Origin: an uncultured Brevinematales bacterium
GTDB lineage: Bacteria; Spirochaetota; Brevinematia; Brevinematales; CAYRWR01
Reading direction: 5' to 3'
Length of the DNA: 64,000 nt
Assembly: GCA_964428015.1 (NCBI GenBank)
Contig: CAYRWR010000019.1
Coordinates: forward strand, 503-64,502
Shown here: piece by piece, positions 1 to 64,000 of the stretch
Position numbering within the stretch: the stretch's first letter is position 1
How the letters are laid out: every line of letters begins with the position of its first letter
Position numbers and translations under genes: made by a program
The notes under the pieces: generated by a model
Seen by the model: the letters and a program-made list of their open reading frames with translations, nothing else
What the model was told of the DNA's origin: nothing
The model's database searches: none

Positions 1-210
1 TTAATCATGGCCATCGATCAAGAGGGTAAGCTTCGATTATTAACCCGACTCATGAGCGCGGCAGGGGATCAATCTGCTATTGTCAATCAAGCCCGCATGG
101 GTTCTTCTTATTATGATTTCAGGGTTGTAATTACTCCTGATATGTCAATATTTGAAGTATGGAACAGTACCAAAGGTGTGGGTGTGGGTAAATTTGAGGT
201 ACGAAAATAG
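1..210 (+). CDS. 3-prime end of an unidentified CDS entering from the left window edge
   Basis: Frame 1 is open from nt 1 to TAG 208-210. No recognisable motif. It could alternatively start at ATG 7. Confidence 0.3.
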   Translation, partial: LIMAIDQEGKLRLLTRLMSAAGDQSAIVNQARMGSSYYDFRVVITPDMSIFEVWNSTKGVGVGKFEVRK

Positions 211-389
211 ATAATATTACACATCTTCGTAAATTGAAATATTTTATTTGACCAAGGGTCGATTACAAAAAAGAAATCGCACAGCATAAGCCCCTCAGCG
301 CCCTCAGTGTCTCAGTGGTGAATTAAGGACGACAATCTCAGTATATCCAGTAAATGTCGTCACCCATCCCCCCCCAGTACCACAGTATC

Positions 390-418
390 TTGTACAATCC
401 CGGGCTCTATGCTAGTAT
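390..418 (+). promoter_or_regulatory. candidate sigma-70 promoter TTGTAC-17-TAGTAT
   Basis: The -35-like TTGTAC at 390-395 and the -10-like TAGTAT at 413-418 have a 17-nt spacer and lie about 30 nt upstream of the 451 start. Confidence 0.35.
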
Positions 419-450
419 TAGTCTTACTTAACTTACACAAGGAGGACCGC

Positions 451-981
451 ATGAAGAAACTGCTGGTTTTGCTGTTGCTGACCCTACCCCTGGCCGGCCG
501 GGCCAAGGAAATGAGTCAGATAGATGCCCGCTATATCGTGTTTGACCTGAGCTTTGAGGGTCCGGCGGGTATGGACAAGACCGATATAAGTGCCCACCCC
601 GGTGAGATTTTTGAATTCACGCTGCTGACCGGGACCGCGCCCGATGACAGCGTCATCCATGTCGATTTTTATCTCTTTCCGGCCACAGCGCTTAAGGACC
701 TGGGCGGCATTAAAGGACTGATGCAGTACGGCAAGTCCACCATCCTGGCTACTGTGAAACCGGCCGCTCAATATATCAAACGGAAGATTTTGGGTAAAAG
801 GGTAAAGGGAGAAATCCTCAATATTAAAATCCCTGTGCCTTCTTATGCCGAAGCTTATGTCATTCCCGTCCCGGGCAGTAAACAGTTTTTATTTCTGGGC
901 ATCAAAGCCGAAGAAGGCGCTCCCCAGATAGTAACGGAAGACCTCATCCGGCAGATCACATCCACTCTAAAAAAACCATAA
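451..981 (+). CDS. secreted hypothetical protein
   Basis: An AAGGAGG RBS at 440-446 precedes ATG 451. The N-terminus MKKLLVLLLLTLPLAGRA is a signal peptide. No family motif recognised. Confidence 0.6.
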   Translation: MKKLLVLLLLTLPLAGRAKEMSQIDARYIVFDLSFEGPAGMDKTDISAHPGEIFEFTLLTGTAPDDSVIHVDFYLFPATALKDLGGIKGLMQYGKSTILATVKPAAQYIKRKILGKRVKGEILNIKIPVPSYAEAYVIPVPGSKQFLFLGIKAEEGAPQIVTEDLIRQITSTLKKP

Positions 982-991
982 ACTACAACCA

Positions 992-1033
992 GCCAAAAAG
1001 GGGGCAAACCATTTTGGCTTGCCCCCTTTTTTT
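992..1033. terminator. bidirectional rho-independent terminator between convergent genes
   Basis: The stem GGGGGCAA...TTGCCCCC is flanked by an A-run on the left and a T-run on the right. Confidence 0.75.
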
Positions 1034-1041
1034 AGATATTA

Positions 1042-1725
1042 TTATTCTGCGGTTTTCTGAGCTTTCCTTCTTTTTAGAAACAGGAACAAACCCAGTCCCA
1101 AAAGAATCAAACCCAGGCCATATATTGTGTAGATGGTGATGAGGGCAGTGGGTTCACGGCCTTCTTCCAATACCAGGATATCATCCAGGTCGACATCGGG
1201 CCAGGAAGCCTGGATCAGTTTTTTTTCATCCTGGTCCAGAGGCTCCAGTTTATTGATCACCAGGCCTGAGACCTTGTCTTCTTTGACCCAGTTCGGACTG
1301 ATATCTCCCAGGGTCTTAAAACGGGTGGTCTTGACCAGCACCCGGAAGTCCCGCAGTACCGGGTATTCCGATTCAGGGGTGGTATCTTCTTTACCGGATT
1401 CCACCAGCTTTTGCATGGCCAGGAGATAGGGATGGTGTAAACTGATAATGGGGTAGTATTCCTCTATCAGGTCGGTATGGGGGCCGGGGTCTTTCATCCC
1501 GATTTTCTTCTGATTGTAGCTGTATATGGTATAGGGATAGAGAGCAATATGCTCCCCTATGCGGATGTTATAATTGCTCAGCTCGGCTCCCTGTTCCAGG
1601 GCGGCCAGATCCACCGATACCGGATGGGAGGAGCGGAGGAAGATGCGGTGTTCCTGTATCATTCCCAGAACACAGAGCAGGCCGGCGAGCATGAGTATGA
1701 GGGGCATCCGCAGTTTATTTTTCAT
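1042..1725 (-). CDS. bitopic membrane protein, tandem paralog 2 (N- and C-terminal TM helices)
   Basis: Hydrophobic N-terminus PLILMLAGLLCVLGM, C-terminal TM ALITIYTIYGLGLILLGLGLFLFL and a basic tail. It aligns along its whole length with the upstream gene. Confidence 0.65.
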   Translation of the reverse strand: MKNKLRMPLILMLAGLLCVLGMIQEHRIFLRSSHPVSVDLAALEQGAELSNYNIRIGEHIALYPYTIYSYNQKKIGMKDPGPHTDLIEEYYPIISLHHPYLLAMQKLVESGKEDTTPESEYPVLRDFRVLVKTTRFKTLGDISPNWVKEDKVSGLVINKLEPLDQDEKKLIQASWPDVDLDDILVLEEGREPTALITIYTIYGLGLILLGLGLFLFLKRRKAQKTAE

Positions 1726-1738
1726 AATAATCCCCGCC

Positions 1739-2437
1739 TCAGGCTTTGGTCTCGGTCTTTCCGCCCGCCAGTGAGATCAGGAAGAAGAGCAGGAACACTA
1801 CTACCATGACTATTCCGCCGCCGATCATCAGCCAAACCATTCCCATACTTTTGGGTTTACGGCCCTGCTCCAGGATGAGCACATGCTCCACATCCAGTGC
1901 AGGCCAGGTCTCCTGTATCAGGCGGAGTTCTTCTCCGGAGAGTTTGTCTATTTCATTGATGACCAGGCCCTGTACGTTGCTGACTTCTTCCCAGTAGACA
2001 GGGAGATCACCCAGGGTAGCGTACTGACTGGTCTTGAGCAGGACTTTAAAGTCCCTGAAGGGAGGCCATTCATCTTCAGGAATGGTATCTTCCTCGCCGC
2101 TGTATTTCTTTTGCAGGGCTTTGATGCCCTGATAATAGGGGTGGTCCCTGGAAATCAAGGGTACCAGAGCGAAATCCAGCTTGGTGGAATCTGTGGGTTC
2201 TTTGTGGGAGTATTTACTGGTGTTGTACTGATAGATACTGTAAGGGAAAAGTGCCCAGTGATCACCGATAACAATATGGGCATTGGACAGGGCCTGGCCC
2301 TGCTCCAGCGCGCTCAGTTCCACCCGCTGAGGTACGGACTGGGACAACCCGGCCAGCTTTTTTTCCTGGAAGCCGTGAAATACCAGCATTCCTCCCAGTA
2401 CGATGAGTACCAGCAGCATTTTCTGCAAAAAGGTCAT
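1739..2437 (-). CDS. bitopic membrane protein, tandem paralog 1
   Basis: Same architecture as 1042-1725. Shared motifs include LSALEQG, ALFPYSIYQYN, HPYY, FRDFKVLLKT and GLVINE. GGAG lies 6 nt upstream of ATG 2437; ATG 2443 is an alternative start. Confidence 0.65.
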   Translation of the reverse strand: MTFLQKMLLVLIVLGGMLVFHGFQEKKLAGLSQSVPQRVELSALEQGQALSNAHIVIGDHWALFPYSIYQYNTSKYSHKEPTDSTKLDFALVPLISRDHPYYQGIKALQKKYSGEEDTIPEDEWPPFRDFKVLLKTSQYATLGDLPVYWEEVSNVQGLVINEIDKLSGEELRLIQETWPALDVEHVLILEQGRKPKSMGMVWLMIGGGIVMVVVFLLFFLISLAGGKTETKA

Positions 2438-2517
2438 AGACATCTCCGAAAAAATAAGATTTAGAAGTATTATAATCCGGTTATAATCAAAAATTCAAAT
2501 ATCTGGTATAAATTTAA

Positions 2518-3921
<1,404 letters not shown>

Positions 3922-3941
3922 ACCTCTATTTTCAATTCAAG

Positions 3942-3970
3942 CGGGAACGTTTCGGCGTTCCCGTTTTTTT
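3942..3970 (+). terminator. rho-independent terminator after eno
   Basis: The hairpin CGGGAACG-loop-CGTTCCCG is followed by T7. Confidence 0.8.
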
Positions 3971-5305
3971 ATGTTGGCAATCCCTGTGGATTGTGATATA
4001 ATCATCCAAAGAGTGAGTTCAGGGAGTTGTGTATTGAAGCAGTCATCAAAGGATTCCATTCCTACGGCAAAAAGACTGGAAAGAGAATTCAGGTTCAAGG
4101 ATTTCTGGAGCGGATTGCTGCAGACAGCTTTATTCCTTATTATGCTGGGAGTGACTGTATATCTTTGTCTGCAGGCCAGGCCGGTTTACTTCCTGGGTTT
4201 ATTCCTTAGTTTAATAATTTATCATTTGTTATTCTTTCTCCAGATGAAGAAAGTGATGGATCTGGGACAATGCAGGATCAGCCGGGCAGGGGAGGAAGAT
4301 CTGGGAAATTTCAACCGGGATGAACTCAGGCGGATCCTGGCTGAACTGACCACTGGCAAAAAAAGGGTGCCGGAATTTTTTCTGGCCAAAAAAGATGCCC
4401 CTACCTTCTCTGTCAGGATCAATTTGCCTTTTACAATCTGGTCACTCAATGCTGTCTATATTTCCCCGGATATATTGAAAATAATGAACCGGGATGAATT
4501 AAAAGCCGTTCTGGCTCATGAACTGGGACACTTTTACTACTGGAACTGGAATAACAGCCGGCACCAGTGGCTGTGGTTTATGACCCAGGCGTTCATGACT
4601 GCAGTACTGTTTCTGACCCGGGATTTCAGACTGATCCTGTTTGGCAGTATGATAATCTGGATGCTGATGACTTTTCTATTCAGTCTGCTTTCACCCCGGG
4701 ACAGCAGGACCGGGGAATACCTGGCTGACCTGTACGCGGCTGAGCAGGTTGGTATTCTCCCTGTCATCAATAGTTTTTTGGCTATGGGTACCTGGGAAGA
4801 AAAACGTGAAGCAGTCATGAGAGAAATACTTCATTTTGCGGAAAAAGAAGAAAATCTGGACATGCAGTCCATCCCCGGGCTCATGGAACAAGTCTTGAAA
4901 AAAGTGAGTGATAAGTCAGTGCTGACTCCTCAGGAAATAAGTGATATAATAGCAGCGGAAAAGAGTGCCGGAAGAGTAACTTATCAGGATGTTCAGAGTT
5001 CGCCTCTGCAAAACACCTCCAAAAAAGACATGATCCATGAACAGTTGAAATTAATCAGCACCCCCCGCTCAACCCAAAGCCATATCAATTGGGCTCGTTT
5101 TGACACTTTTCTTCCCAATCAAAGAATCGAAGCCCAGGAATACCCGGCATTTATTCAAACTCTTCAGGAAGAACCTGAAAAGATGCTGGTAGGAGCGGTG
5201 ATGGATAATGCCTCATCTCCACTCAACCAGGATCACCCCAGTTTGAGACAGAGGATACTCTTTCTGCATCAGGTTTTTTCAGAATCCGGGAAACCGGTCC
5301 GTTGA
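3971..5305 (+). CDS. M48-family (HtpX-like) membrane zinc metallopeptidase
   Basis: HELGH zinc motif with several TM helices on either side. The long ORF from 3725 overlaps eno, so the start is placed at the first ATG after the eno terminator. Start uncertain; TTG 4034 is possible. Confidence 0.7.
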   Translation: MLAIPVDCDIIIQRVSSGSCVLKQSSKDSIPTAKRLEREFRFKDFWSGLLQTALFLIMLGVTVYLCLQARPVYFLGLFLSLIIYHLLFFLQMKKVMDLGQCRISRAGEEDLGNFNRDELRRILAELTTGKKRVPEFFLAKKDAPTFSVRINLPFTIWSLNAVYISPDILKIMNRDELKAVLAHELGHFYYWNWNNSRHQWLWFMTQAFMTAVLFLTRDFRLILFGSMIIWMLMTFLFSLLSPRDSRTGEYLADLYAAEQVGILPVINSFLAMGTWEEKREAVMREILHFAEKEENLDMQSIPGLMEQVLKKVSDKSVLTPQEISDIIAAEKSAGRVTYQDVQSSPLQNTSKKDMIHEQLKLISTPRSTQSHINWARFDTFLPNQRIEAQEYPAFIQTLQEEPEKMLVGAVMDNASSPLNQDHPSLRQRILFLHQVFSESGKPVR

Positions 5306-5413
5306 TAGCGGGTTTCATAATTTAAATTTTTTGGGCAGGACTTTTCCAGGGTATATTCAGCTATATATATCAATCCTTTAGTTTTGTTTCATTTCTATAA
5401 AAAAAAATTGCAT

Positions 5414-5433
5414 TGTCATGGAAAATCATGACA
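5414..5433. promoter_or_regulatory. perfect inverted repeat TGTCATG-N6-CATGACA (candidate operator)
   Basis: The 7-bp arms lie 9 nt upstream of the -35 box of the 5501 gene. Confidence 0.35.
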
Positions 5434-5441
5434 GAATCAGG

Positions 5442-5470
5442 TTGAAATCACGTGACATTAATACTATACT
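5442..5470 (+). promoter_or_regulatory. candidate sigma-70 promoter TTGAAA-17-TATACT
   Basis: TTGAAA at 5442-5447 and TATACT at 5465-5470 lie about 30 nt upstream of ATG 5501. Confidence 0.45.
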
Positions 5471-5500
5471 TCCTGCAATATCAAAAAACAGGAGTACAGG

Positions 5501-6499
5501 ATGAGCAAAAATTTGAGAAAAGTTCTGGTTTTATTAGTGATGTTGATGCTTTCAGGTGGGGCATTGTCTGCCCTGAAACTGCCCGGAAACGTGTCTCTGG
5601 ATCTGGGAAAAAATAATAAAAAGTCTGAAACCAAAGACAATAAAGCAGATACTAAAAAAGTAGAGATGTTCCAGAAACATAAGCAGACTATACTAACTGC
5701 TCATGATTACCTCAAAGATTTCTATAATATCCAGAGTGACAGTCTGGTACTGGAAAAAGTAGATGAAGCCCTTAAGGTGATAGAGGTAGCAGAAAGCGCT
5801 GTTCAGGAATTAAGCGATACCATCGGCGGAAGTCTGGGAAATTATGATAACGTCAATGATGAGACCAAGGAGCTTAATTTTGGAAGTAAAGCCAGCCGGG
5901 TCAGCAGTTATGTGAATATGTCCAAAGAACGCATCGCTAAATTAAAGATTAATCTACTGAGTATTATAAAGGGTAGAACCACATTCCTGGAGGGCAGCAA
6001 ATCCGTAGAAAAAGCAGCTCGTTGGTATGAAGAGATCCGGCACAATTTTGAGGTACTGGACAGGATTGCCCCAAATGATGTAAAAGTTGCGGAGTATAAA
6101 ACTGAATTTCAGCCTCGCGCTTATGCCGCCTACAAAAAAGCCATGGAATTCCTGGAAGATTCCCGTATGGAATCTGAAAAGTATAGCAGCAGTGACGCTG
6201 ATTCTCTGAGAAATGAACTGGCCGGAATCTACACCGCTAAATATAAAAACAAAATCGCCCGGATTGTAATATCAGTGCCGGCCTGGGTGTACAGACAGGA
6301 GATCGTTTTCGGTAATGACTCCCTGTGGCTGGAGGATAATTACTATATTGCTGCAGCTGTGGCCATTGATGATGGCAAGACTGCCATGGTCTATTCCGTC
6401 AATTTTAAAAAGACCAAAGGCGAAAAGGGTTTTGGACCCATCCAGGTAGTGGGTGTGGGCGGAGGATACCCTGTACTTTCCAAATATCTGAACAAGTAA
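5501..6499 (+). CDS. secreted hypothetical protein
   Basis: A GGAG RBS precedes the start and the signal peptide is VLVLLVMLMLSGGALSA. The N-terminal half is predicted helical and Lys-rich. No family recognised. Confidence 0.6.
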   Translation: MSKNLRKVLVLLVMLMLSGGALSALKLPGNVSLDLGKNNKKSETKDNKADTKKVEMFQKHKQTILTAHDYLKDFYNIQSDSLVLEKVDEALKVIEVAESAVQELSDTIGGSLGNYDNVNDETKELNFGSKASRVSSYVNMSKERIAKLKINLLSIIKGRTTFLEGSKSVEKAARWYEEIRHNFEVLDRIAPNDVKVAEYKTEFQPRAYAAYKKAMEFLEDSRMESEKYSSSDADSLRNELAGIYTAKYKNKIARIVISVPAWVYRQEIVFGNDSLWLEDNYYIAAAVAIDDGKTAMVYSVNFKKTKGEKGFGPIQVVGVGGGYPVLSKYLNK

Positions 6500-6510
6500 G
6501 TATAACATTA

Positions 6511-6546
6511 ACCCCGGGTGATGACATTACCCGGGGTGTTTTTTTA
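6511..6546. terminator. rho-independent terminator between convergent genes
   Basis: The hairpin ACCCCGGGT-loop-ACCCGGGGT is followed by a T-run. Confidence 0.8.
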
Positions 6547-6570
6547 TCAGTAGAAATAGTCAATTATCCA

Positions 6571-7041
6571 TTACTCATGCAGATCCACCCCAAAAACTTT
6601 TAAAGACATTTGTAAGGACAACTTTTCCTCCCGGCTGAATTCCCAGGGCCATTCCAGGCATTGTTCATCAGGTGTGGCACGGCTTTTCAAGAGAAAACAG
6701 CGCTCACGGGCACGTCCCTGTACATTGAGGCGGGAATATTTTCGAAGTTCCAGTTCAACGGTGATAGTCCCGCTGGTATAATACAAAATCCCCTGACTGT
6801 CGATTTCCAGGTGGTGTAGCTTTCCCAGACTGCGGGCACGGCTGTTGAGCAGAAAGATGTTTAAGGCTGGTATAAGAAAACTGACCACGGAAATAAGCAG
6901 GAATTCCTGGAAATGTTTTCCTAAGGTGAAATACCGGAACAGTCCCACAGGAAGCAGCAGGGCGGGGACAGCCCAGCCCAGTCGGGAAAAGATATCAGGC
7001 GGGCGTGCTGACATTGAGAATACAATAGTCTTTTTAGACAT
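6571..7041 (-). CDS. hypothetical two-TM membrane protein
   Basis: A strong GGGAGG RBS precedes ATG 7041 (MSKKTIVF). Two hydrophobic helices are followed by a soluble C-terminal domain. Confidence 0.55.
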   Translation of the reverse strand: MSKKTIVFSMSARPPDIFSRLGWAVPALLLPVGLFRYFTLGKHFQEFLLISVVSFLIPALNIFLLNSRARSLGKLHHLEIDSQGILYYTSGTITVELELRKYSRLNVQGRARERCFLLKSRATPDEQCLEWPWEFSREEKLSLQMSLKVFGVDLHE

Positions 7042-7216
7042 TTTTCCTCCCTTCTTTATGGTAGCATAGACCTTAAAAAATGCCAATTGTTTAGAATACA
7101 TTTAAGGCGGCTTGCATGAAATAGTGCAAGAATCAGCGGATTTATGAAAGGGCTTCCGGTGAAAAAAAGAATTATTTCATACTCAGTTATGCACATAAGT
7201 CACATAGGTCAATGAA

Positions 7217-7232
7217 TGGCACATTAATTGCA
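7217..7232 (+). promoter_or_regulatory. sigma-54 promoter P1 (TGGCACattaaTTGCA)
   Basis: Exact match to the RpoN -24/-12 consensus TGGCAC-N5-TTGCW, 209 nt upstream of ATG 7441. Confidence 0.75.
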
Positions 7233-7440
7233 TATTCTTGTGCAAGCGATTCCAGTCTCTTTCCAGGATGGAAGACGCGAAGATAAAAAATTATTTTTGA
7301 ATGAAGAATGGGTTATGGTGATGTACTTCTTTGGGGCCGTTCGGGCTCTCCCATTCCTTTCATTCATCCACTTTGCATCATTGGCTGATCTTACAATTTT
7401 TCAATCGAGGGTCGATTAAAAAATAGGAAAGGAGAGTGTT

Positions 7441-7938
7441 ATGAAAAAAGGAAGAGTGTTTTCTGTTCTGGTGGTTTTGATGGTTATCTGTGTCAGCAGC
7501 CTGTCTGCTCTGACCATCTTTGATGATGACTTTGATCAGTCATCCAGTACTGTCCCGGGTTGGAAGAGAAGTTCCACCACCTATATCACCCGTTATACCG
7601 GTACCTACAAAATCGGTACAGCAGCTATGCAAATCCGCAAAAACTACAATGCCGTCACCTATCTCAATGTAGCGCCTTTTAAGAGCATGACCCTGCAGTT
7701 CAAGATGGCCGCCTATTCCCTGGAAGCTGGTGAATACATCCGCTGTCAGTACAATATCAATGGTACCTGGGTCACCGCGGCTACTCTGGCAGATGGTGCC
7801 GACAATGGTACCTATAAAAGCTATTCCGTGACCATACCGACGGGAAATGTACTGCAGATCAAGTTTTACATGGTCGGCTCTGCTACTGACGACTATGGCT
7901 ATGTGGATAATGTGATCCTGACCGGCGTCCGCAAATAG
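7441..7938 (+). CDS. small secreted beta-sandwich/CBM-like protein, amylase-associated family, copy 1
   Basis: Signal peptide followed by a mature domain of about 140 aa, IFDDDFDQS...GWK...DDYGYVDNVILTG. It is paralogous to 11069-11560 and 19402-19899 and ends 11 nt before the GH13 gene. Confidence 0.8.
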   Translation: MKKGRVFSVLVVLMVICVSSLSALTIFDDDFDQSSSTVPGWKRSSTTYITRYTGTYKIGTAAMQIRKNYNAVTYLNVAPFKSMTLQFKMAAYSLEAGEYIRCQYNINGTWVTAATLADGADNGTYKSYSVTIPTGNVLQIKFYMVGSATDDYGYVDNVILTGVRK

Positions 7939-7949
7939 AGGGGGCCGGT

Positions 7950-10646
7950 ATGAAAAGAATAAGAGGTTTGTTGTATAGCCTGTTACTGCTTCTGGCTGCA
8001 GGTCAGCTGTTTGCGGTACGGACCGTGGTATTCATGTACAAGGTTACTGTAACAGGGCAGGATATCTTTATCAAAGGCGGACACGACGCCGGGCTGGTAC
8101 CGGGAGTCTATCCATCCATGAGTGAACCCATAACCTATAAAAACACCAAGAATACTACTACCGCTGCTATCAAAGCCAATGATGCCTCTCTGGACTGGGG
8201 TAGTGAGTCTGCCCTGGACTGGACTACTTCCAGCTGGAATCCCACCTGGGGCACCAAGCGCACCTACGCGGTAGACGGCTATGGTGAAGACCCTGAAAAT
8301 ACTTTGGGTGACCATTGGTGGAAGTTTGATGTGGATATGCTGGGCAATACCGGCGACTGGTTTGAATTCAAAGCCTTTATGCGACAGGGGACCAGCGAAT
8401 CCTGGGAAAATAATATCGCGCAGGCGGGTACCCCCTACAGCACTATCAACCACTGGGGCAAAAAGGGATATATCACTAAAGTCCGCTTTGGCGAAGCCTG
8501 GGTAGAGTATCAGACCCTGGGTACAGTGGCTAACCGGGCACCGGTGGCTAATTTTACGGCCAGCCCCTCCACAGCCAATCTCAACCAGGCTATTACTTTT
8601 GATGCCTCGTCATCCAGCGACCCGGATGGTGATGCCCTGCAGTACCAGTGGGATTGGGATAATAACGGCACCTATGATACCAGTTATTCTTCTACCAAGA
8701 CTGCATCTCACAGCTGGACCACAACCGGTACCAAGACCATTAAACTGCAAGTCAAGGATCCTGCAGGACTTACTTCCACTAAGACCCTCAGTGTGAATAT
8801 TATAAGTACCACAGCGTCCTATGACTTTCGTGAAGAAACTATCTACTTTGTGATGACTACCCGTTTTTACGACGGGGACCCCAACAATAATGTACACTGC
8901 TGGGATGATGCCCAGGCAGGCAACCCGGACAGTGACCCGGCCTGGAGAGGAGATTTTGAAGGCCTCATCCAGAAACTCGACTATATCAAAGCCCTGGGAT
9001 TCTCAGCTATCTGGATCACACCGGTAGTACAGAATGCCAGCGGGTATGACTACCATGGCTACCATGCCATAAACTTTAAAAAAGTTGATCCGCGGTATAA
9101 GACCACATCTGATGCCAGTGCCGAAGTTTCTTTCCAGAGACTGATCAATGCCGCACATGCCAAGGGTATCAAAATCATCCAGGATATTGTACTGAACCAT
9201 TCCGGGAACTTCGGGGAAGAAAACCTCTATCCCCTGTTTAAAAAAGATCCCACCAAGCCCGATACCGCGGCTAACATGATCCGCATCGATGGCGGTAAAC
9301 TCCCTGCCAATTACAGTACCCTGACACCCGGCCAGCAGTACAGTGCCCGTATCGATGCCATGAAGACAGATTCTATTGATACCGGGTTTATTTACCACCA
9401 TGAGAAGAGCCTGAGCTGGGAAAGCTATACCGTGGAGACGGGCCAGATCGCAGGTGACTGTGTGGACCTCAATACCGAGAATCCTACCGTGAAGACTTAT
9501 CTGGTGGATGCGTACAACAAGTATATCGATATGGGAGTGGATTCCTTCCGTATTGATACAGTCAAGCATATCAGCCGACTGACTTTTAACAAATACTATA
9601 TCCCCGCGTATATCAGCCGGGGAGGCAGTGATTTCTATATCTTTGGTGAAATAGCCAGCCGCTACCGCCAGGTGTGGAATAACGGGATACCGGCGATTTC
9701 CTGCCCCTTCTATACCTGGAAGGAAGAAAAATCCTACACCTGGGGGACCAGGGTGCAGAATGAAGCTGCTACCGCCCAGCACTGGAATGACAATCTGACA
9801 GTCAATAATGAACAATCCACCGATAATCATTATCTGTACGGCAATGATTATCATGTCCCCAACTGGAGTCAGCGCAGCGGTCTGGATGTCATAGACTTTC
9901 CCATGCACTGGAATTTCAACAATGCCTGGGATGCCTTCGGGATAGCAAAAAATGATGACCATTTTTATGCCGATGCTACCTTTAATGTGACTTATGTAGA
10001 CAGCCATGACTATGCTCCGGACGGCGCTCCGGAAAATCAGCGATTTGCCGGCAGCCAGTCCACCTGGGCTGAAAATCTGAGCCTCATGTTCACATTCAGA
10101 GGTATTCCTTGTCTCTACTATGGATCAGAGATTGAATTCCAGAAAGGTAAACCTATTGATGTGGGTCCCAATGCGCCTCTCTCTACTACCGGACGCGCCT
10201 ATTTTGGCGATAAGATCACCGGTACTGTGGTGGCCAGCGGCTTTGGTACCTACAGCTCCGCCAGCGGGAATGTCAAAACAACTCTGGACTATCCCCTGGC
10301 TCAGCATATCCGCAGGCTGAATATGTTCCGCAGAGCTATTCCTGCCCTGCAGAAAGGACAATATTCCGTGTCTGATATTTCCGGTTCCGGAATGGCCTAC
10401 AAACGCCGCTACACTATGGGCAGCGTGGATAGCTTTGCTCTCATAACGGTATCCGGTAGCGCTACCTTCTATAATATACCGAACGGAACCTACAAAGACG
10501 CGGTCACCGGTCAGGTTATTACCGTGAGTAATGGCAGTCTTACCGCTAATTGTTCCGGTAAGGGTAACGTTCGTATCTTTGTATTGGATCTGCCGGGAAA
10601 TCCAGCCCCGGGTAAGATTGGAAATACTACCTCTTATCTGTACTGA
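7950..10646 (+). CDS. secreted multidomain GH13 alpha-amylase (module X, PKD, GH13 catalytic domain)
   Basis: GH13 regions DIVLNHSG, GVDSFRIDTVKHI, FGEIAS and YVDSHDY. PKD-like segment FDASSSSDPDGDALQYQWDWDNNG. Signal peptide ends AAGQLFA. Confidence 0.92.
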   Translation: MKRIRGLLYSLLLLLAAGQLFAVRTVVFMYKVTVTGQDIFIKGGHDAGLVPGVYPSMSEPITYKNTKNTTTAAIKANDASLDWGSESALDWTTSSWNPTWGTKRTYAVDGYGEDPENTLGDHWWKFDVDMLGNTGDWFEFKAFMRQGTSESWENNIAQAGTPYSTINHWGKKGYITKVRFGEAWVEYQTLGTVANRAPVANFTASPSTANLNQAITFDASSSSDPDGDALQYQWDWDNNGTYDTSYSSTKTASHSWTTTGTKTIKLQVKDPAGLTSTKTLSVNIISTTASYDFREETIYFVMTTRFYDGDPNNNVHCWDDAQAGNPDSDPAWRGDFEGLIQKLDYIKALGFSAIWITPVVQNASGYDYHGYHAINFKKVDPRYKTTSDASAEVSFQRLINAAHAKGIKIIQDIVLNHSGNFGEENLYPLFKKDPTKPDTAANMIRIDGGKLPANYSTLTPGQQYSARIDAMKTDSIDTGFIYHHEKSLSWESYTVETGQIAGDCVDLNTENPTVKTYLVDAYNKYIDMGVDSFRIDTVKHISRLTFNKYYIPAYISRGGSDFYIFGEIASRYRQVWNNGIPAISCPFYTWKEEKSYTWGTRVQNEAATAQHWNDNLTVNNEQSTDNHYLYGNDYHVPNWSQRSGLDVIDFPMHWNFNNAWDAFGIAKNDDHFYADATFNVTYVDSHDYAPDGAPENQRFAGSQSTWAENLSLMFTFRGIPCLYYGSEIEFQKGKPIDVGPNAPLSTTGRAYFGDKITGTVVASGFGTYSSASGNVKTTLDYPLAQHIRRLNMFRRAIPALQKGQYSVSDISGSGMAYKRRYTMGSVDSFALITVSGSATFYNIPNGTYKDAVTGQVITVSNGSLTANCSGKGNVRIFVLDLPGNPAPGKIGNTTSYLY
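8016..8519 (+). other. module X (about 168 aa, unassigned conserved module), N-terminal copy in amylase 1
   Basis: VRTVVFMYKVTVTGQDIFIKGGHDAGLVP...HWWKFDVDMLGNTGDWFEFKAF...INHWGKKGYITKV. Boundaries approximate. Confidence 0.7.
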
Positions 10647-10669
10647 TTAAAACTGAACACCCACTATGC

Positions 10670-10706
10670 GGGGGTCCGGAGCTTAGGCTTCGGGCCCCTT
10701 TTTTTA
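10670..10706 (+). terminator. rho-independent terminator after amylase 1
   Basis: The hairpin GGGGTCCG-loop-CGGGCCCC is followed by T7. Confidence 0.75.
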
Positions 10707-10867
10707 TAATCTCCGCGGCTCAAAAAATAGCAGAAATGCACATATGCACAAGGCATGCGCGATGCATTTTGTATATGCACAGAATTGCAAGGAAAACCAG
10801 CACAACCACAGGATATAAAAATTATAATTGTATTTCTGATATAGATATAAAAAATACCCTGTGTGAT

Positions 10868-10883
10868 TGGCACGTTAATTGCA
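10868..10883 (+). promoter_or_regulatory. sigma-54 promoter P2 (TGGCACgttaaTTGCA)
   Basis: Exact RpoN -24/-12 consensus, 186 nt upstream of ATG 11069. Confidence 0.8.
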
Positions 10884-10890
10884 ATTATAC

Positions 10891-10904
10891 TGTAAGTGCT
10901 TACA
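10891..10904. promoter_or_regulatory. 14-bp palindrome TGTAAGTGCTTACA (LacI/cre-like operator candidate)
   Basis: It starts exactly 7 nt after the -12 TTGCA and spans the expected transcription start. Confidence 0.55.
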
Positions 10905-11068
10905 TCTTCCTTACAGAAGATTGTAATCTAATAAAAAAAGAAAAAAGAATGAAAAAGGAAACGGTTCCCGCAACCATCTCAATTCCTCCAGGGATGCCAG
11001 TACCTTTTTCATTCTTTAAATATAAAAAAAATCTGAAAAATATAAAAAATCAGAAAAAGGAGAGTGTT

Positions 11069-11560
11069 ATGAAAAAGGTAGGTTTAGTGTTGTTTTTAAT
11101 GGTTTTCGCAGGTCTTGGTTCTTTGTATTCCCTAAATATTTTTGATGATGATTTTGACCAGTCTGCCACCACCATGGCCGGATGGAAGCTTAGTTCCACC
11201 ACCTATATCACCAAATATACCGGAACTTACAAACAGGGTCTGGCTGCCATGCAGGTCAGAAAGAACTATAATGCAGTCACTTATATCAATGTATCACCCT
11301 TTAAGAACATGGTCTTAAAATTTAAAATGGCCGCTTATTCTCTGGAAGCCGGTGAATACATCCGCTGTCAGTACAATATTGCCGGAACCTGGGTGACCGC
11401 GGCTACTCTGGCTGACGGTGCAGACAATGGAACATTCAAGAGTTACTCTGTGAGTATTCCTACCGGGACCACACTGCAGATTCGTTTTATCATGAATGGA
11501 ACCGCAACTGATGATTATGGATATGTCGATGATGTAATTTTGACCGGTGACCGCAAATAA
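11069..11560 (+). CDS. small secreted beta-sandwich/CBM-like protein, amylase-associated family, copy 2
   Basis: The RBS context AGGAGAGTGTTATGAAAAA is identical to that of copy 1. Signal peptide LVLFLMVFAGLGSLYS. The mature part is about 90 percent identical to copy 3 by eye. Confidence 0.8.
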   Translation: MKKVGLVLFLMVFAGLGSLYSLNIFDDDFDQSATTMAGWKLSSTTYITKYTGTYKQGLAAMQVRKNYNAVTYINVSPFKNMVLKFKMAAYSLEAGEYIRCQYNIAGTWVTAATLADGADNGTFKSYSVSIPTGTTLQIRFIMNGTATDDYGYVDDVILTGDRK

Positions 11561-11579
11561 AAAAAGTAAGGAGTCTAAC

Positions 11580-14500
11580 ATGAAAAAATTCAGAAGTTGG
11601 ATATTAGCAGCTCTGCTCCTGCTCTCAGCAGGACAGATTTTTGCTGTCCGTACTGTCGTGTTTATGTACAAACAGACAGTCACCGGACAGGATATCTTTA
11701 TCAAAGGCGGACATGACGCGGGTCTGGTACCCAGTGTCTACCCCAGCATGAGTGAACCTATTACTTATTATAATACCCTCAATACTACCACCGCGGCTAT
11801 AAAAGCCAATGACGCATCTCTGGATTGGGGTAGTGAATCTGCCCTGGACTGGACCACATCCCTATGGCCCGCTTCCTGGGGTGCCAAGAAGACCTATGCC
11901 GTAGACGGTTATGGTGAAGACCCCGAAAACACCATGGGCGACCATTGGTGGAAATTTGACGTAGATATGCTGGGAAACACCGGTGACTGGTTTGAATTTA
12001 AAGCATTTATGAGACAGGGTACTGCTGAATCCTGGGAAAACAATATTGCCCAGGCCGGCACTCCCTATACAACCATCAACCACTGGGGTAAAAAAGGCTA
12101 TATCACCAAAGTAACCTTTGGTGCTAATACCGTCACCTATGTGGCCCTGACTCCTCCCGTCAATCAGCCCCCAGTAGCAGCTCTTACCGCTACCCCTGCT
12201 ACAGCTGATACCGGCGTGGCTATTTCCTTTAGTGCTGCCGGCTCTACCGATCCTGAAGGTACCGCTCTGCAGTACCAGTTTGACTGGGAAAATGACGGCA
12301 CCTATGATACAGCCTATAGTACAACAGCTACCGCCAGCCATGCTTATACCACCTCCGGTACCAAGACCGTCAAAGTCCAGGTCAAAGACGGCGGCGGCCT
12401 CACTGCTACCAAAACCGTAACTGTAACCATCACCGTGCCTACTGTAAAGACCCTGATCGTACACTACCGTAACTCATCAGCCTGGGCTACACCTAAGATG
12501 CACTGGGGATACAGCTACTATACAGCCGTATCTGACCTTTCCTCATCCGGTACTGACACTTTTGGTGCCAAGTTCCAACTGGAATGGACAGCTGCGGATA
12601 CCTATCTGACCACCTGTTTCAACAATGGTTCTACAGCCTGGGATGGTTCTGACCGCCGTATCAATAAACCGGCAACCTTCCCTTCTGAAGTATGGGTGTT
12701 GAACAATGATTCTACCGTTTACCTTAGCAATCCTATAGATGCTACTCCTCCTACTGTAGCCCTGTCCGCACCTGCCAACGGTGCCAGCCTGACCGGTACA
12801 GTAACCATCAGCGCTACCGCCAGTGACAACGTAGCCGTGACAAAAGTAGAGTTTTACTACGGCACTACCAAAATAGGTGAAGATGTTTCCTCTCCTTATT
12901 CCCTGTCCTGGAATACCGCTCTGGTTCCCAATGGCTCTTATGCCATTACAGCCAAAGCCTTTGACGCGGCTGGCAATAACACCACTTCTGCTTCACGTAC
13001 AGTGACCACCGCTAATGCTAATGTGCCTCCTGTCGCCAATGCTGGTTCTGATATTACCGTACAGGTAGGCGGAACAGCTCAGTTCAATGCTACTCAGTCT
13101 TACGATCCTAATGGCAGTATTGTCTCCTATCAGTGGTCCAATGGTCTGTCCGGTGCTACTCCCAGTAAAGTGTACAGCACCCTGGGTACTTATACAGTAA
13201 CCCTGACTGTGACAGACAATAACGGCGCTACCGCTACTGATACTGTAGTAGTCAATGTGGTCAACCAGATTGTCCGCACAGACCCTCGTGAAGATACCAT
13301 TTATTTTGTCATGACAACTCGTTTCTACGACGGTGACCCTGCCAATAACATTCACTGCTGGGATGACGCGCAAGCCGGTAATCCTGACAGCGACCCTGCC
13401 TGGAGAGGAGATTTTGAAGGCCTCATCCAGAAACTCGACTATATCAAAGCCCTGGGATTCTCAGCTATCTGGATCACACCTGTAGTGCAGAACGCCAGTG
13501 GATATGATTACCATGGTTATCATGCCTTGAACTTCTCCAAAGTGGACCCCCGCTACAAGACCACCGGGGATGCCAGTGCTGAAGTATCCTACCAGAGACT
13601 GATAAATGCCGCACATGCCAAGGGTATGAAGATTATCCAGGATATCGTGCTCAATCACTCCGGTAATTTCGGAGAAGAAAATCTCTATCCCTTGTTTAAG
13701 AAAGATCCGGCTATTTCTGACACCACAGCTGCTTCTCTGGTCCGCATCGACGGTGGAAAACTGCCTGCCAACTACGCTACCTTGACACCGGGCGAACAAT
13801 ACGGCGCGCGTATTTCCGCTATGAAAGAAGATACTATTGATACCACTTTCAAATATCACCATGAAAAAAGTATGTCCTGGGAAAGCTATTCTGTACAGAC
13901 CGGACAGATCGCGGGAGACTGTGTTGACCTCAATACAGAAAACCCTGCTGTCAAGAACTATCTGGTCAGCGCCTATAAGAAATACATCGATATGGGTGTA
14001 GATGGCTTCCGTCTGGATACAGTGAAGCATATTTCCCGTCTGGCCATGAATAAATGGTATGTACCTGAACTGCTGAACTATGCCGGCAATAACTTCTATT
14101 ACTTTGGAGAAGTGTGCAGCCGCTACCGCCAGATCTGGAATAACGGAATACCTGCAATTTCTGCACCCTTCTATACCTGGAAAGAAAATGTGTCCTATCC
14201 CTGGAGTGAATCAGACCGTACAGTCAATGAAGCATCTGTTTTCCAGAACTGGAATGACAACGACACTATGGATAATCTGCGCGAAACCGGCAATCACTGG
14301 CTGAATGGGAATGCCTACCATACTCCTGACTGGTCCTATCGCAGTGGTTTGGACGTCATCGACTTCCCCATGCACTGGAATTTCAACAATGCCTGGGATG
14401 CCTGGGGTGTAGCTTTAAGCGGCGACAAGTACTATAGCGATGCTACCTTTAATGTGACCTATGTAGACAGCCATGACTATGCTCCGGACGGAGCTCCTGA

Positions 14501-15110
14501 AAATCAGCGTTTCGCGGGCAGCCAGTCCACCTGGGCTGAAAACCTGAGTCTGATGTTTACCTTCCGCGGTGTGCCTACTATTTACTACGGATCAGAAATT
14601 GAATTTAAGAAAGGTGCTCCTATTGATGTAGGCCCCAATGCTCCTCTGTCCACTACCGGACGTGCTTACTTTGGTGACAATATCACCGGGACGATTAATG
14701 TCTCTGGATTTGGATACTACAGCGGTGCTACCGGAAACATCGCCAATACTCTGAATCACCCTCTGGCTAAACATATCATCCGTCTGAACCAGATACGCCG
14801 GGCTGTGCCTGCTCTGCAGAAGGGACAGTATTCGACCGCTGACATCTCCGGTGGAATGTCCTTCAAACGCAGATATACCAATGGCGCGGTAGACAGTTTT
14901 GCCCTGGTAACCGTGAGCGGTACTGCTACTTTCAACAACATTCCTAACGGTACCTATAAAGATTGTGTCACCGGACAGGTGATCAATGTGACCGGTGGCA
15001 GTCTGACTGCTACATGTAACGGAAAAGGCAACATCCGCGTGTTCGTACTGGATCTGCCTGGAAACCCTGCACCCGGAAAGATTGGTCAGGACGGGACCTA
15101 TATCTACTAA
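11580..15110 (+). CDS. secreted multidomain GH13 alpha-amylase (module X, PKD, CBM25/26-like, Ig-like, PKD, GH13)
   Basis: An AAGGAG RBS precedes ATG 11580. GH13 regions DIVLNHSG, GVDGFRLDTVKHI, FGEVCS and YVDSHDY. Starch-binding-like segment TLIVHYRNSSAW...FNNGSTAWDGSD. Two PKD-like segments. Confidence 0.92.
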   Translation: MKKFRSWILAALLLLSAGQIFAVRTVVFMYKQTVTGQDIFIKGGHDAGLVPSVYPSMSEPITYYNTLNTTTAAIKANDASLDWGSESALDWTTSLWPASWGAKKTYAVDGYGEDPENTMGDHWWKFDVDMLGNTGDWFEFKAFMRQGTAESWENNIAQAGTPYTTINHWGKKGYITKVTFGANTVTYVALTPPVNQPPVAALTATPATADTGVAISFSAAGSTDPEGTALQYQFDWENDGTYDTAYSTTATASHAYTTSGTKTVKVQVKDGGGLTATKTVTVTITVPTVKTLIVHYRNSSAWATPKMHWGYSYYTAVSDLSSSGTDTFGAKFQLEWTAADTYLTTCFNNGSTAWDGSDRRINKPATFPSEVWVLNNDSTVYLSNPIDATPPTVALSAPANGASLTGTVTISATASDNVAVTKVEFYYGTTKIGEDVSSPYSLSWNTALVPNGSYAITAKAFDAAGNNTTSASRTVTTANANVPPVANAGSDITVQVGGTAQFNATQSYDPNGSIVSYQWSNGLSGATPSKVYSTLGTYTVTLTVTDNNGATATDTVVVNVVNQIVRTDPREDTIYFVMTTRFYDGDPANNIHCWDDAQAGNPDSDPAWRGDFEGLIQKLDYIKALGFSAIWITPVVQNASGYDYHGYHALNFSKVDPRYKTTGDASAEVSYQRLINAAHAKGMKIIQDIVLNHSGNFGEENLYPLFKKDPAISDTTAASLVRIDGGKLPANYATLTPGEQYGARISAMKEDTIDTTFKYHHEKSMSWESYSVQTGQIAGDCVDLNTENPAVKNYLVSAYKKYIDMGVDGFRLDTVKHISRLAMNKWYVPELLNYAGNNFYYFGEVCSRYRQIWNNGIPAISAPFYTWKENVSYPWSESDRTVNEASVFQNWNDNDTMDNLRETGNHWLNGNAYHTPDWSYRSGLDVIDFPMHWNFNNAWDAWGVALSGDKYYSDATFNVTYVDSHDYAPDGAPENQRFAGSQSTWAENLSLMFTFRGVPTIYYGSEIEFKKGAPIDVGPNAPLSTTGRAYFGDNITGTINVSGFGYYSGATGNIANTLNHPLAKHIIRLNQIRRAVPALQKGQYSTADISGGMSFKRRYTNGAVDSFALVTVSGTATFNNIPNGTYKDCVTGQVINVTGGSLTATCNGKGNIRVFVLDLPGNPAPGKIGQDGTYIY
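11646..12149 (+). other. module X, N-terminal copy in amylase 2
   Basis: Same conserved sequence as 8016-8519. Boundaries approximate. Confidence 0.7.
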
Positions 15111-15127
15111 GTATTGCCATATGTATA

Positions 15128-15159
15128 AATGGGCTGCCGCAAAGGCAGCCCATTTTTTT
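15128..15159 (+). terminator. rho-independent terminator after amylase 2
   Basis: The hairpin AAATGGGCTGCC-loop-GGCAGCCCATTT is followed by a T-run. Confidence 0.85.
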
Positions 15160-15187
15160 ATTAAAGGGTATCTGTGACACATGGCAG

Positions 15188-15216
15188 TTGAAATTGTTTT
15201 TTAAAAGTAGTATAAT
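15188..15216 (+). promoter_or_regulatory. candidate sigma-70 promoter TTGAAA-17-TATAAT
   Basis: TTGAAA at 15188-15193 and TATAAT at 15211-15216 lie 27 nt upstream of ATG 15243. Confidence 0.55.
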
Positions 15217-15242
15217 ATTATTAATCTTTTAGGGGGTTCGGT

Positions 15243-16178
15243 ATGCGGTATATACTTATGATAGTCTTGAGTTTTATTATCTTTTCCTGTGCTCCCTCAG
15301 AAGAACCGTTGGACAAAGCCATAGATGAAGTGGTTATCATTACTCTGAATATGCACACCTACCAGGAAGCAAACCAGGATGCCAAATTTGATATTATTGC
15401 GCATGCCATCTGGTATTATCAAGCAGATTTTGTGGCCCTTCAGGAATGTGCTCAGGATATGAGCTCGACAATAGTTGATAATATTGGCGGTGCAAATATA
15501 AGAAATGACAATATGGCTTTGATTCTTCAAGAACGGCTAAAGACAGACTATCAACTGGATTACTACTATAATTGGGCGTGGGCACACTATGGATTTGGAT
15601 ATTATGAAGAAGGGGTAGCGGTGATGTCATTGTATCCTCTAACCGATTTAACTAATATCTGGATTTCTACTTCTCATTCTGCAAGTGATTTAGCATCCCG
15701 TAAAGCAGTTTCTGGAAGTTGTTTTGTGTCCCGGATAAATCAACATGTTCATTTTATCTCTGCTCATTTTCAACCCATGTCTTCAATTTCTGATACAGAA
15801 CCTAAAAACCAGGTAATAAGACTGAAAAATCTGGTAGAAAGTAATTATACTGCCGGAAACTTGGTTCTCGTCTGCGGGGATTATAACAATCAACCCACTG
15901 AGTCTGACCCTCGCTGGTCATCTACCTATCTTAACATGAGGACAAATAGCATTGTTTATACTGATACATTCCTGGTTGACAATCCCACAGCGAATAATTT
16001 GCCAGAAAATTCTATTTTTGATACGGTCAAAGGTACATATCCAGGAAGAATTGACTATATTTTTATGCGGACCAATAGCAACTATAGGGTCATCTCATCT
16101 GACATCATTTTTACCAGTGATAATCTAGGCCTGGTTTCAGATCATTTTGGAGTAGTCACACGGATTAAAAAACAATAA
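15243..16178 (+). CDS. endonuclease/exonuclease/phosphatase (EEP) family lipoprotein
   Basis: Lipobox IIFSC. EEP-type motifs ITLNMHTY, VALQEC, CGDYN and the C-terminal SDHFGV. Confidence 0.8.
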   Translation: MRYILMIVLSFIIFSCAPSEEPLDKAIDEVVIITLNMHTYQEANQDAKFDIIAHAIWYYQADFVALQECAQDMSSTIVDNIGGANIRNDNMALILQERLKTDYQLDYYYNWAWAHYGFGYYEEGVAVMSLYPLTDLTNIWISTSHSASDLASRKAVSGSCFVSRINQHVHFISAHFQPMSSISDTEPKNQVIRLKNLVESNYTAGNLVLVCGDYNNQPTESDPRWSSTYLNMRTNSIVYTDTFLVDNPTANNLPENSIFDTVKGTYPGRIDYIFMRTNSNYRVISSDIIFTSDNLGLVSDHFGVVTRIKKQ

Positions 16179-16194
16179 ACCAGTTCAAAAATTA

Positions 16195-16226
16195 AAATCC
16201 CCGGGTAATAAGACCCGGGGATTTTT
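16195..16226. terminator. bidirectional terminator between convergent genes
   Basis: The hairpin AAATCCCCGGG-loop-CCCGGGGATTT has A- and T-runs on the two sides. Confidence 0.85.
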
Positions 16227-16241
16227 CGGTACTTTCTTTTG

Positions 16242-17879
16242 TCAAAACATAAAGCTACGCAGAAGGTCTTCCATGGCTCCACTCACAGCCAGGTCAACTG
16301 CTTTTTGCCCCCTGTCATCAACACTAAAAATTTTATCCCGGAGTACTTTGATGTTTTTTCTGGCTTCAGCCACATTATCGGTCAGAGCGTACCAGTGGAG
16401 CAGGGTACCTCCATGATAGGCCAGATATAACTGCATCGCTGTCATTCCCTGAGGGCCGGGTAAATCAACCAGGTTTCGTTTTTTACCATAACGAAGGATT
16501 TCTTTATAGTTAGCTGTGATAGCCCCCCACAGCAAGTCGTATTTAGGATATTTCTTGATGAAGAGCTTGAAACTGGTTTCATGTGTATCACTGCGCAGCA
16601 TGATGTCTCTCACAATATTGGTGACTCCCCGGTCCAGGGCCAGGATTAGCGGAGTGTTTCCATCAGAGTCTGTGGTTTCCAGGTCAGCTCCTTTTTCCAG
16701 CAGCAAATTGACCCATTGGGCTCGGCTGTCTTTGACCGCAGTTAGAAGAAGGGAGTTCATCTCCGGTTTCGCAGTCTGTGCCAGATTGACTGTTTTGAGG
16801 TAACCGGGTTGATCCTGCTGATACAGGAGGGTGAGGAGTTCTGTCCACTCTCCGGGCCGAACCTTTGCCCCCAGAGATTGCAATACCTGAATCATATCTG
16901 AATCGTTGTTTTTAAAGGCAGTAAAGAGCAAGCTGTTTTCATTATCCAGGACAGCATTGACATCTCCGCCTTTAAAAAACAGGCTGGTAACCCAGGGTAT
17001 CCTTTCATCTTTCACAGCCCATAACAGCACCTGGTCTTTGAGGCGATTTTTCTGCTGGCTATTTAAGACAGTTTGTGCTGTTTCCAGGTCATCTTTCTGA
17101 TAGAGATCTTTGATGTAGGCCAGGTTCTGTTCATAGCTCATGCCAACCCCGTATTGTATCAGAAATTTTGCTATATCATTATGGCCCTTTTGTCTGGCCA
17201 GTTCTGCCAGATTGATCGATGTTATGGTTTCGCCTGGTTTAGTTTCCGGGACCACCTGCTGGGAAATATCAGCACCTTTGGCAAATAATAATTCCACCCA
17301 ACGGATACGGCCATCCCGTACCGCCCAGAGCAGTGCCTGATCGATTACCCGGGGGTATACTGCTTTTTCCAGTAACATACCTGCTAAAGCTAAATTATTC
17401 TTATTATAAGCGATCTTAATCAGGTCAAGACAGTCATTTTCTTCCAGGCGGATATCCTGAGTGATGAAGAGCTTCACCGCATCCAGTTGATTGTTGGAGT
17501 AGGCACATTGCAGTATCTGAGGATCAAGTTCCAGTCCGTTTTTGAACAACAAAGGGATACATTGACGTGTGTCATCCTTATCTCTGGCCAGAAGATAAAC
17601 CAAAGGTGATGAATTATTATATTTTATATTAAGATCAGCGCCCTTTTGGAGAAGGTAAGTCATGAGGTCTGGGTTAAATTTGATATAATTTGCCAGATAA
17701 AAACCCATAACAGGTTCTTTTTTTAAATCTACTGAACCAGCCTCTACCTGTCTTTTTACTTCACTGAAATCACTGTTTGATAATGCAGTCCAGAAACTGA
17801 CCGGCCAGATTGATGATGTCAATGTGAAGAAAAATAGAAAGGCCAGGAATCTTTTCACAGTATCCTTCCCCGGAAACAT
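16242..17879 (-). CDS. secreted ankyrin-repeat protein
   Basis: N-terminal signal FLAFLFFFTLTSSIW. Multiple ANK-like units, including KGADLETTDSDGNTPLILALDRG, KGADISQQ, GADLNIKYNNSSPL and GGDVNAVLDNENSLLF. Confidence 0.85.
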   Translation of the reverse strand: MFPGKDTVKRFLAFLFFFTLTSSIWPVSFWTALSNSDFSEVKRQVEAGSVDLKKEPVMGFYLANYIKFNPDLMTYLLQKGADLNIKYNNSSPLVYLLARDKDDTRQCIPLLFKNGLELDPQILQCAYSNNQLDAVKLFITQDIRLEENDCLDLIKIAYNKNNLALAGMLLEKAVYPRVIDQALLWAVRDGRIRWVELLFAKGADISQQVVPETKPGETITSINLAELARQKGHNDIAKFLIQYGVGMSYEQNLAYIKDLYQKDDLETAQTVLNSQQKNRLKDQVLLWAVKDERIPWVTSLFFKGGDVNAVLDNENSLLFTAFKNNDSDMIQVLQSLGAKVRPGEWTELLTLLYQQDQPGYLKTVNLAQTAKPEMNSLLLTAVKDSRAQWVNLLLEKGADLETTDSDGNTPLILALDRGVTNIVRDIMLRSDTHETSFKLFIKKYPKYDLLWGAITANYKEILRYGKKRNLVDLPGPQGMTAMQLYLAYHGGTLLHWYALTDNVAEARKNIKVLRDKIFSVDDRGQKAVDLAVSGAMEDLLRSFMF

Positions 17880-17966
17880 TTAAAATTCAAACAAAAATAT
17901 GTTTCCTATATAAACAGGATAAAAGGAAAATAGAAAAAATCCAGCGAAATATTAAATATATCTGAA

Positions 17967-18920
17967 TTATTGATAAATAATCAGGCCAGGTTGAGGTTTA
18001 AGTGCCAGAACATCAGCCGGAGACATGAGGGGAGAGTCATAATGCAGTCCTTTGGCCTGAACTCCGGGATAGTACCACAGTTTGAAGCCTTTATAGGGCA
18101 TATTGGTGGCCAGGGAGTTAAATGCGTGTGTGCCTAATTTCTGCCAGGGTGGGCCCCAGCCGGAAGTGTTGTGTACCAAAAGTACCGGATAATAGTCTGC
18201 CTGTATTTTTTCACGATGCAGGATCATTTGATATTTAAACTGGTGGAATACCAGTTGATGAATTCCACGGATGTGATTGGACAAAATATACGACTGCATG
18301 ATGCTCTGAATCTGGTTTATTTCTTCGCCTGTGATATGCCCGATTTCTTTCATGGGGCGGTCTGTACGCCATTCAGGGTCTACAGCCAGTTGGACATTAG
18401 GGTATTTCAGAAAAGGCAGCATTTTCCGGATTGCGTTTTCCGGGCCGTATTTTCCGATCTGGTGATCGAGGTAGAGCAGCATCTTATTGGAATAGGTATA
18501 ATTGATAAAGGACATCACAATATTAGAGTTCAGATAAGCCAGTTCTCCACCCGGTTGACAGGTAGCATAGATGAGATAGAATGCAGGCACCACTCCCTTA
18601 TCGCCATTTGTAGCATCATAGTTGCTGGCTTCAGTGAGCAGCATCTTACGTAGTTCATCTTTGGAGTAACGCCCCAGTATGCCCATATACCGGGAGTTAG
18701 GGTGGCCATAGTAAGCTATAATATGATTGCTGACAAACATATTGGTATTGTAGAAGAATTCATCCAGAGGATTCATAACAGGCGGGATATCGGATGACAC
18801 TCCTGTTAACAGCTTCCAACCTGCCTGTGACAGTTGGGACAGGCGGGGCAGAGAAAAAAAGACCGCAGTTAAGAACAGAGCAACAATCAGTAGTTTTATA
18901 CGAAGGTCATTTATTTTCAC
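17967..18920 (-). CDS. membrane-anchored hypothetical protein
   Basis: GTG start with an AAGGA RBS. One N-terminal TM helix (LLIVALFLTAVFF) and an extracytoplasmic domain of about 280 aa. No confident family. Confidence 0.55.
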   Translation of the reverse strand: MKINDLRIKLLIVALFLTAVFFSLPRLSQLSQAGWKLLTGVSSDIPPVMNPLDEFFYNTNMFVSNHIIAYYGHPNSRYMGILGRYSKDELRKMLLTEASNYDATNGDKGVVPAFYLIYATCQPGGELAYLNSNIVMSFINYTYSNKMLLYLDHQIGKYGPENAIRKMLPFLKYPNVQLAVDPEWRTDRPMKEIGHITGEEINQIQSIMQSYILSNHIRGIHQLVFHQFKYQMILHREKIQADYYPVLLVHNTSGWGPPWQKLGTHAFNSLATNMPYKGFKLWYYPGVQAKGLHYDSPLMSPADVLALKPQPGLIIYQ

Positions 18921-19209
18921 AGATTTATCCTTAATAAGAACTTAAAAAAGCACAGTATTTTAACATGAGCATCAGGAATAAGCAATTCCGGGGAATAGGG
19001 TGGTCGTCTTACCCTTTGATCAGTTTTTAATTATTTACCGACTTTGCTATCCCGGCTATTGTGGAAAATATTTTATGTAAGCGTTACTTTTTACAACTAA
19101 CAATGTGCATTTTATTTGGGCGTGAATTTGCACTGCAAATATGCCCAGTGCAGATTGTCTACAGTGTAATTTATTGTCTGACATAGAGCTGCACATTTAT
19201 CACTAAACT

Positions 19210-19225
19210 TGGCACGGGAATTGCA
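19210..19225 (+). promoter_or_regulatory. sigma-54 promoter P3 (TGGCACgggaaTTGCA)
   Basis: Exact RpoN -24/-12 consensus, 177 nt upstream of ATG 19402. Confidence 0.8.
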
Positions 19226-19232
19226 ATATAAA

Positions 19233-19246
19233 TGTAAGTGCTTACA
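19233..19246. promoter_or_regulatory. 14-bp palindrome TGTAAGTGCTTACA (operator candidate)
   Basis: Identical to the P2 copy and again exactly 7 nt after TTGCA. Confidence 0.55.
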
Positions 19247-19401
19247 GCTGGATTGCATAGCAAGTGCAATTTAGAAAAGCGGCGAGTGAAAAAAGAGGTT
19301 GGTTGTGTATCCGGTTGCCTTGCCCAGGCAAATCTTCATCTATCCAAAAACCTTTTTTTTCCGGTATCGTAATATTCAAAAAATTTACCGGGAGGTATGT
19401 C

Positions 19402-19899
19402 ATGTCCAAGTACAGAACTTTAGTGTTAAGTTTCTTGGTTGTTTTGTTAGCTACTGTCAGTTCTTTCGCTTTAACCATCTTTGATGACGATTTTGACCAG
19501 TCCGCTACTACTATGGCGGGATGGAAACTCAGTTCCACCACTTATATCACCAAATATACCGGAACCTACAAACAGGGTCTGGCAGCTATGCAGGTAAGAA
19601 AGAATTATAATGCTGTTACTTATTTAAACGTAGCTCCCTTTAAGAACATGGTGCTGAAGTTTAATATGGCTGCATATTCTCTGGAAGCCGGTGAATACAT
19701 CCGCTGCCAGTATAATATTGCTGGTACCTGGGTGACCGCAGCTACCCTGGCCGACGGCGCAGACACTGGTGCTTTTAAAAGTTATTCTGTTTCTATTCCT
19801 ACAGGAAATATCCTGCAGATACGTTTTATCATGAACGGTTCTGCTACAGATGATTATGGCTATGTAGACAGCGTGATCCTCACCGGTGACCGCAAATAA
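19402..19899 (+). CDS. small secreted beta-sandwich/CBM-like protein, amylase-associated family, copy 3
   Basis: A GGAGG RBS at 19391-19395 precedes the start. Signal peptide LVLSFLVVLLATVSSFA. Mature domain is paralogous to copies 1 and 2. Confidence 0.8.
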   Translation: MSKYRTLVLSFLVVLLATVSSFALTIFDDDFDQSATTMAGWKLSSTTYITKYTGTYKQGLAAMQVRKNYNAVTYLNVAPFKNMVLKFNMAAYSLEAGEYIRCQYNIAGTWVTAATLADGADTGAFKSYSVSIPTGNILQIRFIMNGSATDDYGYVDSVILTGDRK

Positions 19900-19925
19900 T
19901 ATAAAATCAATATAAGGAGAATAGG

Positions 19926-22748
19926 ATGAGAAAATTATTGTTAGCTCTGCTTCTTATGGCTTCAGCCTCCTCGGCTTTTGCTGTCAGGACAGTGGTGTTC
20001 ATGTACAAACAGACTGTGACCGGTCAGGACATCTTTATTAAGGGTGGACATGACGCGGGTCTGGTTCCCAGTGTCTATCCCAGTATGAGTGAACCTATCA
20101 CTTATTTTAATACCCTCAATACTACTACCGCGGCTATCAAAGCCAATGACGCATCTCTGGATTGGGGTAGTGAATCCGCCCTGGACTGGACCACCTCCCT
20201 GTGGCCCGCTGCCTGGGGTCCCAAGAAAACTTACGCCGTAGATGGATACGGTGAAGATCCCGAAAACACCATGGGCGACCACTGGTGGAAATTTGACGTG
20301 GATATGATCGGTAACTCCGGGGACTGGTTCGAATTTAAAGCCTTTATGAGACAAGGTACTGCTGAATCCTGGGAAAACAATATCGCCCAGGCCGGTACTC
20401 CTTATGCCACCATCAACCACTGGGGTAAAAAAGGCTATATCACCAAAGTGACATTTGGTGCCAATACGGTGACTTTTGTTCCTCTGAACACACCGGTCAA
20501 TCAGCCTCCCGTGGCTGCTCTGACTGCTTCTCCTGCCTCTGGTACCGTAGCTACTTCTTTTACCTTTAATGCTTCAGGTTCAACCGATCCTGAAGGTACC
20601 GCTCTGCAGTACCAGTTTGACTGGGAAAATGACGGTACCTATGATACAGCATATAGCACCACTGCTACTGCTACACACGTATTTACCACCATAGGCACCA
20701 AGACTGTAAAAGTTCAGGTCAAAGACGGCGGCGGACTTACCGCTACCAAGACTGTCAGCGTCACCATCAATAACACCGCTCCGACTGCTTCCTTTACTGT
20801 TACTCCCGCCAGCGGCACATTAGCTACTACTTTTACCGTTGACGCTTCCGGCTCTACCGACCTGGAAGACGGCACAGCTCTGCAGTACAGATGGGATTTT
20901 GAAAACGACGGCACCTTTGACACTGCTTATTCCACTACCAAGACTGCTACCAAGAAATATACCACTCTGGGTACCAAGACTATCAAACTGGAAGTCAAAG
21001 ATTCATCCGGTCTGTTGTCTACCATTACCAAGACTGTATCTGTAGCAGACGGCGGATTGAACCCTCACCCGGGATACTATTCCGGCAAGCCCGGTGCCCA
21101 CCTCTACTCCAACGGTACTGAATTCTCCATCTGGGCCCGTACCGCTACCTCTGTAAAAGTCCGCACCACCACCGGCGGTGTGACTACAGATACCACTCTG
21201 ACCAAGATCTCCGGCGGCGTCAATGACTGCATCTGGTGGGGCGTGGTTCCTACTGCGATTAAGGGTACTGAATACAAATTCGTGATCGACGGTGTTACCC
21301 TTACTGCTGACCCCTACAGCCAGTACAACCGTTATTCCGGCGGCAACTCTGTAGTAGTTGATCATTCAACCTTTAACTGGACTGATAGTTCCTGGGGTCG
21401 TCCCGGTTGGTCATACTATGCTATTTATGAACTGCATATCAAGGACCTGACCTCAGCTGATACCACCGTGACTGTAGCTAACCGTGGAAAATACCGCGGT
21501 GTGATCGAAAAAATGCCTTACCTCAAGAGCCTGGGTATCACCGCTATCGAACTGATGCCTGTGTCTGAATTCCCCGATGCCGGCTATGGCTGGGGTTATA
21601 ATACCTCTCTGTATTTCGCTCCTGAAAGCGGCTACGCCAATAATCCTTACAATGCTCAGGACGGTGTAGATCAGCTTAAAGAACTGATCAATGCTGCTCA
21701 TGCCAACGGTATCGCCGTAGTTCTGGACATGGTATTCAACCATACTGCTAACAATGACAACTGGCTGTGGGTGATCGACAGTCTGGCATACTTCAGCGGA
21801 TCCACTCCCTGGGGTAACCGCCTCAATACTGCTCATCCTATAGTACAAAGATTAGGTAAAGATAATCTGGAAATGTGGATGAAAGACTACCATGTAGACG
21901 GATTCCGTTTTGACGCTACCGGTAACGGCTGGATCGATTACAACTTTATCTATGCTGTAAAGAACCATTGTTCTGCCATTGACCCCAACGTCTATTTTGT
22001 TTACGAAAACCTGCCCAACAGTACCGGTCTGCGCACCTGGGGTGGACAGTGGGCTGACGGTTACCATGACTATGGTATCAACCTGATCTGTAACTGGAAC
22101 GGTGCTAACATGAGCGGAATGGCCAAGTACATCTATTACTCCAAAGATGACGGCTGGCCTGCCAGCCCCGTGGAAGCTCTGAACTATGTAGAGTCCCATG
22201 ACGAAGACACTCTGGGCAGACTGCTGGGTCTGGCTGGTTATAACGATGAAGGCAAGAGATGGAGAGGCCGTGCTGCAGCTGTGATGCTGGCTACTTCTCT
22301 GGGTGTGCCTATGTTGTGGATGGGTCAGGAATTCCTCCGTCCCCGCGAAGGTCAGGATATCTCTGAGATACCTCTGAACTGGACTTACCTCACTACCTTC
22401 TCCACAGTGAAGGATTACTATGCCGGAGTATTCACACTCAGAAAGAACAATCCTGCTCTGCGCCCTGCTAATGAAAGCGGATTCGCATGGCAGTATACTC
22501 CCTGGACTGGTGACGCCAATGTAATGGGTTATTCCATGACCACCACCAATCCTGCGGACAAGAAATTCGTGATCCTGCTGAATTTCAACTCTTCCGCCCG
22601 CACCGTCAGTCTGGGATTCCCAGCTAACGGTACCTGGACCAAAGTGGTCACAGAGACCGCAGTGAACGGCACATCTACTATTAGTGTGGCTAATAACCGC
22701 GCTACTGTCACCATCGAAGGTTCTTCTGGAATCATCTTCCAGCAGTAA
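19926..22748 (+). CDS. secreted GH13 debranching/pullulanase-type enzyme (module X, 2 PKD, CBM48-like, GH13)
   Basis: E-set/CBM48-like segment GAHLYSNGTEFSIWARTATSVKV. GH13 regions DMVFNHTA, VDGFRFDATG, VYENL and YVESHDE. Exact specificity cannot be assigned. Confidence 0.88.
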   Translation: MRKLLLALLLMASASSAFAVRTVVFMYKQTVTGQDIFIKGGHDAGLVPSVYPSMSEPITYFNTLNTTTAAIKANDASLDWGSESALDWTTSLWPAAWGPKKTYAVDGYGEDPENTMGDHWWKFDVDMIGNSGDWFEFKAFMRQGTAESWENNIAQAGTPYATINHWGKKGYITKVTFGANTVTFVPLNTPVNQPPVAALTASPASGTVATSFTFNASGSTDPEGTALQYQFDWENDGTYDTAYSTTATATHVFTTIGTKTVKVQVKDGGGLTATKTVSVTINNTAPTASFTVTPASGTLATTFTVDASGSTDLEDGTALQYRWDFENDGTFDTAYSTTKTATKKYTTLGTKTIKLEVKDSSGLLSTITKTVSVADGGLNPHPGYYSGKPGAHLYSNGTEFSIWARTATSVKVRTTTGGVTTDTTLTKISGGVNDCIWWGVVPTAIKGTEYKFVIDGVTLTADPYSQYNRYSGGNSVVVDHSTFNWTDSSWGRPGWSYYAIYELHIKDLTSADTTVTVANRGKYRGVIEKMPYLKSLGITAIELMPVSEFPDAGYGWGYNTSLYFAPESGYANNPYNAQDGVDQLKELINAAHANGIAVVLDMVFNHTANNDNWLWVIDSLAYFSGSTPWGNRLNTAHPIVQRLGKDNLEMWMKDYHVDGFRFDATGNGWIDYNFIYAVKNHCSAIDPNVYFVYENLPNSTGLRTWGGQWADGYHDYGINLICNWNGANMSGMAKYIYYSKDDGWPASPVEALNYVESHDEDTLGRLLGLAGYNDEGKRWRGRAAAVMLATSLGVPMLWMGQEFLRPREGQDISEIPLNWTYLTTFSTVKDYYAGVFTLRKNNPALRPANESGFAWQYTPWTGDANVMGYSMTTTNPADKKFVILLNFNSSARTVSLGFPANGTWTKVVTETAVNGTSTISVANNRATVTIEGSSGIIFQQ
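19983..20486 (+). other. module X, N-terminal copy in the GH13 debranching-type enzyme
   Basis: Same conserved sequence as the other copies. Boundaries approximate. Confidence 0.7.
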
Positions 22749-22766
22749 ACTGTTAAGCACTCATCA

Positions 22767-22798
22767 GGGGCTGTCGAAAGGCAGCCCCTTTTTTTTTT
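22767..22798 (+). terminator. rho-independent terminator
   Basis: The hairpin GGGGCTG-loop-CAGCCCC is followed by T10. Confidence 0.85.
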
Positions 22799-23098
22799 GT
22801 CCGGTATATTCCCGGTCATTGTACAGGGGAGGGGAGAGCGTGGATCACAGCTGTGCTTTCAGGCTGCTGGGTAGGGGTTGTGAACCTGCTGAGGAGATAT
22901 TTTTCTCCTTCGTTTTTTAGGAAATTGCCCTGTATTCTCTGATCTGCTTTCTTTAGACTGGTAAAGCTCCGCTAGAGCCGCACTGCTTTCCCGCATTTGA
23001 GGCGTCATGCATCCGTTTATGCACAAAATTCTACTGCCCCCTCTTTTTAGAATTTATAATTCATTGCTATTAAAAGAGTTATAATATAGCTTATCAAC

Positions 23099-23114
23099 TG
23101 GCATGCTAATTGCA
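23099..23114 (+). promoter_or_regulatory. sigma-54 promoter P4 (TGGCATgctaaTTGCA)
   Basis: One mismatch to TGGCAC-N5-TTGCA, with GG and GC retained. It lies 53 nt upstream of ATG 23167. Confidence 0.7.
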
Positions 23115-23121
23115 ATTATAC

Positions 23122-23135
23122 TGTAAGTGCTTTCA
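23122..23135. promoter_or_regulatory. 14-bp near-palindrome TGTAAGTGCTTTCA (operator candidate)
   Basis: It lies 7 nt after TTGCA. One arm mismatch relative to the P2 and P3 copies. Confidence 0.5.
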
Positions 23136-23166
23136 ATAAAGAAAACATTTTAGAAAGGAGAGGGTT

Positions 23167-24957
23167 ATGATGAAAAATGTGGTAAGAGGCTTGTCCGTGT
23201 TTTTATGGCTGGTCCTGTCTGTCGCTGTCTATGCCGGGGAGCTGGATGGCAGTAGTCAGGCCGTGATGTTACAGGGTTTCCATTGGACCTCCTGGCAGTC
23301 CGGCACCTGGTGGAATACCATTGCCAACAATGCCCAGGATATCAAGGATACCGGTTTTACTATGGTGTGGTTCCCACCTGCCAGTGATGCCGGCAGTGAC
23401 CAGGGTTATCTGCCCCGTAAGCTGGAAGTACTCACTTCCAAATACGGTAATCAGTCTCAGTTGCAGACAGCGATTTCCCAATTGAACAGTAAGGGTGTGA
23501 TGTCCATAGCGGATATCGTAATAAACCACCGTGTGGGTACAGCCAACTGGGCTGATTTTACCCAGCCTACCTGGGGCTCGGACTCAGTATGTAGCGGAGA
23601 CGAATGGCCGGGTGCCACCGGTGCTCCCGATACCGGAGATCCTTACGCCGCTGCTCGTGACATTGACCACACCAAAGCTTATGTCCAGACCTCTATCATC
23701 GGATGGATGAACTGGCTCAAGAACACCATCGGATTCAAAGGCTGGAGATATGACTATGTCAAAGGTTATTCCGGTTATTACAATGGAATATATAACAATG
23801 CTACCGCTCCTCTTATGAGTGTGGGTGAATACTGGCCCGATATTACCGGTGATTATTATGCCTCCGGCGCCAGTGTGAATTATCACAAGCAGAAACTGGT
23901 AGATTGGATCAATGCTACCGGCGGCAAATCCGCGGTATTTGACTTTACCACCAAGTGGCAGCTGCAGCTGGCAGTAGAACGCAGTGAATACTGGCGACTG
24001 TCTGATGCCGGAAAACCTATCGGCGGTATCGGCTGGTGGCCGGCCAAGATGGTGACCTTTGTGGATAATCATGACACCGGTCCTTCTCCCAGTATCAGTC
24101 AGAATCACTGGCCTTTCCCGTCCAGCGGAGTAATGCAGGGTTATGCCTACATCCTGACACACCCGGGTATCCCCAGTGTCTACTGGGTGCATGTTTATGA
24201 CTGGGGTATGAAAGCAGAAATCAAGACATTGCTGGCCATTCGTAAGGCTCAGGGTATTACTTCTACTTCTACTGTAGTTATTAATGCTGCAGACAGCAGT
24301 AAGTATGCTGCTACTATCGATGGAAAAGTCGCTGTAAAGATAGGCCCGGGATCCTGGAGCCCCGGCACAGGCTGGACACAGGCTGCTTCCGGTGTTAATT
24401 ACGCGGTATGGACCAAGAGTACTACTCCTCCACCGCCTCCTTCCGGTACAGTACGGACCGTAGTATTTATGTATAAAGAAACCGTAACCGGGCAGGATAT
24501 TTTTATCAAAGGCGGACATGATGCCGGTCTGGTGCCTTCCGTTTACCCCACAATGAATGAACCTATTACTTATCTTAATACCAAAAATACTACCACCGCG
24601 GCTATAAAAGCCAATGATGTCAGTCTGGATTGGGGTAGTGAATCCGCTCTGGACTGGACTTGTAATATCTGGCCATCCTCCTGGGGGACCAAACGGACCT
24701 ATGCGGTAGATGGATATGGAGAAGACCCTGAAAATAAGTGGGGTACCCACTGGTGGAAGTTTGATGTCAATATGACCGGAGTCAAGGGTGACTGGTTTGA
24801 ATTCAAAGCCTTCCTGAGACAGGGGACTTCTGAAAACTGGGAGTCCAATATCGCCCAGGCTGGAACACCTCAGGCAACTATCAATCACTGGGGCAAGAAG
24901 GGTTATATTACCCGGGTAATTTTTGCCAATAACTGGGTGGAATTTACCAGTCTCTGA
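23167..24957 (+). CDS. secreted plant/archaeal-type GH13 alpha-amylase with C-terminal module X
   Basis: VMLQGFHW, DIVINHR, GWRYDYVKGY, VGEYW and FVDNHDTG. A Pro-rich linker TTPPPPPSG precedes module X. ATG 23170 is an alternative start. Confidence 0.92.
   Translation: MMKNVVRGLSVFLWLVLSVAVYAGELDGSSQAVMLQGFHWTSWQSGTWWNTIANNAQDIKDTGFTMVWFPPASDAGSDQGYLPRKLEVLTSKYGNQSQLQTAISQLNSKGVMSIADIVINHRVGTANWADFTQPTWGSDSVCSGDEWPGATGAPDTGDPYAAARDIDHTKAYVQTSIIGWMNWLKNTIGFKGWRYDYVKGYSGYYNGIYNNATAPLMSVGEYWPDITGDYYASGASVNYHKQKLVDWINATGGKSAVFDFTTKWQLQLAVERSEYWRLSDAGKPIGGIGWWPAKMVTFVDNHDTGPSPSISQNHWPFPSSGVMQGYAYILTHPGIPSVYWVHVYDWGMKAEIKTLLAIRKAQGITSTSTVVINAADSSKYAATIDGKVAVKIGPGSWSPGTGWTQAASGVNYAVWTKSTTPPPPPSGTVRTVVFMYKETVTGQDIFIKGGHDAGLVPSVYPTMNEPITYLNTKNTTTAAIKANDVSLDWGSESALDWTCNIWPSSWGTKRTYAVDGYGEDPENKWGTHWWKFDVNMTGVKGDWFEFKAFLRQGTSENWESNIAQAGTPQATINHWGKKGYITRVIFANNWVEFTSL
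24451..24954 (+). other. module X, C-terminal copy
   Basis: VRTVVFMYKETVTGQDIFIKGGHDAGLVP...HWWKFDVNM...DWFEFKAF...INHWGKKGYITRV. Confidence 0.7.
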
Positions 24958-24981
24958 TAGTCTATTATACTTAGATTCAAA

Positions 24982-25014
24982 AGAGGGTTACCTTAGGGTA
25001 ACCCTCTTTCTTTT
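24982..25014 (+). terminator. rho-independent terminator
   Basis: The hairpin AGAGGGTTAC-loop-GTAACCCTCT is followed by a T-rich tract. Confidence 0.75.
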
Positions 25015-25126
25015 GTAGGATTATAAATGCACCATGCACTTTGTACCTGCACAAAAACGCACATAGCTATAACCTCTTAAATTTTAACTTTATAAATAGT
25101 AAAGAGTTAACATTTTAGATTTTTTT

Positions 25127-25142
25127 TGGCACAGTATTTGCA
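25127..25142 (+). promoter_or_regulatory. sigma-54 promoter P5 (TGGCACagtatTTGCA)
   Basis: Exact RpoN consensus, 63 nt upstream of ATG 25205. Confidence 0.8.
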
Positions 25143-25149
25143 ATAAACA

Positions 25150-25163
25150 TGTAAGAGCTTACA
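25150..25163. promoter_or_regulatory. 14-bp palindrome TGTAAGAGCTTACA (operator candidate)
   Basis: It lies 7 nt after TTGCA. The arms are identical to the P2 and P3 copies; only the central dinucleotide differs. Confidence 0.55.
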
Positions 25164-25204
25164 GTGAATTTACTGTAAAATCTATAAAAAAAGGAGAGGA
25201 CGAG

Positions 25205-26980
25205 ATGAAAAAATTGTTGCTTGCACTGAGTGTGTTGTTTGTCATGTCATCCATGACAATGGCTGCGGACCATGATGGGAATAGTCCGGCAGTTTTATTA
25301 CAGGGTTTCCACTGGTTATCCTCCGGTACATATCCCTGGTGGAATGTAATCGCGGGTCAGGCCCAGGATATCAAGGATTCCGGTTTTACTTCTGTATGGT
25401 TTCCACCTTCCAGCGATGCCGGCAGTACTGAAGGTTATCTGCCCCGTCAGCTCTATATACAGAATTCCGCTTATGGTACCCAGAGTCAGCTGCAAAATGC
25501 TATAGCTCAATTGAACAGCCGCGGCGTTAATGCCATCGCGGATATAGTCATCAACCATCGTGTAGGTACAACCGGATGGGGTGATTTCACCAATCCTACC
25601 TGGGGCAGCGATTCAGTCACACTGGATGATGAATGGACTGGATCTACCGGCGCTTATGATACCGGCGCTCCATATGCCGCTGCGCGTGACATTGACCATA
25701 CCAAGGCCTATGTACAGAGTTCTATCATCGATTGGATGAACTGGCTTAAGAATACTATTGGTTACAAAGGCTGGAGATATGACTATACCAAAGGATATTC
25801 CGGATATTATAATGGAATATATAATGATGCCACTGCCCCTACACTCAGCGTGGGAGAATATTGGCCGGATATTACCGGAGACTATTATGCTTCCGGTGCC
25901 GGTGTAAACTACCATAAACAGAAACTAGTGGATTGGGTAAATGCTGCCGGCGGAAAATCAGCTACTTTTGACTTTACCACTAAATGGCAGCTGCAGCTGG
26001 CAGTAGAACGCAGTGAATATTGGCGCCTCAATAACAGCGGAGCTCCTATCGGAGGAATCGGATGGTGGCCTGCCAAGATGGTGACCTTTATAGACAATCA
26101 TGATACCGGCCCCTCAACCGGCGGCGGACAGAATCACTGGCCCTTCCCAAGCAGTGGAGTGATGCAGGGTTATGCTTATATCCTGACACACCCGGGGATA
26201 CCCTCAGTGTATTGGGTACACTATTATGACTGGGGTCTGCATGATGCCATAAAGACTCTCATAGGTATACGTAAAGCCCAGGGAATTACTTCTACCTCTA
26301 CAGTGGTGATCAATGCCGCTGACAGCAGCAAGTATGCTGCTACCATCGACGGCAAAGTAGCGGTAAAAATTGGTAGCGGTTCCTGGGATCCGGGTACGGG
26401 CTGGACCATGGCTGCCTCCGGTAACAACTACGCGGTATGGACCAAGAGCTCTACTCCTCCTCCTTCCGGCAGTGTCCGTACTGTAGTATTTATGTACAAA
26501 CAGACTGTGACTGGTCAGGACATTTTCATCAAGGGTGGACATGATGCCGGGCTGGTACCATCTGTATATCCCAGCATGGCTGAACCTATCACCTATCTCA
26601 ATACCAAGAATACTACTACAGCAGCTATCAAGGCTAACGATAATAGTCTGGACTGGTATACTGAATCCGCTCTGGACTGGACCACCGATATCTGGCCCTC
26701 CAGCTGGGGTACCAAGAGGACCTATGCTGTAGACGGTTATGGTGAAGACCCTGAAAATAAATGGGGACAGCATTGGTGGAAATTTGATGTCAATATGTCA
26801 GGCGCTAAAGGGGACTGGTTTGAATTCAAAGCCTTTATGAGACAGAATGGCACTGAAACCTGGGAAACAGATATCAATCAGTCCGGTACTCCTCAGACCA
26901 CTATCAATCACTGGGGTAAAAAAGGCTATATCACCCGTGTAATCTTTGCTAATAGCTGGGTGGAATTTACAGCACTATAA
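25205..26980 (+). CDS. secreted plant/archaeal-type GH13 alpha-amylase with C-terminal module X (paralog of 23167-24957)
   Basis: VLLQGFHW, DIVINHR, GWRYDYTKGY, VGEYW and FIDNHDTG. A linker STPPPSG precedes module X. Confidence 0.92.
   Translation: MKKLLLALSVLFVMSSMTMAADHDGNSPAVLLQGFHWLSSGTYPWWNVIAGQAQDIKDSGFTSVWFPPSSDAGSTEGYLPRQLYIQNSAYGTQSQLQNAIAQLNSRGVNAIADIVINHRVGTTGWGDFTNPTWGSDSVTLDDEWTGSTGAYDTGAPYAAARDIDHTKAYVQSSIIDWMNWLKNTIGYKGWRYDYTKGYSGYYNGIYNDATAPTLSVGEYWPDITGDYYASGAGVNYHKQKLVDWVNAAGGKSATFDFTTKWQLQLAVERSEYWRLNNSGAPIGGIGWWPAKMVTFIDNHDTGPSTGGGQNHWPFPSSGVMQGYAYILTHPGIPSVYWVHYYDWGLHDAIKTLIGIRKAQGITSTSTVVINAADSSKYAATIDGKVAVKIGSGSWDPGTGWTMAASGNNYAVWTKSSTPPPSGSVRTVVFMYKQTVTGQDIFIKGGHDAGLVPSVYPSMAEPITYLNTKNTTTAAIKANDNSLDWYTESALDWTTDIWPSSWGTKRTYAVDGYGEDPENKWGQHWWKFDVNMSGAKGDWFEFKAFMRQNGTETWETDINQSGTPQTTINHWGKKGYITRVIFANSWVEFTAL
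26474..26977 (+). other. module X, C-terminal copy
   Basis: Same conserved sequence as 24451-24954. Confidence 0.7.
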
Positions 26981-26996
26981 TCTAAAAAGAATTTGC

Positions 26997-27032
26997 AAAA
27001 GGCCGTCTCCGGGCAGAGACGGCCTTTTTTTT
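26997..27032 (+). terminator. rho-independent terminator
   Basis: The hairpin GGCCGTCTC-loop-GAGACGGCC is followed by T8. Confidence 0.85.
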
Positions 27033-27084
27033 AACTTGCCAATACAACTGGTATAAGTTAATATATGACTCTCAGGAGGAATCT

Positions 27085-27948
27085 ATGAAGAAAATTGTGG
27101 TCTTATTTATTATTTTAGCAAGTTTGGCATCCTGTGCCGGTTTGAAAATAAACAGTCCTGTACAATTAGGCAGACTTAGTGATGGGACTCTGGTAGTTTT
27201 TCAGGATAAAAAATTGTACACCATTAGTCCTGACAGGGGATTGTCTACTCAGGATCTGGACTGTGATGACTTTGTGCTGGATGGTGATAGAATGGCCATG
27301 ATCCGAAAGGGTCAGGCTATAGAAATCCGGTACACAAATCATTCTGTACTTACACAACCTTTTGCCAAAGGATTTAGTATAGACAAAGGTAAGAATACCT
27401 GGCTGGTTCAGGATAAGAAATATCTCAATGTCTATTCCAATGATTACCAGGTCAATTTCTATAGCCTGGAAGAACCTTTCAAAAAAGGCAGTATCTGGAA
27501 CAACCGGTTCCTGATATCTCAAAAAGATGACTCTCTTAAAATCTGGGATCTCAGACAGGATGGATCTGTTACCCTAAAACAGGTAATTACCAATGTACAG
27601 GATTTTGTCCTGCATGATGAGCAGCCCCTGGTGTTCCTGATTCAGCATTCCAATCAGATTCTATCCTATATGATCTATGCCAATCAGCTCACCACCCTGG
27701 ATACCCTGCCTTTTCCGGTGGATACCATGGACTACGCACCACAGGCCAGGACACTGATTGTCAGAAATAAGGGTGTCACTTTACTATATCATCAGGATAA
27801 CGGCAGTATCGAGATGCTTCAATTTCCTCTGCAGGACATCAGTTATGATGTCAGCCGTAATGAAATATTGTTACTATCCAATCAGACACTTCAGATTCTG
27901 AATATGGAAAGTAAGGAAAAACTGCAGAGTTACAAATTGAACCAATAA
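27085..27948 (+). CDS. hypothetical lipoprotein
   Basis: An AGGAGG RBS precedes the start and the lipobox is LASC. Beta-rich repetitive sequence. No family recognised. Confidence 0.6.
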   Translation: MKKIVVLFIILASLASCAGLKINSPVQLGRLSDGTLVVFQDKKLYTISPDRGLSTQDLDCDDFVLDGDRMAMIRKGQAIEIRYTNHSVLTQPFAKGFSIDKGKNTWLVQDKKYLNVYSNDYQVNFYSLEEPFKKGSIWNNRFLISQKDDSLKIWDLRQDGSVTLKQVITNVQDFVLHDEQPLVFLIQHSNQILSYMIYANQLTTLDTLPFPVDTMDYAPQARTLIVRNKGVTLLYHQDNGSIEMLQFPLQDISYDVSRNEILLLSNQTLQILNMESKEKLQSYKLNQ

Positions 27949-28007
27949 TCTGAACATATTTATATATGGGTTAACATTTTTTTTAAAAAAGCTTAATAGG
28001 GAAGAAT

Positions 28008-29243
28008 ATGATTGATCAGTATACATTTCTGGCTAAACAGCCCATTCTCAGCGCGGAACAGGAAATCATGGCTTTTGAGCTGTATTTCCGGGATGCAGAG
28101 ATAGAGGACGCGGAAGATTATGACTCACTGCTGCAGGCTACTTCCCGGGTGTTATTTAATCTGCTGTCTACTTTTGGAGTAGACAAGATGGTAAAAAACA
28201 AACAGGCTTTTATCAACGTAGATAGAAAGATCCTGGACTCCAGTATTATAGAAGGGCTGGATCCGAAACGGTTTGTCTTCGAGATTTCCGGATATGAAAA
28301 AGCTATCGACCCTGATTTCACCGCCAGACTGCATGTCCTGCACAGCAAAGGCTTTCATTTTGCCATAGATAAATTTGTCATTTCAGAAAAGATGCTGGAA
28401 AAGTTCCGTCCTATTTTGGATATTATTGAATTCATTAAGGTAGACCTGTCTATCAATGACCCCGATGTTATCCGGTTCAAGCTGAAAATCTTTAAAGATC
28501 TGCCGATTAAATTGATCGCGGAGAAAGTGGAAGAGCGCGACGATTTTGCCTTTTGTCTGAAAGCCGGTTTTGACTTTTTTCAGGGGCATTATTTCAAAAA
28601 ACCGGAATTAATGAAAGGTAAAAATGTCGATCCGGAACGTTTAGCCATCATAGACATGCTGAAATTTTTAAAGTCTAATACTGACACTGACCTTATCGTT
28701 AAAAGTTTTGAAAAGCACCCCGACCTGTCTATAAATTTGCTGCGTTTTATCAATTCAGCCAGTATCTATACCCGGAATCACATCAGTTCCATCCGCCAGG
28801 CTGTAACCTTGATAGGACGTTCCAAACTGACCCAGTGGTTGTTCCTGATGCTCTATGCTAAAAAAGATTCCCAGTTAGAATCCAATCCCCTCTATATAAC
28901 TGCCAGTCAGAGAGCCAAACTGCTCACTTTATTGTCAAACAAGATCTTTGCTGAAATGGATGCGCAGAAAAGAGAGGAGATTTATTTTATCGGTATGCTT
29001 TCAGTAGTCGACGCCTTGTTTCAGATGCCCATGCAGACTATACTCCAGGAATTAAACATAGCTGAAGAAATCAGCAAGATCATTCTGGAATACGCCGGTG
29101 AAGTGGGTAAACTGCTCCGCTTTATCATTATGGCAGAAAAGATGGATAATAAAGATGTCAATCCGCTCATGGCTGGTCTCAATATCAGCCGCAGTGATTA
29201 TCTGCAGGCAGTACTGGAAAGCTTTGAATGGAATGATGCCTGA
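28008..29243 (+). CDS. EAL-like domain plus HDOD domain signalling protein
   Basis: N-terminal EAL-type fold (QPILSAEQEIMAFELYFR, FQGHYFKKP). C-terminal HDOD-like segment LLRFINSASIYTRNHISSIRQAVTLIGRSKL. The EAL triad reads FEL, so activity is uncertain. Confidence 0.75.
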   Translation: MIDQYTFLAKQPILSAEQEIMAFELYFRDAEIEDAEDYDSLLQATSRVLFNLLSTFGVDKMVKNKQAFINVDRKILDSSIIEGLDPKRFVFEISGYEKAIDPDFTARLHVLHSKGFHFAIDKFVISEKMLEKFRPILDIIEFIKVDLSINDPDVIRFKLKIFKDLPIKLIAEKVEERDDFAFCLKAGFDFFQGHYFKKPELMKGKNVDPERLAIIDMLKFLKSNTDTDLIVKSFEKHPDLSINLLRFINSASIYTRNHISSIRQAVTLIGRSKLTQWLFLMLYAKKDSQLESNPLYITASQRAKLLTLLSNKIFAEMDAQKREEIYFIGMLSVVDALFQMPMQTILQELNIAEEISKIILEYAGEVGKLLRFIIMAEKMDNKDVNPLMAGLNISRSDYLQAVLESFEWNDA

Positions 29244-29248
29244 GGCGT

Positions 29249-30823
29249 TTACATCCTATCCGGTGCGCTCACCCCAATCAGATCCAGACCTATGGCTAAT
29301 ATTTTACCTACAGCCTTTATCAAGGCCAGTCTTCTCAGGGTAGAGTCCCTGTCTTCGCTGATCACGCGGTACTGGGAATAAAAACGGTGAAAGCCCCCGG
29401 CCAGGTCTTCCAGGTATTGAGGCATGCGGTGAGGCTCCAGGCTCAGAGCCATATCGGTGAGGAGCTCAGGGAAAGAAATAAGTTTTTTGACCAGTTCCCA
29501 GGCGGCACTGTCGGTGCGGGCTTCTTCATCTGAGAGGAACACCTCGGGGATAAGTCCGGTCTCCACTTTTTCTTCTTCAGCTTTTCGCAGGATGCTCTGA
29601 ATCCGGGCATGGGCATACTGGACATAAAACACGGGGTTATTCTCACTTTGTTCCCGGGCTATACTCAAATCAAAGTCCAGTTTGGAATCGGTTTTTCTCA
29701 TGACCAGGAAGTAGCGGCCTGCATCCACGCCGATCTCATCAATTACTTCATCCAGGCTAATCATATCCCCTGTCCTTTTGGACATACGCACCGGTTCACC
29801 ATCCCGATATAGATTGACCAGTTGTCCTATGATAATATTTAGTATGACATCGTGGGAAAAGGCCTTTACAGCGGCATTAAGGCGCTGGATATAACCGTGA
29901 TGGTCAGCCCCGAAGACATTGATAAGCTCGCCATAGCGCCGTTCTATTTTATTACGGTGATAGGCAATATCCACCGCGAAATAGGTGTAAGCTCCGTCAG
30001 CCTTGATGAGTACCCTGTCTTTATCATCGCCAAAGTCCGTGGTCCGGAACCATAAAGCGCCTTCTTCTTCATAGAGCAGGCCCTTTTTGCGTAAAAACTC
30101 GATGGTTTCCTGAACAAAACTGGCAGAATGCAGGCTGGTCTCGGAGAAGTACAGGTCAAATCTCACCCGGAAACGTTCCAGTGTTTCTTTCTGCATAGCC
30201 AGAAGATTCTGGACCGGGTCACCGGGGAGATGGGCTATCTCCTGGATATAGTCTCCATGGTATCCGTCCTCCGGGACTGGCAGACCTGCTTTGACCGCGT
30301 CCACACTGGCGTGGAGGTTCCTGATCTGAACTCCGGCATCATTGATATAGAACTCCGTGGCTACATCCGCTCCACAGTAGCGCAGGATGCGGGCCATGGC
30401 ATCCCCTATGGCAGCCCAGCGTCCATGACCGATATGGAGGGGCCCGGTAGGATTGGCCGAAACAAATTCCAGCAGGATATTGCGGCCTGCCAGACTGTCA
30501 TTTTTTCCGTAGTGTTTTTCCTGCAAAATGGAGTGCAGTTCTTTTTCCACACTGGCCCGTGACAGGAAGAAATTCAGATAACCGGGGCCGGCGATATCAA
30601 TGTGATCGAAAAGGGCCTGTTTCTGTAAATCCTGCTGAAGCTTTTCCGCAATAGCACGGGGATTGGAACGCAGAGGTTTGGCCAGAGACATGGCTACCGG
30701 ACTGGCATAGTCTCCGTGTTCCGGTCTTTCGGTATAATTAATAGAAATAATATCTGCTTCATGGTTGAATTGTTCTTTTAAAGAACTGGCTATCAGCTGC
30801 CGGATTTGGTCTTTCAGGTTCAT
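29249..30823 (-). CDS. argS: arginine--tRNA ligase
   Basis: HIGH motif PTGPLHIGHGR, a KMSKS-like RMSKRTG, the anticodon-binding C-terminus and the typical terminal Met. Confidence 0.95.
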   Translation of the reverse strand: MNLKDQIRQLIASSLKEQFNHEADIISINYTERPEHGDYASPVAMSLAKPLRSNPRAIAEKLQQDLQKQALFDHIDIAGPGYLNFFLSRASVEKELHSILQEKHYGKNDSLAGRNILLEFVSANPTGPLHIGHGRWAAIGDAMARILRYCGADVATEFYINDAGVQIRNLHASVDAVKAGLPVPEDGYHGDYIQEIAHLPGDPVQNLLAMQKETLERFRVRFDLYFSETSLHSASFVQETIEFLRKKGLLYEEEGALWFRTTDFGDDKDRVLIKADGAYTYFAVDIAYHRNKIERRYGELINVFGADHHGYIQRLNAAVKAFSHDVILNIIIGQLVNLYRDGEPVRMSKRTGDMISLDEVIDEIGVDAGRYFLVMRKTDSKLDFDLSIAREQSENNPVFYVQYAHARIQSILRKAEEEKVETGLIPEVFLSDEEARTDSAAWELVKKLISFPELLTDMALSLEPHRMPQYLEDLAGGFHRFYSQYRVISEDRDSTLRRLALIKAVGKILAIGLDLIGVSAPDRM

Positions 30824-30989
30824 GGATCCACCTCGATAAAATTGGTCTTTATTATAGTAGAAAGTGGTGATTTCTTCCAGTTTTTACGGTTCCGCTCCGG
30901 GGAAAGTACTAACCGGCTAACTTTATTTGCCAATTTTGCCTGTTCTTGTTAATATTTAATGCATTTTCAAAACCAGGAAGGAGAAAACT

Positions 30990-32612
30990 ATGGCATTGAC
31001 TCTCAAAAAAAGCACCAAATTTAATAAAAGGCCCGGACCGCTGCTGCTCATCGTGATGGATGGAGTAGGCATCAATAAACCCTATGAAGGTAATGCTGTC
31101 TATGTAGCTAAGACACCCACTCTGGATAAATATTTCGGATCAGAATGGTATACTGAATTGCAGGCACACGGTACCGCGGTAGGGCTGCCCTCCGATGACG
31201 ATATGGGCAATAGCGAAGTGGGACATAACGCCCTGGGTGCCGGACGTATATTTGCTCAGGGAGCGCGGCTGGTCAATGAATCCATTGAAACCGGCAATAT
31301 GTATAAGAGCGATGTCTGGAAAAAGATAAACAGCCAGGTCACTTCCAAAAACAGTGCCCTGCATTTTATTGGTCTCTTCTCTGACGGAAACGTACATAGC
31401 CACATCCGCCACCTCAAATCCATGATCACCCAGGCAAACAAAGAGGGCGTGAAGAAAATCCGTGTACATACCCTTTTGGACGGACGGGATGTGGGGGAAA
31501 GATCCGCTCTGGGCTATATTGATGATTTTGAAAAATTCCTGGCCGGATTCAGCGGCGTAGACTATGCTATAGCCAGCGGCGGCGGACGTATGATCACTAC
31601 TATGGACCGATATAATGCTGACTGGAGCGTGGTGGAACGGGGCTGGAAGGCTCATGTCCTGGGTGAAGCCCGGGGCTTTTCCTCTGCTCATGAAGCAGTG
31701 CAGACCTACTATGACGAAGACCCCAAGATGACTGACCAGTATATGGACAGTTTTGTAGTACTGGATGGAAAAGGTCAGCCTAAAGGTACCATACAGGATG
31801 GTGACGCTGTGATCTTCTTTAATTTCAGAGGAGACCGGGCTATCGAAATAACCCTGGCATTTGAAGCGGTTGATTTTGATAAATTTGACCGCAAACGGGT
31901 GCCTGATGTACTGTATGCCGGAATGATGCAGTATGACGGCGACCTCAAGGTCCCCAAGAACTACCTGGTCAACCCTCCTGTGATTGACCGTACTATGGGC
32001 GACTTTTTATGCGGCAGCGGTATTAAAAGTTTTGCTATCTCTGAAACTCAAAAATTCGGTCATGTCACCTATTTCTGGAATGGCAACAAGAGCGGTTATG
32101 TCTGCGAAGACCAGGAACTCTATGTGGAGATTCCCTCTGATAAGATTCAGTTTGATAAGGCTCCTAAGATGAAAGCCCCCGAAATCACGGTGAAAGTAAA
32201 GGAACTCCTGGCCAGTGGCCAATACGATTTTGGCAGACTGAATTTTGCCAACGGAGATATGGTGGGCCATACCGGAGTCATGGAAGCGGCGGTAGAAGCC
32301 GTAGAAACGGTAGACAAGTGTGTAGGTGAACTAATCGAAGAAGTCCGGAAACTCAACGGACTGGTGCTGATTACGGCTGACCATGGTAACTGTGATGAGA
32401 TGTTTACCATTAAGAATGACAAAAAAATAGTGAATACAGCCCATACTCTCAACCCTGTTCCCTTCATTATCATTGATCCCGGGTACAAAGGAGAATATAA
32501 GCTGAGAAAAGTGGAAAATGCCGGACTAACCAATGTGGCGGCTACAGTATTTAATCTGCTGGGTTTTGAAAAACCGGAAGATTACCGTGATTCACTGATA
32601 GAATGGAAGTAA
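30990..32612 (+). CDS. gpmI: 2,3-bisphosphoglycerate-independent phosphoglycerate mutase
   Basis: DGVGI, MGNSEVGHNALGAGR, NFANGDMVGHTG and ITADHGN are cofactor-independent PGM motifs. Confidence 0.95.
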   Translation: MALTLKKSTKFNKRPGPLLLIVMDGVGINKPYEGNAVYVAKTPTLDKYFGSEWYTELQAHGTAVGLPSDDDMGNSEVGHNALGAGRIFAQGARLVNESIETGNMYKSDVWKKINSQVTSKNSALHFIGLFSDGNVHSHIRHLKSMITQANKEGVKKIRVHTLLDGRDVGERSALGYIDDFEKFLAGFSGVDYAIASGGGRMITTMDRYNADWSVVERGWKAHVLGEARGFSSAHEAVQTYYDEDPKMTDQYMDSFVVLDGKGQPKGTIQDGDAVIFFNFRGDRAIEITLAFEAVDFDKFDRKRVPDVLYAGMMQYDGDLKVPKNYLVNPPVIDRTMGDFLCGSGIKSFAISETQKFGHVTYFWNGNKSGYVCEDQELYVEIPSDKIQFDKAPKMKAPEITVKVKELLASGQYDFGRLNFANGDMVGHTGVMEAAVEAVETVDKCVGELIEEVRKLNGLVLITADHGNCDEMFTIKNDKKIVNTAHTLNPVPFIIIDPGYKGEYKLRKVENAGLTNVAATVFNLLGFEKPEDYRDSLIEWK

Positions 32613-32628
32613 GAATCAGAAGATAAAC

Positions 32629-32669
32629 GAAAAAAGCTGTCTCAGAAATACTGAGACAGCTTTTTTTTA
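32629..32669. terminator. bidirectional terminator
   Basis: The hairpin AGCTGTCTCAG-loop-CTGAGACAGCT has an A-run before and a T-run after. Confidence 0.85.
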
Positions 32670-33059
32670 CTCTATGATGTTGGTGGCTTTGTACAAGAAG
32701 ATTCGGGCATTGTGTATCTTCATTTCCAGGCCACCGTTGGAAAGAATGGTATACACTGCCTTGTTGGTGATCCTGCCGTCTATGATGAGCAGATCCTTGT
32801 CACTCAGGTCCCATTTGCCTTTTTTATCAGACATGGGGTAGAATTTGTTCTTGTTATAAGAACCATCCTGATAGCTGCCGTCTTCAAAAAACGCCATACC
32901 CACTGTAGATTCCTGGGCAAATTCCACTGATTTCGGATTCATCTTCCAGTAACCCGCCCAGAAGGACTTTTGGTCTGGTTTGATCTCTGCCTTTTCTTCC
33001 CCGCACCCTGTAGTACACACCCCCAATACCAACACGATGAGCCAGATACTGATCCGCAT
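32667..33059 (-). CDS. small lipoprotein, function unknown
   Basis: An AGGAGG RBS precedes the start and the lipobox is TTGC. About 110 mature residues. Confidence 0.6.
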   Translation of the reverse strand: MRISIWLIVLVLGVCTTGCGEEKAEIKPDQKSFWAGYWKMNPKSVEFAQESTVGMAFFEDGSYQDGSYNKNKFYPMSDKKGKWDLSDKDLLIIDGRITNKAVYTILSNGGLEMKIHNARIFLYKATNIIE

Positions 33060-33152
33060 AGATGCCTCCTGTTAATAATGGACATAAAGTATAAAGCAGC
33101 TTGATTTAAAACACAAATCCGGTGCAGAATGCTGAGAGGAGGTAGAACAGCA

Positions 33153-33602
33153 CTATTCTTCTACCCAGGACAGATCGTGAATATGACAGTCCAGTGAGAT
33201 AAGAGGCAAAAACAGAGTGATCAGAGCCGGTGACTCATCGATACTGATATAGATTACAGTGGGTGTTCTGTCTAAAAAGCCGGTATTGGATATAATACTG
33301 TACAGATTATCCTGTTCGGACTGGGAAATATCCTCTTTCTGAATATACAAGGGACGCGATTCCTGGAGTACGTAACAGGAAGAAAGTTTTTCCCGTTCCG
33401 CTGTATCCTGCACGGAGAGGAGCAGTTTATGAAAAACCCGGGTCCTGAAGGAGTGAGGCAGGTACCCGGAGCTGCCCGGATACTGGGTGTAGGTGAGGAT
33501 TTTATCTTTTCTCCACACAGAATACGAAAAGAGCCAGCCAGCCGCCAGGCCCAGCATCAGTGATATCAGGATAATCGCTTTATATTTTTTATTAATCGCC
33601 AT
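33153..33602 (-). CDS. hypothetical membrane-anchored protein
   Basis: The start is taken at MAINKKYKAIILISLMLGLAAGWLF (one TM helix). The longer ORF to 33794 runs into a GC-rich repeat and looks non-coding. A TATAAT-like box lies about 40 nt upstream. Confidence 0.45.
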   Translation of the reverse strand: MAINKKYKAIILISLMLGLAAGWLFSYSVWRKDKILTYTQYPGSSGYLPHSFRTRVFHKLLLSVQDTAEREKLSSCYVLQESRPLYIQKEDISQSEQDNLYSIISNTGFLDRTPTVIYISIDESPALITLFLPLISLDCHIHDLSWVEE

Positions 33603-33800
33603 AACAGAATATCCCCGGAAAAGTAATAGTTCTATCAGATTATATACCGGGAAGGGAATTATGTCCTGTTTTAATCCCTTTATAGATTTGGTAAGGATAA
33701 ACACAAAAATAGGGAAGACAAGAGGCGGTATATTACCGCCGGAGGCGTGAACAGCAACGGCCCTGAGCGGCCAGGGAAGATGTGAGACAGGCACTAAGGG

Positions 33801-33886
33801 TATATCATACCCGCCACTGCAGGGCGGGAGCGCCCCCTACCGCCGCCCTCCGCAGGCCCCCGCGGTTATGAAGCGGCGCGGCCCTC
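33801..33886 (-). repeat. GC-rich repeat element, copy A (contains the 29-nt exact core at 33823-33851)
   Basis: Its reverse complement aligns with 48749-48823. The shared core is GGAGGGCGGCGGTAGGGGGCGCTCCCGCC, and GAGGGCC, GGCCTG and a CCCGCC-loop-GGYGGG hairpin are also shared. Confidence 0.8.
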
Positions 33887-33950
33887 AGGACGCCTGATAC
33901 AGGCCGAAGTGTGGAATATGCCGGGGCTCAGCCTCATCTCAAAACAGAAA

Positions 33951-33989
33951 AACAGGGACTGCCCTGAGACAGCCCCTGTTCTTTTTTTT
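33951..33989. terminator. bidirectional terminator downstream of the 34001-35404 gene
   Basis: The hairpin AACAGGGACTG-loop-CAGCCCCTGTT has T8 on the + strand and a T-rich tract on the - strand. Confidence 0.7.
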
Positions 33990-34000
33990 CCTTTAACAAA

Positions 34001-35404
34001 TTAATTGATATTAATAAAATAAGTATCGTATAGGGAGTGGAGGTTGGCATATTTATTGTTGTCAATACCATCATACATCAGATATATCCATTTTCTGGCC
34101 TTGCTGCTGCCGTGACCCCAGTTGGCATAATAAGCCACTTCAATAGAAGTTCCGGGATTATTGCTCCAGAATTCCAGATAAACACCTTCAATGCCTACAT
34201 AATGGTCAGCTATCAGGCTGACATAGGTAGGCGACGAACAGATACACATTATAACGGGACGGTCCGCCTGTATCTCACTGAAAGTCTGGTTATAGTACCA
34301 GGCATTCACATGCTGGACACTGACACTGTAGCCTTTGCTATTACCGTATTGACTACCCAGGGGCATATCCAGGGGCCAGGTGACAGAGGCGCCCGAGCTG
34401 TCAAATACTGTACTCTTGACATAACCGCGGATGCTCCACATAGCGTCATATACTCTACGGTCAGGGCTGGCCCAGTAATTGCAGTAATACTCGGAATATC
34501 TGTTGTAAATGGGGGCTCCGTCAAACAGTCTGGTCTTACCTTTAAAGGTTTGCCAGTAGCCGTATACCATGGCCCAGGCTGTACTGCCGCAGCCTACATA
34601 GACCTGGCCTGCGCCATTCTGGGTAGGCTGGGTCCATTGAGGCAGGCTCCAGCCGTTGGCATATTTGGACCGGAGATATACAGTTTTGGACTGGATGGTG
34701 GGTGCGGCACCCTGATTTTCCAGATTGTTTTCCTGAGAATCCAGTCTGTTATAATAAGTCTGAAGCATACTTTTTGTAAAAGTAGGGACACTTTCTGATT
34801 GAGTGATGGCCTGGACATACCCCTGATTTTTAGCGCTGAATTCTTCCTGGGCCTTGCCCTTTTCTACCGGGGAGAAAACTTTGATACCTTCTACTGTGGT
34901 ATCCAGTTTGGCCAGTACCTCCGGGGAATCACACATCGCGGAATCTTTAGTCTGTGCTGCGCTTTCAAACACGCTATAGCGGATCACTTTGAGGTCAGTC
35001 CTGCCGGTAGCCTGCTGGTATTCTTCGGTCAGGCTCTTACCTTCCATGGTGATTTCCGGGACCTGGATATCGGCCTGGCTCAGACTGACCAGGATATAGC
35101 CCGCGTCTTCGCTGCCGTTCATCACTTTGAATTCATAATAGGCAGGATCCTGGATACCGGGGGTAGAGACAGGGTAGCCTTTACCGATGGTGGTAGATGC
35201 GGTCCATTTTCCGTCCGCATTCTCTGTATTCTGTATCATTTTCTTTAATTTGGTCTCGGCGATAAATTTAGCAGTGTTGTAATCTATGTCGGTAGTAATC
35301 ACTACGGGGTCATTGTTCTGATGAGTCCCGGGATCCAGCTGACAGGCAGTGAGACCGGCTGTAAGGGCCAGGGTAGGCATCAGATATCTAAAAAACTTTT
35401 TCAT
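34001..35404 (-). CDS. papain-fold cysteine peptidase-like lipoprotein (C10/streptopain-like or C39-like) with N-terminal pro-region
   Basis: Lipobox LTAC. Candidate catalytic Cys in VGCGSTAWAMVYGYW and His in ADHYVGIEG. The order and spacing resemble streptopain-type enzymes. Family assignment is from memory only. Confidence 0.55.
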   Translation of the reverse strand: MKKFFRYLMPTLALTAGLTACQLDPGTHQNNDPVVITTDIDYNTAKFIAETKLKKMIQNTENADGKWTASTTIGKGYPVSTPGIQDPAYYEFKVMNGSEDAGYILVSLSQADIQVPEITMEGKSLTEEYQQATGRTDLKVIRYSVFESAAQTKDSAMCDSPEVLAKLDTTVEGIKVFSPVEKGKAQEEFSAKNQGYVQAITQSESVPTFTKSMLQTYYNRLDSQENNLENQGAAPTIQSKTVYLRSKYANGWSLPQWTQPTQNGAGQVYVGCGSTAWAMVYGYWQTFKGKTRLFDGAPIYNRYSEYYCNYWASPDRRVYDAMWSIRGYVKSTVFDSSGASVTWPLDMPLGSQYGNSKGYSVSVQHVNAWYYNQTFSEIQADRPVIMCICSSPTYVSLIADHYVGIEGVYLEFWSNNPGTSIEVAYYANWGHGSSKARKWIYLMYDGIDNNKYANLHSLYDTYFININ

Positions 35405-35430
35405 ATGTGTTCTCCTGTTTTTTTATTTAA

Positions 35431-36297
35431 TTAATCACTGTATTTAACAAGGTACAGATAAGGACTTAAAAAGATGTCTGAAGGTAAAACTATACCGTAA
35501 TCATTATAGGCACTGTCATTACTATCCAGATTCACGCCGGCCTGGAAGTAGGCCTGCCATACCAGTTGGGAACAATAAAATGAGCTGCTGTCATACTTCA
35601 ATTCGGTCATATTGTAGGGCTTTCCAATCTGTTCAATGGCATACTGGACCGCTTTATCAATCACATTGCTGTCAGCCTGGTAGAGTCTTAATACTACTGC
35701 TTTGTCCACTGAAGCTCTGGCTTCCTGCAGTGAATAATAGTCCACAAATTCTCCATAATTGCCATTGGCGGTGATGAAAACCTTGTCATCATTGTCAGCC
35801 GGGTCTGCTATACAGATCAGAGCGTGATGCAGGGTATTGGTACCGTCCAGGGCCATACAGGAGGGATGATGGGTAACCATCAGGAGAATATCTCCCTTTT
35901 TAATACCGGTATAGTCCAGGCTGCACTCAGCATTCTGGAACTGTTCCTGGTAGAGGGGCTGAAAAGCCTCTGTACGGGCATTGATATCCAGCATTAACCG
36001 GGCCAGGATAGCCTTTATCACCACCCCGTTTATTTCCTGGATGGGAGTCTGTCCATAACCTATTGTAGTCAGATATTCTTCCAGTTTACTGATACCCCAG
36101 GCAGTTTTACCGGCTTCAGGCAAGAGGTCATTCTTGATGCCATTCTGCTCAGCAATAAAGTCCTGGGGAGGAAGAAAAGAATCCTTAGACTGAACATTGA
36201 CAGTTTGATCTACTCCCACATTATTATCCAGTGCACAACTCAGAGACAAAAAGGCCGTCAGCATCATCAACACGATTCGGACATTCACTTTTTTCAT
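35431..36297 (-). CDS. permuted papain-like amidase lipoprotein (YiiX/C92-like)
   Basis: Lipobox LSLSC. GDILLMVTHH with His-rich segments precedes FYCSQLVWQAYFQAGVNL, the permuted His-then-Cys order typical of YiiX-type proteins. Confidence 0.6.
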   Translation of the reverse strand: MKKVNVRIVLMMLTAFLSLSCALDNNVGVDQTVNVQSKDSFLPPQDFIAEQNGIKNDLLPEAGKTAWGISKLEEYLTTIGYGQTPIQEINGVVIKAILARLMLDINARTEAFQPLYQEQFQNAECSLDYTGIKKGDILLMVTHHPSCMALDGTNTLHHALICIADPADNDDKVFITANGNYGEFVDYYSLQEARASVDKAVVLRLYQADSNVIDKAVQYAIEQIGKPYNMTELKYDSSSFYCSQLVWQAYFQAGVNLDSNDSAYNDYGIVLPSDIFLSPYLYLVKYSD

Positions 36298-36583
36298 TTG
36301 TTACTCCTTTTCCTTTTTTTATTTTTTTCCAACTCAACTTTTCTTTATCACCGGAAATTACATGATACATTATCCACTCAGAAATTTTACCTCCTGGGTT
36401 TTAGTTTCTTGTCTTTTGTGGTAATATCATAGCAAAACTGCAGCGGCTCTACAATAGGATTTTTGTCATATTTTCACATAAAGGGGGGTCCTATTTTTTT
36501 AGGAGGGGGGTTAATAAAACTATTCTCCGGAATTGACGGAGGTGTGTTTTTCTATTAAGATGAAGGTAAGACAGGAGGATTCC

Positions 36584-38059
36584 ATGGCAAACACGATCTT
36601 TATGGGACAAGGCAAAGAAAAAGTGTTTCTTAATACCGCGATGGCGAACCGGCACGGACTGATAGCCGGTGCTACCGGGACTGGAAAGACTATTACGCTC
36701 CAGGTCATGGCCCAGGCCTTTTCTGATATGGGTGTCCCGGTGTTTGTAGCGGATATTAAAGGGGACATCGCCGGTCTGAGTCAGGCGGGTAAGGAACACC
36801 CCAAAGTTGAAGAAAGAGTCAAACTAATGGAAATGACTGATTTTAAATATAAAGCCAGTCCGGTACAGTTCTGGGACCTCTTCCGTAAACAGGGGCTGCC
36901 CCTGAGAGCCACGGTAAGTGATCTGGGGCCCATGATGTGGTCACGGCTCCTGGACCTGTCCGATGCTCAGAGTACTACCTTGTCGCTGTTGTTTAAACTG
37001 GCAGATGAGTCTGAACTGCTCCTCCTGGATCTCAAAGACCTGAAGGCAGCCCTGCAATTCCTCAATGAAAACGCCGACCAGATCTCAGCAGAATACGGCC
37101 AGGTCTCCAGTCAGACCATCCAGACTATTCAGCGCAAGCTTCTCCCTCTGGAAGAGCAGGGCGCGGAAATGTTTTTAGGAGAACCTGCCCTGGATATACG
37201 GGATCTGATGCAGAGAGACTATGAAGGCCGGGGAGCTATCAATATCCTGGCCGCTGATGTGCTGGTACAGCATCCTACTCTCTATTCCACATTCCTGCTG
37301 TGGCTGATGTCGGAGCTGTTTGAAGAGCTGCCTGAAAGGGGCGATGCTGACAAACCTCTGATGGTATTTTTCTTTGATGAGGCGCATTTGCTGTTCAATG
37401 AGGCCCCCAAGCCCCTGCTTACAAAGATAGAACAGGTGGTCAGGCTGATCCGTTCCAAAGGCATCGGGATATATTTTGTGACGCAGAATCCCCTGGATAT
37501 ACCCGATGAAGTACTGGGTCAATTAGGCAACCGGGTCCAGCATGCCCTCAGAGCTTTTACCCCCCGTGACCAGAAAGCAGTCAAAGCTGCGGCTACAACA
37601 TTTCGGGCAAATCCGGATATCGATGTGGAAAAGGCTATTACCGAACTGGGAGTAGGGGAAGCCCTGATGAGCTTTTTGGATGAAAAAGGCATACCGGGAA
37701 TGGTAGAAAGAGCTCTGGTGCGCCCGCCTGCCTGCCGTATCGGCTCTATCACTCCGGAAGAAAGGACAGCCCTCCTGTCTGTCTCCCCGTTAAAGTCTAA
37801 ATATGAAAAAGATATAGACCGTGAATCCGCCTATGAAAAACTCCAGGCCCGGGCTGAACGAGTGAAGAATCAGGAAGCACAGGCTCCCGTGGCCCATTCC
37901 GCTGCGGCGCCCAAGGCTCCCGGCCGGGGACGTCAGACAGTACTGGAAACCTTTTCCAAGAGTGTGGCCCGTTCCGTAGGGGGAAAAATTGGGCGCAATC
38001 TGCTGGGCAGCGGCGGCGGCAGTTTGTTGCGGGGGATTTTAGGCAGCTTAATGAGATAA
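36584..38059 (+). CDS. DUF853/HerA-like P-loop ATPase (YjgR family)
   Basis: An AGGAGG RBS precedes the start. Walker A is AGATGTGKT and Walker B is VFFFDEAHLLF. The Gly-rich basic C-terminal tail is typical of YjgR-like proteins. Confidence 0.85.
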   Translation: MANTIFMGQGKEKVFLNTAMANRHGLIAGATGTGKTITLQVMAQAFSDMGVPVFVADIKGDIAGLSQAGKEHPKVEERVKLMEMTDFKYKASPVQFWDLFRKQGLPLRATVSDLGPMMWSRLLDLSDAQSTTLSLLFKLADESELLLLDLKDLKAALQFLNENADQISAEYGQVSSQTIQTIQRKLLPLEEQGAEMFLGEPALDIRDLMQRDYEGRGAINILAADVLVQHPTLYSTFLLWLMSELFEELPERGDADKPLMVFFFDEAHLLFNEAPKPLLTKIEQVVRLIRSKGIGIYFVTQNPLDIPDEVLGQLGNRVQHALRAFTPRDQKAVKAAATTFRANPDIDVEKAITELGVGEALMSFLDEKGIPGMVERALVRPPACRIGSITPEERTALLSVSPLKSKYEKDIDRESAYEKLQARAERVKNQEAQAPVAHSAAAPKAPGRGRQTVLETFSKSVARSVGGKIGRNLLGSGGGSLLRGILGSLMR

Positions 38060-38189
38060 ATTTGCCCTTTGAGACAAGAATTGGTATATTTTATTTGTCT
38101 GAAACCAAATAGTAGTTTCAATATTATTTGATCTATGCTATACTATACGGTCTTTTTAGACAAATAGATGCAGGAGCAAATATTTTATT

Positions 38190-39305
38190 ATGGAATTTAA
38201 GGATATCGCCGCCTATCAGGATTCACTGGTACCCGGGTTTATTCGTCGGATTTTAGCCAGCAATCGGTTCAAGTCATTTCTGGACAAAATCCCTGCACTC
38301 CCCCAGCTCTTTAAAAAAGAAAGCAAACATGCCGTACTGGAAGGGTTGAAATCAATCCGCACAGTGGCGGATTTTCAAAAGCTCATGGCTTTTCTTCTCC
38401 ATGAAAATATTAAAGCAACTACAGACTCATTTACCTATGATGGGATTGAGAATCTTCCTGCAGACCAGGGGATGGTCCTTTTGTCTAATCACCGTTCCAT
38501 CGGACTGGATGCTGCCTATACTAATTACTGTTTTTTCCAGGAAGGCAGATCTACAGTTTATAATGGCTGCGGTGATAATATCATGAAGACCTCCTGGCTG
38601 GGACATCTCATCCGGATCAATAAAGGATTCGTGGTAAAACGCAATGTGTCTGACGTGGAAATGAAGCTCAATGAAATATCCCGGTTATCTCAATATATCA
38701 AAAGCCTGCTGGATGAACAGAAATCTATCTGGATTGCGCACCGGGGCGGCAGGGCCAAAGACGGCATAGATGCCACAGACAGCGTGGTACTGGCTATGCT
38801 GTACAAAGAAAGCGGACATACTGACTGGCATTCCTGGAGTGAAAACAATAATCTCATACCCCTCAGTATCTCCTGGGAGATCAGCCCCTGCGATATGATA
38901 CTGTCCCATGAACTGGCACAGGAGCATTACCGCAAGCCGATGCACCGTGACTTCAGCGATATCATGTCTGAAATCGGCAGCCAAAAAGGCAGAGTACATA
39001 TCCATTTTGGAGAAAGAGTCATCGGCAATAAAAGAAAAGAGATTGTGGAAAAACTGGACAGAGCAATACAGACCGGATATCGCCTCTGGGACGCCAACTG
39101 GCTGGCCTACAGCGAATCGGATGATTGCTCCCCGGAAGATGCTGTCTGGATACGGCAGAGGATTGATATGGATCGCGGACACAAAGTACTGGATCGTGGT
39201 TCAGTTCTGGAACCTGCGGCCCGGGAAAAGTTTCTGGCAATCTATTCCAATCCGGTCAGACAGGCACTCACCCATGTAGAGGGAGTACAGACTCTTTTAC
39301 CCTGA
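38190..39305 (+). CDS. PlsC/PlsB-like phospholipid/glycerol acyltransferase family protein
   Basis: Acyltransferase block LLSNHRSIGLDAAY and a downstream block IAHRGGRAKDG. Confidence 0.65.
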   Translation: MEFKDIAAYQDSLVPGFIRRILASNRFKSFLDKIPALPQLFKKESKHAVLEGLKSIRTVADFQKLMAFLLHENIKATTDSFTYDGIENLPADQGMVLLSNHRSIGLDAAYTNYCFFQEGRSTVYNGCGDNIMKTSWLGHLIRINKGFVVKRNVSDVEMKLNEISRLSQYIKSLLDEQKSIWIAHRGGRAKDGIDATDSVVLAMLYKESGHTDWHSWSENNNLIPLSISWEISPCDMILSHELAQEHYRKPMHRDFSDIMSEIGSQKGRVHIHFGERVIGNKRKEIVEKLDRAIQTGYRLWDANWLAYSESDDCSPEDAVWIRQRIDMDRGHKVLDRGSVLEPAAREKFLAIYSNPVRQALTHVEGVQTLLP

Positions 39306-39340
39306 AAATAAATTAACAAAAATTTCCGGGATATTTAACA

Positions 39341-39844
39341 ATGAAAGAATTAGTATTATTAAGACATGCCAAGTCGGACTGGTCGCAGTCCGGGTCACAG
39401 GATATTGACCGTAAACTAAATGAAAGGGGACAAGAGGACGCCCCCTTGATTGGACGTTTTCTGGAAAAAGCGGATCTGCTGCCTGATCTGGCCTATCTTT
39501 CTCCTGCACGCAGGGTTCAGGATACATGGAGTGGTATGGGTACTTCCTGGAAATACTCTATCCCATCAGAAATACTCAATCATCTCTATCTGGCTGCTCC
39601 TCAGGTAATTTATTCCGTAATTACACAATGTTCGTCTTCTATTGACAGACTTCTGGTCTTGGGACACAATCCCGGAATGGAAGAAACAGTTTCGCTGTTA
39701 TGCGGGCTGGAAGTAAATATAAAGATGTCAACCGCTGCTTTGGCTGTATTAAGCATTGAAAGTCCCAGTTGGGGGCTTATTCAGCCCGGCCAAATGACCC
39801 TGAGAGGCTTGTTCTATCCCAGGGCACTCAAAAAACTCTGCTAA
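39341..39844 (+). CDS. histidine phosphatase superfamily protein (SixA-like)
   Basis: Contains the LLRHAKSDW (RHA) motif and LGHNPGME. Confidence 0.75.
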   Translation: MKELVLLRHAKSDWSQSGSQDIDRKLNERGQEDAPLIGRFLEKADLLPDLAYLSPARRVQDTWSGMGTSWKYSIPSEILNHLYLAAPQVIYSVITQCSSSIDRLLVLGHNPGMEETVSLLCGLEVNIKMSTAALAVLSIESPSWGLIQPGQMTLRGLFYPRALKKLC

Positions 39845-39896
39845 ATTCACTTTTTTTCCGGTACCTTTCATATTCTGTTCAAAACCCATGCAAATA

Positions 39897-39925
39897 TTGA
39901 CACCTCATCTAATTAGGGCTAAGAT
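39897..39925 (+). promoter_or_regulatory. candidate sigma-70 promoter TTGACA-17-TAAGAT
   Basis: TTGACA at 39897-39902 and TAAGAT at 39920-39925 lie upstream of the AAGGAGG RBS of the alpha-2-macroglobulin gene. Confidence 0.4.
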
Positions 39926-39945
39926 AGTGCTTTAAGGAGGCGGAA

Positions 39946-42900
39946 ATGGCCAGGATCAGACGTTGGGGGATAGGTGTACTGTTGACCTTGGTGGGAATGT
40001 TTCTGCTCACCTGGGGTATAGTCCAGGCTGCCATGAAGGTGGTATTCATCCCGCCCGAAAAGGAGATGGAAGTCTCTACTCAGGTTGGTCAATACGGTGA
40101 ACTCAATCTTACTTTTTCAGACGCCGTGGTCAATCTGTCTGATTTTGATACCATGGTCAAAGACCTGGAAAAAAAGATCAAAATTACCATAAGTCCGAAG
40201 CTTAAAGGTCATCTGCGTCCTATTGACGACCGTAATGCCGCTTTTGTTTTTGATGAACGTCCCCAATTCTCAACCCGGTACACTGTATCAGTCAATGCCT
40301 CTGAAATCACGTCGCTGAGCGGAAGCAGAGTCAATACCAAAATAAACTATACTGACCTCAAAGATAACACATATATTTTACAGACTACCCGGTTCAGACT
40401 GGAAAGTGTTTATGGCAGTGAAGAACTCAAACCCACCATCACTGCCTATTTCAACCAGGAGGTATCCAGGCAATCTCTCCAGCAGGCACTGAAGATAAGC
40501 AGCTGGGGCAAGGAACATAGTTTTACACTACAGCCCTCAATATATACCAACACTGTACGGGAGACGATAGATACAGTGTACAAGACCGTGATTACCAATG
40601 AAAAAACCTGGTATATCCGTCCTCAGGGGCTGGAGCCTGCCATGCCTTACAACCTGGTGTTCAGCGCCGATATGATGGGTAAAGAAGGTAATCTGGGCCT
40701 GGAAAAAAATTACAGCAAGAATTTCCGGACCTATTATCCTCTCAAATTTATCGCATTCCGCTCCAGTACCTATGATAAACGCTATTACCCTGATTCCAGT
40801 ATCAGAATGGAATTCAATAATGAAATTAGCGAAACAAAAAGTAAATTTCGCCTGAGCAGCGAGCCGGCCATACCCAACCTGAAGTATTCCATAAGCGGCA
40901 GGCATGTTTATATCAACGGTGATTTTATCGGAGGACAGAGATACAAAATCACCGCAGAGTCGGACATTGTGGATATTTATGGTCAGACTCTCAAGGACTC
41001 TATTAGCATCAATGTGAGCTTTGATCATCTTCTATCCTATTTTGAAGTACCTACCGGTTACATGGTCATGGAATCCTATATGGAGAATATCCTTCCTGTG
41101 AAGATTCGGAATGTTTCCCGGTTTACTTTTACTCATCTGTATTTTTCCGATTTACAGGAAATGGTCAGCTTTTTAGCCAAAGATTACAGCGTCCGGGATA
41201 AGCTCCTGGATAACTCCCGTCAGGATAAATCGATTGATGTAGACTGGAAGTGGGACCGGTTTTACAATTTCCGCTATGATCTTTCCACACTCCTGAATAA
41301 AAAATCCGGGCTCCTGGTCTATAAAATAGACCCCATGCGGGAAAACCCGGGTCAGTATGATACCTATCCCAGCCGGGGTATGATCCTGCAGACCGATCTG
41401 GGAGTCAGTGTCAAAGCGTCTCCCTACCAGGTCCTGGTCTATGTCCGGCAGCTCAAGACTAACCAGCCTGTCAAAGACGCCAAAGTGTATACCGTGGTAG
41501 ACGGAATACTGAATCTCAAGGGGACTACTGACAACCGGGGTATTCTGCAGTATGACAATGATTCTGATCTTTACCCATTTATCGCGGTGGATTATCAGGG
41601 TTCCTTTGGTCTGAACTATTCTGCCTCCACCATCCGATGGGGCAGTGAATACAGTTACAATGAGACCAGGATACAACTGTTTACCGAAAGGTATCTGTAT
41701 AAAGCCGGAGAAAAAGTCGAGCTCAAAGGTATAGTGCGCTATCGGGCCGAGGATCAATGGATCATCAACGACAGCCGTAATGAAAATAAATACCAGTTTA
41801 CGGTCAAAAACAGCCGTGATGAAGAAGTCACTAATTTCCAGGCGTATTTTGACAGCTGGGGAGGCACCCATGCTACCATTTCACTGCCCCCTGATGCTCC
41901 CAATGGCTACTACTATGTCACGGCCTATTATAAAAATGATTACATCAGCTCGGTGAACTTCCGGGTGGAGGATTATAAACCAGCCAAAGCGGAAATGCGT
42001 ATCATCGCGCACGATTCCAGTTATCTGTGGGGGGATACCTTCAGCGGTGACCTTATCGGCTGGTATCTGTTTGGTGCCCCTGTTATCCGCCCCATCACTT
42101 ACAAAATTAATGTTGACCCGGCGTACTTCCACAGTAAAAAATATTCCAAATTCAGTTTTGGGGTAGACCGCTGGAATAATGAGGAGAGACGGGATTATTC
42201 CTTCACCCTGGATACCGGCACAGTTATGCCGGATAAACAGGGAAAGCTAACCGTAAAAGCCCTGCTGGAAAAAGCTGACTTCAAGGGAGACGCTACTATT
42301 ACCTTCTCGGGCTCCACAGTATTGGATGATAAATCCACAGTGTACGGTGCCCGCTCCGGGATCGATATTTTCAACCCGGTTCAGGTGGGTATCTTTATGG
42401 AAAACTATTTTGTGGACTCGGGCAAGCCCTTTAATGCTGAATTGATCGCCATCACCCCTAAAGATGAACTGTATTCCGGACAAAAGGTAAAAGTAGAAGT
42501 AGAACGCCAGGAATGGAAAAGTGTCCAGAAAGCCGGCGTCAACGGGCGTCTCAGCTGGGAATGGTTCCTGGATAAAAAGATAGTGGATACCCGTGATCTC
42601 AGTCTGGGACGCGAGACGGTGACTTTTACAGTAAAAGACCCGGGGTACTATGTGCTGCGCGTCAGGACTATGGTACGGGGACAGGAAGCGGTCAGCGAAA
42701 ACGGCTTTTATGTCATCGGCAGCGGAGAGTTCGGCTGGAAGATGGATGACAGCTATTACCTGGAGCTGGAAAGCGACAAACAGGAGTACCAGGTGGGTGA
42801 TCAGGCCCGCATTCTGGTCAAGAACCCCTATAAGACAGCTACTGCCGTAGTCACCTACGAAAGAGAAAAATTCCATGAAGTAAAACGTTTTGAAGTCAAA

Positions 42901-45540
42901 GATTCTATCTTTATTGTCCCGGTGGATGTCACGGAAGAATTTATCCCCAATATGTATGTCAGTGTGATGCTGTATTCCGGTCGTACCGGTAAGAATCAGC
43001 TGGATGAATGGGGTGAAGATATCGCCCGTCCCAGCTTCCGCTCCGGCTATATCAATCTGAGTGTGGTACCCAGGCAGAAAAAGCTGGCCATCGCTATCAC
43101 CAGTGACAAAGCCAAATATGAACCCGGACAGAAAGCCCAGGTTACCGTGGATCTCAAAGATTATCAGGGCCGCCCCGTGGAGGGAGAAGTGGTCCTGGCC
43201 GTGGTGGACAAAGGAGTCCTGAACCTGGTCAATTACCGCATGCCTGATCCTTTGACATACTTCTATGCTAACCGGTCTCTGGCGGTAACTACCCGGGAAA
43301 TGACTGAGCTGATCTACGGCCAGCGCTATCTGGCTGAAAAAGGAGAAGTCATTGGGGGAGACGGAGAAGAAGATTCCCGAAATGAAGGCGGCAAGGACGG
43401 CATGCTGGTGCCTCGCAGTAATTTCAAGACTACCGCCTTTTATGAAGCCCGTTTGAAAATCAGTAAAGGCCAGAAGGGAAAGGTGAGTTTTACCATCCCC
43501 GATAATCTGACTTCTTTTGTGATCATGGCTGTGGCCTATACCAAGTCCAGTCAATTCGGCGCCGGTGACCAGGAATTTGCGGTGTCCAAACCCCTGATGC
43601 TGCTGCCCACCCTGCCTCAGTTCATACGAATAATGGATGAGATGGAAGCCGGAGGTATGGTGTACAATTACAGTGGAAAAGACCAGGATATCAAAGTCAC
43701 ACTGGAGGCGGAAAATCCCATCGAATTCAAGGGTCAGGCTTCTCAGACTATAAAAGTACCCAACAACGGATCAGCCGAGATCAAATTCCGCTTTAAACTG
43801 CCTAATACCGTAAAGAAAGAACTGAAATTTACTCTGACCGCTAAAGCAGGCTCTTTCAGTGACGGATTGGTCCAGATCGTGCCGGTCAAGATGCCCAAGA
43901 CCTATGAGACTACCGCCCTGTACAAGACTACCACAGGTACGATTAATGAAAAGATCAAACTGGGTGAAAATATCTGGAAGGAGATGAGCCGGGTCGAACT
44001 CAGCCTTTCCCCTTCCGCCTTTACTGAGCTCAAGGGCAGCGTGGACTATCTCATCGAGTACCCCTACGGCTGTTTGGAACAAAGAGCCAGCCAGATACTG
44101 CCCCTCCTCTTGGGCGAATCAGTCATTGTCAAACAAGGTCTGCTCGATTTTAAAACCTCCAAAGAGCTGCGTGAATTGGTACAGTCCGTATTGGATCTCT
44201 TCCCTAAGTATTACGGCAGTCAGGGATTTACCTATTATCCTTCCGGATATGGGCCTAATCCCTACCTTACTGTCTATGCCAGCTTTATTCTGAGCGTGGC
44301 CAGGGAAAAAGGGTATGCTGTTAACCAGTCTACCCTGGACAAAGCCCTGACCCTGGTCAAGGACATCGCGCGGGGTAAAGGGGATTTCCGCAGTAAATGG
44401 GACTACAGCAGCTACTACTCTCTGTTAACCAGGGCTTACGCGCTGTATGTCTCATCACTTAATGGTTATCAGGATGTGCCGGTACTGAAGCGCCTCCAGC
44501 TGGAGCTCAAGGAAAAACAGCCCGACAATCTCACAGCCTGGGCTTATCTCCTCAAGACCCTGTCCCGCTACAAGTCTTTCCCGGGAGATAAGGAAATCAG
44601 AGCCCAGCTCGAAAAAGCTATTTTGGACCGTGCCCGGGTAGAGGCTCAGACCCTGTATTTTGAAGGCTACAACAACTGGGGATGGTTCTATTATGACAGT
44701 GTCATCACTACCGCTGTCAGCCTGCAGGCTCTGCTGGAAGCAGGCAGTGAATTCAATGACAGTTATAAAGTCATCCGCTGGCTGATAAGAGCACGGGAAA
44801 CTTCGCACTGGAATACGACTCATGACAATGCCATGGTCTTCTACGCTATGTCCACCTACCTGGATAAATTTGAAAAAGAAGATCCAAAATTCCTGGCCAC
44901 AGTCAAGGTAGACGGCTATACTCTGATCCGTCAGATGTTCGAGAAGCGTACCGATCCGGTATTCAACAAAGGTTTCCGTATCAAAGAGGATGTGAAGGAT
45001 GACCTGGACTTTGAAATCACCCGGGCCGGGCAGGGGACTCTGTACTACCTGATCCAGTACCAGTACCTGCTAAAGAGTTATCCGCCCCGTCGTGACGCCG
45101 GCTTCTCACTGGAGAAAAAGGTCTATGACTATAACAGTGGAAAAGAAGTTAAAGATAATATCTTTAAACGGGGTCAGCGCTATATTGTGAAAATAAAGAT
45201 TTTTACACCCAAAGACCGGACCTTCGCTGTGGTGAATGACGCCCTGCCTTCAGGATTTGAACCGGTCAATCTGGATTTTGCTACAGAAGAAAATGAGAAC
45301 AATGTAGACACCGGTACATCCAGTGACTGGTGGTGGGGGAGCTTCTACCACACCGAACAGTACAAGGACAAAGTCCTGTTTATGTCGGATTATCTGCGCC
45401 GGGGAAATCACGAGCTGACCTATGTGGTAAGGGCAGTCAATAACGGTATCTTCCAGGTACCCCAGCTCAAGGCTGAAGAAATGTACGCCCCGGAAGTGTT
45501 TGGCTACCTCTATCAGCCCGATGTCAGGATAGAAGATTAA
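39946..45540 (+). CDS. bacterial alpha-2-macroglobulin family protein, membrane anchored, thioester motif intact
   Basis: 1864 aa with an N-terminal TM helix and repeated MG-like beta-sandwich regions. The thioester site is YPYGCLEQRAS. C-terminal receptor-binding-like domain. Confidence 0.92.
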   Translation: MARIRRWGIGVLLTLVGMFLLTWGIVQAAMKVVFIPPEKEMEVSTQVGQYGELNLTFSDAVVNLSDFDTMVKDLEKKIKITISPKLKGHLRPIDDRNAAFVFDERPQFSTRYTVSVNASEITSLSGSRVNTKINYTDLKDNTYILQTTRFRLESVYGSEELKPTITAYFNQEVSRQSLQQALKISSWGKEHSFTLQPSIYTNTVRETIDTVYKTVITNEKTWYIRPQGLEPAMPYNLVFSADMMGKEGNLGLEKNYSKNFRTYYPLKFIAFRSSTYDKRYYPDSSIRMEFNNEISETKSKFRLSSEPAIPNLKYSISGRHVYINGDFIGGQRYKITAESDIVDIYGQTLKDSISINVSFDHLLSYFEVPTGYMVMESYMENILPVKIRNVSRFTFTHLYFSDLQEMVSFLAKDYSVRDKLLDNSRQDKSIDVDWKWDRFYNFRYDLSTLLNKKSGLLVYKIDPMRENPGQYDTYPSRGMILQTDLGVSVKASPYQVLVYVRQLKTNQPVKDAKVYTVVDGILNLKGTTDNRGILQYDNDSDLYPFIAVDYQGSFGLNYSASTIRWGSEYSYNETRIQLFTERYLYKAGEKVELKGIVRYRAEDQWIINDSRNENKYQFTVKNSRDEEVTNFQAYFDSWGGTHATISLPPDAPNGYYYVTAYYKNDYISSVNFRVEDYKPAKAEMRIIAHDSSYLWGDTFSGDLIGWYLFGAPVIRPITYKINVDPAYFHSKKYSKFSFGVDRWNNEERRDYSFTLDTGTVMPDKQGKLTVKALLEKADFKGDATITFSGSTVLDDKSTVYGARSGIDIFNPVQVGIFMENYFVDSGKPFNAELIAITPKDELYSGQKVKVEVERQEWKSVQKAGVNGRLSWEWFLDKKIVDTRDLSLGRETVTFTVKDPGYYVLRVRTMVRGQEAVSENGFYVIGSGEFGWKMDDSYYLELESDKQEYQVGDQARILVKNPYKTATAVVTYEREKFHEVKRFEVKDSIFIVPVDVTEEFIPNMYVSVMLYSGRTGKNQLDEWGEDIARPSFRSGYINLSVVPRQKKLAIAITSDKAKYEPGQKAQVTVDLKDYQGRPVEGEVVLAVVDKGVLNLVNYRMPDPLTYFYANRSLAVTTREMTELIYGQRYLAEKGEVIGGDGEEDSRNEGGKDGMLVPRSNFKTTAFYEARLKISKGQKGKVSFTIPDNLTSFVIMAVAYTKSSQFGAGDQEFAVSKPLMLLPTLPQFIRIMDEMEAGGMVYNYSGKDQDIKVTLEAENPIEFKGQASQTIKVPNNGSAEIKFRFKLPNTVKKELKFTLTAKAGSFSDGLVQIVPVKMPKTYETTALYKTTTGTINEKIKLGENIWKEMSRVELSLSPSAFTELKGSVDYLIEYPYGCLEQRASQILPLLLGESVIVKQGLLDFKTSKELRELVQSVLDLFPKYYGSQGFTYYPSGYGPNPYLTVYASFILSVAREKGYAVNQSTLDKALTLVKDIARGKGDFRSKWDYSSYYSLLTRAYALYVSSLNGYQDVPVLKRLQLELKEKQPDNLTAWAYLLKTLSRYKSFPGDKEIRAQLEKAILDRARVEAQTLYFEGYNNWGWFYYDSVITTAVSLQALLEAGSEFNDSYKVIRWLIRARETSHWNTTHDNAMVFYAMSTYLDKFEKEDPKFLATVKVDGYTLIRQMFEKRTDPVFNKGFRIKEDVKDDLDFEITRAGQGTLYYLIQYQYLLKSYPPRRDAGFSLEKKVYDYNSGKEVKDNIFKRGQRYIVKIKIFTPKDRTFAVVNDALPSGFEPVNLDFATEENENNVDTGTSSDWWWGSFYHTEQYKDKVLFMSDYLRRGNHELTYVVRAVNNGIFQVPQLKAEEMYAPEVFGYLYQPDVRIED

Positions 45541-45552
45541 TACAATCGATAA

Positions 45553-45584
45553 AGAGGGTGTCTGTTCAGACACCCTCTTTTTTA
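45553..45584 (+). terminator. rho-independent terminator
   Basis: The hairpin AGAGGGTGTCT-loop-AGACACCCTCT is followed by T6. Confidence 0.85.
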
Positions 45585-45648
45585 AGAAAGTAAATACCCG
45601 TAAGGGAATGGTGGTCTATATCAGCAAAGATTAGGGGAAAGGTAAAGT

Positions 45649-46860
45649 ATGGCCTGTAAATGCAGATTCAGAAACCTGATGAAAAAATCAAATGTGGCTT
45701 TTATCCCGGACCGGACGGTATATCTGGATTATAACGCCACTACACCGGTAGATCCGGGGGTAATAGGTGCCCTGGACGCATCCTGCCGGAGGGGGTGGGG
45801 TAATCCCTCCAGTCTGCATAGCTGCGGTATCCAGGCCCTGGATCAGATTGACAAGGACCGCGTCCTCATAGCGGATTTGCTGGACATAGACCCGGAGGGA
45901 ATTCATTTTTGTTCCAGCGGTTCGGAGGCCCTCCATGCCGGTATTTTTGGTGTGTATCAAAGAAACAGAGACAGGGTGATAGTGTCTACTACGGTGGAGC
46001 ACCCGGCTGTGTCCCGTCCTCTGCGCCATCTCAGGGCCGCGGGAGCCCAGGTTCACTTCCTGGCTGTGGATGGTGAAGGCAGGCTGGACCCGGAATTATT
46101 AGAGCGGACTTTGTCCCGATACCCCCAAACACTCCTGGTCTATTCGCCGGTCAATCATGAGACTGGGGCCATACAACCCGTGAGGGAAATCCACCAGGCT
46201 GCCGCCGGTCATGACTGCCTGATCTTTCTGGACGGGGTACAGGCTCTGGCGCGTTTGGAGCCCAGGGAATGGAGTCCGTATTGCGATCTCTTCGCGGCAA
46301 GCGGACATAAGATCCATGCCCCCAAAGGCACAGCTTTATTATGGAAGCGTCCTGATTTGAAAATACGTCCTTTCCGTTTTGGCGGCCATCAGGAGGGATC
46401 TCTTTTCCCCGGGACGGAAAATACCCCTGGAATCGCGGCTTTGTCCCGGGCGGTTCAACTGCATGCGGCTGCTTTCAGAGAAGAACAGCACAGACTCCAG
46501 GTGCTGGACAAAGAACTGCAGGATATTCTGGAACGCCAGGGGGTAGACTGCGTCATGCTATCACTCCCCCGTCGGGCTGCCGGAGTACTCAATTTCAGCC
46601 TGCCCTGGGTGCAGGATATGGAAGAGCTGTTACTGGAGCTGAACCAGCAGAAGATCTGTATCAGCCGGTTTTCTGCCTGTGCCAACCGTGTGGATGGCCC
46701 ATCCCGGGTCCTCAGCGCCATGGGTGTACCTCTGGAGCGGGCGGCTACTTCTCTGCGGGTAGCCCTGGGCAGATTCAGTAAAAGGGAAGATCTTTACTAT
46801 CTGGCACGGGTCTTGAGCGAATTGCAGAAGAAGCAAAGGGACAGTGCAGGGAAGAGTTGA
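45649..46860 (+). CDS. class V aminotransferase, NifS/IscS-like cysteine desulfurase
   Basis: YLDYNATTPVDP, the PLP lysine in SGHKIHAPKG and a candidate active-site Cys in FSACAN. ATG 45679 is an alternative start. Confidence 0.82.
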   Translation: MACKCRFRNLMKKSNVAFIPDRTVYLDYNATTPVDPGVIGALDASCRRGWGNPSSLHSCGIQALDQIDKDRVLIADLLDIDPEGIHFCSSGSEALHAGIFGVYQRNRDRVIVSTTVEHPAVSRPLRHLRAAGAQVHFLAVDGEGRLDPELLERTLSRYPQTLLVYSPVNHETGAIQPVREIHQAAAGHDCLIFLDGVQALARLEPREWSPYCDLFAASGHKIHAPKGTALLWKRPDLKIRPFRFGGHQEGSLFPGTENTPGIAALSRAVQLHAAAFREEQHRLQVLDKELQDILERQGVDCVMLSLPRRAAGVLNFSLPWVQDMEELLLELNQQKICISRFSACANRVDGPSRVLSAMGVPLERAATSLRVALGRFSKREDLYYLARVLSELQKKQRDSAGKS

Positions 46861-46924
46861 AACACCACAGTTCCGCTAATCATTTTTTTTGAGATAGATA
46901 GCTGAAATTTTTAATGGCAAAAGA

Positions 46925-47464
46925 TTAATGAATCCACTGAACCATTTCTCTGCGTTTGATGGCCACCCAGCTCAACAGCACACCCGCTGCCAGAAATCCC
47001 AGTCCCAGCACAAAGCCTTTTCGATAGCTGCGGGCATCAAACCCGGGAATAAGTACCGCAGATGCGGGATGGTCATGGTCATACCACACTGTTACCGCCG
47101 AATTTTCCCGGAGTGTCAGGTACAGCTCATTGAGGTCGTTATCGTCCAGTCCATACAGGGCCACCCGGCTGTTTTCATATACCCGCCCATCCACAGTATA
47201 AGTATAGATAAAATTCCACCAGGTCTCTCTTTTCCAGCTTTTCAGGGTGAGGGTAGGGCGGCTGAATTTGTCAACAGTCTGGACCTGCCCCGCTACCTGG
47301 TCCCACTGCCGTACCCGGACATAGTCGCGGTACTGCAGCAGAAAGAGCAATGTCGTCAGTAAAAGTGGTACGGCACAGATAATACCAGCTAAGAGCAGTG
47401 CTTCTGCGTTTTTAGAAAGAATACCGGAAGGTGAAGTCCGGTCTTGATATTCAGACAGGCGCAA
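46925..47464 (-). CDS. DUF3592-like membrane protein
   Basis: N- and C-terminal TM helices flank a beta-rich domain with FIYTYTVDGRVYENSRV. TTG start 13 nt after the dnaN stop. Start uncertain. Confidence 0.5.
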   Translation of the reverse strand: MRLSEYQDRTSPSGILSKNAEALLLAGIICAVPLLLTTLLFLLQYRDYVRVRQWDQVAGQVQTVDKFSRPTLTLKSWKRETWWNFIYTYTVDGRVYENSRVALYGLDDNDLNELYLTLRENSAVTVWYDHDHPASAVLIPGFDARSYRKGFVLGLGFLAAGVLLSWVAIKRREMVQWIH

Positions 47465-47477
47465 GAGCTAAAAATTC

Positions 47478-48602
47478 TCAGTCGTTCAGCTTCATGGGCA
47501 TGGTGATATAAATGAACTGGTCGTCCCCGATCACTTTGAGCATCACCGGGCTGGACTGACTGTTCACTACCATCTCGATTTTCTTACCGGCTATGACCTT
47601 GAGATAGTCGATCAGAGAACGGAAGTTGATAGCTATGGAAATTTCGCTGCCCTTGTAGTCTACGGTCAAATCCTGTCGGGCTACTCCATAAATGGGGTGA
47701 GCGGTGGCTATAGACAGCACATTGTCTTTGAGAGTCAGTTTGATCTTGCCGGACTCCGGATCGGAGATCACGGATACGGTTTCCACCGCGGCCAGGAAGA
47801 CATCAGATTCCAGAGTAGCTTTGTTGATCTGCTCCCCGGGGATCACGTCTTTATAATTGGGAAATTTACCTTCTACCAGATTGGCGAAAATATAGACATT
47901 ACCGATCTTGAAAAAGGCCTGATTGTTGTGTACAGCCAGCTGGACGTCACCGGTATGCAGGATGCCGTGGATGGTCTTGAATATTTTCTGGGGGATGATG
48001 ATCCCGGTTTCCACTTTACCTTCTTTTTCTTCGTATTCACGGGTGATCACCGACAGGCGCTTGCCGTCTGTGGTCACGAAGCTCAAAAAGCCGTCCACCG
48101 ATTCTTCGATATAGGTACCGGTAAAGGCAGATTTGGCCAGGTCTCCGGACACGGCGTATTCAGTGGCCCGGATCTGTTCTTCCATGGTCTCCTGGGCGAT
48201 CTTGATGTAGCTCTCCCAGTTAAATTCATTGAACACCGGGTAGGCGTCCGCAGACACCCCATTGAGATGAAACAGGGGGTTATCCTGTCCTTCGGGATGG
48301 ACCTGGATCTCATTGTCATTATCTGATTTGGATTCAAATACGATCTTATCGCCGGGCATGCGCCGTACCACTTCCAGGAGTTTCTTGGACAGCAGACTTA
48401 CCTTACCGGCAGTTTCCACTATACCGGCAGCTTCCACTTTGACTCCGTGTTCGCCGTTGTAGCTCAGGAGGATGATGCTGCCGTCAGCCTGGGCCTCAAT
48501 GTAGACATTCAGCAGGATAGCCAGGGGGCTCTTCACATTGATAATGGAATCAGCCGCGGTCAGGTTCTGTATAAATTCGTCCCGGTTGACTATAAATTTC
48601 AT
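47478..48602 (-). CDS. dnaN: DNA polymerase III beta sliding clamp
   Basis: MKFIVNRDEFIQNL, the three-domain length (374 aa) and the C-terminal MPMKL are typical of DnaN. GGAG lies 8 nt upstream of ATG 48602. Confidence 0.93.
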   Translation of the reverse strand: MKFIVNRDEFIQNLTAADSIINVKSPLAILLNVYIEAQADGSIILLSYNGEHGVKVEAAGIVETAGKVSLLSKKLLEVVRRMPGDKIVFESKSDNDNEIQVHPEGQDNPLFHLNGVSADAYPVFNEFNWESYIKIAQETMEEQIRATEYAVSGDLAKSAFTGTYIEESVDGFLSFVTTDGKRLSVITREYEEKEGKVETGIIIPQKIFKTIHGILHTGDVQLAVHNNQAFFKIGNVYIFANLVEGKFPNYKDVIPGEQINKATLESDVFLAAVETVSVISDPESGKIKLTLKDNVLSIATAHPIYGVARQDLTVDYKGSEISIAINFRSLIDYLKVIAGKKIEMVVNSQSSPVMLKVIGDDQFIYITMPMKLND

Positions 48603-48748
48603 GCAACACTCCACGATACGATTTGGAACATTTTAACGAATCCCCTCTGTTATTGCAAATTTATTCTATAAACATCAATGAATTAACGACACGGCATCGC
48701 TTTTTTCCACTTATCCTCCGAAGTGGTGCCTGCCCTTGGTCAGGGCAG

Positions 48749-48823
48749 GAGGGCCTCTTCACAGGATCGGCCTGGAGGGCGGCGGTAGGGGGCGCTCCCG
48801 CCTCACCGATAGTGGGTAATATA
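48749..48823 (+). repeat. GC-rich repeat element, copy B (29-nt exact core at 48774-48802)
   Basis: See copy A. It is in inverted orientation relative to copy A and lies in the dnaN upstream intergenic region. Confidence 0.8.
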
Positions 48824-49048
48824 GTATCGGAATCACAGGTCTGACACTCTACTTTTTTATTCCATGCCGTCCTTTTTAAGGCTCTGCCTGTAAAAAAACA
48901 GCATCGAGTGGGAATAAATTTATGAAAAATTTTTACTATAATACGCCTCCTGAACCGGAGTTATACACAGGAGATTTTAGAGTTTTTTATTTATCCCTGC
49001 TAAAATAGATGCAAATATAATTAGAAATTCCGAGTCAGGGAGTTATCC

Positions 49049-50329
49049 ATGTCGATTGTAATTAAGAAAATCTTGGTTTTTTCGCTTTTTTTGAGTGTTT
49101 TTGGGTGTACACCGGGAGGTGAGCAGGATTCTCTGGTGGAGCCATCCATTCTCATCACAGTGGAAGGTCCTCATTTTCGGCCTGCTCTGGCTCTCACAGC
49201 CTCTGCCACTATCAAACTGGATTATGGTGACGGCAGTTCTGCTTCGACCCTGAATTTATCAGCAGGTGACCACCTTCTGGAATCACATCAGTTTATCAAC
49301 AGTGCCGGCAGCCACCAGGTTTTACTGACGGTACAGCCCTGGTCAGCTCTTTCTGTACTCAATCTGGGTTTCCGGGCAGGAGATGGGGGGAATAATACAT
49401 TCCAGACTGAGGTGCCTGTGATTATGTTTCATCCTACTACCACTGCTATTCCCGGAGGCACACTTTCTGCCTCTGAGATTCAGGGATATGTAGGAAAAGT
49501 CACAGCCATCAGCAACTTACAGGTGGCCACTGAACTCTTAGCCATTTGCTGTGAACAACAGGCTCTGACCATTCTGGACTGCTCTGGTCTGACCAAACTA
49601 CGCACCGTAGAGGCTTACTTCTCCTCAGTAAAAAGTACCAGCTTTCAGGGTTGTGAGGAACTGCGCCGCTGCTGCCTGGAAACAACCGGGGCTAAGACCA
49701 GCTGGCGGATCATCAATGGCTCACGGGTGGAAGACGAAGTACTGGATCTGCGGGATAGCCACCACCTGCAGGATATCCGGGGCACGAATAATGATAGGAC
49801 TGGCATCCGATTACATCCGGGCGCGTTTAATACTCTTTGGCATCTTTGTACTATGGGTAATGGCAGAATGACTTCATTTTATATAGGTGATGATTCTGTT
49901 CCTCTTACCGATCTCAGTAGCTTTGCAAAACTGAAAGAGTGCTGGGTTTCCTATAGTCCGGTGATCAGCAGTCTAGTTCTGACCAATAATACCACAGACA
50001 CTCTCCTGGTAGAGGCTTGTGGTATCACTAATGTGGACATACATGGCCAGGTGCAGCTCCGTGAGCTGAAAATTGCACACAACCAGATTTCCGTTATCAA
50101 TATAGACGGATGTACGGGATTGGACCGCATCTATATGGGGTATTGTAATTTTTCAGAGGCGCAGGTCGATTATATATTAGCTACTGTGGATGGATTCAAC
50201 ACTACCTACAACTACTCCGGATATAACGCCACACTGGATCTGACCGGCAATTCAGTGCCATCAGCTACTGGTCTTGTTCACAAGGCTAATCTCGAAGCCA
50301 GAAATTGGGATGTATTTACTGCTGAATAA
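49049..50329 (+). CDS. lipoprotein with leucine-rich-repeat-like C-terminal half
   Basis: Lipobox VFGC. Repeats of the type LxxLxLxxNxIxxI, for example LRELKIAHNQISVINIDGCTGLDRIYMGYC. Confidence 0.55.
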   Translation: MSIVIKKILVFSLFLSVFGCTPGGEQDSLVEPSILITVEGPHFRPALALTASATIKLDYGDGSSASTLNLSAGDHLLESHQFINSAGSHQVLLTVQPWSALSVLNLGFRAGDGGNNTFQTEVPVIMFHPTTTAIPGGTLSASEIQGYVGKVTAISNLQVATELLAICCEQQALTILDCSGLTKLRTVEAYFSSVKSTSFQGCEELRRCCLETTGAKTSWRIINGSRVEDEVLDLRDSHHLQDIRGTNNDRTGIRLHPGAFNTLWHLCTMGNGRMTSFYIGDDSVPLTDLSSFAKLKECWVSYSPVISSLVLTNNTTDTLLVEACGITNVDIHGQVQLRELKIAHNQISVINIDGCTGLDRIYMGYCNFSEAQVDYILATVDGFNTTYNYSGYNATLDLTGNSVPSATGLVHKANLEARNWDVFTAE

Positions 50330-50370
50330 ATCTCGTATCCCCTGAAAAGGGTAGCCCATCGTTTTATAAA

Positions 50371-50398
50371 AATCCCCTTTTCAGGGGATTTTTTTTTT
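50371..50398 (+). terminator. rho-independent terminator
   Basis: The hairpin AATCCCCT-TTTC-AGGGGATT is followed by T10. Confidence 0.85.
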
Positions 50399-50598
50399 GC
50401 ATTCTCATATATAAAATTTATGGAATAAAAAATGGTTGTTGATTTTTCACAATATGGAGACAGGCCTGTATTTTTCAATGATGTGCACTTACAGGATATT
50501 TAGCCCTGATGCAAAACCAGCCCATATAAAAGTGAAAAAACCGGGGGATTGGTTTACAGAAGACCTTTTAAAAAAATCAATAAAAATAGGAGTGAAGA

Positions 50599-53235
50599 AT
50601 GAAAAATTGGATGTTGAAGTTTTTCATGGGTTCTTTGGTACTGTTTGCAGCTGGATGTGGAGTGAATCCTGTTCCTTTTGGCCCTCCCCCCCTGACACAG
50701 CAGCAGTTTAAGCAGGTATCAACGGGTATCTACATAGGAGGAGGGATGCTGTGGCATCCTACCGATCAGAATCTTAATCATTTCAGCCAGATGGGTATCA
50801 TCAATATCCGTCTGTCCCGTACCATGGCTGAAGTGACCAATGGAGAGTTTGAAGAAATTGTATATGACACAAATACCGGAGAAATGATCTCCAGTAACAT
50901 TTCCACTGTCATGTCCAATTATGCAGAACTGAAAGAAAGTGTAGTGTTTGGAAAAATCTATGTCAACTCTCTTAGCGCTTCCCAGGCAGTTTTATCCTTT
51001 GAGTTGTATTCTGCCGATAACACCTGGATTAAACACAACACACCTCTGACCCTCAATGCCGGTGAATCAGCCGACCTGAACGGGGACGGTTTGATGGATG
51101 TAGCCTGGCTGCCTTATCAGATGGAGTCAGATTTGGGCAGCAAGGGAGCCTACACTTTGTTCTTTTTAAGTGACCAGGAAGGGGGCAACCTCTCTATGTA
51201 CCAGTGTCCCCAGGACAGCAATTATCCTTATCCTTCAGGGATCATCACGCTTAATCCCTCCGGGTCGGTAATCAGTATTTTTGACCAATCTACTTTTGTA
51301 TCCAGTAATAATAACAAGCTGACATTTAACAAAGGTCAGGCACCAATGCTGGATGACGGAGACTACATTTACTTCCCCGGCACTACCAATATGATGCAGA
51401 TAAGCACTAACCTGGACGCGGGTAACGGCAAAATGACATATGTGTGTGAACCCATCAATGTCTTTGACGCTTATGAAATCATGGACCTGTCCATTAATAC
51501 TACTCCGCAGGAACTGCAGAACCAGACCAACCAGGGAATAGGAAATTTCCAACGGGCTAACCCCCTGGTATCCCACACTTTTGATATTCCTATCCCTGAC
51601 TTCAAAGCTAGCCAGACTGATGGAAACTTCGAGTGGTCTTTCGTCAATAAGAACACACTTAAACTCATACTGGAAGCCGATATGACCCTACGCTGGGACA
51701 CGGTAAAAGTTGATACCAAGATTGTACTGCAGGGTGATATCTCCATGATCCTGGAAGCTGCTTACAAGAAAAATTTCACCAAAAACATAGCAGAGTTTGA
51801 GCTATGGGAAATCTATCAGTTCTTTATGATAGGACCGGTACCAGTTACTTTTGAAATGCCCATCAGTGCTGGTATCGATTTCAGTGCCGGAGGATACGGA
51901 CGTTTCAAAACCGGTATGATTATGCATGGTGAATTTGGTATGGAAACCAGTGCCGGTTTTGGTATCAATTACAAGAAAAAGACCATCAAAGTGGGCCCCT
52001 TCAAGAAAACCTTTAAGATACCCTGGAGTATTAAAAATTATAACAGCGCCAAAGTGATCAGCGATTATTACTTCCATGATCATAGAAATAAACCTTTTAG
52101 TCCGGAATCTCTTATGGACTTCAGCGCGGAAGGATATTGTACTCTGACACCTTATATTGAAATATCACCAGGCTTGTATATTGGTGGTATAGCCGGCATT
52201 AAGGCTGGTGCTAGACTTAATTTTGATAATACACTTAAAGCGAGTCTCAAAGCGCAAGGTAATAGTTTAAGCCTCGATGTGGACTATAATTTGTCCCTGA
52301 ACGGAGAAATTGTACCCTATGTAGTCTTTAAAATTGACCTGAAATTCTGGGAAAAAACATTTGAAAAAGACTTCGGCTCCCTGAAACTCAAGAGTTACAG
52401 CCTTAAAGATTTAAATCTTATTAGTGTTAAGACTCCTGAACTACCTGACAATTATTTCAGCTTGTCTACCCGTATGCTGGATAAAAAGAATGATTATAGC
52501 TACGAGGAATATACCAATGCCAATCTTCCCTTCGTGATGGACATTGTGGCCCGATCCAGCCAGGATCTGAATTCTGTCTCTGTGAATGGGACCCTAATAA
52601 CAAATTTTGCTGCTGGAGTAAAGCAGGCACCTGTGCAATATATTCTGGATAAAAGCGGGATCTCGGGCGGCTCCAATACCTACACCGTGATTGCGACTGA
52701 TAAATCAGGCAAGTCTGCTACCAACAGACTCCTCATTACAGTGGACCGGGACAATATCAACGGAAATTCGACTAATTTTGTTACAGGTCTGTTTGTACTG
52801 TATGGGAAAACAGCTTTGCCACCAGCCGGATATACAAAGATAGGGGTAGATCTGAACAAGGGTGCTGGAGGTAGTTATATCTATCTCTGCTATACCAAAG
52901 ACACGTCCAAAGGTATGCCCATCCGCAACCTGAGCGTGCATAATTCCAGCTCCGGATCTCATACTCATGCCACTAACTATTTTAATGCACCCAGTTCGTA
53001 TTACCCCACAGGAAATGGAGATGCGGATCTTAATAAAGGTGCGGGGGGCAACTGGATCTTTTTGCACTATACCAGAGAAGGCTTGCTTCCAGACGGGTCC
53101 TATCTTGAACCTATCCGTGATATTAAGATTGTGCTGGGTAAATATCCCACAGTTCCCGCGGGATATAAGATTATCAGCTCCGACCTAAACAAGAATGCGG
53201 GCGGAGAATTTATCTGGATTATATACAAAAGATAA
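50599..53235 (+). CDS. large lipoprotein with C-terminal threefold DLNKGAGG repeat (beta-prism-like)
   Basis: GGAG RBS and lipobox FAAGC. One DLNGDGLMD calcium-type loop. The C-terminal repeats are VDLNKGAGGSYIYLCY, ADLNKGAGGNWIFLHY and SDLNKNAGGEFIWIIY. Confidence 0.7.
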   Translation: MKNWMLKFFMGSLVLFAAGCGVNPVPFGPPPLTQQQFKQVSTGIYIGGGMLWHPTDQNLNHFSQMGIINIRLSRTMAEVTNGEFEEIVYDTNTGEMISSNISTVMSNYAELKESVVFGKIYVNSLSASQAVLSFELYSADNTWIKHNTPLTLNAGESADLNGDGLMDVAWLPYQMESDLGSKGAYTLFFLSDQEGGNLSMYQCPQDSNYPYPSGIITLNPSGSVISIFDQSTFVSSNNNKLTFNKGQAPMLDDGDYIYFPGTTNMMQISTNLDAGNGKMTYVCEPINVFDAYEIMDLSINTTPQELQNQTNQGIGNFQRANPLVSHTFDIPIPDFKASQTDGNFEWSFVNKNTLKLILEADMTLRWDTVKVDTKIVLQGDISMILEAAYKKNFTKNIAEFELWEIYQFFMIGPVPVTFEMPISAGIDFSAGGYGRFKTGMIMHGEFGMETSAGFGINYKKKTIKVGPFKKTFKIPWSIKNYNSAKVISDYYFHDHRNKPFSPESLMDFSAEGYCTLTPYIEISPGLYIGGIAGIKAGARLNFDNTLKASLKAQGNSLSLDVDYNLSLNGEIVPYVVFKIDLKFWEKTFEKDFGSLKLKSYSLKDLNLISVKTPELPDNYFSLSTRMLDKKNDYSYEEYTNANLPFVMDIVARSSQDLNSVSVNGTLITNFAAGVKQAPVQYILDKSGISGGSNTYTVIATDKSGKSATNRLLITVDRDNINGNSTNFVTGLFVLYGKTALPPAGYTKIGVDLNKGAGGSYIYLCYTKDTSKGMPIRNLSVHNSSSGSHTHATNYFNAPSSYYPTGNGDADLNKGAGGNWIFLHYTREGLLPDGSYLEPIRDIKIVLGKYPTVPAGYKIISSDLNKNAGGEFIWIIYKR

Positions 53236-53250
53236 TTTTATAATATTTAT

Positions 53251-53285
53251 CAACCCGGGAAACACCAGTTTCCCGGGTTGTTTTA
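53251..53285 (+). terminator. rho-independent terminator
   Basis: The hairpin AACCCGGGAAAC-loop-GTTTCCCGGGTT is followed by a T-run. Confidence 0.85.
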
Positions 53286-53357
53286 TTAGCGGAGTTTTTT
53301 TATTTATTTTAGGTTTATTTTTTTATTGGATAAAGAATAAAATGCCTATAGACTTTA

Positions 53358-53386
53358 TTGACAATCGAAAGATGTCACCTTAATAT
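53358..53386 (+). promoter_or_regulatory. candidate sigma-70 promoter TTGACA-17-TAATAT
   Basis: TTGACA at 53358-53363 and TAATAT at 53381-53386 lie 45 nt upstream of ndk. Confidence 0.55.
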
Positions 53387-53430
53387 CAATCCGGTTTTAA
53401 AAAACATAGGATGAAGGGGAGAGACCGGAT

Positions 53431-53937
53431 ATGTTACAACAAACACTGATTTTGATCAAACCTGATGGATTAAAAAAATCTCTGACAGGAAATGTGCTCA
53501 CCAAACTGGCGGAAGCTAAGCTGGAAATAGTCGCTGCAAAAGTGGTCCGCGCTACCCGTGCTCACGCCGAAAAACATTATGAGCATCTCAAAGGAAAACC
53601 GTTTTTCGAAGGGTTGATCGATTTTTTTGTTGGCGCTATGCACAATACTCAAGGCCGTATCGTAGCCTTTGTGTATCAGGGAGAAGATGCCATAAAGAAA
53701 TGCCGTACCATAGCTGGTGCTACCAATCCTGAAGAGGCTGATCCCACCAGTATACGGGGAGCCTACGGACGTATCACTACCCAGGGTGTCTTTGAAAATG
53801 TCATACATACTTCGGATGAACCCCAGACAGCAGAGCGGGAAATTAAGCTTTGGTTTGAGCCTGAAGAGATATTTTCTGATATATACCCCACAGAGACGGT
53901 AACTTTAAAAGAAGTTACTAAAAAAGTCTGGAAATAA
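53431..53937 (+). CDS. ndk: nucleoside diphosphate kinase
   Basis: TLILIKPDG, the NDK fold length plus a short C-terminal extension. The active-site His is in NVIHTSD, a variant of the usual NxxHGSD. Confidence 0.88.
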   Translation: MLQQTLILIKPDGLKKSLTGNVLTKLAEAKLEIVAAKVVRATRAHAEKHYEHLKGKPFFEGLIDFFVGAMHNTQGRIVAFVYQGEDAIKKCRTIAGATNPEEADPTSIRGAYGRITTQGVFENVIHTSDEPQTAEREIKLWFEPEEIFSDIYPTETVTLKEVTKKVWK

Positions 53938-53999
53938 TTACTGATTAAAATATTTCTATATGTCAGATCAGGGATAAAAAAGGTTTATCCCTGATTACT

Positions 54000-54581
54000 G
54001 TGCAGTGGTTTGAAAAAGAACTTTTATTATTTCAGAGTGGATGTTATAATTTTCTCATGGAATTACAAAGTTGTCTGAATCTTCTCCAGGGTTTGAATCT
54101 CATGCATTTAGGGTTTGATTATATGCCGCATAACCCTGAAATCCTAAGCCGTTTCTTTCCGGATTTAACGGGCATCAGTGATCTTACTCTCATCGGCAGG
54201 GATGGAGGGCGGGGTATTTTTCTGATATGGAATGATCCCGAGGGGTTAAAACCGGTAATATATTTCAATAATCCTCAATTATTCGGCGCGGTATGTGCGC
54301 GCTGGCAGGACTTTCTACGGCTTATTATTGACGGGGTCATGCTCTATGAACTGGCCATCGATAATGAGTATCTGATTTTTTCACAATATCCCGGTCAGGA
54401 GAGTTTCCAGTCCCCGTTATCACCTAAGCAGATGTGGGCCTTTCACCAGTCCCAGGCCAGCCGTCTGTGGAACAGCTGTTCAGGATCATCCTTAAATGAT
54501 AGAAAATCATTTCTGCACGACAGACAGAGGACTAATCATCATTTTACAGTGTGGTACAAAAAAAATCAGGGTTTGTGCTGA
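54000..54581 (+). CDS. hypothetical protein, possibly SMI1/KNR4 (SUKH)-like
   Basis: GTG start; ATG 54057 is an alternative. The pattern IGRDGGRGIFLIW...PVIYF...WQDFLRLII resembles SUKH-type domains. Weak call. Confidence 0.35.
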   Translation: MQWFEKELLLFQSGCYNFLMELQSCLNLLQGLNLMHLGFDYMPHNPEILSRFFPDLTGISDLTLIGRDGGRGIFLIWNDPEGLKPVIYFNNPQLFGAVCARWQDFLRLIIDGVMLYELAIDNEYLIFSQYPGQESFQSPLSPKQMWAFHQSQASRLWNSCSGSSLNDRKSFLHDRQRTNHHFTVWYKKNQGLC

Positions 54582-54633
54582 AAATTAAAAAAGAATTCAA
54601 TATCCTTATGATTTTGATAAAAATTGATTTCAA

Positions 54634-56010
54634 TTACAGTTTGTATCCTATACTCACCAAGGGTAATGCTTCCAGGCTCTGCTGAAAATCCAGTGCCGCT
54701 CCCAGGCGTAGATATATACCTTTCCAGCGTATCTGGAACCATATCTGGTATACCATGGCCCAGGAGGATAGATCGGTGACCTGATTCCAGATAGAGGCAG
54801 GCCAGCTGAAGTAGGGGCCGATACCTGCCCCCAGAGAATAACGCCAGGCATGATCAGGAAACTGAAAGAGAAGAAAATCAGCAGTCAGCCTCAGGGTTGT
54901 AAAATACAGTCTGCTTTGCAGGTTCTGCTGCATTATGAAGCCATAGCCCCATTCCATGCCTGCGGTTATACGCCGGTTCAATTTGTAATCCATACCTATC
55001 CCGGCCAGGGAGCCGCCCAAAATAAATATTCCAGGCTGAAATCGGGGTGCCAGGACGTCGGGATCAATGTGCAGGAAATCACCATCTCTCAGGGATATGA
55101 GGCGATCCAGTAAAATTTTATTATTGAGAGTGGTCACTAACAACCGATGATCCTGGTCAAGCTGCAGATTTTTATGATCTGTACCGGGTTCTGTTAACTT
55201 TCCATCCAATATCATTAAGTAAGTCTGATTTTTATCGGTCCCCTTCAGCTTTCCAATATGAATAGCAGCCTGACCCTGATAGGAAACAGACTGAATACTA
55301 TTCTCTTTCAGGTAAAAATTCTGATTATAAACAATTACCTGGTCCCGTTCTCTGATCAACATCACATTATAATTATATCCTGCCAGCACTTTAAGAGTGC
55401 GATTGTATTCTCTGCTGTCAATTTTATCTACCTGCCGGTTATTCAGATACAGAGTATACCGGTCTTGGCCGGGAATAAAATCTCCGAAAGAGAATTGCGC
55501 GAACCGGGGAGTTATTCCAAAAACTGAAAGAATAATGTCTGGAATGATCCTGTCTATGGCATCATATATCTCCAGATCCGTAGTAGCTGAATACTTTTTT
55601 TCAAAAATTTTATCCGTTTTTTTGTTTGACCAGATGCTGAGCTGTATCTGTATGCGGGATTGGTCAGCAGAAGTTTCCGGCTGGATTATTAGCTGTATCA
55701 TATAATCAGCTGAATACATATTTAAAAGTGAAGCAGGATCTGTGATTTTAGTGTTTCTGAGGACTTGTTCATCCGGCAAAGTGGCCAGGGGCAGATAGCT
55801 GAGAAACTGATATGTATTTCTGAACAATATTTCTGCACTCTCCTGCAAGGAAGATTCGGATGGGACGGCAGCCCCGGTGATTTGAGGGTAGGGTATCATC
55901 AGTTTCCTGACTGTATCCTCAGACCAAAGGTATGAAGTGGAAATGAAAAATAACAGGCAAATTAATCCACCGGATAAAATCAGGCTGGATAGTTTCTTAG
56001 TAACCTTCAT
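54634..56010 (-). CDS. exported protein with probable C-terminal outer-membrane beta-barrel
   Basis: The start is at MKVTKKLSSLILSGGLICLLFF, because the longer ORF would overlap the upstream gene. The last 130 aa or so show an alternating hydrophobic/aromatic beta-strand pattern ending in IGYKL. Confidence 0.55.
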   Translation of the reverse strand: MKVTKKLSSLILSGGLICLLFFISTSYLWSEDTVRKLMIPYPQITGAAVPSESSLQESAEILFRNTYQFLSYLPLATLPDEQVLRNTKITDPASLLNMYSADYMIQLIIQPETSADQSRIQIQLSIWSNKKTDKIFEKKYSATTDLEIYDAIDRIIPDIILSVFGITPRFAQFSFGDFIPGQDRYTLYLNNRQVDKIDSREYNRTLKVLAGYNYNVMLIRERDQVIVYNQNFYLKENSIQSVSYQGQAAIHIGKLKGTDKNQTYLMILDGKLTEPGTDHKNLQLDQDHRLLVTTLNNKILLDRLISLRDGDFLHIDPDVLAPRFQPGIFILGGSLAGIGMDYKLNRRITAGMEWGYGFIMQQNLQSRLYFTTLRLTADFLLFQFPDHAWRYSLGAGIGPYFSWPASIWNQVTDLSSWAMVYQIWFQIRWKGIYLRLGAALDFQQSLEALPLVSIGYKL

Positions 56011-56032
56011 AAATAGAAATCCTGAAATCAGA

Positions 56033-57886
56033 TTAATATATTTGAAAATCAGCTGGCGTATTCGCGCTGAATACCGCTCTATTGGTAGTCCATACCAGAT
56101 TGTTGGTAGAAATAAAAAAGCCATATCCCGAATTACCGGTACATTGCAGGTCACTCAGGTTTAAATTGATATTAGATGCTGTCTGGTTCAAGATATAAAG
56201 TCCTCCCCCTCCATTAATGGAGCTGGAGTTATTCCTGATCAGTAGATTGGTCAGCTGGTAGGTTTGAGATCCGCTATTTTTATCAAACCGCAAATACAAT
56301 GCTCCACCTGTGTTGTATACTGTATTTGAAGAAATCACCGTATTATATATATTATTGGGATATCCTTCTACCGCGATACCACCGCCGCTTTGATTTATAG
56401 AGGTATTGTACAATAATATCAGATTATGCAGATTATTATGGTGTGCATCATAGATCGAGATTCCTCCCCCGTTACCATATTCACAGGAATTGGAAATAAA
56501 AATTCCTGTGACATCATTATAGTGGCTGTTGGATAAGGCCAGTCCGCCTCCATACACATAAGATTGATTCAAAACAGACTGAATAATAAATTTATTAGTA
56601 GAGCAATTAATAGCCCAGGCCAGGCCCCCAAAGGTATAGGCCCGGTTATGTTGGCCTGTAAGGGTAAAATCTGAGTAATTACATCGCAGAAATTTTAACG
56701 CACCAGCTGAATCTCCGCTGTTGATATTGGCAATACAAGTCATATCTAGAGTATTGGATTGGCAGTCTAAAAACCAGGCGCCAGAGGTTTCGAAATAACT
56801 GGTGTTGGAAATGATCGAAAAGGCGCTGAATTGGTTAAAATGGCTATTACTAATAAACATGGGCCAAACACCGGGTTGAAGAATCTGGGCATGCAGCTGG
56901 ACTGAACCTGTAATCAGGTTATGATGTGAGTTTTGTATCCAGAAAGCAGTCACATGATAGGGATTAAAGTTGCTTTTTAAGTTTATATTAAGGCTGTTCC
57001 TGTGTGCGTCCCCTATATAGCACCCCCCTGCCTGACCGTCATTACCGGTCACTGCATTGCTGATCACATCCAGGTTTTCCCAGCGGCTGTCATAGAGATT
57101 GAGGGCATAAATCCCTCCTCCGTGGCTGACTGATGAATTGGAAATTATGGTAACCTGCATCAATGTTATATCAGTACAGCTTGTGATAAAAATCCCTCCG
57201 CCACATCCTTCTGCAAAATTGTTGGATAGTATACAATTTCTCAGCACGATATCAGCACTTCCGGATATATAAATCCCTCCACCGTTGGTAGATATGCCGT
57301 TGATGTCAGTTCTGGATCCGGTCAGCCATAATTTATCCAGGAGATGGTTGTGACTGTTAGTAATTACCAATCCATGTCTGAACCCAGTTGCCTGAATATA
57401 GGAATATCCCAATTGGTTCTGAAAGAAGGGGTCCCATCCTCCACGAAGGGAAATCCCGGGGTGAGAGAGGATGATAGCAGCTTTCCCATTGGTCAGCCCC
57501 TGACTCAGGTTATACTGGCCTTTAGCCAGCCAGATATTGGTAGCTCCCAGCTCCTGGGCACGGGCAATTGCAGTGGATATTCTCAGTAGGGGATACCCGG
57601 AATTAGTACCCAGGTTATTTTCATCTACTCCATTGGGAGCCACAAAAATGACCAATCCTGGTCCTAAAGAGAACAAATCCTTCCAACGGTTTATAAAAGG
57701 GGGAGTAAGCAGGCTGCACCCACTCAATAGCAGAAATAAAATGGTGATTAGAACGCGATACAAATTCACGCTCCGTAATATGAAGAGTCTGTTGTTCGCA
57801 CAACCAGTATATATTTTAGAGCACAAGACTTTTTTTGACAAGAAATCTGAGTATCTTTGTATGATCAATGAGCATGTCATTATCAA
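56033..57886 (-). CDS. right-handed parallel beta-helix repeat lipoprotein (Pmp-like GGG[IL] repeats)
   Basis: Lipobox LLLSGC. At least eight GGG-I/L-hydrophobic turns (GGGIYISG, GGGIFITS, GGGIYALN, GGGLALSN, GGGISIYD, GGGIAVEG, GGALYLRF, GGGLYILN). The true start is probably an internal TTG or GTG near LYRVLITILF. Confidence 0.72.
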   Translation of the reverse strand: MIMTCSLIIQRYSDFLSKKVLCSKIYTGCANNRLFILRSVNLYRVLITILFLLLSGCSLLTPPFINRWKDLFSLGPGLVIFVAPNGVDENNLGTNSGYPLLRISTAIARAQELGATNIWLAKGQYNLSQGLTNGKAAIILSHPGISLRGGWDPFFQNQLGYSYIQATGFRHGLVITNSHNHLLDKLWLTGSRTDINGISTNGGGIYISGSADIVLRNCILSNNFAEGCGGGIFITSCTDITLMQVTIISNSSVSHGGGIYALNLYDSRWENLDVISNAVTGNDGQAGGCYIGDAHRNSLNINLKSNFNPYHVTAFWIQNSHHNLITGSVQLHAQILQPGVWPMFISNSHFNQFSAFSIISNTSYFETSGAWFLDCQSNTLDMTCIANINSGDSAGALKFLRCNYSDFTLTGQHNRAYTFGGLAWAINCSTNKFIIQSVLNQSYVYGGGLALSNSHYNDVTGIFISNSCEYGNGGGISIYDAHHNNLHNLILLYNTSINQSGGGIAVEGYPNNIYNTVISSNTVYNTGGALYLRFDKNSGSQTYQLTNLLIRNNSSSINGGGGLYILNQTASNINLNLSDLQCTGNSGYGFFISTNNLVWTTNRAVFSANTPADFQIY

Positions 57887-58030
57887 TCAGTATGAGATGG
57901 CATAGAAGCATGAACCGGATCCTGGTGCATGATCTTCTTTTCGATTCTACTGTACTCACTCCTCAGAAAGCACTGGTGCCTAATATGTGAAAAATGTATT
58001 CAACAATAAGTATGCGAGCTACCTTAATTT

Positions 58031-58612
58031 CTATCTAACTGAGATTCCCTGCATAATAAATTCAGTAACAAGAAATAAGATATCAGGAAAGTATTCCAAA
58101 CCGATTTCTTGTTTGTGGATGTCAAGGTAGGGGATGGCATTAAAAAGGGCATTAATCATTCCGGTACTGATATCTGACCTAATTTTATTCTGACTTTTCC
58201 ACAACTCAATCAGTTCCAGCTTCCCCTGGTTCATATATTCTTCCAGATTTTTGATGCCGTTGTGTTTCAGAAAATGTTTCTCCAGTTTTTTAAAAAGCTC
58301 TTTGTTATACCATTCACTGAGTATCCGGTTAGCATTCATTTCTTTGATATTCCGGTTAAGCAAGGTCACTGCAAACTGAACCGGCTCCAAAGAATAATCC
58401 ATGTCCGCAAGCAGTTTCTTCTTAAGCCCTTCATTTTCATGAAGATATAACTCCACAAAAAGTTCCTCTTTGGAGGAGTAAAAATTATAAAATGTTCCCA
58501 CAGCAATCTGAGCAGCCTGGGCGATTTCTGCTATTCCTGTCTTTTTAAATCCCTTTTTAAGAAAGACTTTGCGCCCGGCACGGAATATATCTTCTTTTTT
58601 TGAATCTGTCAT
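58031..58612 (-). CDS. TetR/AcrR family transcriptional regulator
   Basis: The N-terminal HTH is FLKKGFKKTGIAEIAQAAQIAVGTFYNFYSSKEELF. A 4-nt ATGA overlap joins it to the upstream gene. Confidence 0.88.
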   Translation of the reverse strand: MTDSKKEDIFRAGRKVFLKKGFKKTGIAEIAQAAQIAVGTFYNFYSSKEELFVELYLHENEGLKKKLLADMDYSLEPVQFAVTLLNRNIKEMNANRILSEWYNKELFKKLEKHFLKHNGIKNLEEYMNQGKLELIELWKSQNKIRSDISTGMINALFNAIPYLDIHKQEIGLEYFPDILFLVTEFIMQGISVR

Positions 58613-59376
58613 TTTTGTACTTTCTTGTGGTTACTACGATCAATTAAATTCCCGATTATTTTTGTAAAATAGGGCAAACCTACCGGATAATAAAAATCTG
58701 ATTCAAACCATCCCATATCGCGGTAGTATGTATAATCCCGGTACTCTTCATTCAATTCATTTTTTATACCGGCTCGTGACATCCTGAAGATCATCAGTTC
58801 GAAGAGTGATGGTTTTTTCAGTTTATTTTTCCTTTTTAGATTTCCATAGAATTTTTTTGCCAGTACTTCAATTTTTTTTTCGTTCTGTTTCAGGGTTTTT
58901 TCCTGTGCAGGTTCACGGGTGGTTAAACATATGGCAGGGACCACACTGAATCCCAGCGGTTTACTTATGAAGTTTAAATAAGAGGTTATTTTGGTACCAC
59001 CGAAAATTCCCTGGTTAACGATGCCTGAAAATGTTTTTCCAAAAAAGCGCGGGCGGTGGAATATGTAAGCTATTCTATCCAGAAATATCTTCATATAACC
59101 TGAAACGTGAAAGGAATAATTGGGGGTTGCAAAAATAACCCCATCAGATTCTTCCATTTTTTTGACTAAAATATCCCTGTCGTCCTGGTGAGGGCAGTAT
59201 TCCTCTCCCTTGTCGAAACATACCAGACAACCTTTACAGGTTTTAAGATTCCAATCGCTTAACAAGACTATTTCGCCGGTAATGTCATCATATTTTTGAA
59301 GGTGATTAAAAAAACTTTCTACCGCCTGATAGGTATGTTTTTTTCTCCCGTTTCCCACAAAGGCAGTGACTTTCAT
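58609..59376 (-). CDS. flavodoxin-like fold NAD(P)H-dependent FMN oxidoreductase / iron-sulfur flavoprotein-like
   Basis: A GGGAGG RBS precedes ATG 59376. Contains MKVTAFVGNGRKK, the Cys cluster CKGCLVCFDKGEEYCPH and VIFATPNY. Confidence 0.78.
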   Translation of the reverse strand: MKVTAFVGNGRKKHTYQAVESFFNHLQKYDDITGEIVLLSDWNLKTCKGCLVCFDKGEEYCPHQDDRDILVKKMEESDGVIFATPNYSFHVSGYMKIFLDRIAYIFHRPRFFGKTFSGIVNQGIFGGTKITSYLNFISKPLGFSVVPAICLTTREPAQEKTLKQNEKKIEVLAKKFYGNLKRKNKLKKPSLFELMIFRMSRAGIKNELNEEYRDYTYYRDMGWFESDFYYPVGLPYFTKIIGNLIDRSNHKKVQK

Positions 59377-59393
59377 GATGACCTCCCAGTCAG

Positions 59394-59428
59394 AATATGA
59401 ATGAATAAAAATATTATTCATTCATATT
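59394..59428. promoter_or_regulatory. 35-bp palindrome AATATGAATGAATAA-N5-TTATTCATTCATATT (probable TetR operator)
   Basis: Perfect 15-bp arms between the -10 box and the RBS of the flavoprotein-tetR operon. Confidence 0.55.
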
Positions 59429-59454
59429 ATATTGCGGCTTTTAGAAGTTGTCAA
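59426..59454 (-). promoter_or_regulatory. consensus sigma-70 promoter TTGACA-17-TATAAT
   Basis: On the minus strand, TTGACA is at 59454-59449 and TATAAT at 59431-59426. The -10 box overlaps the palindrome arm. Confidence 0.65.
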
Positions 59455-59698
59455 GGTGTAAAATTATTTTTATATTTGTCCATGAAGAAAAAAGTGGGAT
59501 AACACTATTCAATGCGATATTTCTTTCATGGTATGATAGTTAGAATGTTCTTTTTACGATAACAATTCACAGTATCTATCATGGCCCCTGTAATACTCTG
59601 CATTGCAGGCAGGATCGAAATCAGGCAATAGGAGTACCATCATAGAAATTTTTTTATGCCTGGAGGAAAGCAGGGAGCTATTTCTGCCCTTTTCCTTT

Positions 59699-60139
59699 CT
59701 ATTCCAGTGCCTGGGGAAAACCTTCAAAGTATTGTCCCTGGTTAAAAAAATCTTTCTTTACTTCTTCCACCATAGTAATACTGATGTAACCCCGGCAGGT
59801 GTGGCCTAAAGTATCTTTCAGGGGGACAATGTACCCCACACCATAAGAGGGGTGATGTTTAGTCGGGCCCCAGGCTGGTATCCATATGCCTGAAGGAATT
59901 TTCCCCAGGATATTACTCTGGTCCAGACTGTCCCAGACAGGGGAGGATCGGACATTTATATAACCCATTTCATTTTTCTGAATCCTGATGGCATGATTAT
60001 AGACACGGATATCTCCCAGTGGTAGACTCATGCTACACTTGCCCTCAATGGCTACAGGGACCTGGGAAATTTTAAGCGAAGTACAAGCTACACTCATAGT
60101 TAAAACATATAATAATATGAGTAAAGTCCTGAACTGCAC
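59699..60139 (-). CDS. small exported protein, possibly SH3b-like
   Basis: GTG start at 60139 with GGAGG 8 nt upstream. Signal QFRTLLILLYVLTMSVAC. The segment GYINVRSSPVWDS...ILGKIPSG is SH3b-like. Confidence 0.5.
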   Translation of the reverse strand: MQFRTLLILLYVLTMSVACTSLKISQVPVAIEGKCSMSLPLGDIRVYNHAIRIQKNEMGYINVRSSPVWDSLDQSNILGKIPSGIWIPAWGPTKHHPSYGVGYIVPLKDTLGHTCRGYISITMVEEVKKDFFNQGQYFEGFPQALE

Positions 60140-60209
60140 TAATTGGTCCTCCACTTTAGTTGTCAAATCGTCTGACGGTGTTGTGGCAAAATGTACTTTT
60201 GTACATCAA

Positions 60210-61322
60210 TTATTCTGTTAATAGGGTAAACGGATGAGGGTAGGTATAAGGACTATATCCCGGCATCAAGCTATGAAAATAATCCCTGCCCTCCTGGATA
60301 TGGGCCTGCTCCAGTCCCCGATCCTGGACCGATACGCGGGCTTCTCCATTAGTGTAGCTGTTATTCCAGATGTAAAAGTTATTGATCTGGTCCGGTGCCG
60401 GATAGGTGCAGGCGGAGAAACCGCAGGGCCCTGGGAGTTCCCCTACCGGAGTATCAAAGGAACGGTAGTTTGCGAAACAAATCGGCAGTGTAAATTTTCC
60501 ACTCAAGGTATTGTTAAATATCACACCACTGCCTCCCCGGATGTACATTCCATAATAGCTGCTGCCAGAAATCAGGGTGTTCTCATATATTTCTGAGGAA
60601 AATCCTCCGCGATCATTAAAGAAATTTCCATGTGTATCGATCTGAGTCGAATTCCGCGCAGAGGCTGATGAGATTGTATTATACCTGAATACATAACGTC
60701 CTCCATTAACGGACGTTACTGCATGGTCTCCTTTGGTCTGAAAATGAAAATAACAATCTTCAATAAAGATGGCATTGGAAGTACCCAGGGGGGCTCCTAG
60801 AGCCCATACCTCATTACCTGTCCCATTCCTGATGGAGATACTCTCTTGAGAGTCATCTTCAAAAACGCAGTGGTCTATAACCCCGGTGATATTGGCGTCC
60901 AGCATGACAGAATGGGCCCCGCCTGACCGGAAAGTACAATGATCGATACGGAAAAAATTACTATTTCCCTGGATCATGATGGCATTTTCATGCCCGGTAC
61001 CGCTGCCTTCAAATGTAAGACTGGTAATCCGCCAGTAAGATGGTGTGGAAATACGGATTAATATAGCTGATTCATTCCAGGCGGATTTCAGGTTTCTGAT
61101 AATAGTATTGGAACCCTGACCCCGTAATATAAGGGGACTAACTATGTTTATACTTTGACTAACAGTGTAGATACCGGCTGGTATTTCCAGGACCTGACCA
61201 GGCACTGACTGATCAATCAGGGATTGGAGATCTTCCCCCGTAAAGAGGGGCAGGTCAGAGGTCGAACAAGCCGCGTTTATAGAAATTATAAGTGCAAAGG
61301 CAATAATAACAATATTTTTCAT
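60210..61322 (-). CDS. secreted right-handed beta-helix (pectate-lyase-fold) protein
   Basis: Signal peptide IVIIAFALIISINAAC. Repeated turns of the type IxIxGxxNxxIxxCxF, for example IMIQGNSNFFRIDHCTF and VIDHCVFED. Confidence 0.7.
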   Translation of the reverse strand: MKNIVIIAFALIISINAACSTSDLPLFTGEDLQSLIDQSVPGQVLEIPAGIYTVSQSINIVSPLILRGQGSNTIIRNLKSAWNESAILIRISTPSYWRITSLTFEGSGTGHENAIMIQGNSNFFRIDHCTFRSGGAHSVMLDANITGVIDHCVFEDDSQESISIRNGTGNEVWALGAPLGTSNAIFIEDCYFHFQTKGDHAVTSVNGGRYVFRYNTISSASARNSTQIDTHGNFFNDRGGFSSEIYENTLISGSSYYGMYIRGGSGVIFNNTLSGKFTLPICFANYRSFDTPVGELPGPCGFSACTYPAPDQINNFYIWNNSYTNGEARVSVQDRGLEQAHIQEGRDYFHSLMPGYSPYTYPHPFTLLTE

Positions 61323-61712
61323 GGAGTACTTTAAGATATTTTTTCTATTTTCTCAAGGTATTACTATTTAGATTTCACGAAAGAAAGTGACATAATTTAC
61401 TCAGAAAGTTCCTGGTATATGTAGTGTAAAAAAGTAAGGAAAAAATTCTCTTCAATGTAATACCAAGCAATTGTTATATGTAATTTTTAGATTGTTTTTC
61501 AAAGGTATTTAATTCTAAACTATGTTCCCATTCATTTTGTTAACCATACAATTTATTAAAACTCTAGATATTTATTAATCAATCCATCAATCTCTAACAA
61601 ACACACAGAAAATACCTCGTAGTGTCTCTTGTATTTCTTTATTTTTCCCTCTCTTTGGGCTATAATATTTAGGAAAAAATCCGGGGAGCCAGTCTCCCCC
61701 CAAGGAAAGCAC

Positions 61713-62411
61713 ATGGCAAATATCAAATTCGGTATCCTGGTATTCCCCGGCACAAATTGCGACCGTGACAGCTTCTGGGTAGCAGAGCAGGTAGTCAAAC
61801 AGGATGCCCGATATATCTGGCATACCGATTCCGATATCTCGGACTGTGATGTGATAGTGGTACCGGGAGGGTTCTCCTATGGGGATTATCTCAGGGCCGG
61901 TGCCATAGCCCGTTTTTCACCGGTGCTTAAGGCAGTCAAGAAACATGCTTCCCAGGGACGTCCCGTACTGGGTATCTGCAACGGTTGGCAGGTTCTTGCT
62001 GAAACCGGATTGATCCGGGGTGCCTTCCTGCGCAACAAATCTGTCCACTTTAAGTGTCAGCACCAAACAATCAAATCAGTGGATAACAGTACCATGTTTA
62101 CTTCCCAGTACCAGTTGGATGAGGTCCTGCATATTCCCATCGCCCATGCTGAGGGCAATTTTTTCCTGAATGAAGATGACAAAAAATATACCCTGGATAA
62201 TGACCTGATTGCTTTTCAATATTGTGATGAACAGGGTATCGTGTCTGATGCCACAAATCCCAACGGCTCCACGCTCAATATTGCCGGAGTTTTCAACCAG
62301 GAGAAAAATGTGCTGGGTATGATGCCTCATCCTGAACGTGCCAGTGAAAAAGACCTGGGTTCAGAAGACGGTAAAAGGGTCTTTCTGAGCCTGATCGAAC
62401 GGCTGGCCTGA
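61713..62411 (+). CDS. purQ: phosphoribosylformylglycinamidine synthase, glutamine amidotransferase subunit
   Basis: KFGILVFPGTNCDRD, the catalytic Cys in GICNGWQ and MPHPER. Confidence 0.92.
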   Translation: MANIKFGILVFPGTNCDRDSFWVAEQVVKQDARYIWHTDSDISDCDVIVVPGGFSYGDYLRAGAIARFSPVLKAVKKHASQGRPVLGICNGWQVLAETGLIRGAFLRNKSVHFKCQHQTIKSVDNSTMFTSQYQLDEVLHIPIAHAEGNFFLNEDDKKYTLDNDLIAFQYCDEQGIVSDATNPNGSTLNIAGVFNQEKNVLGMMPHPERASEKDLGSEDGKRVFLSLIERLA

Positions 62412-63499
62412 TGGACATACTGCGGTCGGTACGTCCCAATATCCTGGGTATCGCCCCCTATGTTGCTGGTACCCGGGCTGCTTCACATCAGGGTAAGAGT
62501 ATCAAACTGGCTTCTAATGAAAATGCCTGGGGATCTTCTCCACTGGCTCTGGCTGCCATTCGCTCTGTCATAGATCAGGGGCTGGCAGAATATCCCGATT
62601 CTCATCAGACCGACCTCCGTGAAGCCACAGCCCGATTCTGGCAGGCCAGGGGTGCGGATATTTCTTCATCCCAGATAGTGTGCGGAGACGGATCGGGAGA
62701 AGTTTTATCCATGCTGATGGATGTTTTTCTTTCACCGGGAGACAGTATAGTCGTACCTGAGAAAAGTTTCATTCTTTATAATCTTATAGCCAGCCGTCAG
62801 GATGCTAAAATTATAGAAGTCCCACGCCGGTATTTTAACGCGGATACAACCGCTCTGGCCCGGGCCTCACAGGATGCCCGTGTAATCCTACTGGCCAATC
62901 CTGACAATCCAACTGCCGGTTTTCTGGATAAACAGGCCATTCTGGAGCTGATGGGTGCTGTACCTTCGAGTTGTATTGTACTTCTGGATGAAGCCTATAT
63001 CCATTTCGCGGGACTGGAGCACAGCCTGACAGATTGTATACAGCAATACCCCAATCTGGTAGTGAGTCATACCTTTTCCAAAGCCTATGGCCTGGCTGCA
63101 CTCAGGGTAGGGTATGCTATACTGCATCCTGCTCTGGCTGCCCAGATGCAGAAGATTCGTCTACCCTTCAACCTGGGACTGTTTCAGCAGGTGGGGGCCA
63201 TTGCCGCGCTATCAGATAATGGTTTTCTGGAAGATACGGTAAGACGAACTCAGGCAGGACGGGACAAACTGGTCAAATCCCTGGAGAAACTGGGTCTGAA
63301 AGTCCCGGTCAACTCCCGGGCCAATTTTATCATGGCTGATTTAGGCAGTGAAGATAGTCCGGTTTATCAGCATCTGACTGACCATGGTATCAGTATCCGC
63401 AACCTGGCTTCTTTCGGGTATACCGCGCGGTATGCCAGGATCACAATCGGACGCGAAGATGAAATGGATTATCTTATAAAAGTACTAAGCGAAAATTAG
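62411..63499 (+). CDS. hisC: histidinol-phosphate aminotransferase
   Basis: KLASNENAWG, the PLP lysine in FSKAYGLAALRVGY and IRITIG-like RITIGRE. Its start overlaps the purQ stop by 1 nt. Confidence 0.9.
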   Translation: MDILRSVRPNILGIAPYVAGTRAASHQGKSIKLASNENAWGSSPLALAAIRSVIDQGLAEYPDSHQTDLREATARFWQARGADISSSQIVCGDGSGEVLSMLMDVFLSPGDSIVVPEKSFILYNLIASRQDAKIIEVPRRYFNADTTALARASQDARVILLANPDNPTAGFLDKQAILELMGAVPSSCIVLLDEAYIHFAGLEHSLTDCIQQYPNLVVSHTFSKAYGLAALRVGYAILHPALAAQMQKIRLPFNLGLFQQVGAIAALSDNGFLEDTVRRTQAGRDKLVKSLEKLGLKVPVNSRANFIMADLGSEDSPVYQHLTDHGISIRNLASFGYTARYARITIGREDEMDYLIKVLSEN

Positions 63500-63507
63500 G
63501 AGCAGTT

Positions 63508-64000
63508 ATGCAGGCAATCGTTTTGGCTGGCGGGATGGGCCGTCAGATTAAAAGTGATCTGGGCAATATCCCCAAACCCATGGCAATCGTCAATGCCCGT
63601 CCCTTTGTGGAATTTGTGCTCCTGTATCTGAAGAAAAACGGAATCGATGATATCATCATATCCTGCGGCTACCTGCGCTCGGTGATTGAGAGCTACTTCG
63701 GCAACGGCAAGGACTGGGATATTAAAATTGCCTATACTGATGAGACCTTTCTCAGAGGTACAGGGGGCAGCGTCAAGCTGGCCGAAGAGCTGATTACTTC
63801 TGATACTTTTCTGGTGGTAAACGGGGATACTTTTCACGATGTGCCCATTTATGAGCTTATAGAATTTCATCTTTACCAGGACGCTTTGGTGACTATGGCC
63901 CTCAAGGAAAGCGACACCCCGGAACGCTTTGGCGCGGTGGAGCTTCTGGAAAACAAACAGATCAAACGCTTCCTGCCCAAAGGTTCCAAAGATGTCTCAC
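63508..64000 (+). CDS. sugar-phosphate nucleotidyltransferase, 5-prime part (runs off the right edge)
   Basis: This gene is absent from the ORF track because it has no stop in the window. AGGAG RBS at 63498-63502. Translation reads MQAIVLAGGMGRQ...KPMAIVNARPFVE...GTGGSVKLA...VVNGDTF, an NTP-transferase signature. Confidence 0.8.
   Translation, partial: MQAIVLAGGMGRQIKSDLGNIPKPMAIVNARPFVEFVLLYLKKNGIDDIIISCGYLRSVIESYFGNGKDWDIKIAYTDETFLRGTGGSVKLAEELITSDTFLVVNGDTFHDVPIYELIEFHLYQDALVTMALKESDTPERFGAVELLENKQIKRFLPKGSKDVS

Follow-up and report, generated by a model that had tools for sequence, protein, structure and literature searches.

Putative sigma-54-type promoters with candidate enhancers and cre-like operators at five GH13 units of an uncultured Brevinematales bacterium

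Sigma-54-type core motifs at the GH13 units

Five sites in the analysed window, the whole stretch of 64,000 nucleotides from an uncultured Brevinematales bacterium, are, as judged from their sequence, probably genuine sigma-54 (RpoN)-type promoters. Each would be the only recognisable promoter of one GH13 unit and would operate as a three-part AND-gate switch. Scanning both strands of the window for TGGCAY-N5-TTGCA gave five exact matches, all on the + strand: TGGCACattaaTTGCA at 7217-7232 (unit 1), TGGCACgttaaTTGCA at 10868-10883 (unit 2), TGGCACgggaaTTGCA at 19210-19225 (unit 3), TGGCATgctaaTTGCA at 23099-23114 (unit 4) and TGGCACagtatTTGCA at 25127-25142 (unit 5), with predicted transcription starts near 7243, 10894, 19236, 23125 and 25153, respectively. 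At all five sites the GG at −24 and the GC at −12 are spaced by exactly 10 bp, as in the sigma-54 consensus TGGCAC-N5-TTGCW. The positions and strand reported in the initial annotation were reproduced, and the scan agrees with its statement that the window holds no further complete copy. Its chance expectation of 0.03 has to be corrected to 0.11, the mean count in dinucleotide shuffles, none of which (0/100) reached five. When one mismatch was permitted, only three more sites appeared in the window, at 2911(−), 34468(+) and 55037(−), all inside long ORFs and the first within the enolase gene; the sequence downstream of 34468(+) contained no operator of the type described below. Each of the five motifs lies upstream of one GH13 unit and in the same orientation as that unit. 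With a GH13-upstream target space of about 1.2% of the two-strand positions, the probability of finding 5/5 motifs there by chance is about 2e-10.

Each core follows a strong terminator and precedes the first gene of a terminator-bounded GH13 unit. On the + strand, an intrinsic terminator at 6511-6537 (12-bp stem with 7 GC pairs, T-run) closes the gene upstream of unit 1, which itself ends at 10670-10699 (13-bp stem with 9 GC pairs, T-run); the terminator scan placed the ends of units 2, 3 and 4 at 15127-15155, 22766-22789 and 24980-25009. A simple scan of the + strand between terminator and gene returned no sigma-70-like promoter at any of the five units, and the same scan detected TTGAAA-17-TATAAT at an unrelated gene at 15243. 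The cores are thus intergenic and co-oriented with units that no detected sigma-70 promoter serves, as is expected of sigma-54 promoters.

TGGCAY-N5-TTGCA might instead be the site of another DNA-binding protein, with transcription coming from sigma-70-family promoters overlooked by the simple scan. Units 2-4 indeed have AT-rich TATACT/TATAAA hexamers in the stretch that separates TTGCA from the operator, and no trans factor was seen in the window or the fetched loci. However, unit 5 and L001:14037 of a related genome do not share these hexamers, and no −35 element accompanies them at a distance of 16-18 nt, the + strand scan being empty there. Moreover, an invariant GG-N10-GC combined with a variable N5 is the signature of sigma-54 and is non-palindromic, unlike the site of a dimeric factor, and a relative that uses sigma-70 (L020) has a clear TTGACT-17-TATAAT instead. 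We consider this explanation quite improbable and attribute the motifs to sigma-54-type promoters.

Products of the five units

All five GH13 genes were recognised by Pfam, in line with the initial annotation; as a small correction, units 1-3 open with a small ORF and not with the GH13 gene. The first gene of unit 1 (7441-7938, +) encodes a predicted small secreted CBM-like protein of 165 aa that matched no Pfam family. Its AF2 model (pLDDT 87) is a predicted beta-sandwich matching CBM16/4/22/61, and the protein belongs to a 15-cluster family. It is followed by an 898-aa GH13 alpha-amylase-like enzyme with a PKD domain (7950-10646, +; Pfam Alpha-amylase 3.9e-40 and PKD, NCBIfam alpha-amylase-like). 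In unit 2 a small CBM-like protein (10949-11560, +; 75-76% identity in the paralogue alignment), with a signal peptide whose alignment starts at an internal MKK (about 11069, the likely true start), precedes a 1187-aa GH13 alpha-amylase-like enzyme with PKD/Big domains (11547-15110, +; Pfam, NCBIfam). The small ORF of unit 3 is listed from 19264; by paralogue alignment, the CBM-like protein likely starts at 19402 (19402-19899, +), in agreement with the 165-aa called product P0248. The second product of this unit is a 940-aa GH13/CBM48 debranching enzyme resembling type I pullulanases (19926-22748, +; Pfam CBM_48 and Alpha-amylase), for which the best NCBIfam match, pulA_typeI, scored under the cut-off. 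Units 4 and 5 encode secreted alpha-amylases of 595/596 aa (23167-24957, +; GH13 and Alpha-amyl_C2 by Pfam and NCBIfam) and 591 aa (25205-26980, +), which are paralogues with 81% identity. The location of a motif upstream of every GH13 unit stands; for units 2 and 3, the likely true starts give leaders of about 185 and 176 nt, longer than the distances implied in the initial annotation.

Candidate enhancers

Classical sigma-54 promoters combine a −24/−12 core with an enhancer about 100 nt upstream. A TGCAC-rich block that had been overlooked in the initial annotation lies at −160 to −85, which is the classical enhancer position. The candidate zone of unit 1 (7100-7200, +) comprises TTGCATGAAATAGTGCAA at 7112-7129 and a proximal TGCACAT at 7190, with TGCAC/GTGCA elements at −119 and −53. 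The unit 2 candidate ATGCACATATGCACAAGGCATGCGCGATGCATTTTGTATATGCACAGAATTGCAAGGAAAACC (10733-10798, +) contains TGCAC three times, at −157, −149 and −118, and this block is retained in the orthologue L008, where the spacer diverged. For unit 3 (19095-19196, +), GTGCA/TGCAC elements at −131, −107 and −88 and a proximal TGCACAT at −46 were found; this candidate is conserved in the orthologue L001:6079. Unit 4 shows a single TGCAC at −105 within ATGCATCCGTTTATGCACAAAATT (23005-23032, +), and unit 5 shows three, at −125, −118 and −105, within ATGCACCATGCACTTTGTACCTGCACAAAAACGCACA (25027-25066, +), which is partly conserved in L001:14037. With the motif defined heuristically, as TGCAC repeats of varied arrangement, the zones of units 1-5 contain 1, 3, 3, 1 and 3 elements, where random 80-nt windows average 0.077. 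TGCAC/GTGCA elements occur at −157 to −88 in 13/13 promoters, and 11 of the 12 upstream regions have TGCACA, the background frequency being 7%. These blocks may function as activator-binding sites.

A cre-like operator over the predicted start

A second overlooked element is a cre-like 14-bp palindrome, TGTAAGnGCTTACA, which begins 7 nt past TTGCA and spans about −3 to +11. On the + strand, it reads TGTAAGTGCTTACA in unit 2 (10891-10904, about −3 to +11) and, in the palindrome scan, again TGTAAGTGCTTACA in unit 3 (19233-19246), TGTAAGTGCTTTCA in unit 4 (23122-23135) and TGTAAGAGCTTACA in unit 5 (25150-25163). Unit 1 has a degenerate version, TGCAAGCGATTCCA (7241-7254, +), which agrees at 12/14 positions with TGWAANCGNTNWCA and begins 8 nt after TTGCA, a shift of 1 nt. 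At up to two mismatches, the operator occurs in the window at units 2-5 only, against 1.36 expected occurrences. A pseudo-palindrome fitting TGWAANCGNTNWCA, the cre consensus of CcpA (PMC10864463), is present in 14/14 aligned promoters, as would be expected for an operator of the LacI/GalR family. The palindrome is accordingly a candidate LacI/CcpA-type operator, and binding of such a protein is predicted.

Since the palindrome would be transcribed from about +1, it might alternatively act in RNA by forming a hairpin at the 5' end that influences stability or translation; about 8 nt further downstream there is an additional TTACA with which the first half-site could pair. Sterically, however, a stem of 6 bp closing a loop of 2 nt is unfavourable, and the predicted start falls within the left arm; the full stem would therefore be absent from the RNA. 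The sequence is also that of a known protein operator, and relatives have the gene of a matching regulator next to it. A role in RNA thus appears very improbable, and we retain the assignment as a putative protein operator.

Conservation in relatives

A related Brevinematales MAG, with 71-79% protein identity, shows the architecture of core, operator and candidate enhancer at seven GH13 units as well. Its contig L001 carries the motif at 5/5 syntenic GH13 units, and L004 and L008 contribute two more; the same architecture is seen on three additional contigs (L010, L015 and L021). In an alignment of 14 promoters, which are paralogous and orthologous copies and for that reason not independent instances, TGGCA and TTGCA never vary and the operator half-sites hardly do, in contrast to N5 and the 7-nt linker, which are variable. 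Apart from the elements, upstream DNA is no more similar than background (identity about 55-60%). Across the fetched loci, about 240 kb in total, the exact motif occurs only at GH13 promoters of this lineage, plus one chance match. On L021 the spacing between core and operator is altered from 7 to 11-12 nt with both elements retained; an extra site on this error-prone contig reads TGGCCAC...TTGCG.

The GH13 genes and the small ORFs are themselves paralogues with 60-81% identity, so the similarity of the five sites could in principle be the functionless leftover of a recent duplication of promoter-plus-gene cassettes. The background identity outside the three elements speaks against this, as do their invariance over paralogues and genomes at 71-79% protein identity and the retention of both core and operator on L021 despite the changed spacing. 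We find such a remnant scarcely credible; functional promoters account better for the pattern.

The unit 1 leader additionally contains a hairpin (GAAUGAAGAAUGGG ... loop UUAUGGUG ... CCCAUUCCUUUCAUUC; 7298-7366, +), for which Rfam gave no match. It is conserved, being common to four leaders and showing a compensating change in L010.

Candidate trans-acting factors

No LacI-family regulator gene was found by Pfam among the ORFs of the window. In L004 and L015, a LacI-family gene is divergent from amylases with the composite promoter, and a 90%-identical orthologue is present in the window's own sample. A regulator of the family suited to the operator is thus at hand in the sample and adjoins its putative target in relatives. 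Among solved structures, the best homologues of this candidate (LacI homologue P0121/P0122) are CcpA proteins, with E of about 3e-52. Its assignment as CcpA proper was rejected: it scored 181 bits with TIGR01481, the cut-off being 442, the CytR, RbsR and PurR models scored similarly or better, and no NCBIfam equivalog cut-off was reached.

The same sigma-54 promoters could be under a global CcpA-like catabolite repressor, which would bind the palindrome and report the preferred sugar or the energy state, perhaps together with a corepressor of the phospho-HPr type, while starch or maltodextrin would be sensed by the sigma-54 activator. The CcpA structures closest to the candidate are in keeping with this, as is an operator that equals the cre consensus and is located like the amyE cre. 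More distant LacI orthologues (L018, L019) lie away from amylase genes, and the restriction of the operator to amylases applies to the window, which is part of a genome. On the other hand, the candidate falls far short of the ccpA cut-off, and its gene is divergent from an operator-bearing amylase in two genomes, the usual arrangement of a local repressor. In the MAG, a scan for the composite pattern, which also demanded the sigma-54 core, returned GH13 genes alone. We regard global control as less probable than a repressor released by a starch-derived sugar, which is our working model.

As to the activating side, Pfam detected neither rpoN nor a Sigma54_activat-domain protein in the window, about 6 kb past its end or in the fetched loci of relatives, and no AAA+ enhancer-binding protein (Sigma54_activat, GAFTGA) in the window, L011, L001, L004, L008 or L015. 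The initial annotation had noted the lack of both in the window, which holds for all ORFs scanned with Pfam. Its view of the starch-degrading machinery as a sigma-54 regulon agrees with every cis test run (a GH13-exclusive motif, no sigma-70 promoter, an enhancer-like block, strictly conserved −24/−12 elements), with rpoN and its activator not seen. Both presumably are encoded in this genome. Sigma-54 with an enhancer-binding protein is established in Spirochaetota, for example as RpoN-Rrp2 of Borrelia (PMC3037356); the literature searched held no link between Brevinema-lineage organisms and sigma-54. A regulon of the PRD-controlled LevR/CelR type was rejected, as PTS, PRD and Sigma54_activat domains are lacking in and beside the units. 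Many of the sites bound by sigma-54 in E. coli are non-productive as promoters (PMC4591121); the motif alone is therefore no proof of regulated transcription.

Discussion

In the proposed switch, an AAA+ enhancer-binding protein would bind the TGCAC-rich enhancer about 85-160 nt upstream, loop across the freely diverging AT-rich spacer and use ATP to convert the closed complex of sigma-54 holoenzyme at TGGCAY-N5-TTGCA into the open one. A LacI/CcpA-family repressor on TGTAAGnGCTTACA (about −3 to +11) would block DNA melting or promoter escape until released by a sugar effector, most likely maltose, maltodextrin or another product of starch breakdown. The gene for this candidate repressor lies at another genomic location in relatives, where it diverges from a sixth, giant amylase with the same promoter. 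The output, secreted amylases, a pullulanase-like enzyme and small CBM-like partner proteins, would therefore be made only with the activator on and the repressor off, and basal expression should be very low because sigma-54 promoters are silent without activator. Predictions of this model comprise the binding of the proteins to DNA, the transcription start and the nature of the two signals.

The initial annotation had set sigma-54 against LacI-type control. The sigma-54-type core supports the first part, but a LacI/CcpA-type operator in every promoter and the LacI-family gene adjacent in relatives suggest that both act together. More tentatively, and on balance doubtfully, the lineage may have moved its whole extracellular starch-degrading set (at least 5-7 units) from sigma-70 to sigma-54 in a concerted switch, with a dedicated non-PRD/PTS activator sensing glycan or maltodextrin and with repressor and polymerase co-occupying a poised, doubly locked promoter. 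As the operator starts at −3, bound repressor and closed sigma-54 holoenzyme would be immediate neighbours. If true, the doubly locked promoter would represent a distinct class, one that allows practically no leaky expression of costly secreted enzymes.

Such control was initially called unusual, which applies to amylases and to Spirochaetota; in kind it has precedents in the levanase and cel operons of Bacillus, which combine sigma-54 with CcpA. No sigma-54 core with a LacI/CcpA-type site over the start was found for amylases in the literature searched. The B. subtilis levanase operon (levDEFG-sacC) has a sigma-L (sigma-54) promoter, the enhancer-binding protein LevR and a CcpA cre, and likewise directs a secreted polysaccharide hydrolase under dual positive and negative sugar control through an upstream activator site and a LacI-family (CcpA) site (PMC3463425). 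However, its cre is found at −45, in the interval from enhancer to promoter, where it prevents LevR from contacting polymerase, whereas the Brevinematales operator spans about −3 to +11. LevR is PRD/PTS-controlled and encoded beside PTS genes, in contrast to the GH13 units, which have no PTS genes or activator nearby, and levanase concerns levan and a single operon in Bacillota rather than starch and at least 5-7 separate units in Spirochaetota. The cel operon of B. thuringiensis (sigma-54, CelR, CcpA) has a core, GGCACGCTAATTGC, nearly identical to those of the GH13 units, together with upstream UAS1-3 and the cre TGAAAGCGTTAACA (PMC10864463). This cre is upstream of the −24/−12 core, whereas the operator described here is downstream, and the cel genes encode a cellobiose PTS, not secreted enzymes, with a PRD-type activator alongside. 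Operator position is matched by B. subtilis amyE, an amylase gene with the cre TGTAAGCGTTAACA (amyO; CcpA is the "glucose-resistance amylase regulator") centred at +4 (PMC3463425), compared to about +4/+5 for TGTAAGnGCTTACA; the amyE promoter is of the sigma-A type and its repressor is CcpA itself, whereas the candidate here is CcpA-like and under the ccpA equivalog cut-off. The −24/−12 geometry is shared with Borrelia burgdorferi RpoN-Rrp2 and classical sigma-54 promoters (PMC3037356). Classical targets are nitrogen, flagellar and rpoS genes; those described here are secreted glycoside hydrolases, and their promoters differ from the classical ones by an integrated candidate repressor operator over the predicted start.

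Sigma-54-type cores and the GH13 transcription units

A pattern search of the 64-kb window for the −24/−12 element TGGCAY-N5-TTGCA gave five exact matches, all on the + strand, with cores at 7217, 10868, 19210, 23099 and 25127. These are the five RpoN motifs reported in the initial annotation, which had rightly found no further complete copy. Its chance expectation of about 0.03 has to be revised, as dinucleotide shuffles gave a mean of 0.11 matches instead, with five or more in none of 100 shuffles. Allowing one mismatch added only three sites, at 2911, 34468 and 55037. All three are inside long ORFs, the first within the enolase gene, and were treated as chance matches; on reading the sequence around 34468, neither an operator nor another conserved feature was found.

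Pfam identified five GH13 genes in the window and none besides. Each core precedes one GH13 unit on the same strand, as had been proposed, and the probability that five random sites would all lie on the correct strand no more than 300 nt ahead of the five units is about 2e-10. Because strong intrinsic terminators lie at 6511, 10670, 15127, 22766 and 24980, each core comes after the preceding unit has ended and before its own first gene. In each of units 1 to 3 a small ORF comes first and a large GH13 enzyme of several domains comes next (two amylase-like with PKD domains, one CBM48-bearing and type-I-pullulanase-like). Units 4 and 5 are single alpha-amylase genes, paralogous to each other. The called start of the 596-aa amylase is the second ATG.

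Sigma-70 promoters for the GH13 units were rejected on the basis of a consensus scan and the unit structure. The scan returned no more sites than shuffled sequence, and no + strand sigma-70-like site able to serve any GH13 unit was found in the window. The site at 24943 precedes a terminator and was ruled out; the one at 7035 matches weakly (9/12) and is 180 nt away from the unit 1 core, on its upstream side. An unrelated gene at 15243, within the starch island, has a near-perfect TTGAAA-17-TATAAT ahead of it (15188-15216), which indicates that the organism employs ordinary promoters elsewhere, not for its amylases. The unrelated genes that break the island (15188-18920) encode an Exo_endo_phos family protein, with the strong sigma-70-like promoter at 15188-15216, and, both on the minus strand, a 545-aa ankyrin-repeat protein and a 317-aa ORF without family.

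Candidate operator and enhancer-like block

Alignment of the five regions, and then of 14 promoters, revealed a second conserved element, the 14-bp palindrome TGTAAGnGCTTACA. The initial annotation, correct on the cores, had overlooked both this operator and an enhancer-like block further upstream. The palindrome starts exactly 7 nt past TTGCA, except for a degenerate copy with an 8-nt gap in unit 1, and spans about −3 to +11 when the C of TTGCA is taken as −12. Predicted transcription starts are near 7243, 10894, 19236, 23125 and 25153. At up to two mismatches it occurs in the window at units 2-5 only. Throughout the 14 promoters no position of TGGCA or TTGCA varies, N5 and the linker do, and the operator half-sites hardly change; this information profile fits a sigma-54 core combined with a dimeric operator. 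The operator sequence TGTAAGTGCTTACA is a candidate target of the LacI homologue P0121/P0122.

Most promoters carry an extra TTACA/TGTAA-type half-site some 7-9 nt 3′ of the operator (window 10910-10916, 19251-19257 and 25170-25180), and on the further composite-promoter contig L010 a second operator, TGTAAGTGCTTAAA, is complete, giving two in tandem. These may be auxiliary operators for cooperative or tetrameric repressor binding.

TGCAC/GTGCA elements were clustered at −157 to −88 in 13/13 promoters compared, often as 10-bp-spaced repeats or inverted TGCAC-N-GTGCA pairs, and are separated from the core by an AT-rich spacer. The zones of units 1-5 contain 1, 3, 3, 1 and 3 copies, respectively; random 80-nt windows have a mean of 0.077 copies, with three or more in 0.2%. 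A promoter-proximal TGCACAT, far nearer the core than this main block, was seen at about −46 to −53 in unit 1 (7190-7196), unit 3 (19190-19196) and the unit 3 orthologue in L001, a locus of a related Brevinematales metagenome-assembled genome (MAG; ~6059).

Candidate regulators and proposed mechanism

L004, another locus of this MAG, has a LacI-family gene of 342 aa transcribed divergently from the gene of a giant (>1,280 aa) amylase with a composite promoter, that is, core plus operator; the same divergent pairing is present on contig L015. A 90%-identical LacI orthologue was found on a short contig in the window's own sample. The LacI sides of the two intergenic regions share a conserved pseudo-palindrome (L004 ~3893-3906, TGTAAATACTTTCA; L015 ~9925-9940, TGTAACTTCTTTCA), which is operator-like, lacks the central CG and may be an autoregulatory site. 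The L015 amylase (4297-9735, minus) has its recorded start, 9735, only 7 nt past TTGCA and so inside the promoter; the likely start is a GTG at ~9684, served by a GGGAGG ribosome-binding site.

The closest solved homologues of the LacI-family protein are CcpA proteins (E ~3e-52), followed by PurR. CcpA proteins were originally called "glucose-resistance amylase regulator". No NCBIfam equivalog cut-off was reached, and we describe the protein as CcpA-like without filing it as CcpA. The cre consensus is TGWAANCGNTNWCA (PMC10864463), and the Bacillus subtilis amyE cre, TGTAAGCGTTAACA at +4 (PMC3463425), is nearly identical to the present operator in sequence and position. A global CcpA-like catabolite repressor bound at the operator is a serious, if less probable, alternative to a local repressor responding to starch products. 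The local version is more likely, because the LacI gene adjoins its target in two genomes.

On the activator side, Pfam detected neither rpoN nor Sigma54_activat genes in nearly all window ORFs of at least 100 aa, in agreement with the earlier statement that rpoN and the cognate enhancer-binding protein are not in the window. Neither was found in the ~6 kb past the window end (L011) or among the neighbours in L001, L004, L008 and L015. Literature and supplement searches yielded nothing on a Brevinema-lineage sigma-54; sigma-54 is established elsewhere in Spirochaetota (PMC3037356).

The best-supported interpretation of the composite promoter is an AND gate, with the protein side inferred throughout from sequence. 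Sigma-54 holoenzyme would form a closed complex on the core. By itself such a complex stays closed, opening only through an enhancer-binding protein that hydrolyses ATP; a putative protein of this type would bind the TGCAC block ~100 nt upstream and open the complex. Bound across −3 to +11, a LacI-type dimer would block melting or escape until the effector comes. At the cis level the evidence is strong, and the neat arrangement lends itself to testing.

Conservation among relatives

The closest homologues of the amylase (71-79% identity) are all on a single contig of the Brevinematales MAG, phylum Spirochaetota. The isolate name of this MAG bears the project code SRP304446, and the window's own proteins are present in sequencing runs SRR136170xx. 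The syntenic island of the MAG has five exact cores, one per GH13 unit, with the operator at +7 in all. Genome-collection and metagenome scans were queried with the composite DNA pattern. Among 185,579 species-representative genomes it occurred in the Brevinematales MAG (7 sites) and in one Bacteroidales genome. Six of the seven sites are clearly ahead of GH13 genes; the seventh, L008, precedes an apparent unit 2 orthologue that extends past the locus edge. The Bacteroidales match (L006) lies in GC-rich sequence without AT-rich promoter context and was treated as a probable chance match. The metagenome scan added the L010 site, at a unit 1 orthologue, and the composite architecture was also found in L015 and in the more divergent L021. 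The L021 operator lies 11-12 nt past the core, compared with 7 elsewhere, so both elements were retained although their spacing shifted.

Orthologue pairs showed conserved enhancer and core/operator islands with a diverged spacer between them, and upstream DNA outside the three elements was at background identity (~55-60%). Conserved islands within such DNA favour selection and argue against mere recent duplication. The sigma-54 motif was absent from the more distant amylase/LacI homologue loci L002, L003 and L016-L019, and the architecture is therefore lineage-restricted; L016, the one distant locus scanned for the operator, lacked it. In the distant relative L020, the amylase gene is behind a textbook sigma-70 promoter (TTGACT-17-TATAAT, 7968-7996). 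Together with the motif-less loci, this indicates turnover of promoter type within the wider group.

On the L021 contig many GH13 genes are called in fragments, which suggests indel sequencing errors. In its second promoter (~8573-8620) the sequence is TGGCCAC-acaaa-TTGCG, which probably reflects either an indel error within a TGGCAC core or a genuinely degenerate copy. Directly 3′ of the island (window 27085-29243, L001 16018-19438) a 287-aa ORF without family is kept in both genomes, together with EAL-HDOD proteins, one in the window and two in L001, for which c-di-GMP signalling is a possible role; none of these genes has its own sigma-54 motif.

Relation to known systems

Control of sugar or polysaccharide catabolism by sigma-54 and CcpA is already known in Bacillota. 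In the B. subtilis levanase operon the cre is at −45 and CcpA blocks LevR-polymerase contact (PMC3463425); in the B. thuringiensis cel operon the cre is upstream of a core, GGCACGCTAATTGC (PMC10864463), nearly identical to those found here. The logic thus has Bacillus precedents, of which the present arrangement is, by comparison, a variant. It differs from lev and cel in phylum, in regulating secreted starch-degrading enzymes and CBM-like proteins instead of a PTS operon, in having no PRD-type activator or PTS genes near the units, in the operator being fixed over the predicted start site and in the repetition of the switch across all the GH13 units. Three sigma-54 regulon surveys (PMC12316311, PMC6615313, PMC3162934) make no mention of amylase or starch, and targeted literature searches for sigma-54-dependent amylase or starch genes gave only indirect rpoN-mutant phenotypes.

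If confirmed, the arrangement would add secreted amylases and pullulanases, as well as Spirochaetota polysaccharide foraging, to the reach of sigma-54 control; both are absent from those three surveys. It would constitute a natural, repeated two-input promoter of fixed geometry, with at least 14 instances of an enhancer-dependent sigma-54 core and a LacI-type operator over the start, useful for studying a classical repressor acting on a sigma-54 closed complex and also in synthetic biology, where it could serve as a tight AND-gate part. The group is also a tractable case of promoter-type turnover, with relatives having sigma-70 (L020) or no recognisable sigma-54 site (L002, L003, L016).

Small secreted proteins and leader RNA

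The small ORFs of units 1-3 (7441-7938; 10949-11560, likely start 11069; 19264-19899, likely start 19402) encode secreted paralogues of ~165 aa, 60-76% identical to one another and without Pfam family. The mechanical ORF starts in units 2 and 3 (10736 and 19264) are inside leader or promoter sequence. The family comprises only 15 clusters among 5.8 billion proteins, and its genes are always beside GH13 genes, in L020 downstream of the amylase and not upstream. An AlphaFold model (pLDDT 87) has a signal helix and a beta-sandwich, which Foldseek matched to CBM16/4/22/61 (E ~1e-7, TM ~0.6). The small proteins are probably secreted in free form and bind glucan as partners of the large amylases.

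Finally, four leaders share a 5′ hairpin (window 7298-7366; L001 ~1732-1800 and ~9862-9925; L010, minus, ~1070-1140). An Rfam search of the entire window matched no known family, at this hairpin or elsewhere, and the whole unit 1 leader did not fold better than shuffles (z = −0.42), though the local hairpin is conserved. The role of this hairpin could lie in stability or translational control, or in protein binding. The hairpin has an outer stem GAAUGAAgAAUGGG / CCCAUUCyuUUCAUUC, a conserved internal loop UUAUGGUG and a variable inner hairpin, with one compensating change in L010 (AUGGG:CCCAU to UUGGG:CCCAA).

Follow-up and report, generated by a model that had tools for sequence, protein, structure and literature searches.

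Non-catalytic starch-binding accessory proteins are represented in Bacteroides by SusE and SusF. Another such protein is Sas6, a component of the Ruminococcus bromii amylosome that carries CBM26 and CBM74 (bioRxiv 10.1101/2022.11.20.514607). These proteins combine recognised starch-binding CBMs of Ig-like fold with a dockerin or lipid anchor. A structural point of reference is provided by the type B jelly-roll CBMs, accessory modules of glycoside hydrolases that bind xylan, beta-glucans, mannan, or porphyran.

Here we describe a small, putatively exported protein encoded three times beside amylase genes of an uncultured member of Brevinematales, a lineage almost without functional data. Under the helper role proposed below, this protein resembles Sas6 and SusE/SusF in being secreted, non-catalytic, encoded with amylases, and a candidate for starch capture; however, its fold is unrelated, it is unanchored, and it is a putative binder only. 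Its predicted fold is that of the type B CBMs, and its relatives are likewise accessory modules of glycoside hydrolases, but it shares only 9–22% identity with those CBMs and is a separate gene product linked to alpha-glucan enzymes. The window referred to throughout is the whole 64,000-nucleotide stretch of DNA that was analysed.

Small-gene copies and their products

An earlier note on this DNA had reported three paralogous small ORFs with shared motifs, and their translations confirm it:

7441..7938, + strand: small protein copy 1, 165 aa; signal peptide at approximately residues 1–23, jelly-roll domain of 142 aa
11069..11560, + strand: small protein copy 2, 163 aa; start at 11069 backed by a GGAGAG ribosome-binding site and by homology
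19402..19899, + strand: small protein copy 3, 165 aa

The mature region comprises 142 aa in each copy. Copies 2 and 3 differ at 10/142 mature positions (93.0% identity), near the earlier estimate of about 11 of about 139, and copy 1 is 81.7% identical to copy 2 and 83.1% identical to copy 3. With dN/dS of 0.036–0.086 at dS of 1.26–1.87, the small genes are old duplicates under strong purifying selection, and thus not chance ORFs.

Each copy encodes a putative signal peptide, called on visual inspection and on a helix predicted at the N-terminus, followed by one non-catalytic domain of approximately 15.7 kDa when mature; a catalytic domain is absent. A hidden enzyme of the LPMO type (AA10/AA13) was ruled out, as the mature proteins contain zero histidines and so lack the N-terminal His of the histidine brace. 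A lipoprotein anchor was also rejected: the signal-peptide cysteine of copy 1 has no counterpart in copies 2 and 3 or in most homologues. The proteins end in TGxRK-COOH and have no membrane, cell-surface, or C-terminal sorting anchor.

Gene organization and regulation

Each small gene precedes a GH13 gene, and two plant-type amylase genes without a small-gene partner follow:

7950..10646, + strand: GH13 alpha-amylase 1, 898 aa; signal peptide, module X, PKD, GH13 catalytic domain (Pfam)
11580..15110, + strand: GH13 alpha-amylase 2; signal peptide, module X, PKD, Big_7, PKD, GH13
19926..22748, + strand: GH13 pullulanase-type enzyme, 940 aa; signal peptide, module X, two PKD, CBM48, GH13, Amy_C
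23167..24957, + strand: plant-type alpha-amylase A1, 596 aa; C-terminal module X at 24451–24954
25205..26980, + strand: plant-type alpha-amylase A2, 591 aa; C-terminal module X at 26474–26977

The gaps between small gene and GH13 start codon measure 11, 19, and 26 nt in units 1, 2, and 3, in agreement with the 11–26 nt given earlier; the second GH13 gene truly begins with ATG 11580 rather than GTG 11547. Every GH13 gene starts with an ATG behind a ribosome-binding site of its own and encodes a signal peptide, so small gene and GH13 are separate genes, and a split gene or a frameshifted GH13 N-terminus was rejected on these grounds. Origin of the small protein as a copy of a domain in the neighboring enzymes was likewise rejected, with hmmsearch at maximum sensitivity against the GH13s and amylases returning noise only. 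The earlier description of a triplicated two-gene cassette holds for the triplication but not for the whole cassette: the duplicated DNA comprises the small gene plus only the 5′ portion of GH13, coding for module X and in some cases PKD, and is joined to differing catalytic back-ends.

Promoter elements of the sigma-54 type were scored against the exact elements TGGCAC-N5-TTGCA (general form TGGCAC-N5-TTGCW, with −24 GG and −12 GC):

7217..7232, + strand: sigma-54-type −24/−12 promoter of unit 1, TGGCACATTAATTGCA; exact consensus match that aligns with the four other amylase promoters
10868..10883, + strand: sigma-54-type promoter of unit 2; exact consensus match, aligned with the others
19210..19225, + strand: sigma-54-type promoter of unit 3; exact consensus match, aligned with the others
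23099..23114, + strand: sigma-54-type promoter of plant-type amylase A1; one mismatch, assigned to the same regulon
25127..25142, + strand: sigma-54-type promoter of plant-type amylase A2; exact match

The elements at 7217, 10868, and 19210 precede the ATGs of the small genes by 208, 185, and 176 nt. All five amylase promoters of the window align with one another, and the window holds 8 matches to the element as against 2.2 expected. The element is also kept upstream of small genes in other genomes (L005, L006-8, L017, and L018/19). A sigma-54 activator gene was not found within the window, and the 176–208 nt leaders gave no credible Rfam match to a regulatory RNA. Each unit is followed by an intrinsic terminator:

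10670..10699, + strand: intrinsic terminator of unit 1; 13-bp stem followed by a T-run
15127..15155, + strand: intrinsic terminator of unit 2; strong hairpin
22766..22789, + strand: intrinsic terminator of unit 3; strong hairpin

A further strong terminator hairpin is present at 24980–25009, and none separates a small gene from its GH13 gene in the three units. Because a predicted sigma-54 promoter stands upstream of each unit and a terminator after it, with no strong one between, we infer that small gene and GH13 gene are co-transcribed; the shared promoter claimed earlier is thus backed by exact elements, as predicted promoters, ahead of all three small genes.

A small secreted beta-protein encoded directly 5′ of each enzyme, and apparently co-transcribed with it, would recall the layout of some enzyme–foldase or enzyme–inhibitor pairs. 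The small protein could on this basis either inhibit the downstream amylase or act as a chaperone in its secretion or folding, roles for which the comparisons below leave very little probability.

Predicted fold and family

The AlphaFold model of the small protein (pLDDT 86.9) is all-beta, with 10 strands. Its best Foldseek matches in the PDB are CBM4-2, the porphyran-binding CBM 8xmz (query TM-score 0.63), CBM16, CBM22, and MAM (E 4e-7 to 1e-5); the search gave 273 matches at E ≤ 1e-3, the highest-ranking of which all belong to the galactose-binding-like class. CBM4 (4bj0), CBM16 (2zex), CBM22 (4xuo, 1dyo), and 8xmz share the predicted fold and a length of approximately 140 aa, with TM-scores of 0.55–0.63. 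The model thus allows a galactose-binding-like jelly roll, a two-sheet beta-sandwich, to be predicted for the small protein with confidence, and the jelly-roll CBM or lectin-like fold anticipated in the earlier note is borne out at this level. The domain ends carry the motifs DxF(D/E) (N-terminal) and DYGYxDDV (C-terminal), and conserved aromatic residues include W41, Y48, Y52, Y74, Y104, W110, Y128, Y152, and Y154. Members of this fold class usually bind structural calcium at the domain ends.

Neither Pfam nor NCBIfam has a model that covers the small protein, in line with the earlier note, which could not place it in a named family. None of the three copies matched a Pfam model at E ≤ 1, CBM_4_9 (PF02018) included. 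The NCBIfam choice-of-anchor J model NF038128 matched copies 1 and 2 over its full length at 13.5 and 15.9 bits, below the 30-bit cut-off, and did not match copy 3. The nearest profile families are NF038128, DUF642 (PF04862), and Reelin subrepeat-B (PF21471); the choice-of-anchor hallmark is a C-terminal sorting anchor, which the small protein lacks. Recognised starch-binding families, among them CBM20, 21, 25, 26, 34, 41, and 48, gave no Pfam match and do not occur among the 50 structural matches listed. Searching PDB sequences with the family profile produced chance matches only (MST4 kinase, E 0.2–0.3), and with the superfamily profile only reelin 6a48 (E 9e-5). Literature searches on Brevinematales amylases, on sigma-54 and amylase in spirochaetes, and on choice-of-anchor J returned nothing bearing on the family.

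The profile search retrieved 937 superfamily representatives. Among the best 150 of these, most embed the domain in large secreted proteins, often in 2–4 copies. Co-occurring domains in the superfamily include GH5, GH18, GH123, polysaccharide lyases, S8 protease, PKD, and T9SS tails, and the domain is also found on pilins, SLH proteins, and T9SS cargo. Of 35 superfamily segments searched, 6 match NF038128, 8 DUF642, and 4 Reelin subrepeat-B; CBM_4_9 is matched by only 3 (best E 4.5e-4). Judged by these profiles, the small protein is the free-standing form of a widespread accessory module that has no curated model. The earlier suggestion of an undescribed component therefore stands in that the family is unmodelled, but not as regards orphan status, since the protein belongs to a superfamily of 937 representatives that are mostly modules.

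That this superfamily occurs on non-enzymes as well as on enzymes acting on many different substrates suggests a module with no inherent starch specificity. The small protein could accordingly be a generic adhesion module or a binder of some other glycan (host envelope, EPS, plant cell wall, or sludge-floc matrix) that holds enzyme and cell near particulate substrate. Such a function fits the occurrence of the superfamily on pilins, SLH proteins, T9SS cargo, proteases, and lyases, the weak profile links to three families that are not starch-specific (DUF642, CBM_4_9, choice-of-anchor J), and the xylan, beta-glucan, mannan, or porphyran ligands of the closest folds. We nonetheless regard it as rather improbable, given the exclusive linkage of the subfamily to alpha-glucan enzymes described below.

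The same fold-class matches include protein-binding domains (MAM, reelin, and the ephrin-receptor ligand-binding domain), as would suit a protein-binding subunit that oligomerises, stabilises, or localises the enzyme through module X, PKD, or the catalytic domain without binding glycan. Localisation by the small protein alone would be precluded by its lack of a membrane or surface anchor.

Module X of the partner enzymes

All three GH13 partners carry module X near the N-terminus:

8016..8534, + strand: module X of GH13-1, expanded CBM20-like, approximately 170 aa; AlphaFold pLDDT 89.6
11646..12164, + strand: module X of GH13-2
19983..20501, + strand: module X of GH13-3

In Foldseek searches with module X, the top ~45 matches were all CBM20-carrying proteins, namely STBD1, glucoamylases, CGTases, maltotetraose-forming amylase, and laforin (best E 2e-3, target-normalised TM-score 0.64). 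Pfam CBM_20 was matched by 1/13 module X members, at E 0.0015, below the Pfam threshold. Module X differs from CBM20 in length (~170 aa vs. ~100 aa), shares 10–16% identity with it, and stands at either enzyme end. On its predicted structure, it is probably an expanded CBM20-like starch-binding domain.

Module X may also be a contact point for a protein-binding subunit. The small proteins are neutral to basic (pI 6.4–8.6) and module X is acidic (pI 4.9–5.6). The TGxRK-COOH tail is found in 21/24 full-length secreted free-standing members as against 0/64 embedded copies, and the fixed encoded ratio of one copy per enzyme would also fit a subunit.

Linkage in other genomes and a natural fusion

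Conservation of the linkage to GH13 or other alpha-glucan enzyme genes was checked in other genomes and found to extend well beyond the window: at 21/22 further loci, a gene for an alpha-glucan enzyme (GH13 or plant-type amylase) stands next to the small gene and on the same strand. With the three copies of the window included, 24/25 loci stand beside such a gene, and there is one fusion. This linkage of the subfamily, exclusively to alpha-glucan enzymes, argues against a generic or other-glycan binder. One homologue, P0008, stands alone, with no amylase nearby.

Gene order and enzyme type vary, with three arrangements among the linked loci, and the small gene lies downstream of the enzyme in at least 12 of them. 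A position upstream of a multidomain GH13 gene, as claimed earlier, is therefore accurate for the window but does not hold elsewhere, where partners include plant-type amylases and the small gene is upstream or downstream. This lack of conserved order also counts against an inhibitor or chaperone.

All partners that could be scored for module X have it, and the immediate neighbor of the small gene is, in most loci, DNA coding for this module; both observations favor a subunit that contacts module X. Strict adjacency fails in L017, L022, and L029, where it is the catalytic end of the partner that borders the small gene. Some enzymes have module X but no small-gene partner (L005_592, and A1 and A2 of the window), which counts against such a subunit.

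In a related Brevinematales MAG, one continuous ORF (P0022) encodes a signal peptide, two copies of the small-protein domain, CBM48, GH13, and Amy_C, behind its own ribosome-binding site and a sigma-54-like promoter. The fusion was judged real on the continuity of the ORF and on the 78% identity of the two tandem copies at the DNA level. P0022 has neither module X nor PKD but retains the domain in two copies, which tells against a protein-binding subunit; we consider the protein-binding reading unlikely overall.

A permanent tandem fusion to a GH13 enzyme is also hard to square with inhibition or chaperoning, and no likeness to inhibitor or foldase families was found in Pfam, NCBIfam, or PDB sequence and structure searches. 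The earlier note had allowed for such a role; the fusion now makes it highly improbable.

Proposed role

The fold, the module character of the superfamily, the P0022 fusion, the conserved linkage, the constraint on the genes, and their shared regulation lead us to propose, with moderate confidence, that the small protein is a trans-acting, non-catalytic carbohydrate-binding helper in a sigma-54 starch regulon, with alpha-glucan as the proposed ligand. A single sigma-54-dependent transcript would yield the small protein and an amylase or pullulanase bearing its own CBM20-like module X. The small protein, exported by Sec through its putative signal peptide as a single non-catalytic domain, would bind alpha-glucan chains or the starch surface beside the enzyme, perhaps docking on it, and a second binding specificity or more avidity would improve substrate capture. 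We infer both the alpha-glucan ligand and the contact with the enzyme.

Several points weigh on the helper role. The partner enzymes already have a probable starch-binding domain in module X, and a helper acting independently of the enzyme would have no obvious need for three enzyme-linked copies. The host is a diderm, and a Sec signal alone brings the protein no further than the periplasm, which leaves its contact with granular starch uncertain. All starch-binding CBM families that we know of have a different, Ig-like beta-sandwich fold, and alpha-glucan binding by a galactose-binding-like jelly roll would, to our knowledge, be unprecedented. A bolder version, which we hold to be doubtful, is that the small protein represents a new alpha-glucan-binding CBM family and a detachable subunit, its RK tail docking on acidic module X to form a two-component unit mixable between enzymes.

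If the small protein does bind alpha-glucan, it would constitute a new family of starch-binding modules in a fold class unused by known starch-binding domains, and anaerobic-digester spirochaetes would supply this module in trans, one copy per enzyme transcript. Binding would also give a name and a testable role to an extracellular-module superfamily of 937 clusters. Together with module X and the shared sigma-54 architecture, the small genes would outline a previously undescribed starch-degradation regulon in Brevinematales. In practical terms, small stand-alone binding modules serve as affinity tags and as additives in raw-starch hydrolysis. The sequencing runs that hold the window sequence are all of sludge-metagenome DNA.

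Small secreted proteins and the repeated unit

The small protein encoded next to the GH13 genes is an uncharacterized, lineage-restricted, free-standing branch of an unmodeled superfamily of modules, and its linkage to amylase genes is unusually tight. The three open reading frames and the motifs quoted for them in the earlier note were found in the window at:

7441-7938, small gene copy 1 (165 aa), upstream of GH13-1
11069-11560, small gene copy 2 (163 aa), upstream of GH13-2
19402-19899, small gene copy 3 (165 aa), upstream of GH13-3

All three N-termini have a basic start and then a hydrophobic stretch running to about an A/S ahead of L-T/N-I-F-D-D-D, and AlphaFold predicts a helix at residues 3-18. 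Because a cysteine occurs in the signal region of copy 1 only, these leaders, called by eye, look like ordinary Sec signal peptides rather than lipoprotein signals; as the spirochaete host is diderm, a Sec signal by itself would take the protein only as far as the periplasm. Over the 142-aa mature part, copies 2 and 3 are 93.0% identical, with 10 differences, and copy 1 is 81.7% identical to copy 2 and 83.1% to copy 3. Among the three genes dN/dS is 0.036-0.086 at a dS of 1.26-1.87; they are therefore old duplicates maintained under strong purifying selection.

In units 1, 2, and 3 the small gene ends 11, 19, and 26 nt before the GH13 start codon, the true start of GH13-2 being ATG 11580, with an AAGGAG ribosome-binding site in front. 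All three GH13 genes have a ribosome-binding site and a signal peptide of their own, which rules out that the small ORFs are broken-off GH13 N-termini. The proposal of a triplicated two-gene cassette stands for the small gene and the 5′ part of its neighbor: the repeated DNA covers the small gene and continues 530-1300 nt into the GH13 gene (73-83% identity). The catalytic part is likewise common to units 1 and 2 (75% DNA identity), but the back-end of unit 3 is pullulanase-type and unrelated to them.

Fold, distribution, and superfamily

Pfam returned no match to the small proteins at E <= 1; the NCBIfam choice-of-anchor J model matched copies 1 and 2 at full length but below threshold (13.5 and 15.9 bits; cut-off 30), and did not match copy 3. 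Among 5.8 billion proteins, a word-indexed search identified only 21, all of 153-167 aa except a 203-aa over-long gene call of window copy 2, and none carrying a Pfam domain (0/21). At one genome per species, the family is confined to one uncultured Brevinematales MAG and three "Spirochaetes bacterium" MAGs. The window belongs to the Brevinematales lineage: its arginyl-tRNA synthetase is 78% identical to that on a 98-kb Brevinematales contig carrying a syntenic amylase locus, the next matches being from Brevinematales and Brevinematia MAGs (56-61%).

The AlphaFold model from the 21-sequence alignment is confident and all-beta (pLDDT 86.9, pTM 0.78), and Foldseek matched it to 273 PDB entries at E <= 1e-3, led by CBM4-2, a porphyran-binding CBM (8xmz, query TM-score 0.63), CBM16, a MAM domain, reelin, and CBM22, at sequence identities of 9-22%. 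The suggestion, made from sequence, that the fold is that of a jelly-roll CBM or lectin is therefore borne out. By predicted fold the small protein is a galactose-binding-like jelly roll; by profile membership it fails CBM_4_9, choice-of-anchor J, and DUF642 alike, and the anchor architecture typical of choice-of-anchor proteins is missing from it.

An exhaustive profile search across 1.84 billion representatives, which defines the superfamily, yielded 937 proteins at E <= 1e-3, 164 of them with E <= 1e-10. Besides the small proteins, the best 150 of the 937 are mostly large proteins with the domain internal or terminal, often in two to four copies. Partner domains include PKD, Ig repeats, archaeal pilin N-termini, T9SS tails, SLH, and beta-helix; enzymatic partners include polysaccharide-lyase, GH5, GH18, GH123, S8 subtilase, and M14 peptidase. 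Superfamily segments matched existing profiles weakly (choice-of-anchor J, 6/35; DUF642, 8/35; Reelin subrepeat-B, 4/35; CBM_4_9, 3/35), and no curated Pfam or NCBIfam model covers the superfamily. Taken as a whole, the superfamily acts like a promiscuous accessory module of extracellular proteins with no fixed substrate, and the small protein is its free-standing form.

Linkage to alpha-glucan enzymes

Twenty-two loci outside the window (L-numbers) were examined, some of which probably represent a single population or close relatives of one another. Module X below is a domain of the partner enzymes.

L005 (twice), L012, L017 (second pair), L018/19, L021: small gene directly precedes a gene of the [module X]-PKD-GH13 type
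L017, L029: small gene upstream of a plant-type amylase gene
L022: small gene upstream of a GH13 catalytic region
L009/10, L013-15, L023-28, L030, L031: small gene directly downstream of the gene for an enzyme ending in module X

L024, L025, and L027 also have a second, co-oriented GH13-type gene ~0.8 kb downstream. The only family member away from an amylase, P0008 (L001-4; L001 8789-9283), has a divergent GerE-type regulator gene on one side and a flavodoxin-like gene on the other. Linkage is thus conserved in other genomes, at 21 of 22 loci, in addition to all three window copies (3/3) and one gene fusion, always with alpha-glucan enzymes, which ties the subfamily to them. The plant-type amylases were said to lack a small partner; this is so within the window, but not elsewhere, as at L017 and L029.

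The fusion protein, P0022, is the best match outside the family in the superfamily search (E 1.4e-72) and is encoded in the Brevinematales MAG that also has the syntenic amylase locus:

L016 8001-10760, contig CAZIAD010000011.1: fusion gene, 919-aa secreted enzyme

Its signal peptide is followed by two tandem small-protein domains (~residues 22-163 and 175-325), which Ser/Thr/Gly linkers connect, and then by CBM48, the GH13 catalytic domain, and Alpha-amylase_C; module X is absent. The ORF is continuous, with a GGAGG ribosome-binding site, and a sigma-54-like element, TGGCAT-N5-TTGCA (TGGCATAGTTATTGCA), lies 122 nt upstream. At the DNA level the domain copies share only 78% identity, which rules out a repeat-assembly artifact. 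The fusion, known from one contig, argues that the domain would work physically beside an alpha-glucan enzyme, like an appended CBM.

Module X

The shared GH13 5′ part encodes module X (~170 aa), which is present in each of the window's five secreted alpha-glucan enzymes:

8016-8534, 11646-12164, 19983-20501: module X, N-terminal in the three GH13 enzymes
24451-24954, 26474-26977: module X, C-terminal in the two plant-type amylases

It recurs in the plant-type amylases at 78-81% identity, and module X was present in every partner enzyme elsewhere where scoring was possible. It has no Pfam model and no PDB sequence match, though Pfam CBM_20 was matched by one member (E 0.0015). Its confident AlphaFold model (pLDDT 89.6) has as its top ~45 Foldseek matches exclusively CBM20-carrying proteins (STBD1, glucoamylases, CGTases, maltotetraose-forming amylase, laforin), with modest scores against CBM20 structures (E 2e-3 and weaker; target-normalized TM-score 0.64). 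Module X looks like an expanded, undescribed, putative CBM20-like starch-binding domain. No sequence relation was found between it and the small protein. Module X also occurs in an amylase fragment from a Myxococcaceae MAG (P0172).

Promoters and leaders

Each small gene is preceded, at a distance of 176-208 nt, by an exact TGGCAC-N5-TTGCA element, and two more, one with a single mismatch, precede the plant-type amylases; sigma-54-type matches in the window number 8, against 2.2 expected. Strong terminator hairpins follow each GH13 gene and the first plant-type amylase, and none was found between small gene and GH13 gene in units 1-3. This layout supports predicted bicistronic, sigma-54-dependent operons. 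Among sequencing runs, only DNA runs from sludge metagenomes contain the window sequence. Untranslated leaders are long in the small-gene units:

7233-7440, 10884-11068, 19226-19401: leaders of units 1-3, 176-208 nt

Leaders of the plant-type amylase units are ~50-60 nt; those of the small-gene units had no Rfam match. The five amylase promoters align (7050-7300, 10700-10950, 19045-19295, 22930-23180, 24960-25210) and share a block, CATGCA-TTTGT-N-TGCACAAAATTGCA, ~100 nt upstream of the -24 element, a candidate enhancer-binding-protein site. Four of these promoters have a palindrome, TGTAAGTGCTTACA, immediately 3′ of the -12 element, which may be an operator or 5′ hairpin. A search of the window for a sigma-54 activator gene found none.

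Function of the small protein

The small protein is thus a non-catalytic CBM-fold domain with a putative export signal, fixed in arrangement with starch-degrading enzyme genes under a common promoter type, and its domain can also be covalently part of such an enzyme (P0022). The most economical reading, to which we give about an even chance, is a trans-acting carbohydrate-binding accessory for alpha-glucan degradation; we infer alpha-glucan as its ligand. Against this ligand, known starch-binding domains do not, to our knowledge, use the jelly-roll fold class; the apparent lack of substrate specificity in the superfamily and the protein-binding domains of the same fold also weigh against it. 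Binding to some other polymer is unlikely.

The main rival, a subunit docking on the enzyme, appears rather doubtful, yet it would account for each enzyme transcript having its own small-gene copy. It would also account for a TGxRK-COOH tail: when C-termini of the window copies and of homologs P0002-P0031 were compared, this tail occurred in 21 of 24 full-length free-standing members, and RK at that position in 0 of 64 copies embedded in multidomain proteins. The charge contrast also fits, pI being 6.4-8.6 in the small protein and 4.9-5.6 in module X. Docking subunit and carbohydrate-binding helper are not exclusive. A role as inhibitor or chaperone is improbable, and the P0022 fusion speaks against an inhibitor or transient chaperone.

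SusE/F are non-catalytic starch-binding helpers to which the small protein is similar in proposed function. It is similar in the same way to another such helper, Sas6 (bioRxiv 10.1101/2022.11.20.514607). The domains and the tethering of these helpers are both absent from the small protein. Whether the small protein and its enzymes reach the outside bears on which substrate they meet. New CBM-like families turn up regularly; the fusion, the variable yet faithful linkage, the putative CBM20-like module, and the predicted sigma-54 regulon together make this a well-defined, directly testable system.

Other genes in the window

Very large ORFs occur at 39946-45540 (+), of 1864 aa, and 50599-53235 (+), of 878 aa; Pfam matched nothing in the latter at E <= 1e-4. 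Two genes with no evident link to starch use lie between amylase units 2 and 3:

15243-16178 (+), endonuclease/exonuclease/phosphatase-family protein
16242-17879 (-), ankyrin-repeat protein of 545 aa, a type unusual in bacteria

Follow-up and report, generated by a model that had tools for sequence, protein, structure and literature searches.

Amylase operons and promoters

The window, meaning the whole 64-kb stretch of DNA that was analysed, originates from a sludge metagenome. The closest genome is that of an uncultured Brevinematales MAG, with 78% identity in ArgRS. It contains five sigma-54-type promoters (P1 to P5), which lead into five separate GH13 alpha-amylase operons, each bounded by a terminator (Table 1). 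The target genes of all five promoters are alpha-amylase family enzymes, which fits the link to mal or amy loci suggested in the original prediction. Five such operons make up the regulon in the window, and the nearest MAG has seven.

The 16-mer TGGCAY-N5-TTGCA is present five times in the window, against about 0.03 expected per strand. All five GH13 promoters have the features of the -24/-12 class (GG at -24, GC at -12, and a fixed distance between them, as in TGGCAC-N5-TTGCW), and these are kept in the orthologues. Repeats of the TGCA(C/T/A) type lie 90-150 nt 5' of each promoter and are likewise kept in the MAG orthologues. Neither rpoN nor activator genes were found in the DNA read, which comprises the window and the related loci. 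Two metatranscriptome runs yield few contigs, all of low depth and inside amylase ORFs of a related strain, and the +1 of each promoter is a prediction that counts the C of the GC dinucleotide as -12.

Table 1. Predicted regulatory elements and genes of the five amylase operons, in window positions. Offset is the spacer in nt between the -12 element and the palindrome; L numbers denote loci from related genomes.
Feature	Position	Strand	Details
P1 putative UAS	7112..7129	+	TGCAT/GTGCA repeats
P1 sigma-54-type promoter	7217..7232	+	TGGCACATTAATTGCA; exact consensus match; conserved in L097, L084
P1 putative operator	7241-7254	+	TGCAAGCGATTCCA; offset 8; central CG; 15.4 bits on clade matrix
P1 operon	7441..10646	+	165-aa secreted protein (clade-specific family), then 898-aa PKD-domain GH13 enzyme
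P1 operon terminator	10670-10699		
P2 putative UAS	10736..10790	+	ATGCAC/TGCAT repeats; conserved in L003
P2 sigma-54-type promoter	10868..10883	+	TGGCACGTTAATTGCA; consensus match
P2 putative operator	10891-10904	+	TGTAAGTGCTTACA; offset 7; identical in MAG locus L003
P2 predicted 5' leader hairpin	10900..10926	+	UUACAUCUUC / GAAGAUUGUAA; right operator arm included; RNAfold -7.5 kcal/mol, z = -2.5
P2 operon	11069..15110	+	163-aa secreted protein, then 1187-aa PKD/Big-domain GH13 enzyme
P2 operon terminator	15127-15155		
P3 putative UAS	19105..19152	+	GTGCA/TGCAC repeats; conserved in L084
P3 sigma-54-type promoter	19210..19225	+	TGGCACGGGAATTGCA; consensus match
P3 putative operator	19233-19246	+	TGTAAGTGCTTACA; offset 7; MAG orthologue TGAAAGTGCTTACA
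P3 predicted 5' leader hairpin	19240..19280	+	core AUUGCA...UGCAAU; RNAfold -14.0 kcal/mol, z = -4.1
P3 operon	19402..22748	+	~165-aa secreted protein, then 940-aa PKD/CBM48 GH13 (pullulanase-like) enzyme
P3 operon terminator	22766-22789		
P4 putative UAS	23007..23024	+	ATGCAT/ATGCAC repeats
P4 sigma-54-type promoter	23099..23114	+	TGGCATGCTAATTGCA; one mismatch vs TGGCAC form
P4 putative operator	23122-23135	+	TGTAAGTGCTTTCA; offset 7; MAG orthologue TGTAAGAGCTTACA
P4 gene	23167..24957	+	596-aa secreted alpha-amylase, GH13 with Alpha-amyl_C2
P4 gene terminator	24980-25009		
P5 putative UAS	25027..25062	+	ATGCAC/TGCAC/CGCAC repeats; conserved in L084
P5 sigma-54-type promoter	25127..25142	+	TGGCACAGTATTTGCA; consensus match
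P5 putative operator	25150-25163	+	TGTAAGAGCTTACA; offset 7; MAG orthologue TGTAAGGGCTTGCA
P5 predicted leader hairpin	25159..25178	+	UUACAGU-GAAUUU-ACUGUAA; RNAfold -10.3 kcal/mol, z = -4.5
P5 gene	25205..26980	+	591-aa secreted alpha-amylase, GH13 with Alpha-amyl_C2

The 14-bp palindrome

The palindrome TGTAAGNGCTTWCA has four exact copies in the window, all on the + strand, where ~0.002-0.004 are expected in 64 kb of both strands, and there are no exact matches elsewhere in the window. When two or fewer mismatches are allowed, 8 matches are present, a count that none of 100 shuffles attains (mean 2.48). The exact copies begin 7 nt past the last base of the TGGCAY-N5-TTGCA elements at 10868, 19210, 23099, and 25127. 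The original prediction had listed these four palindromes and their fixed 7-nt offset after the -12 TTGCA, and it is accurate on both points. It was mistaken in holding that P1 lacks the palindrome: P1 has TGCAAGCGATTCCA one nucleotide further downstream, and the CTTGTGCAAG that had been noted there overlaps the left half of this site. The P1 site has the same letters in a closer relative (L097), where the spacer is different, and the Brevinematales MAG has TGTAAGCGATTGCA at offset 7 as the orthologous site. A central CG is found in the window at P1 only, and base 7 at the four exact sites is T, T, T, and A.

The predicted +1 is base 4 of the palindrome (the first A of TGTAAG), and the palindrome thus covers about -3 to +11. 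No second conserved operator was found at these promoters.

Conservation in related genomes

Twenty sites from seven genomes were compared (window, L003/L084/L092, L085, L086, L087, L088, L096, and L097); many are paralogous or orthologous and so do not represent independent observations. GH13 operons are downstream of all 20. Relatives keep the palindrome at the orthologous promoters, mostly at the 7-nt offset; its absence there would have counted against the original prediction, which thus withstood this check. The expectation that this offset would be conserved holds for 13 of the 20 sites and fails for the others: offsets of 8, 10, 11, and 12 together account for 5/20 (those of 10-12 in L086, L087, and L096), one copy in L088 precedes the -24 element TGGCAT by 3 nt, and the copy in L085 lies 2 nt after a sigma-70-type TTGACC-17-TAAAAT. 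The 7-nt length of the spacer is held in three lineages, while its letters vary.

Across the clade, the consensus reads TGTAAG(C)GCTTACA. Among 17 scored clade sites, T1, G2, and C13 are present in 17/17 and A14 in 16/17, and the set T1/G2/A4/A5 is mirrored by T10/T11/C13/A14 with 15-17/17 conservation. G8 is invariant, and C7 is the commonest base at its position with 9/20 in the clade. Conservation is stronger in the left arm than in the right, possibly owing to an additional constraint imposed by the context of the start site. Intergenic identity between the window and the MAG is only 41-67%; the stretches that stand out as conserved are UAS repeats, -24/-12 elements, 14-mer, and Shine-Dalgarno sequence.

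The invariance of T1, G2, and C13, the near invariance of A14, and the placement of T1 and G2 upstream of the predicted +1 point to an operator for a symmetric dimer rather than an RNA element. The preference of the original prediction for a DNA operator over an RNA hairpin is supported by the same features. The most probable reading, at roughly 0.6, is that a dimeric helix-turn-helix repressor would bind the palindrome as its DNA operator; the shape of the site suggests the LacI/GalR/CcpA type, and the factor would be encoded elsewhere in the genome.

It is scarcely plausible that no separate factor is involved and that the 14-mer was inherited with duplicated amylase promoters or is preferred by the sigma-54 holoenzyme of the clade. 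The promoters are indeed paralogous, some spacers are identical ("attatac" in P2, P4, and MAG P4), and the best-conserved part is the left arm, which overlaps +1. However, the motif is also found at the sigma-70-type promoter of L085, upstream of -24 in L088, and at offsets 8-12. Between the window and the MAG, the flanks have diverged around a retained 14-mer with its dyad symmetry, and the sigma-54 promoter in front of amtB-glnB in the related contig L087 lacks the site.

Putative binding factor

LacI-family motifs are even palindromes with a central CG as a rule, and among 1251 even motifs the central pair is CG in 1173 TFs, different in 49, and degenerate in 29 (PMC4052901). The clade sites are likewise even palindromes with conserved inverted repeats, at the lower end of the 14-22 bp range, and would belong to the ~6% of even LacI-family motifs without a fixed central CG (49 + 29 of 1251; PMC4052901). 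The strong-cre consensus is TGAAAGCGCTTTCA, and TGTAAG(C)GCTTACA agrees with it at 12-13/14 positions (PMC3463425). The palindrome is LacI/cre-like in shape, as originally described; the central C, among the most conserved bases of LacI/cre sites, is replaced by T or A at the four sites originally listed. The motif shape suggests that the factor may be of the LacI/GalR/CcpA type.

The hallmark central C of cre/LacI sites is degenerate here, although the rest of the consensus is near-ideal for the cre/GalR type.

LacI-family regulators, which combine HTH_LacI with a periplasmic-binding-fold domain, are often encoded beside their targets and autoregulated. A LacI-family gene had been anticipated, but neither this nor any other regulator candidate was found in the 64 kb of the window and the ~125 kb of related loci searched (L003, L084-L088, L091, L092, and L096). 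This absence, together with a degenerate centre unlike that of typical LacI/cre sites (PMC4052901, PMC3463425), gives some room to a dimeric regulator of another family (CRP/FNR, GntR, ROK, or novel), or to an activator or anti-activator, as the ligand of the DNA site; this is possible but considerably less probable than a LacI-type repressor. The agreement with cre/GalR-type operators argues against it, as does the conservation of G6, G8, and C9. FNR-type proteins also use 14-bp palindromes, which are composed of 5-nt arms and a 4-nt centre, but the centre of CRP/FNR-type sites is free. The arm spacing of TyrR and TnrA/GlnR sites is also different, the latter being TGTNA-N7-TNACA.

A TyrR box and a CRP/FNR-type site were considered and rejected. 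TyrR boxes have the form TGTAAA-N6-TTTACA, and the CRP/FNR types have TGTGA-N6-TCACA and TTGAT-N4-ATCAA with a non-conserved centre, whereas the arms here are 2 nt apart (TGTAAG-NG-CTTACA) and the centre is conserved at G6/G8/C9.

The catabolite-control reading of the original prediction loses ground to a local alpha-glucan repressor. Across ~190 kb of clade DNA, from loci picked around amylase genes and thus biased towards them, strong intergenic sites are confined to GH13 operons, which makes global control by a CcpA-like protein less likely. Sites at many unrelated catabolic operons, as in global control through CcpA and cre, are not seen in these amylase-centred loci. In ~692 kb of unrelated amylase loci, there are no 14-mer matches of 16.5 bits or more.

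Comparison with known systems

The closest known arrangement is that of Bacillus subtilis rocG, where a CcpA cre is located just downstream of a SigL-dependent promoter (PMC4348106). Both systems combine an enhancer-dependent -24/-12 promoter with a downstream 14-bp cre-type semi-palindrome, which is a repressor or roadblock site in rocG (PMC4348106), and strong cre is nearly the same as the clade consensus (PMC3463425). The rocG system belongs to the Bacillota, whereas the window is Spirochaetota-like, and none of CcpA, HPr, and HprK is known for its organism. In further contrast to rocG, the sites at the promoters of the amylase regulon overlap the predicted +1, mostly at the 7-nt offset, their C7 is degenerate, and their restriction to GH13 operons suggests a local and not a global regulator. 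The conceptual gain is modest because rocG already has a cre downstream of a sigma-54 promoter.

Maltose and maltodextrin pathways are under LacI-family factors in at least eight orthologous groups, and the MalR, MdxR, and MalI groups likewise have an even palindromic operator near the promoters of alpha-glucan genes (PMC4052901). Inducer-released repression is the logic to be expected here as well. In contrast to these groups, no regulator gene adjoins the amylase targets in the present case. Known LacI-family maltose and starch repressors act on sigma-70 promoters, whereas the amylase promoters combine sigma-54 with an upstream enhancer.

GalR/LacI-type operators of Escherichia coli, which overlap or flank the start of transcription, are dyads of the TGTAAACG type, and gal OE (GTGTAAACGATTCCAC) is close to the P1 site. 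A steric block at or near +1 would be the shared mode of repression. In E. coli, the sigma-70 holoenzyme is involved, often with two operators and looping.

Proposed mode of regulation

Sigma-54 holoenzyme would occupy the -24/-12 elements of each amylase promoter, and an activator bound to the TGCAC repeats ~90-150 bp upstream would remodel it. With its centre near +4/+5, a repressor dimer may prevent either the melting and loading of DNA or the escape from the promoter. The outcome would be an AND gate: transcription would proceed only when the activator is active and the repressor has been released, most plausibly by an inducer of the maltose or maltodextrin type. An unlikely variant is that the strict 7-bp spacing lets repressor and holoenzyme occupy the promoter together, so that a poised polymerase is held and not excluded; the factor would be LacI-like with a non-CG preference or of an undescribed family. 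If true, the secreted starch-degrading enzymes of this uncultured spirochaete lineage would be governed by a naturally occurring AND gate with two inputs.

The whole secreted GH13 set is predicted to answer to sigma-54 and, as a second input, to a repressor-type factor. A literature search found no paper on sigma-54-driven amylase regulons. The complete cis-architecture can be reconstructed for these starch-degrading enzymes, comprising enhancer repeats, -24/-12 promoter, start-site operator, leader hairpin, and terminator. The promoters would provide spacing-constrained natural examples of repression at enhancer-dependent promoters, suited to asking which step a downstream repressor blocks. 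They may also be useful for the design of synthetic two-input promoters.

Leader hairpins

The repeats reported downstream of the P2 and P5 operators (10910-10926 and 25159-25178) are present, and hairpins are predicted in the leaders of P2, P3, and P5. An action at the RNA level would mean that the mRNA 5' end (AAGNGCUUACA...) and the following inverted repeat control stability or translation, and that the DNA palindrome is a by-product. This is quite improbable. It is in line with the 5'-proximal hairpins in most window and MAG leaders, which are more stable than shuffles (z -1 to -4.5), and with L085, in which ten transcribed operator bases are perfectly paired with a downstream repeat. In opposition to it, the invariant T1 and G2 would lie outside the transcript, the 2-nt centre is too short for a loop, and one L088 copy is upstream of its promoter and hence also outside its transcript. 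Over 18 leaders, the right arm pairs with sequence further downstream no better than in shuffles (67 vs 55 nt), and no individual leader reaches P < 0.1. Neither the sequence nor the position of the hairpin is conserved among paralogues, and L087 and two offset-7 L088 leaders have no such hairpin. The leaders have no Rfam match at the gathering threshold or at E<=1, the alignment of the P1 leader has no covariation, and the amylase leaders thus have neither the curated family nor the covariation expected of a structured leader RNA. A single compensatory change, from A:U to G:C, distinguishes the P5 hairpin of the window from its MAG orthologue (TTGCAGT...ACTGCAA) and is a further point on the side of RNA. 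Beside the putative DNA operator, the leader hairpins are a separate, secondary feature that probably stabilises the 5' end of the mRNA.

The palindrome at the sigma-54 promoters

The 14-bp palindromes that the original prediction placed at the sigma-54-type promoters P2-P5 are present on the plus strand. The window has no other exact match to TGTAAGNGCTTWCA, and base composition predicts about 0.002-0.004 such matches in it. When up to two mismatches are permitted, the count rises to 8; shuffles average 2.48, and none of 100 gets that high. The promoter 16-mer TGGCAY-N5-TTGCA occurs five times against about 0.03 expected per strand, and all five copies are intergenic and on the coding strand. 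The offset, counted from the last base of this 16-mer to the 14-mer, is 7 nt at 4/4 of the promoters P2-P5, as claimed. With the C of the GC element taken as -12, +1 is predicted to fall on base 4 of the palindrome (TGT followed by AAG), which at offset-7 promoters spans about -3 to +11.

P1 had been described as lacking the palindrome. It carries TGCAAGCGATTCCA, with a clade-matrix score of 15.4 bits, and the CTTGTGCAAG noted there earlier overlaps the left half of this 14-mer. The identical 14-mer, also at offset 8, occurs in L097, a locus from a closer relative (small protein 81% identical); the spacers (aatatcac vs tattcttg in P1) and the downstream leaders differ. The P1 orthologue in the uncultured Brevinematales genome GCA_964537555.1 (the MAG) has TGTAAGCGATTGCA at offset 7. 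A TGTAAGCG upstream at 19076 was dismissed, being a single window copy at chance level and not kept in the MAG.

Promoter, operator and gene features of the window and of related loci
Feature	Locus	Position	Description
TGCAC/GTGCA/ATGCA clusters	P1-P5	7112-7129, 10736-10790, 19105-19152, 23007-23024, 25027-25062	about 90-150 nt upstream of promoter
TGGCAY-N5-TTGCA	P1-P5	7217, 10868, 19210, 23099, 25127	sigma-54-type promoters
14-mer	P1	7241-7254	offset 8
14-mers	P2-P5	10891-10904, 19233-19246, 23122-23135, 25150-25163	offset 7
14-mers	MAG (L003, L084, L092)		TGTAAGCGATTGCA, TGTAAGTGCTTACA, TGAAAGTGCTTACA, TGTAAGCGCTCACG, TGTAAGAGCTTACA, TGTAAGGGCTTGCA, degenerate TGGAAGCGCTCCCG; seven sigma-54 promoters of GH13 operons, offset 7 in 7/7
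14-mers	L088		TGTAAACGCTTACA, TGTAAGCGCTTGCA; offset 7
14-mer	L088		TGTAAGGGCTTTCA; 3 nt upstream of -24 element
14-mer	L086		TGTAAGCGGTTTCA; offset 11
14-mer	L087		TGTAAGCGCTATCA; offset 10
14-mer	L096		TGTAAGCGGTTACA; offset 12
14-mer	L085 (orthologous amylase)		TGTAAACGGTTGCA; 2 nt past -10 box of sigma-70-type promoter TTGACC-17-TAAAAT
P1 unit	window	first gene 7441-7938	~165-aa secreted protein, 898-aa PKD-domain GH13 enzyme
P2 unit	window	first gene 11069-11560	~165-aa secreted protein, 1187-aa PKD-domain GH13 enzyme
P3 unit	window	first gene 19402-19899	~165-aa secreted protein, 940-aa PKD-domain GH13 enzyme with CBM48
P4 and P5 units	window		one ~590-aa secreted amylase each, with Alpha-amyl_C2 domain
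Strong intrinsic terminators	window	10670, 15127, 22766, 24980	close P1-P4 units
Lipoprotein gene	window	27085-27948	~290 aa
Lipoprotein gene	L084	16018-16881	~290 aa
Short amylase paralogue	L084	9778-11779	592 aa; degenerate operator TGTAAGCGCTCACG
GGGTTATGGTG block	window	7310-7320	P1-type leader
GGGTTATGGTG block	L097, L084, L092	~1652, ~1757, ~2231	P1-type leaders
amtB-glnB promoter	L087	7286 (- strand)	-24/-12 promoter TGGTACAATATTTGCA
SigL-type promoters	L001 (Ammoniphilus)	184-230, 7676-7725	offset 12
Metatranscriptome matches	window	23424-23672, 25411-25630, 26087-26972	parts of P4 and P5 amylase genes
TetR-family gene	window	58031-58612	
Ankyrin-repeat, leucine-rich-repeat and beta-helix proteins	window	16242-17879 (-), 49049-50329, 56033-57886 (-), 60210-61322 (-)	56033-57886: beta-helix, also Chlamydia-PMP-like repeats

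Conservation in relatives

The window sequence is found in four sludge metagenome runs (87-98% of sampled words). Of 185,579 species representatives, the MAG is closest to the window; the two are syntenic, with ArgRS 78% and amylases 71-82% identical. Further relatives were gathered via amylase homologues and via a clade-specific 160-aa protein family. Absence of the palindrome from orthologous promoters had been named as a refutation; it is retained in the MAG, L085-L088, L096 and L097. L091, a more distant, AT-rich relative, lacks the motif and has a sigma-70-type promoter. In pairwise alignments of window and MAG the orthologous intergenic regions are 41-67% identical, and four islands are conserved: the putative enhancer repeats, the -24/-12 elements, the 14-mer, and the ribosome-binding site.

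In the clade DNA covered (about 190 kb, from loci sampled around amylase genes), strong intergenic sites occur at GH13 promoters only; L088 has two intragenic matches of 14-17 bits. Unrelated amylase loci, 692 kb in all, contain no site of at least 16.5 bits. A protein-based search of JGI metagenomes yielded 80 loci of at most 64% identity, which served as a background set only, and 0/80 have the motif upstream of the amylase. A pattern scan of the 185,579 species genomes, with offsets 0-20 permitted, gives only three matches: the MAG accounts for two, each with offset 7, and Ammoniphilus sp. YIM 78166 for one. The two SigL-type promoters of Ammoniphilus have TGTAA[AG]TGCTTTCA[GA]TGGAAAAC, share an upstream inverted repeat, and contain a cre-like 14-mer, again with TG at the centre. 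Small paralogous ORFs (MMIWKGEK...) follow these promoters, with citrate synthase further downstream and no sugar genes. With about 0.7 chance matches expected, this match was set aside as unrelated or chance; the element is a module of promoter and leader present in duplicate, with no relation to amylases.

DNA operator or RNA element

That the 14-mer is a DNA operator and not an RNA hairpin is well supported by the sequence comparison. T1, G2, and C13 are invariant, A14 is present in 16/17, and A4/A5 are mirrored by T10/T11, which amounts to dyad symmetry. At offset-7 promoters T1 and G2 precede the predicted start and would be untranscribed, and the palindrome centre, at 2 nt, is too short for a loop. 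The L088 copy upstream of the promoter and the L085 copy at a sigma-70-type promoter, where the predicted +1 is likewise at A4/A5, also argue for DNA.

The case for RNA is less strong. Hairpins stabler than shuffles (z down to -4.5) lie near the 5' end in most leaders of window and MAG, and the P5 hairpin shows one compensatory A:U to G:C change between the two (TTACAGT...ACTGTAA to TTGCAGT...ACTGCAA). However, the leader hairpins are non-homologous among paralogues, the L087 leader and both offset-7 L088 leaders have no 5'-proximal hairpin, pairing of the right arm with downstream sequence is not above shuffles (67 vs 55 nt; 18 leaders), and the leaders match no Rfam family. The hairpins are probably a feature apart from the operator, involved in 5'-end stabilisation. 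The half-site-like repeats further downstream had been read as possible alternative RNA pairings or a second operator. They form the 3' halves of leader hairpins, in line with RNA pairing. They are not conserved, and their distances to the main site vary (21, 24, 29, and 31 bp), which argues against a second operator. The idea that the long leaders of P1-P3 share an RNA element was also rejected, with neither common structure nor covariation. The P1-type long leaders contain a block, (A/T)GGGTTATGGTG, of 11-13 nt, invariant in four sequences with divergent surroundings; it has no covariation-supported structure and is not enriched elsewhere in the window.

Candidate regulators

The clade consensus TGTAAG(C)GCTTACA agrees at 12-13 positions with the strong-cre consensus T1G2A3A4A5G6C7G8C9T10T11T12C13A14 (PMC3463425). 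It likewise conforms to the LacI-family pattern, an even palindrome with central CG (1173 transcription factors with CG, 49 differing, and 29 degenerate; PMC4052901). C7, among the most conserved cre bases (PMC3463425), is present in 9/20 clade sites and is T, T, T, and A in P2-P5, while G8 is invariant. The window encodes no activator, rpoN, LacI-family, or other plausible regulator gene, with unannotated ORFs searched at E<=1; its sole regulator-type gene is of the TetR family and lies far from the GH13 units. The flanks of the related loci contain no regulator, and no LacI-family gene occurs in the DNA covered (window and related loci). The proposed LacI-type operator is favoured by its consensus and weakened by the degenerate C7 and by the lack of a LacI-family gene in this DNA, and the assignment is plausible but unproven.

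The catabolite-control option fares less well. As sites occur at GH13 operons only, in loci sampled around amylase genes, a local MalR-like repressor seems likelier than a CcpA-like global one. CRP/FNR-type sites have free centres, and the conserved G6, G8, and C9 argue against them. TyrR and TnrA boxes, compared by their consensus sequences, are excluded by arm spacing. The conserved gene after the P5 amylase was rejected as a regulator, since it encodes a lipoprotein.

Proposed mechanism and known systems

The upstream repeats, some of them palindromic (e.g., TGCACATATGCA and TGCACCATGCA), are conserved in MAG orthologues. They lie at the usual enhancer place for a sigma-54 activator and, judging from sequence, are probably an enhancer. 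The sigma-54 holoenzyme would occupy the -24/-12 elements as a closed complex, and an activator at the TGCAC repeats would provide remodelling. A repressor dimer centred near +4/+5 would stop melting and DNA loading, or escape, and transcription would need both inputs. The length of the 7-bp spacer is retained in three lineages while its sequence drifts, which suggests that holoenzyme and repressor constrain each other sterically. In L087, a related groundwater contig, a -24/-12 promoter without an operator-like palindrome precedes amtB-glnB, which we take to be a classical nitrogen regulon; this indicates general use of the sigma-54 system in the clade.

The general kind of arrangement is already known, and maltose/maltodextrin genes are commonly under LacI-family control (at least 8 orthologous groups; PMC4052901). 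New are the lineage (Brevinematales-like Spirochaetota), the presence of the site throughout the regulon, at each sigma-54 promoter of the secreted GH13 set, the conserved offset, and the degenerate centre. The literature search found no report of sigma-54-controlled amylase regulons and no direct report of LacI operators at sigma-54 promoters.

Genes of the regulon

GH13 alpha-amylase family genes lie downstream of 5/5 promoters, and the terminators after the P1-P4 units make the five promoters heads of separate transcription units. The ~165-aa proteins of P1-P3 (N-terminus ...TIFDDDFDQS..., no Pfam match) belong to a small family specific to the clade, of just 15 database members (E<=1e-10), the pairs compared being 39-91% identical. 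It is also present in L084, L086, L088, L092, L096, and L097; its gene always adjoins a GH13 gene, usually as the first in the operon, and the product may have an accessory role, in starch binding or as a chaperone-like component. The P5-type amylase is followed by the lipoprotein (signal peptide and Cys, no Pfam match) in five genomes (window, L084, L085, L086, and L087) at 19-38% identity; the lipoprotein probably belongs to the apparatus for alpha-glucan utilisation.

Between its P3 and P4 units the MAG carries one more short amylase paralogue, its third, which is under a sigma-54 promoter of its own and has no counterpart in the window. A seventh GH13 operon lies on another MAG contig (L092). 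The regulon therefore grows and shrinks by whole promoter-gene modules. Two wastewater metatranscriptomes contain five short, low-depth contigs, all inside amylase ORFs and without 5'-end information; at 95-99% identity to the P4 and P5 amylases, they indicate that a closely related strain expresses both in situ. Many window ORFs have no Pfam match, and the ankyrin-repeat, leucine-rich-repeat, and beta-helix repertoire is not what a free-living sludge bacterium usually has.
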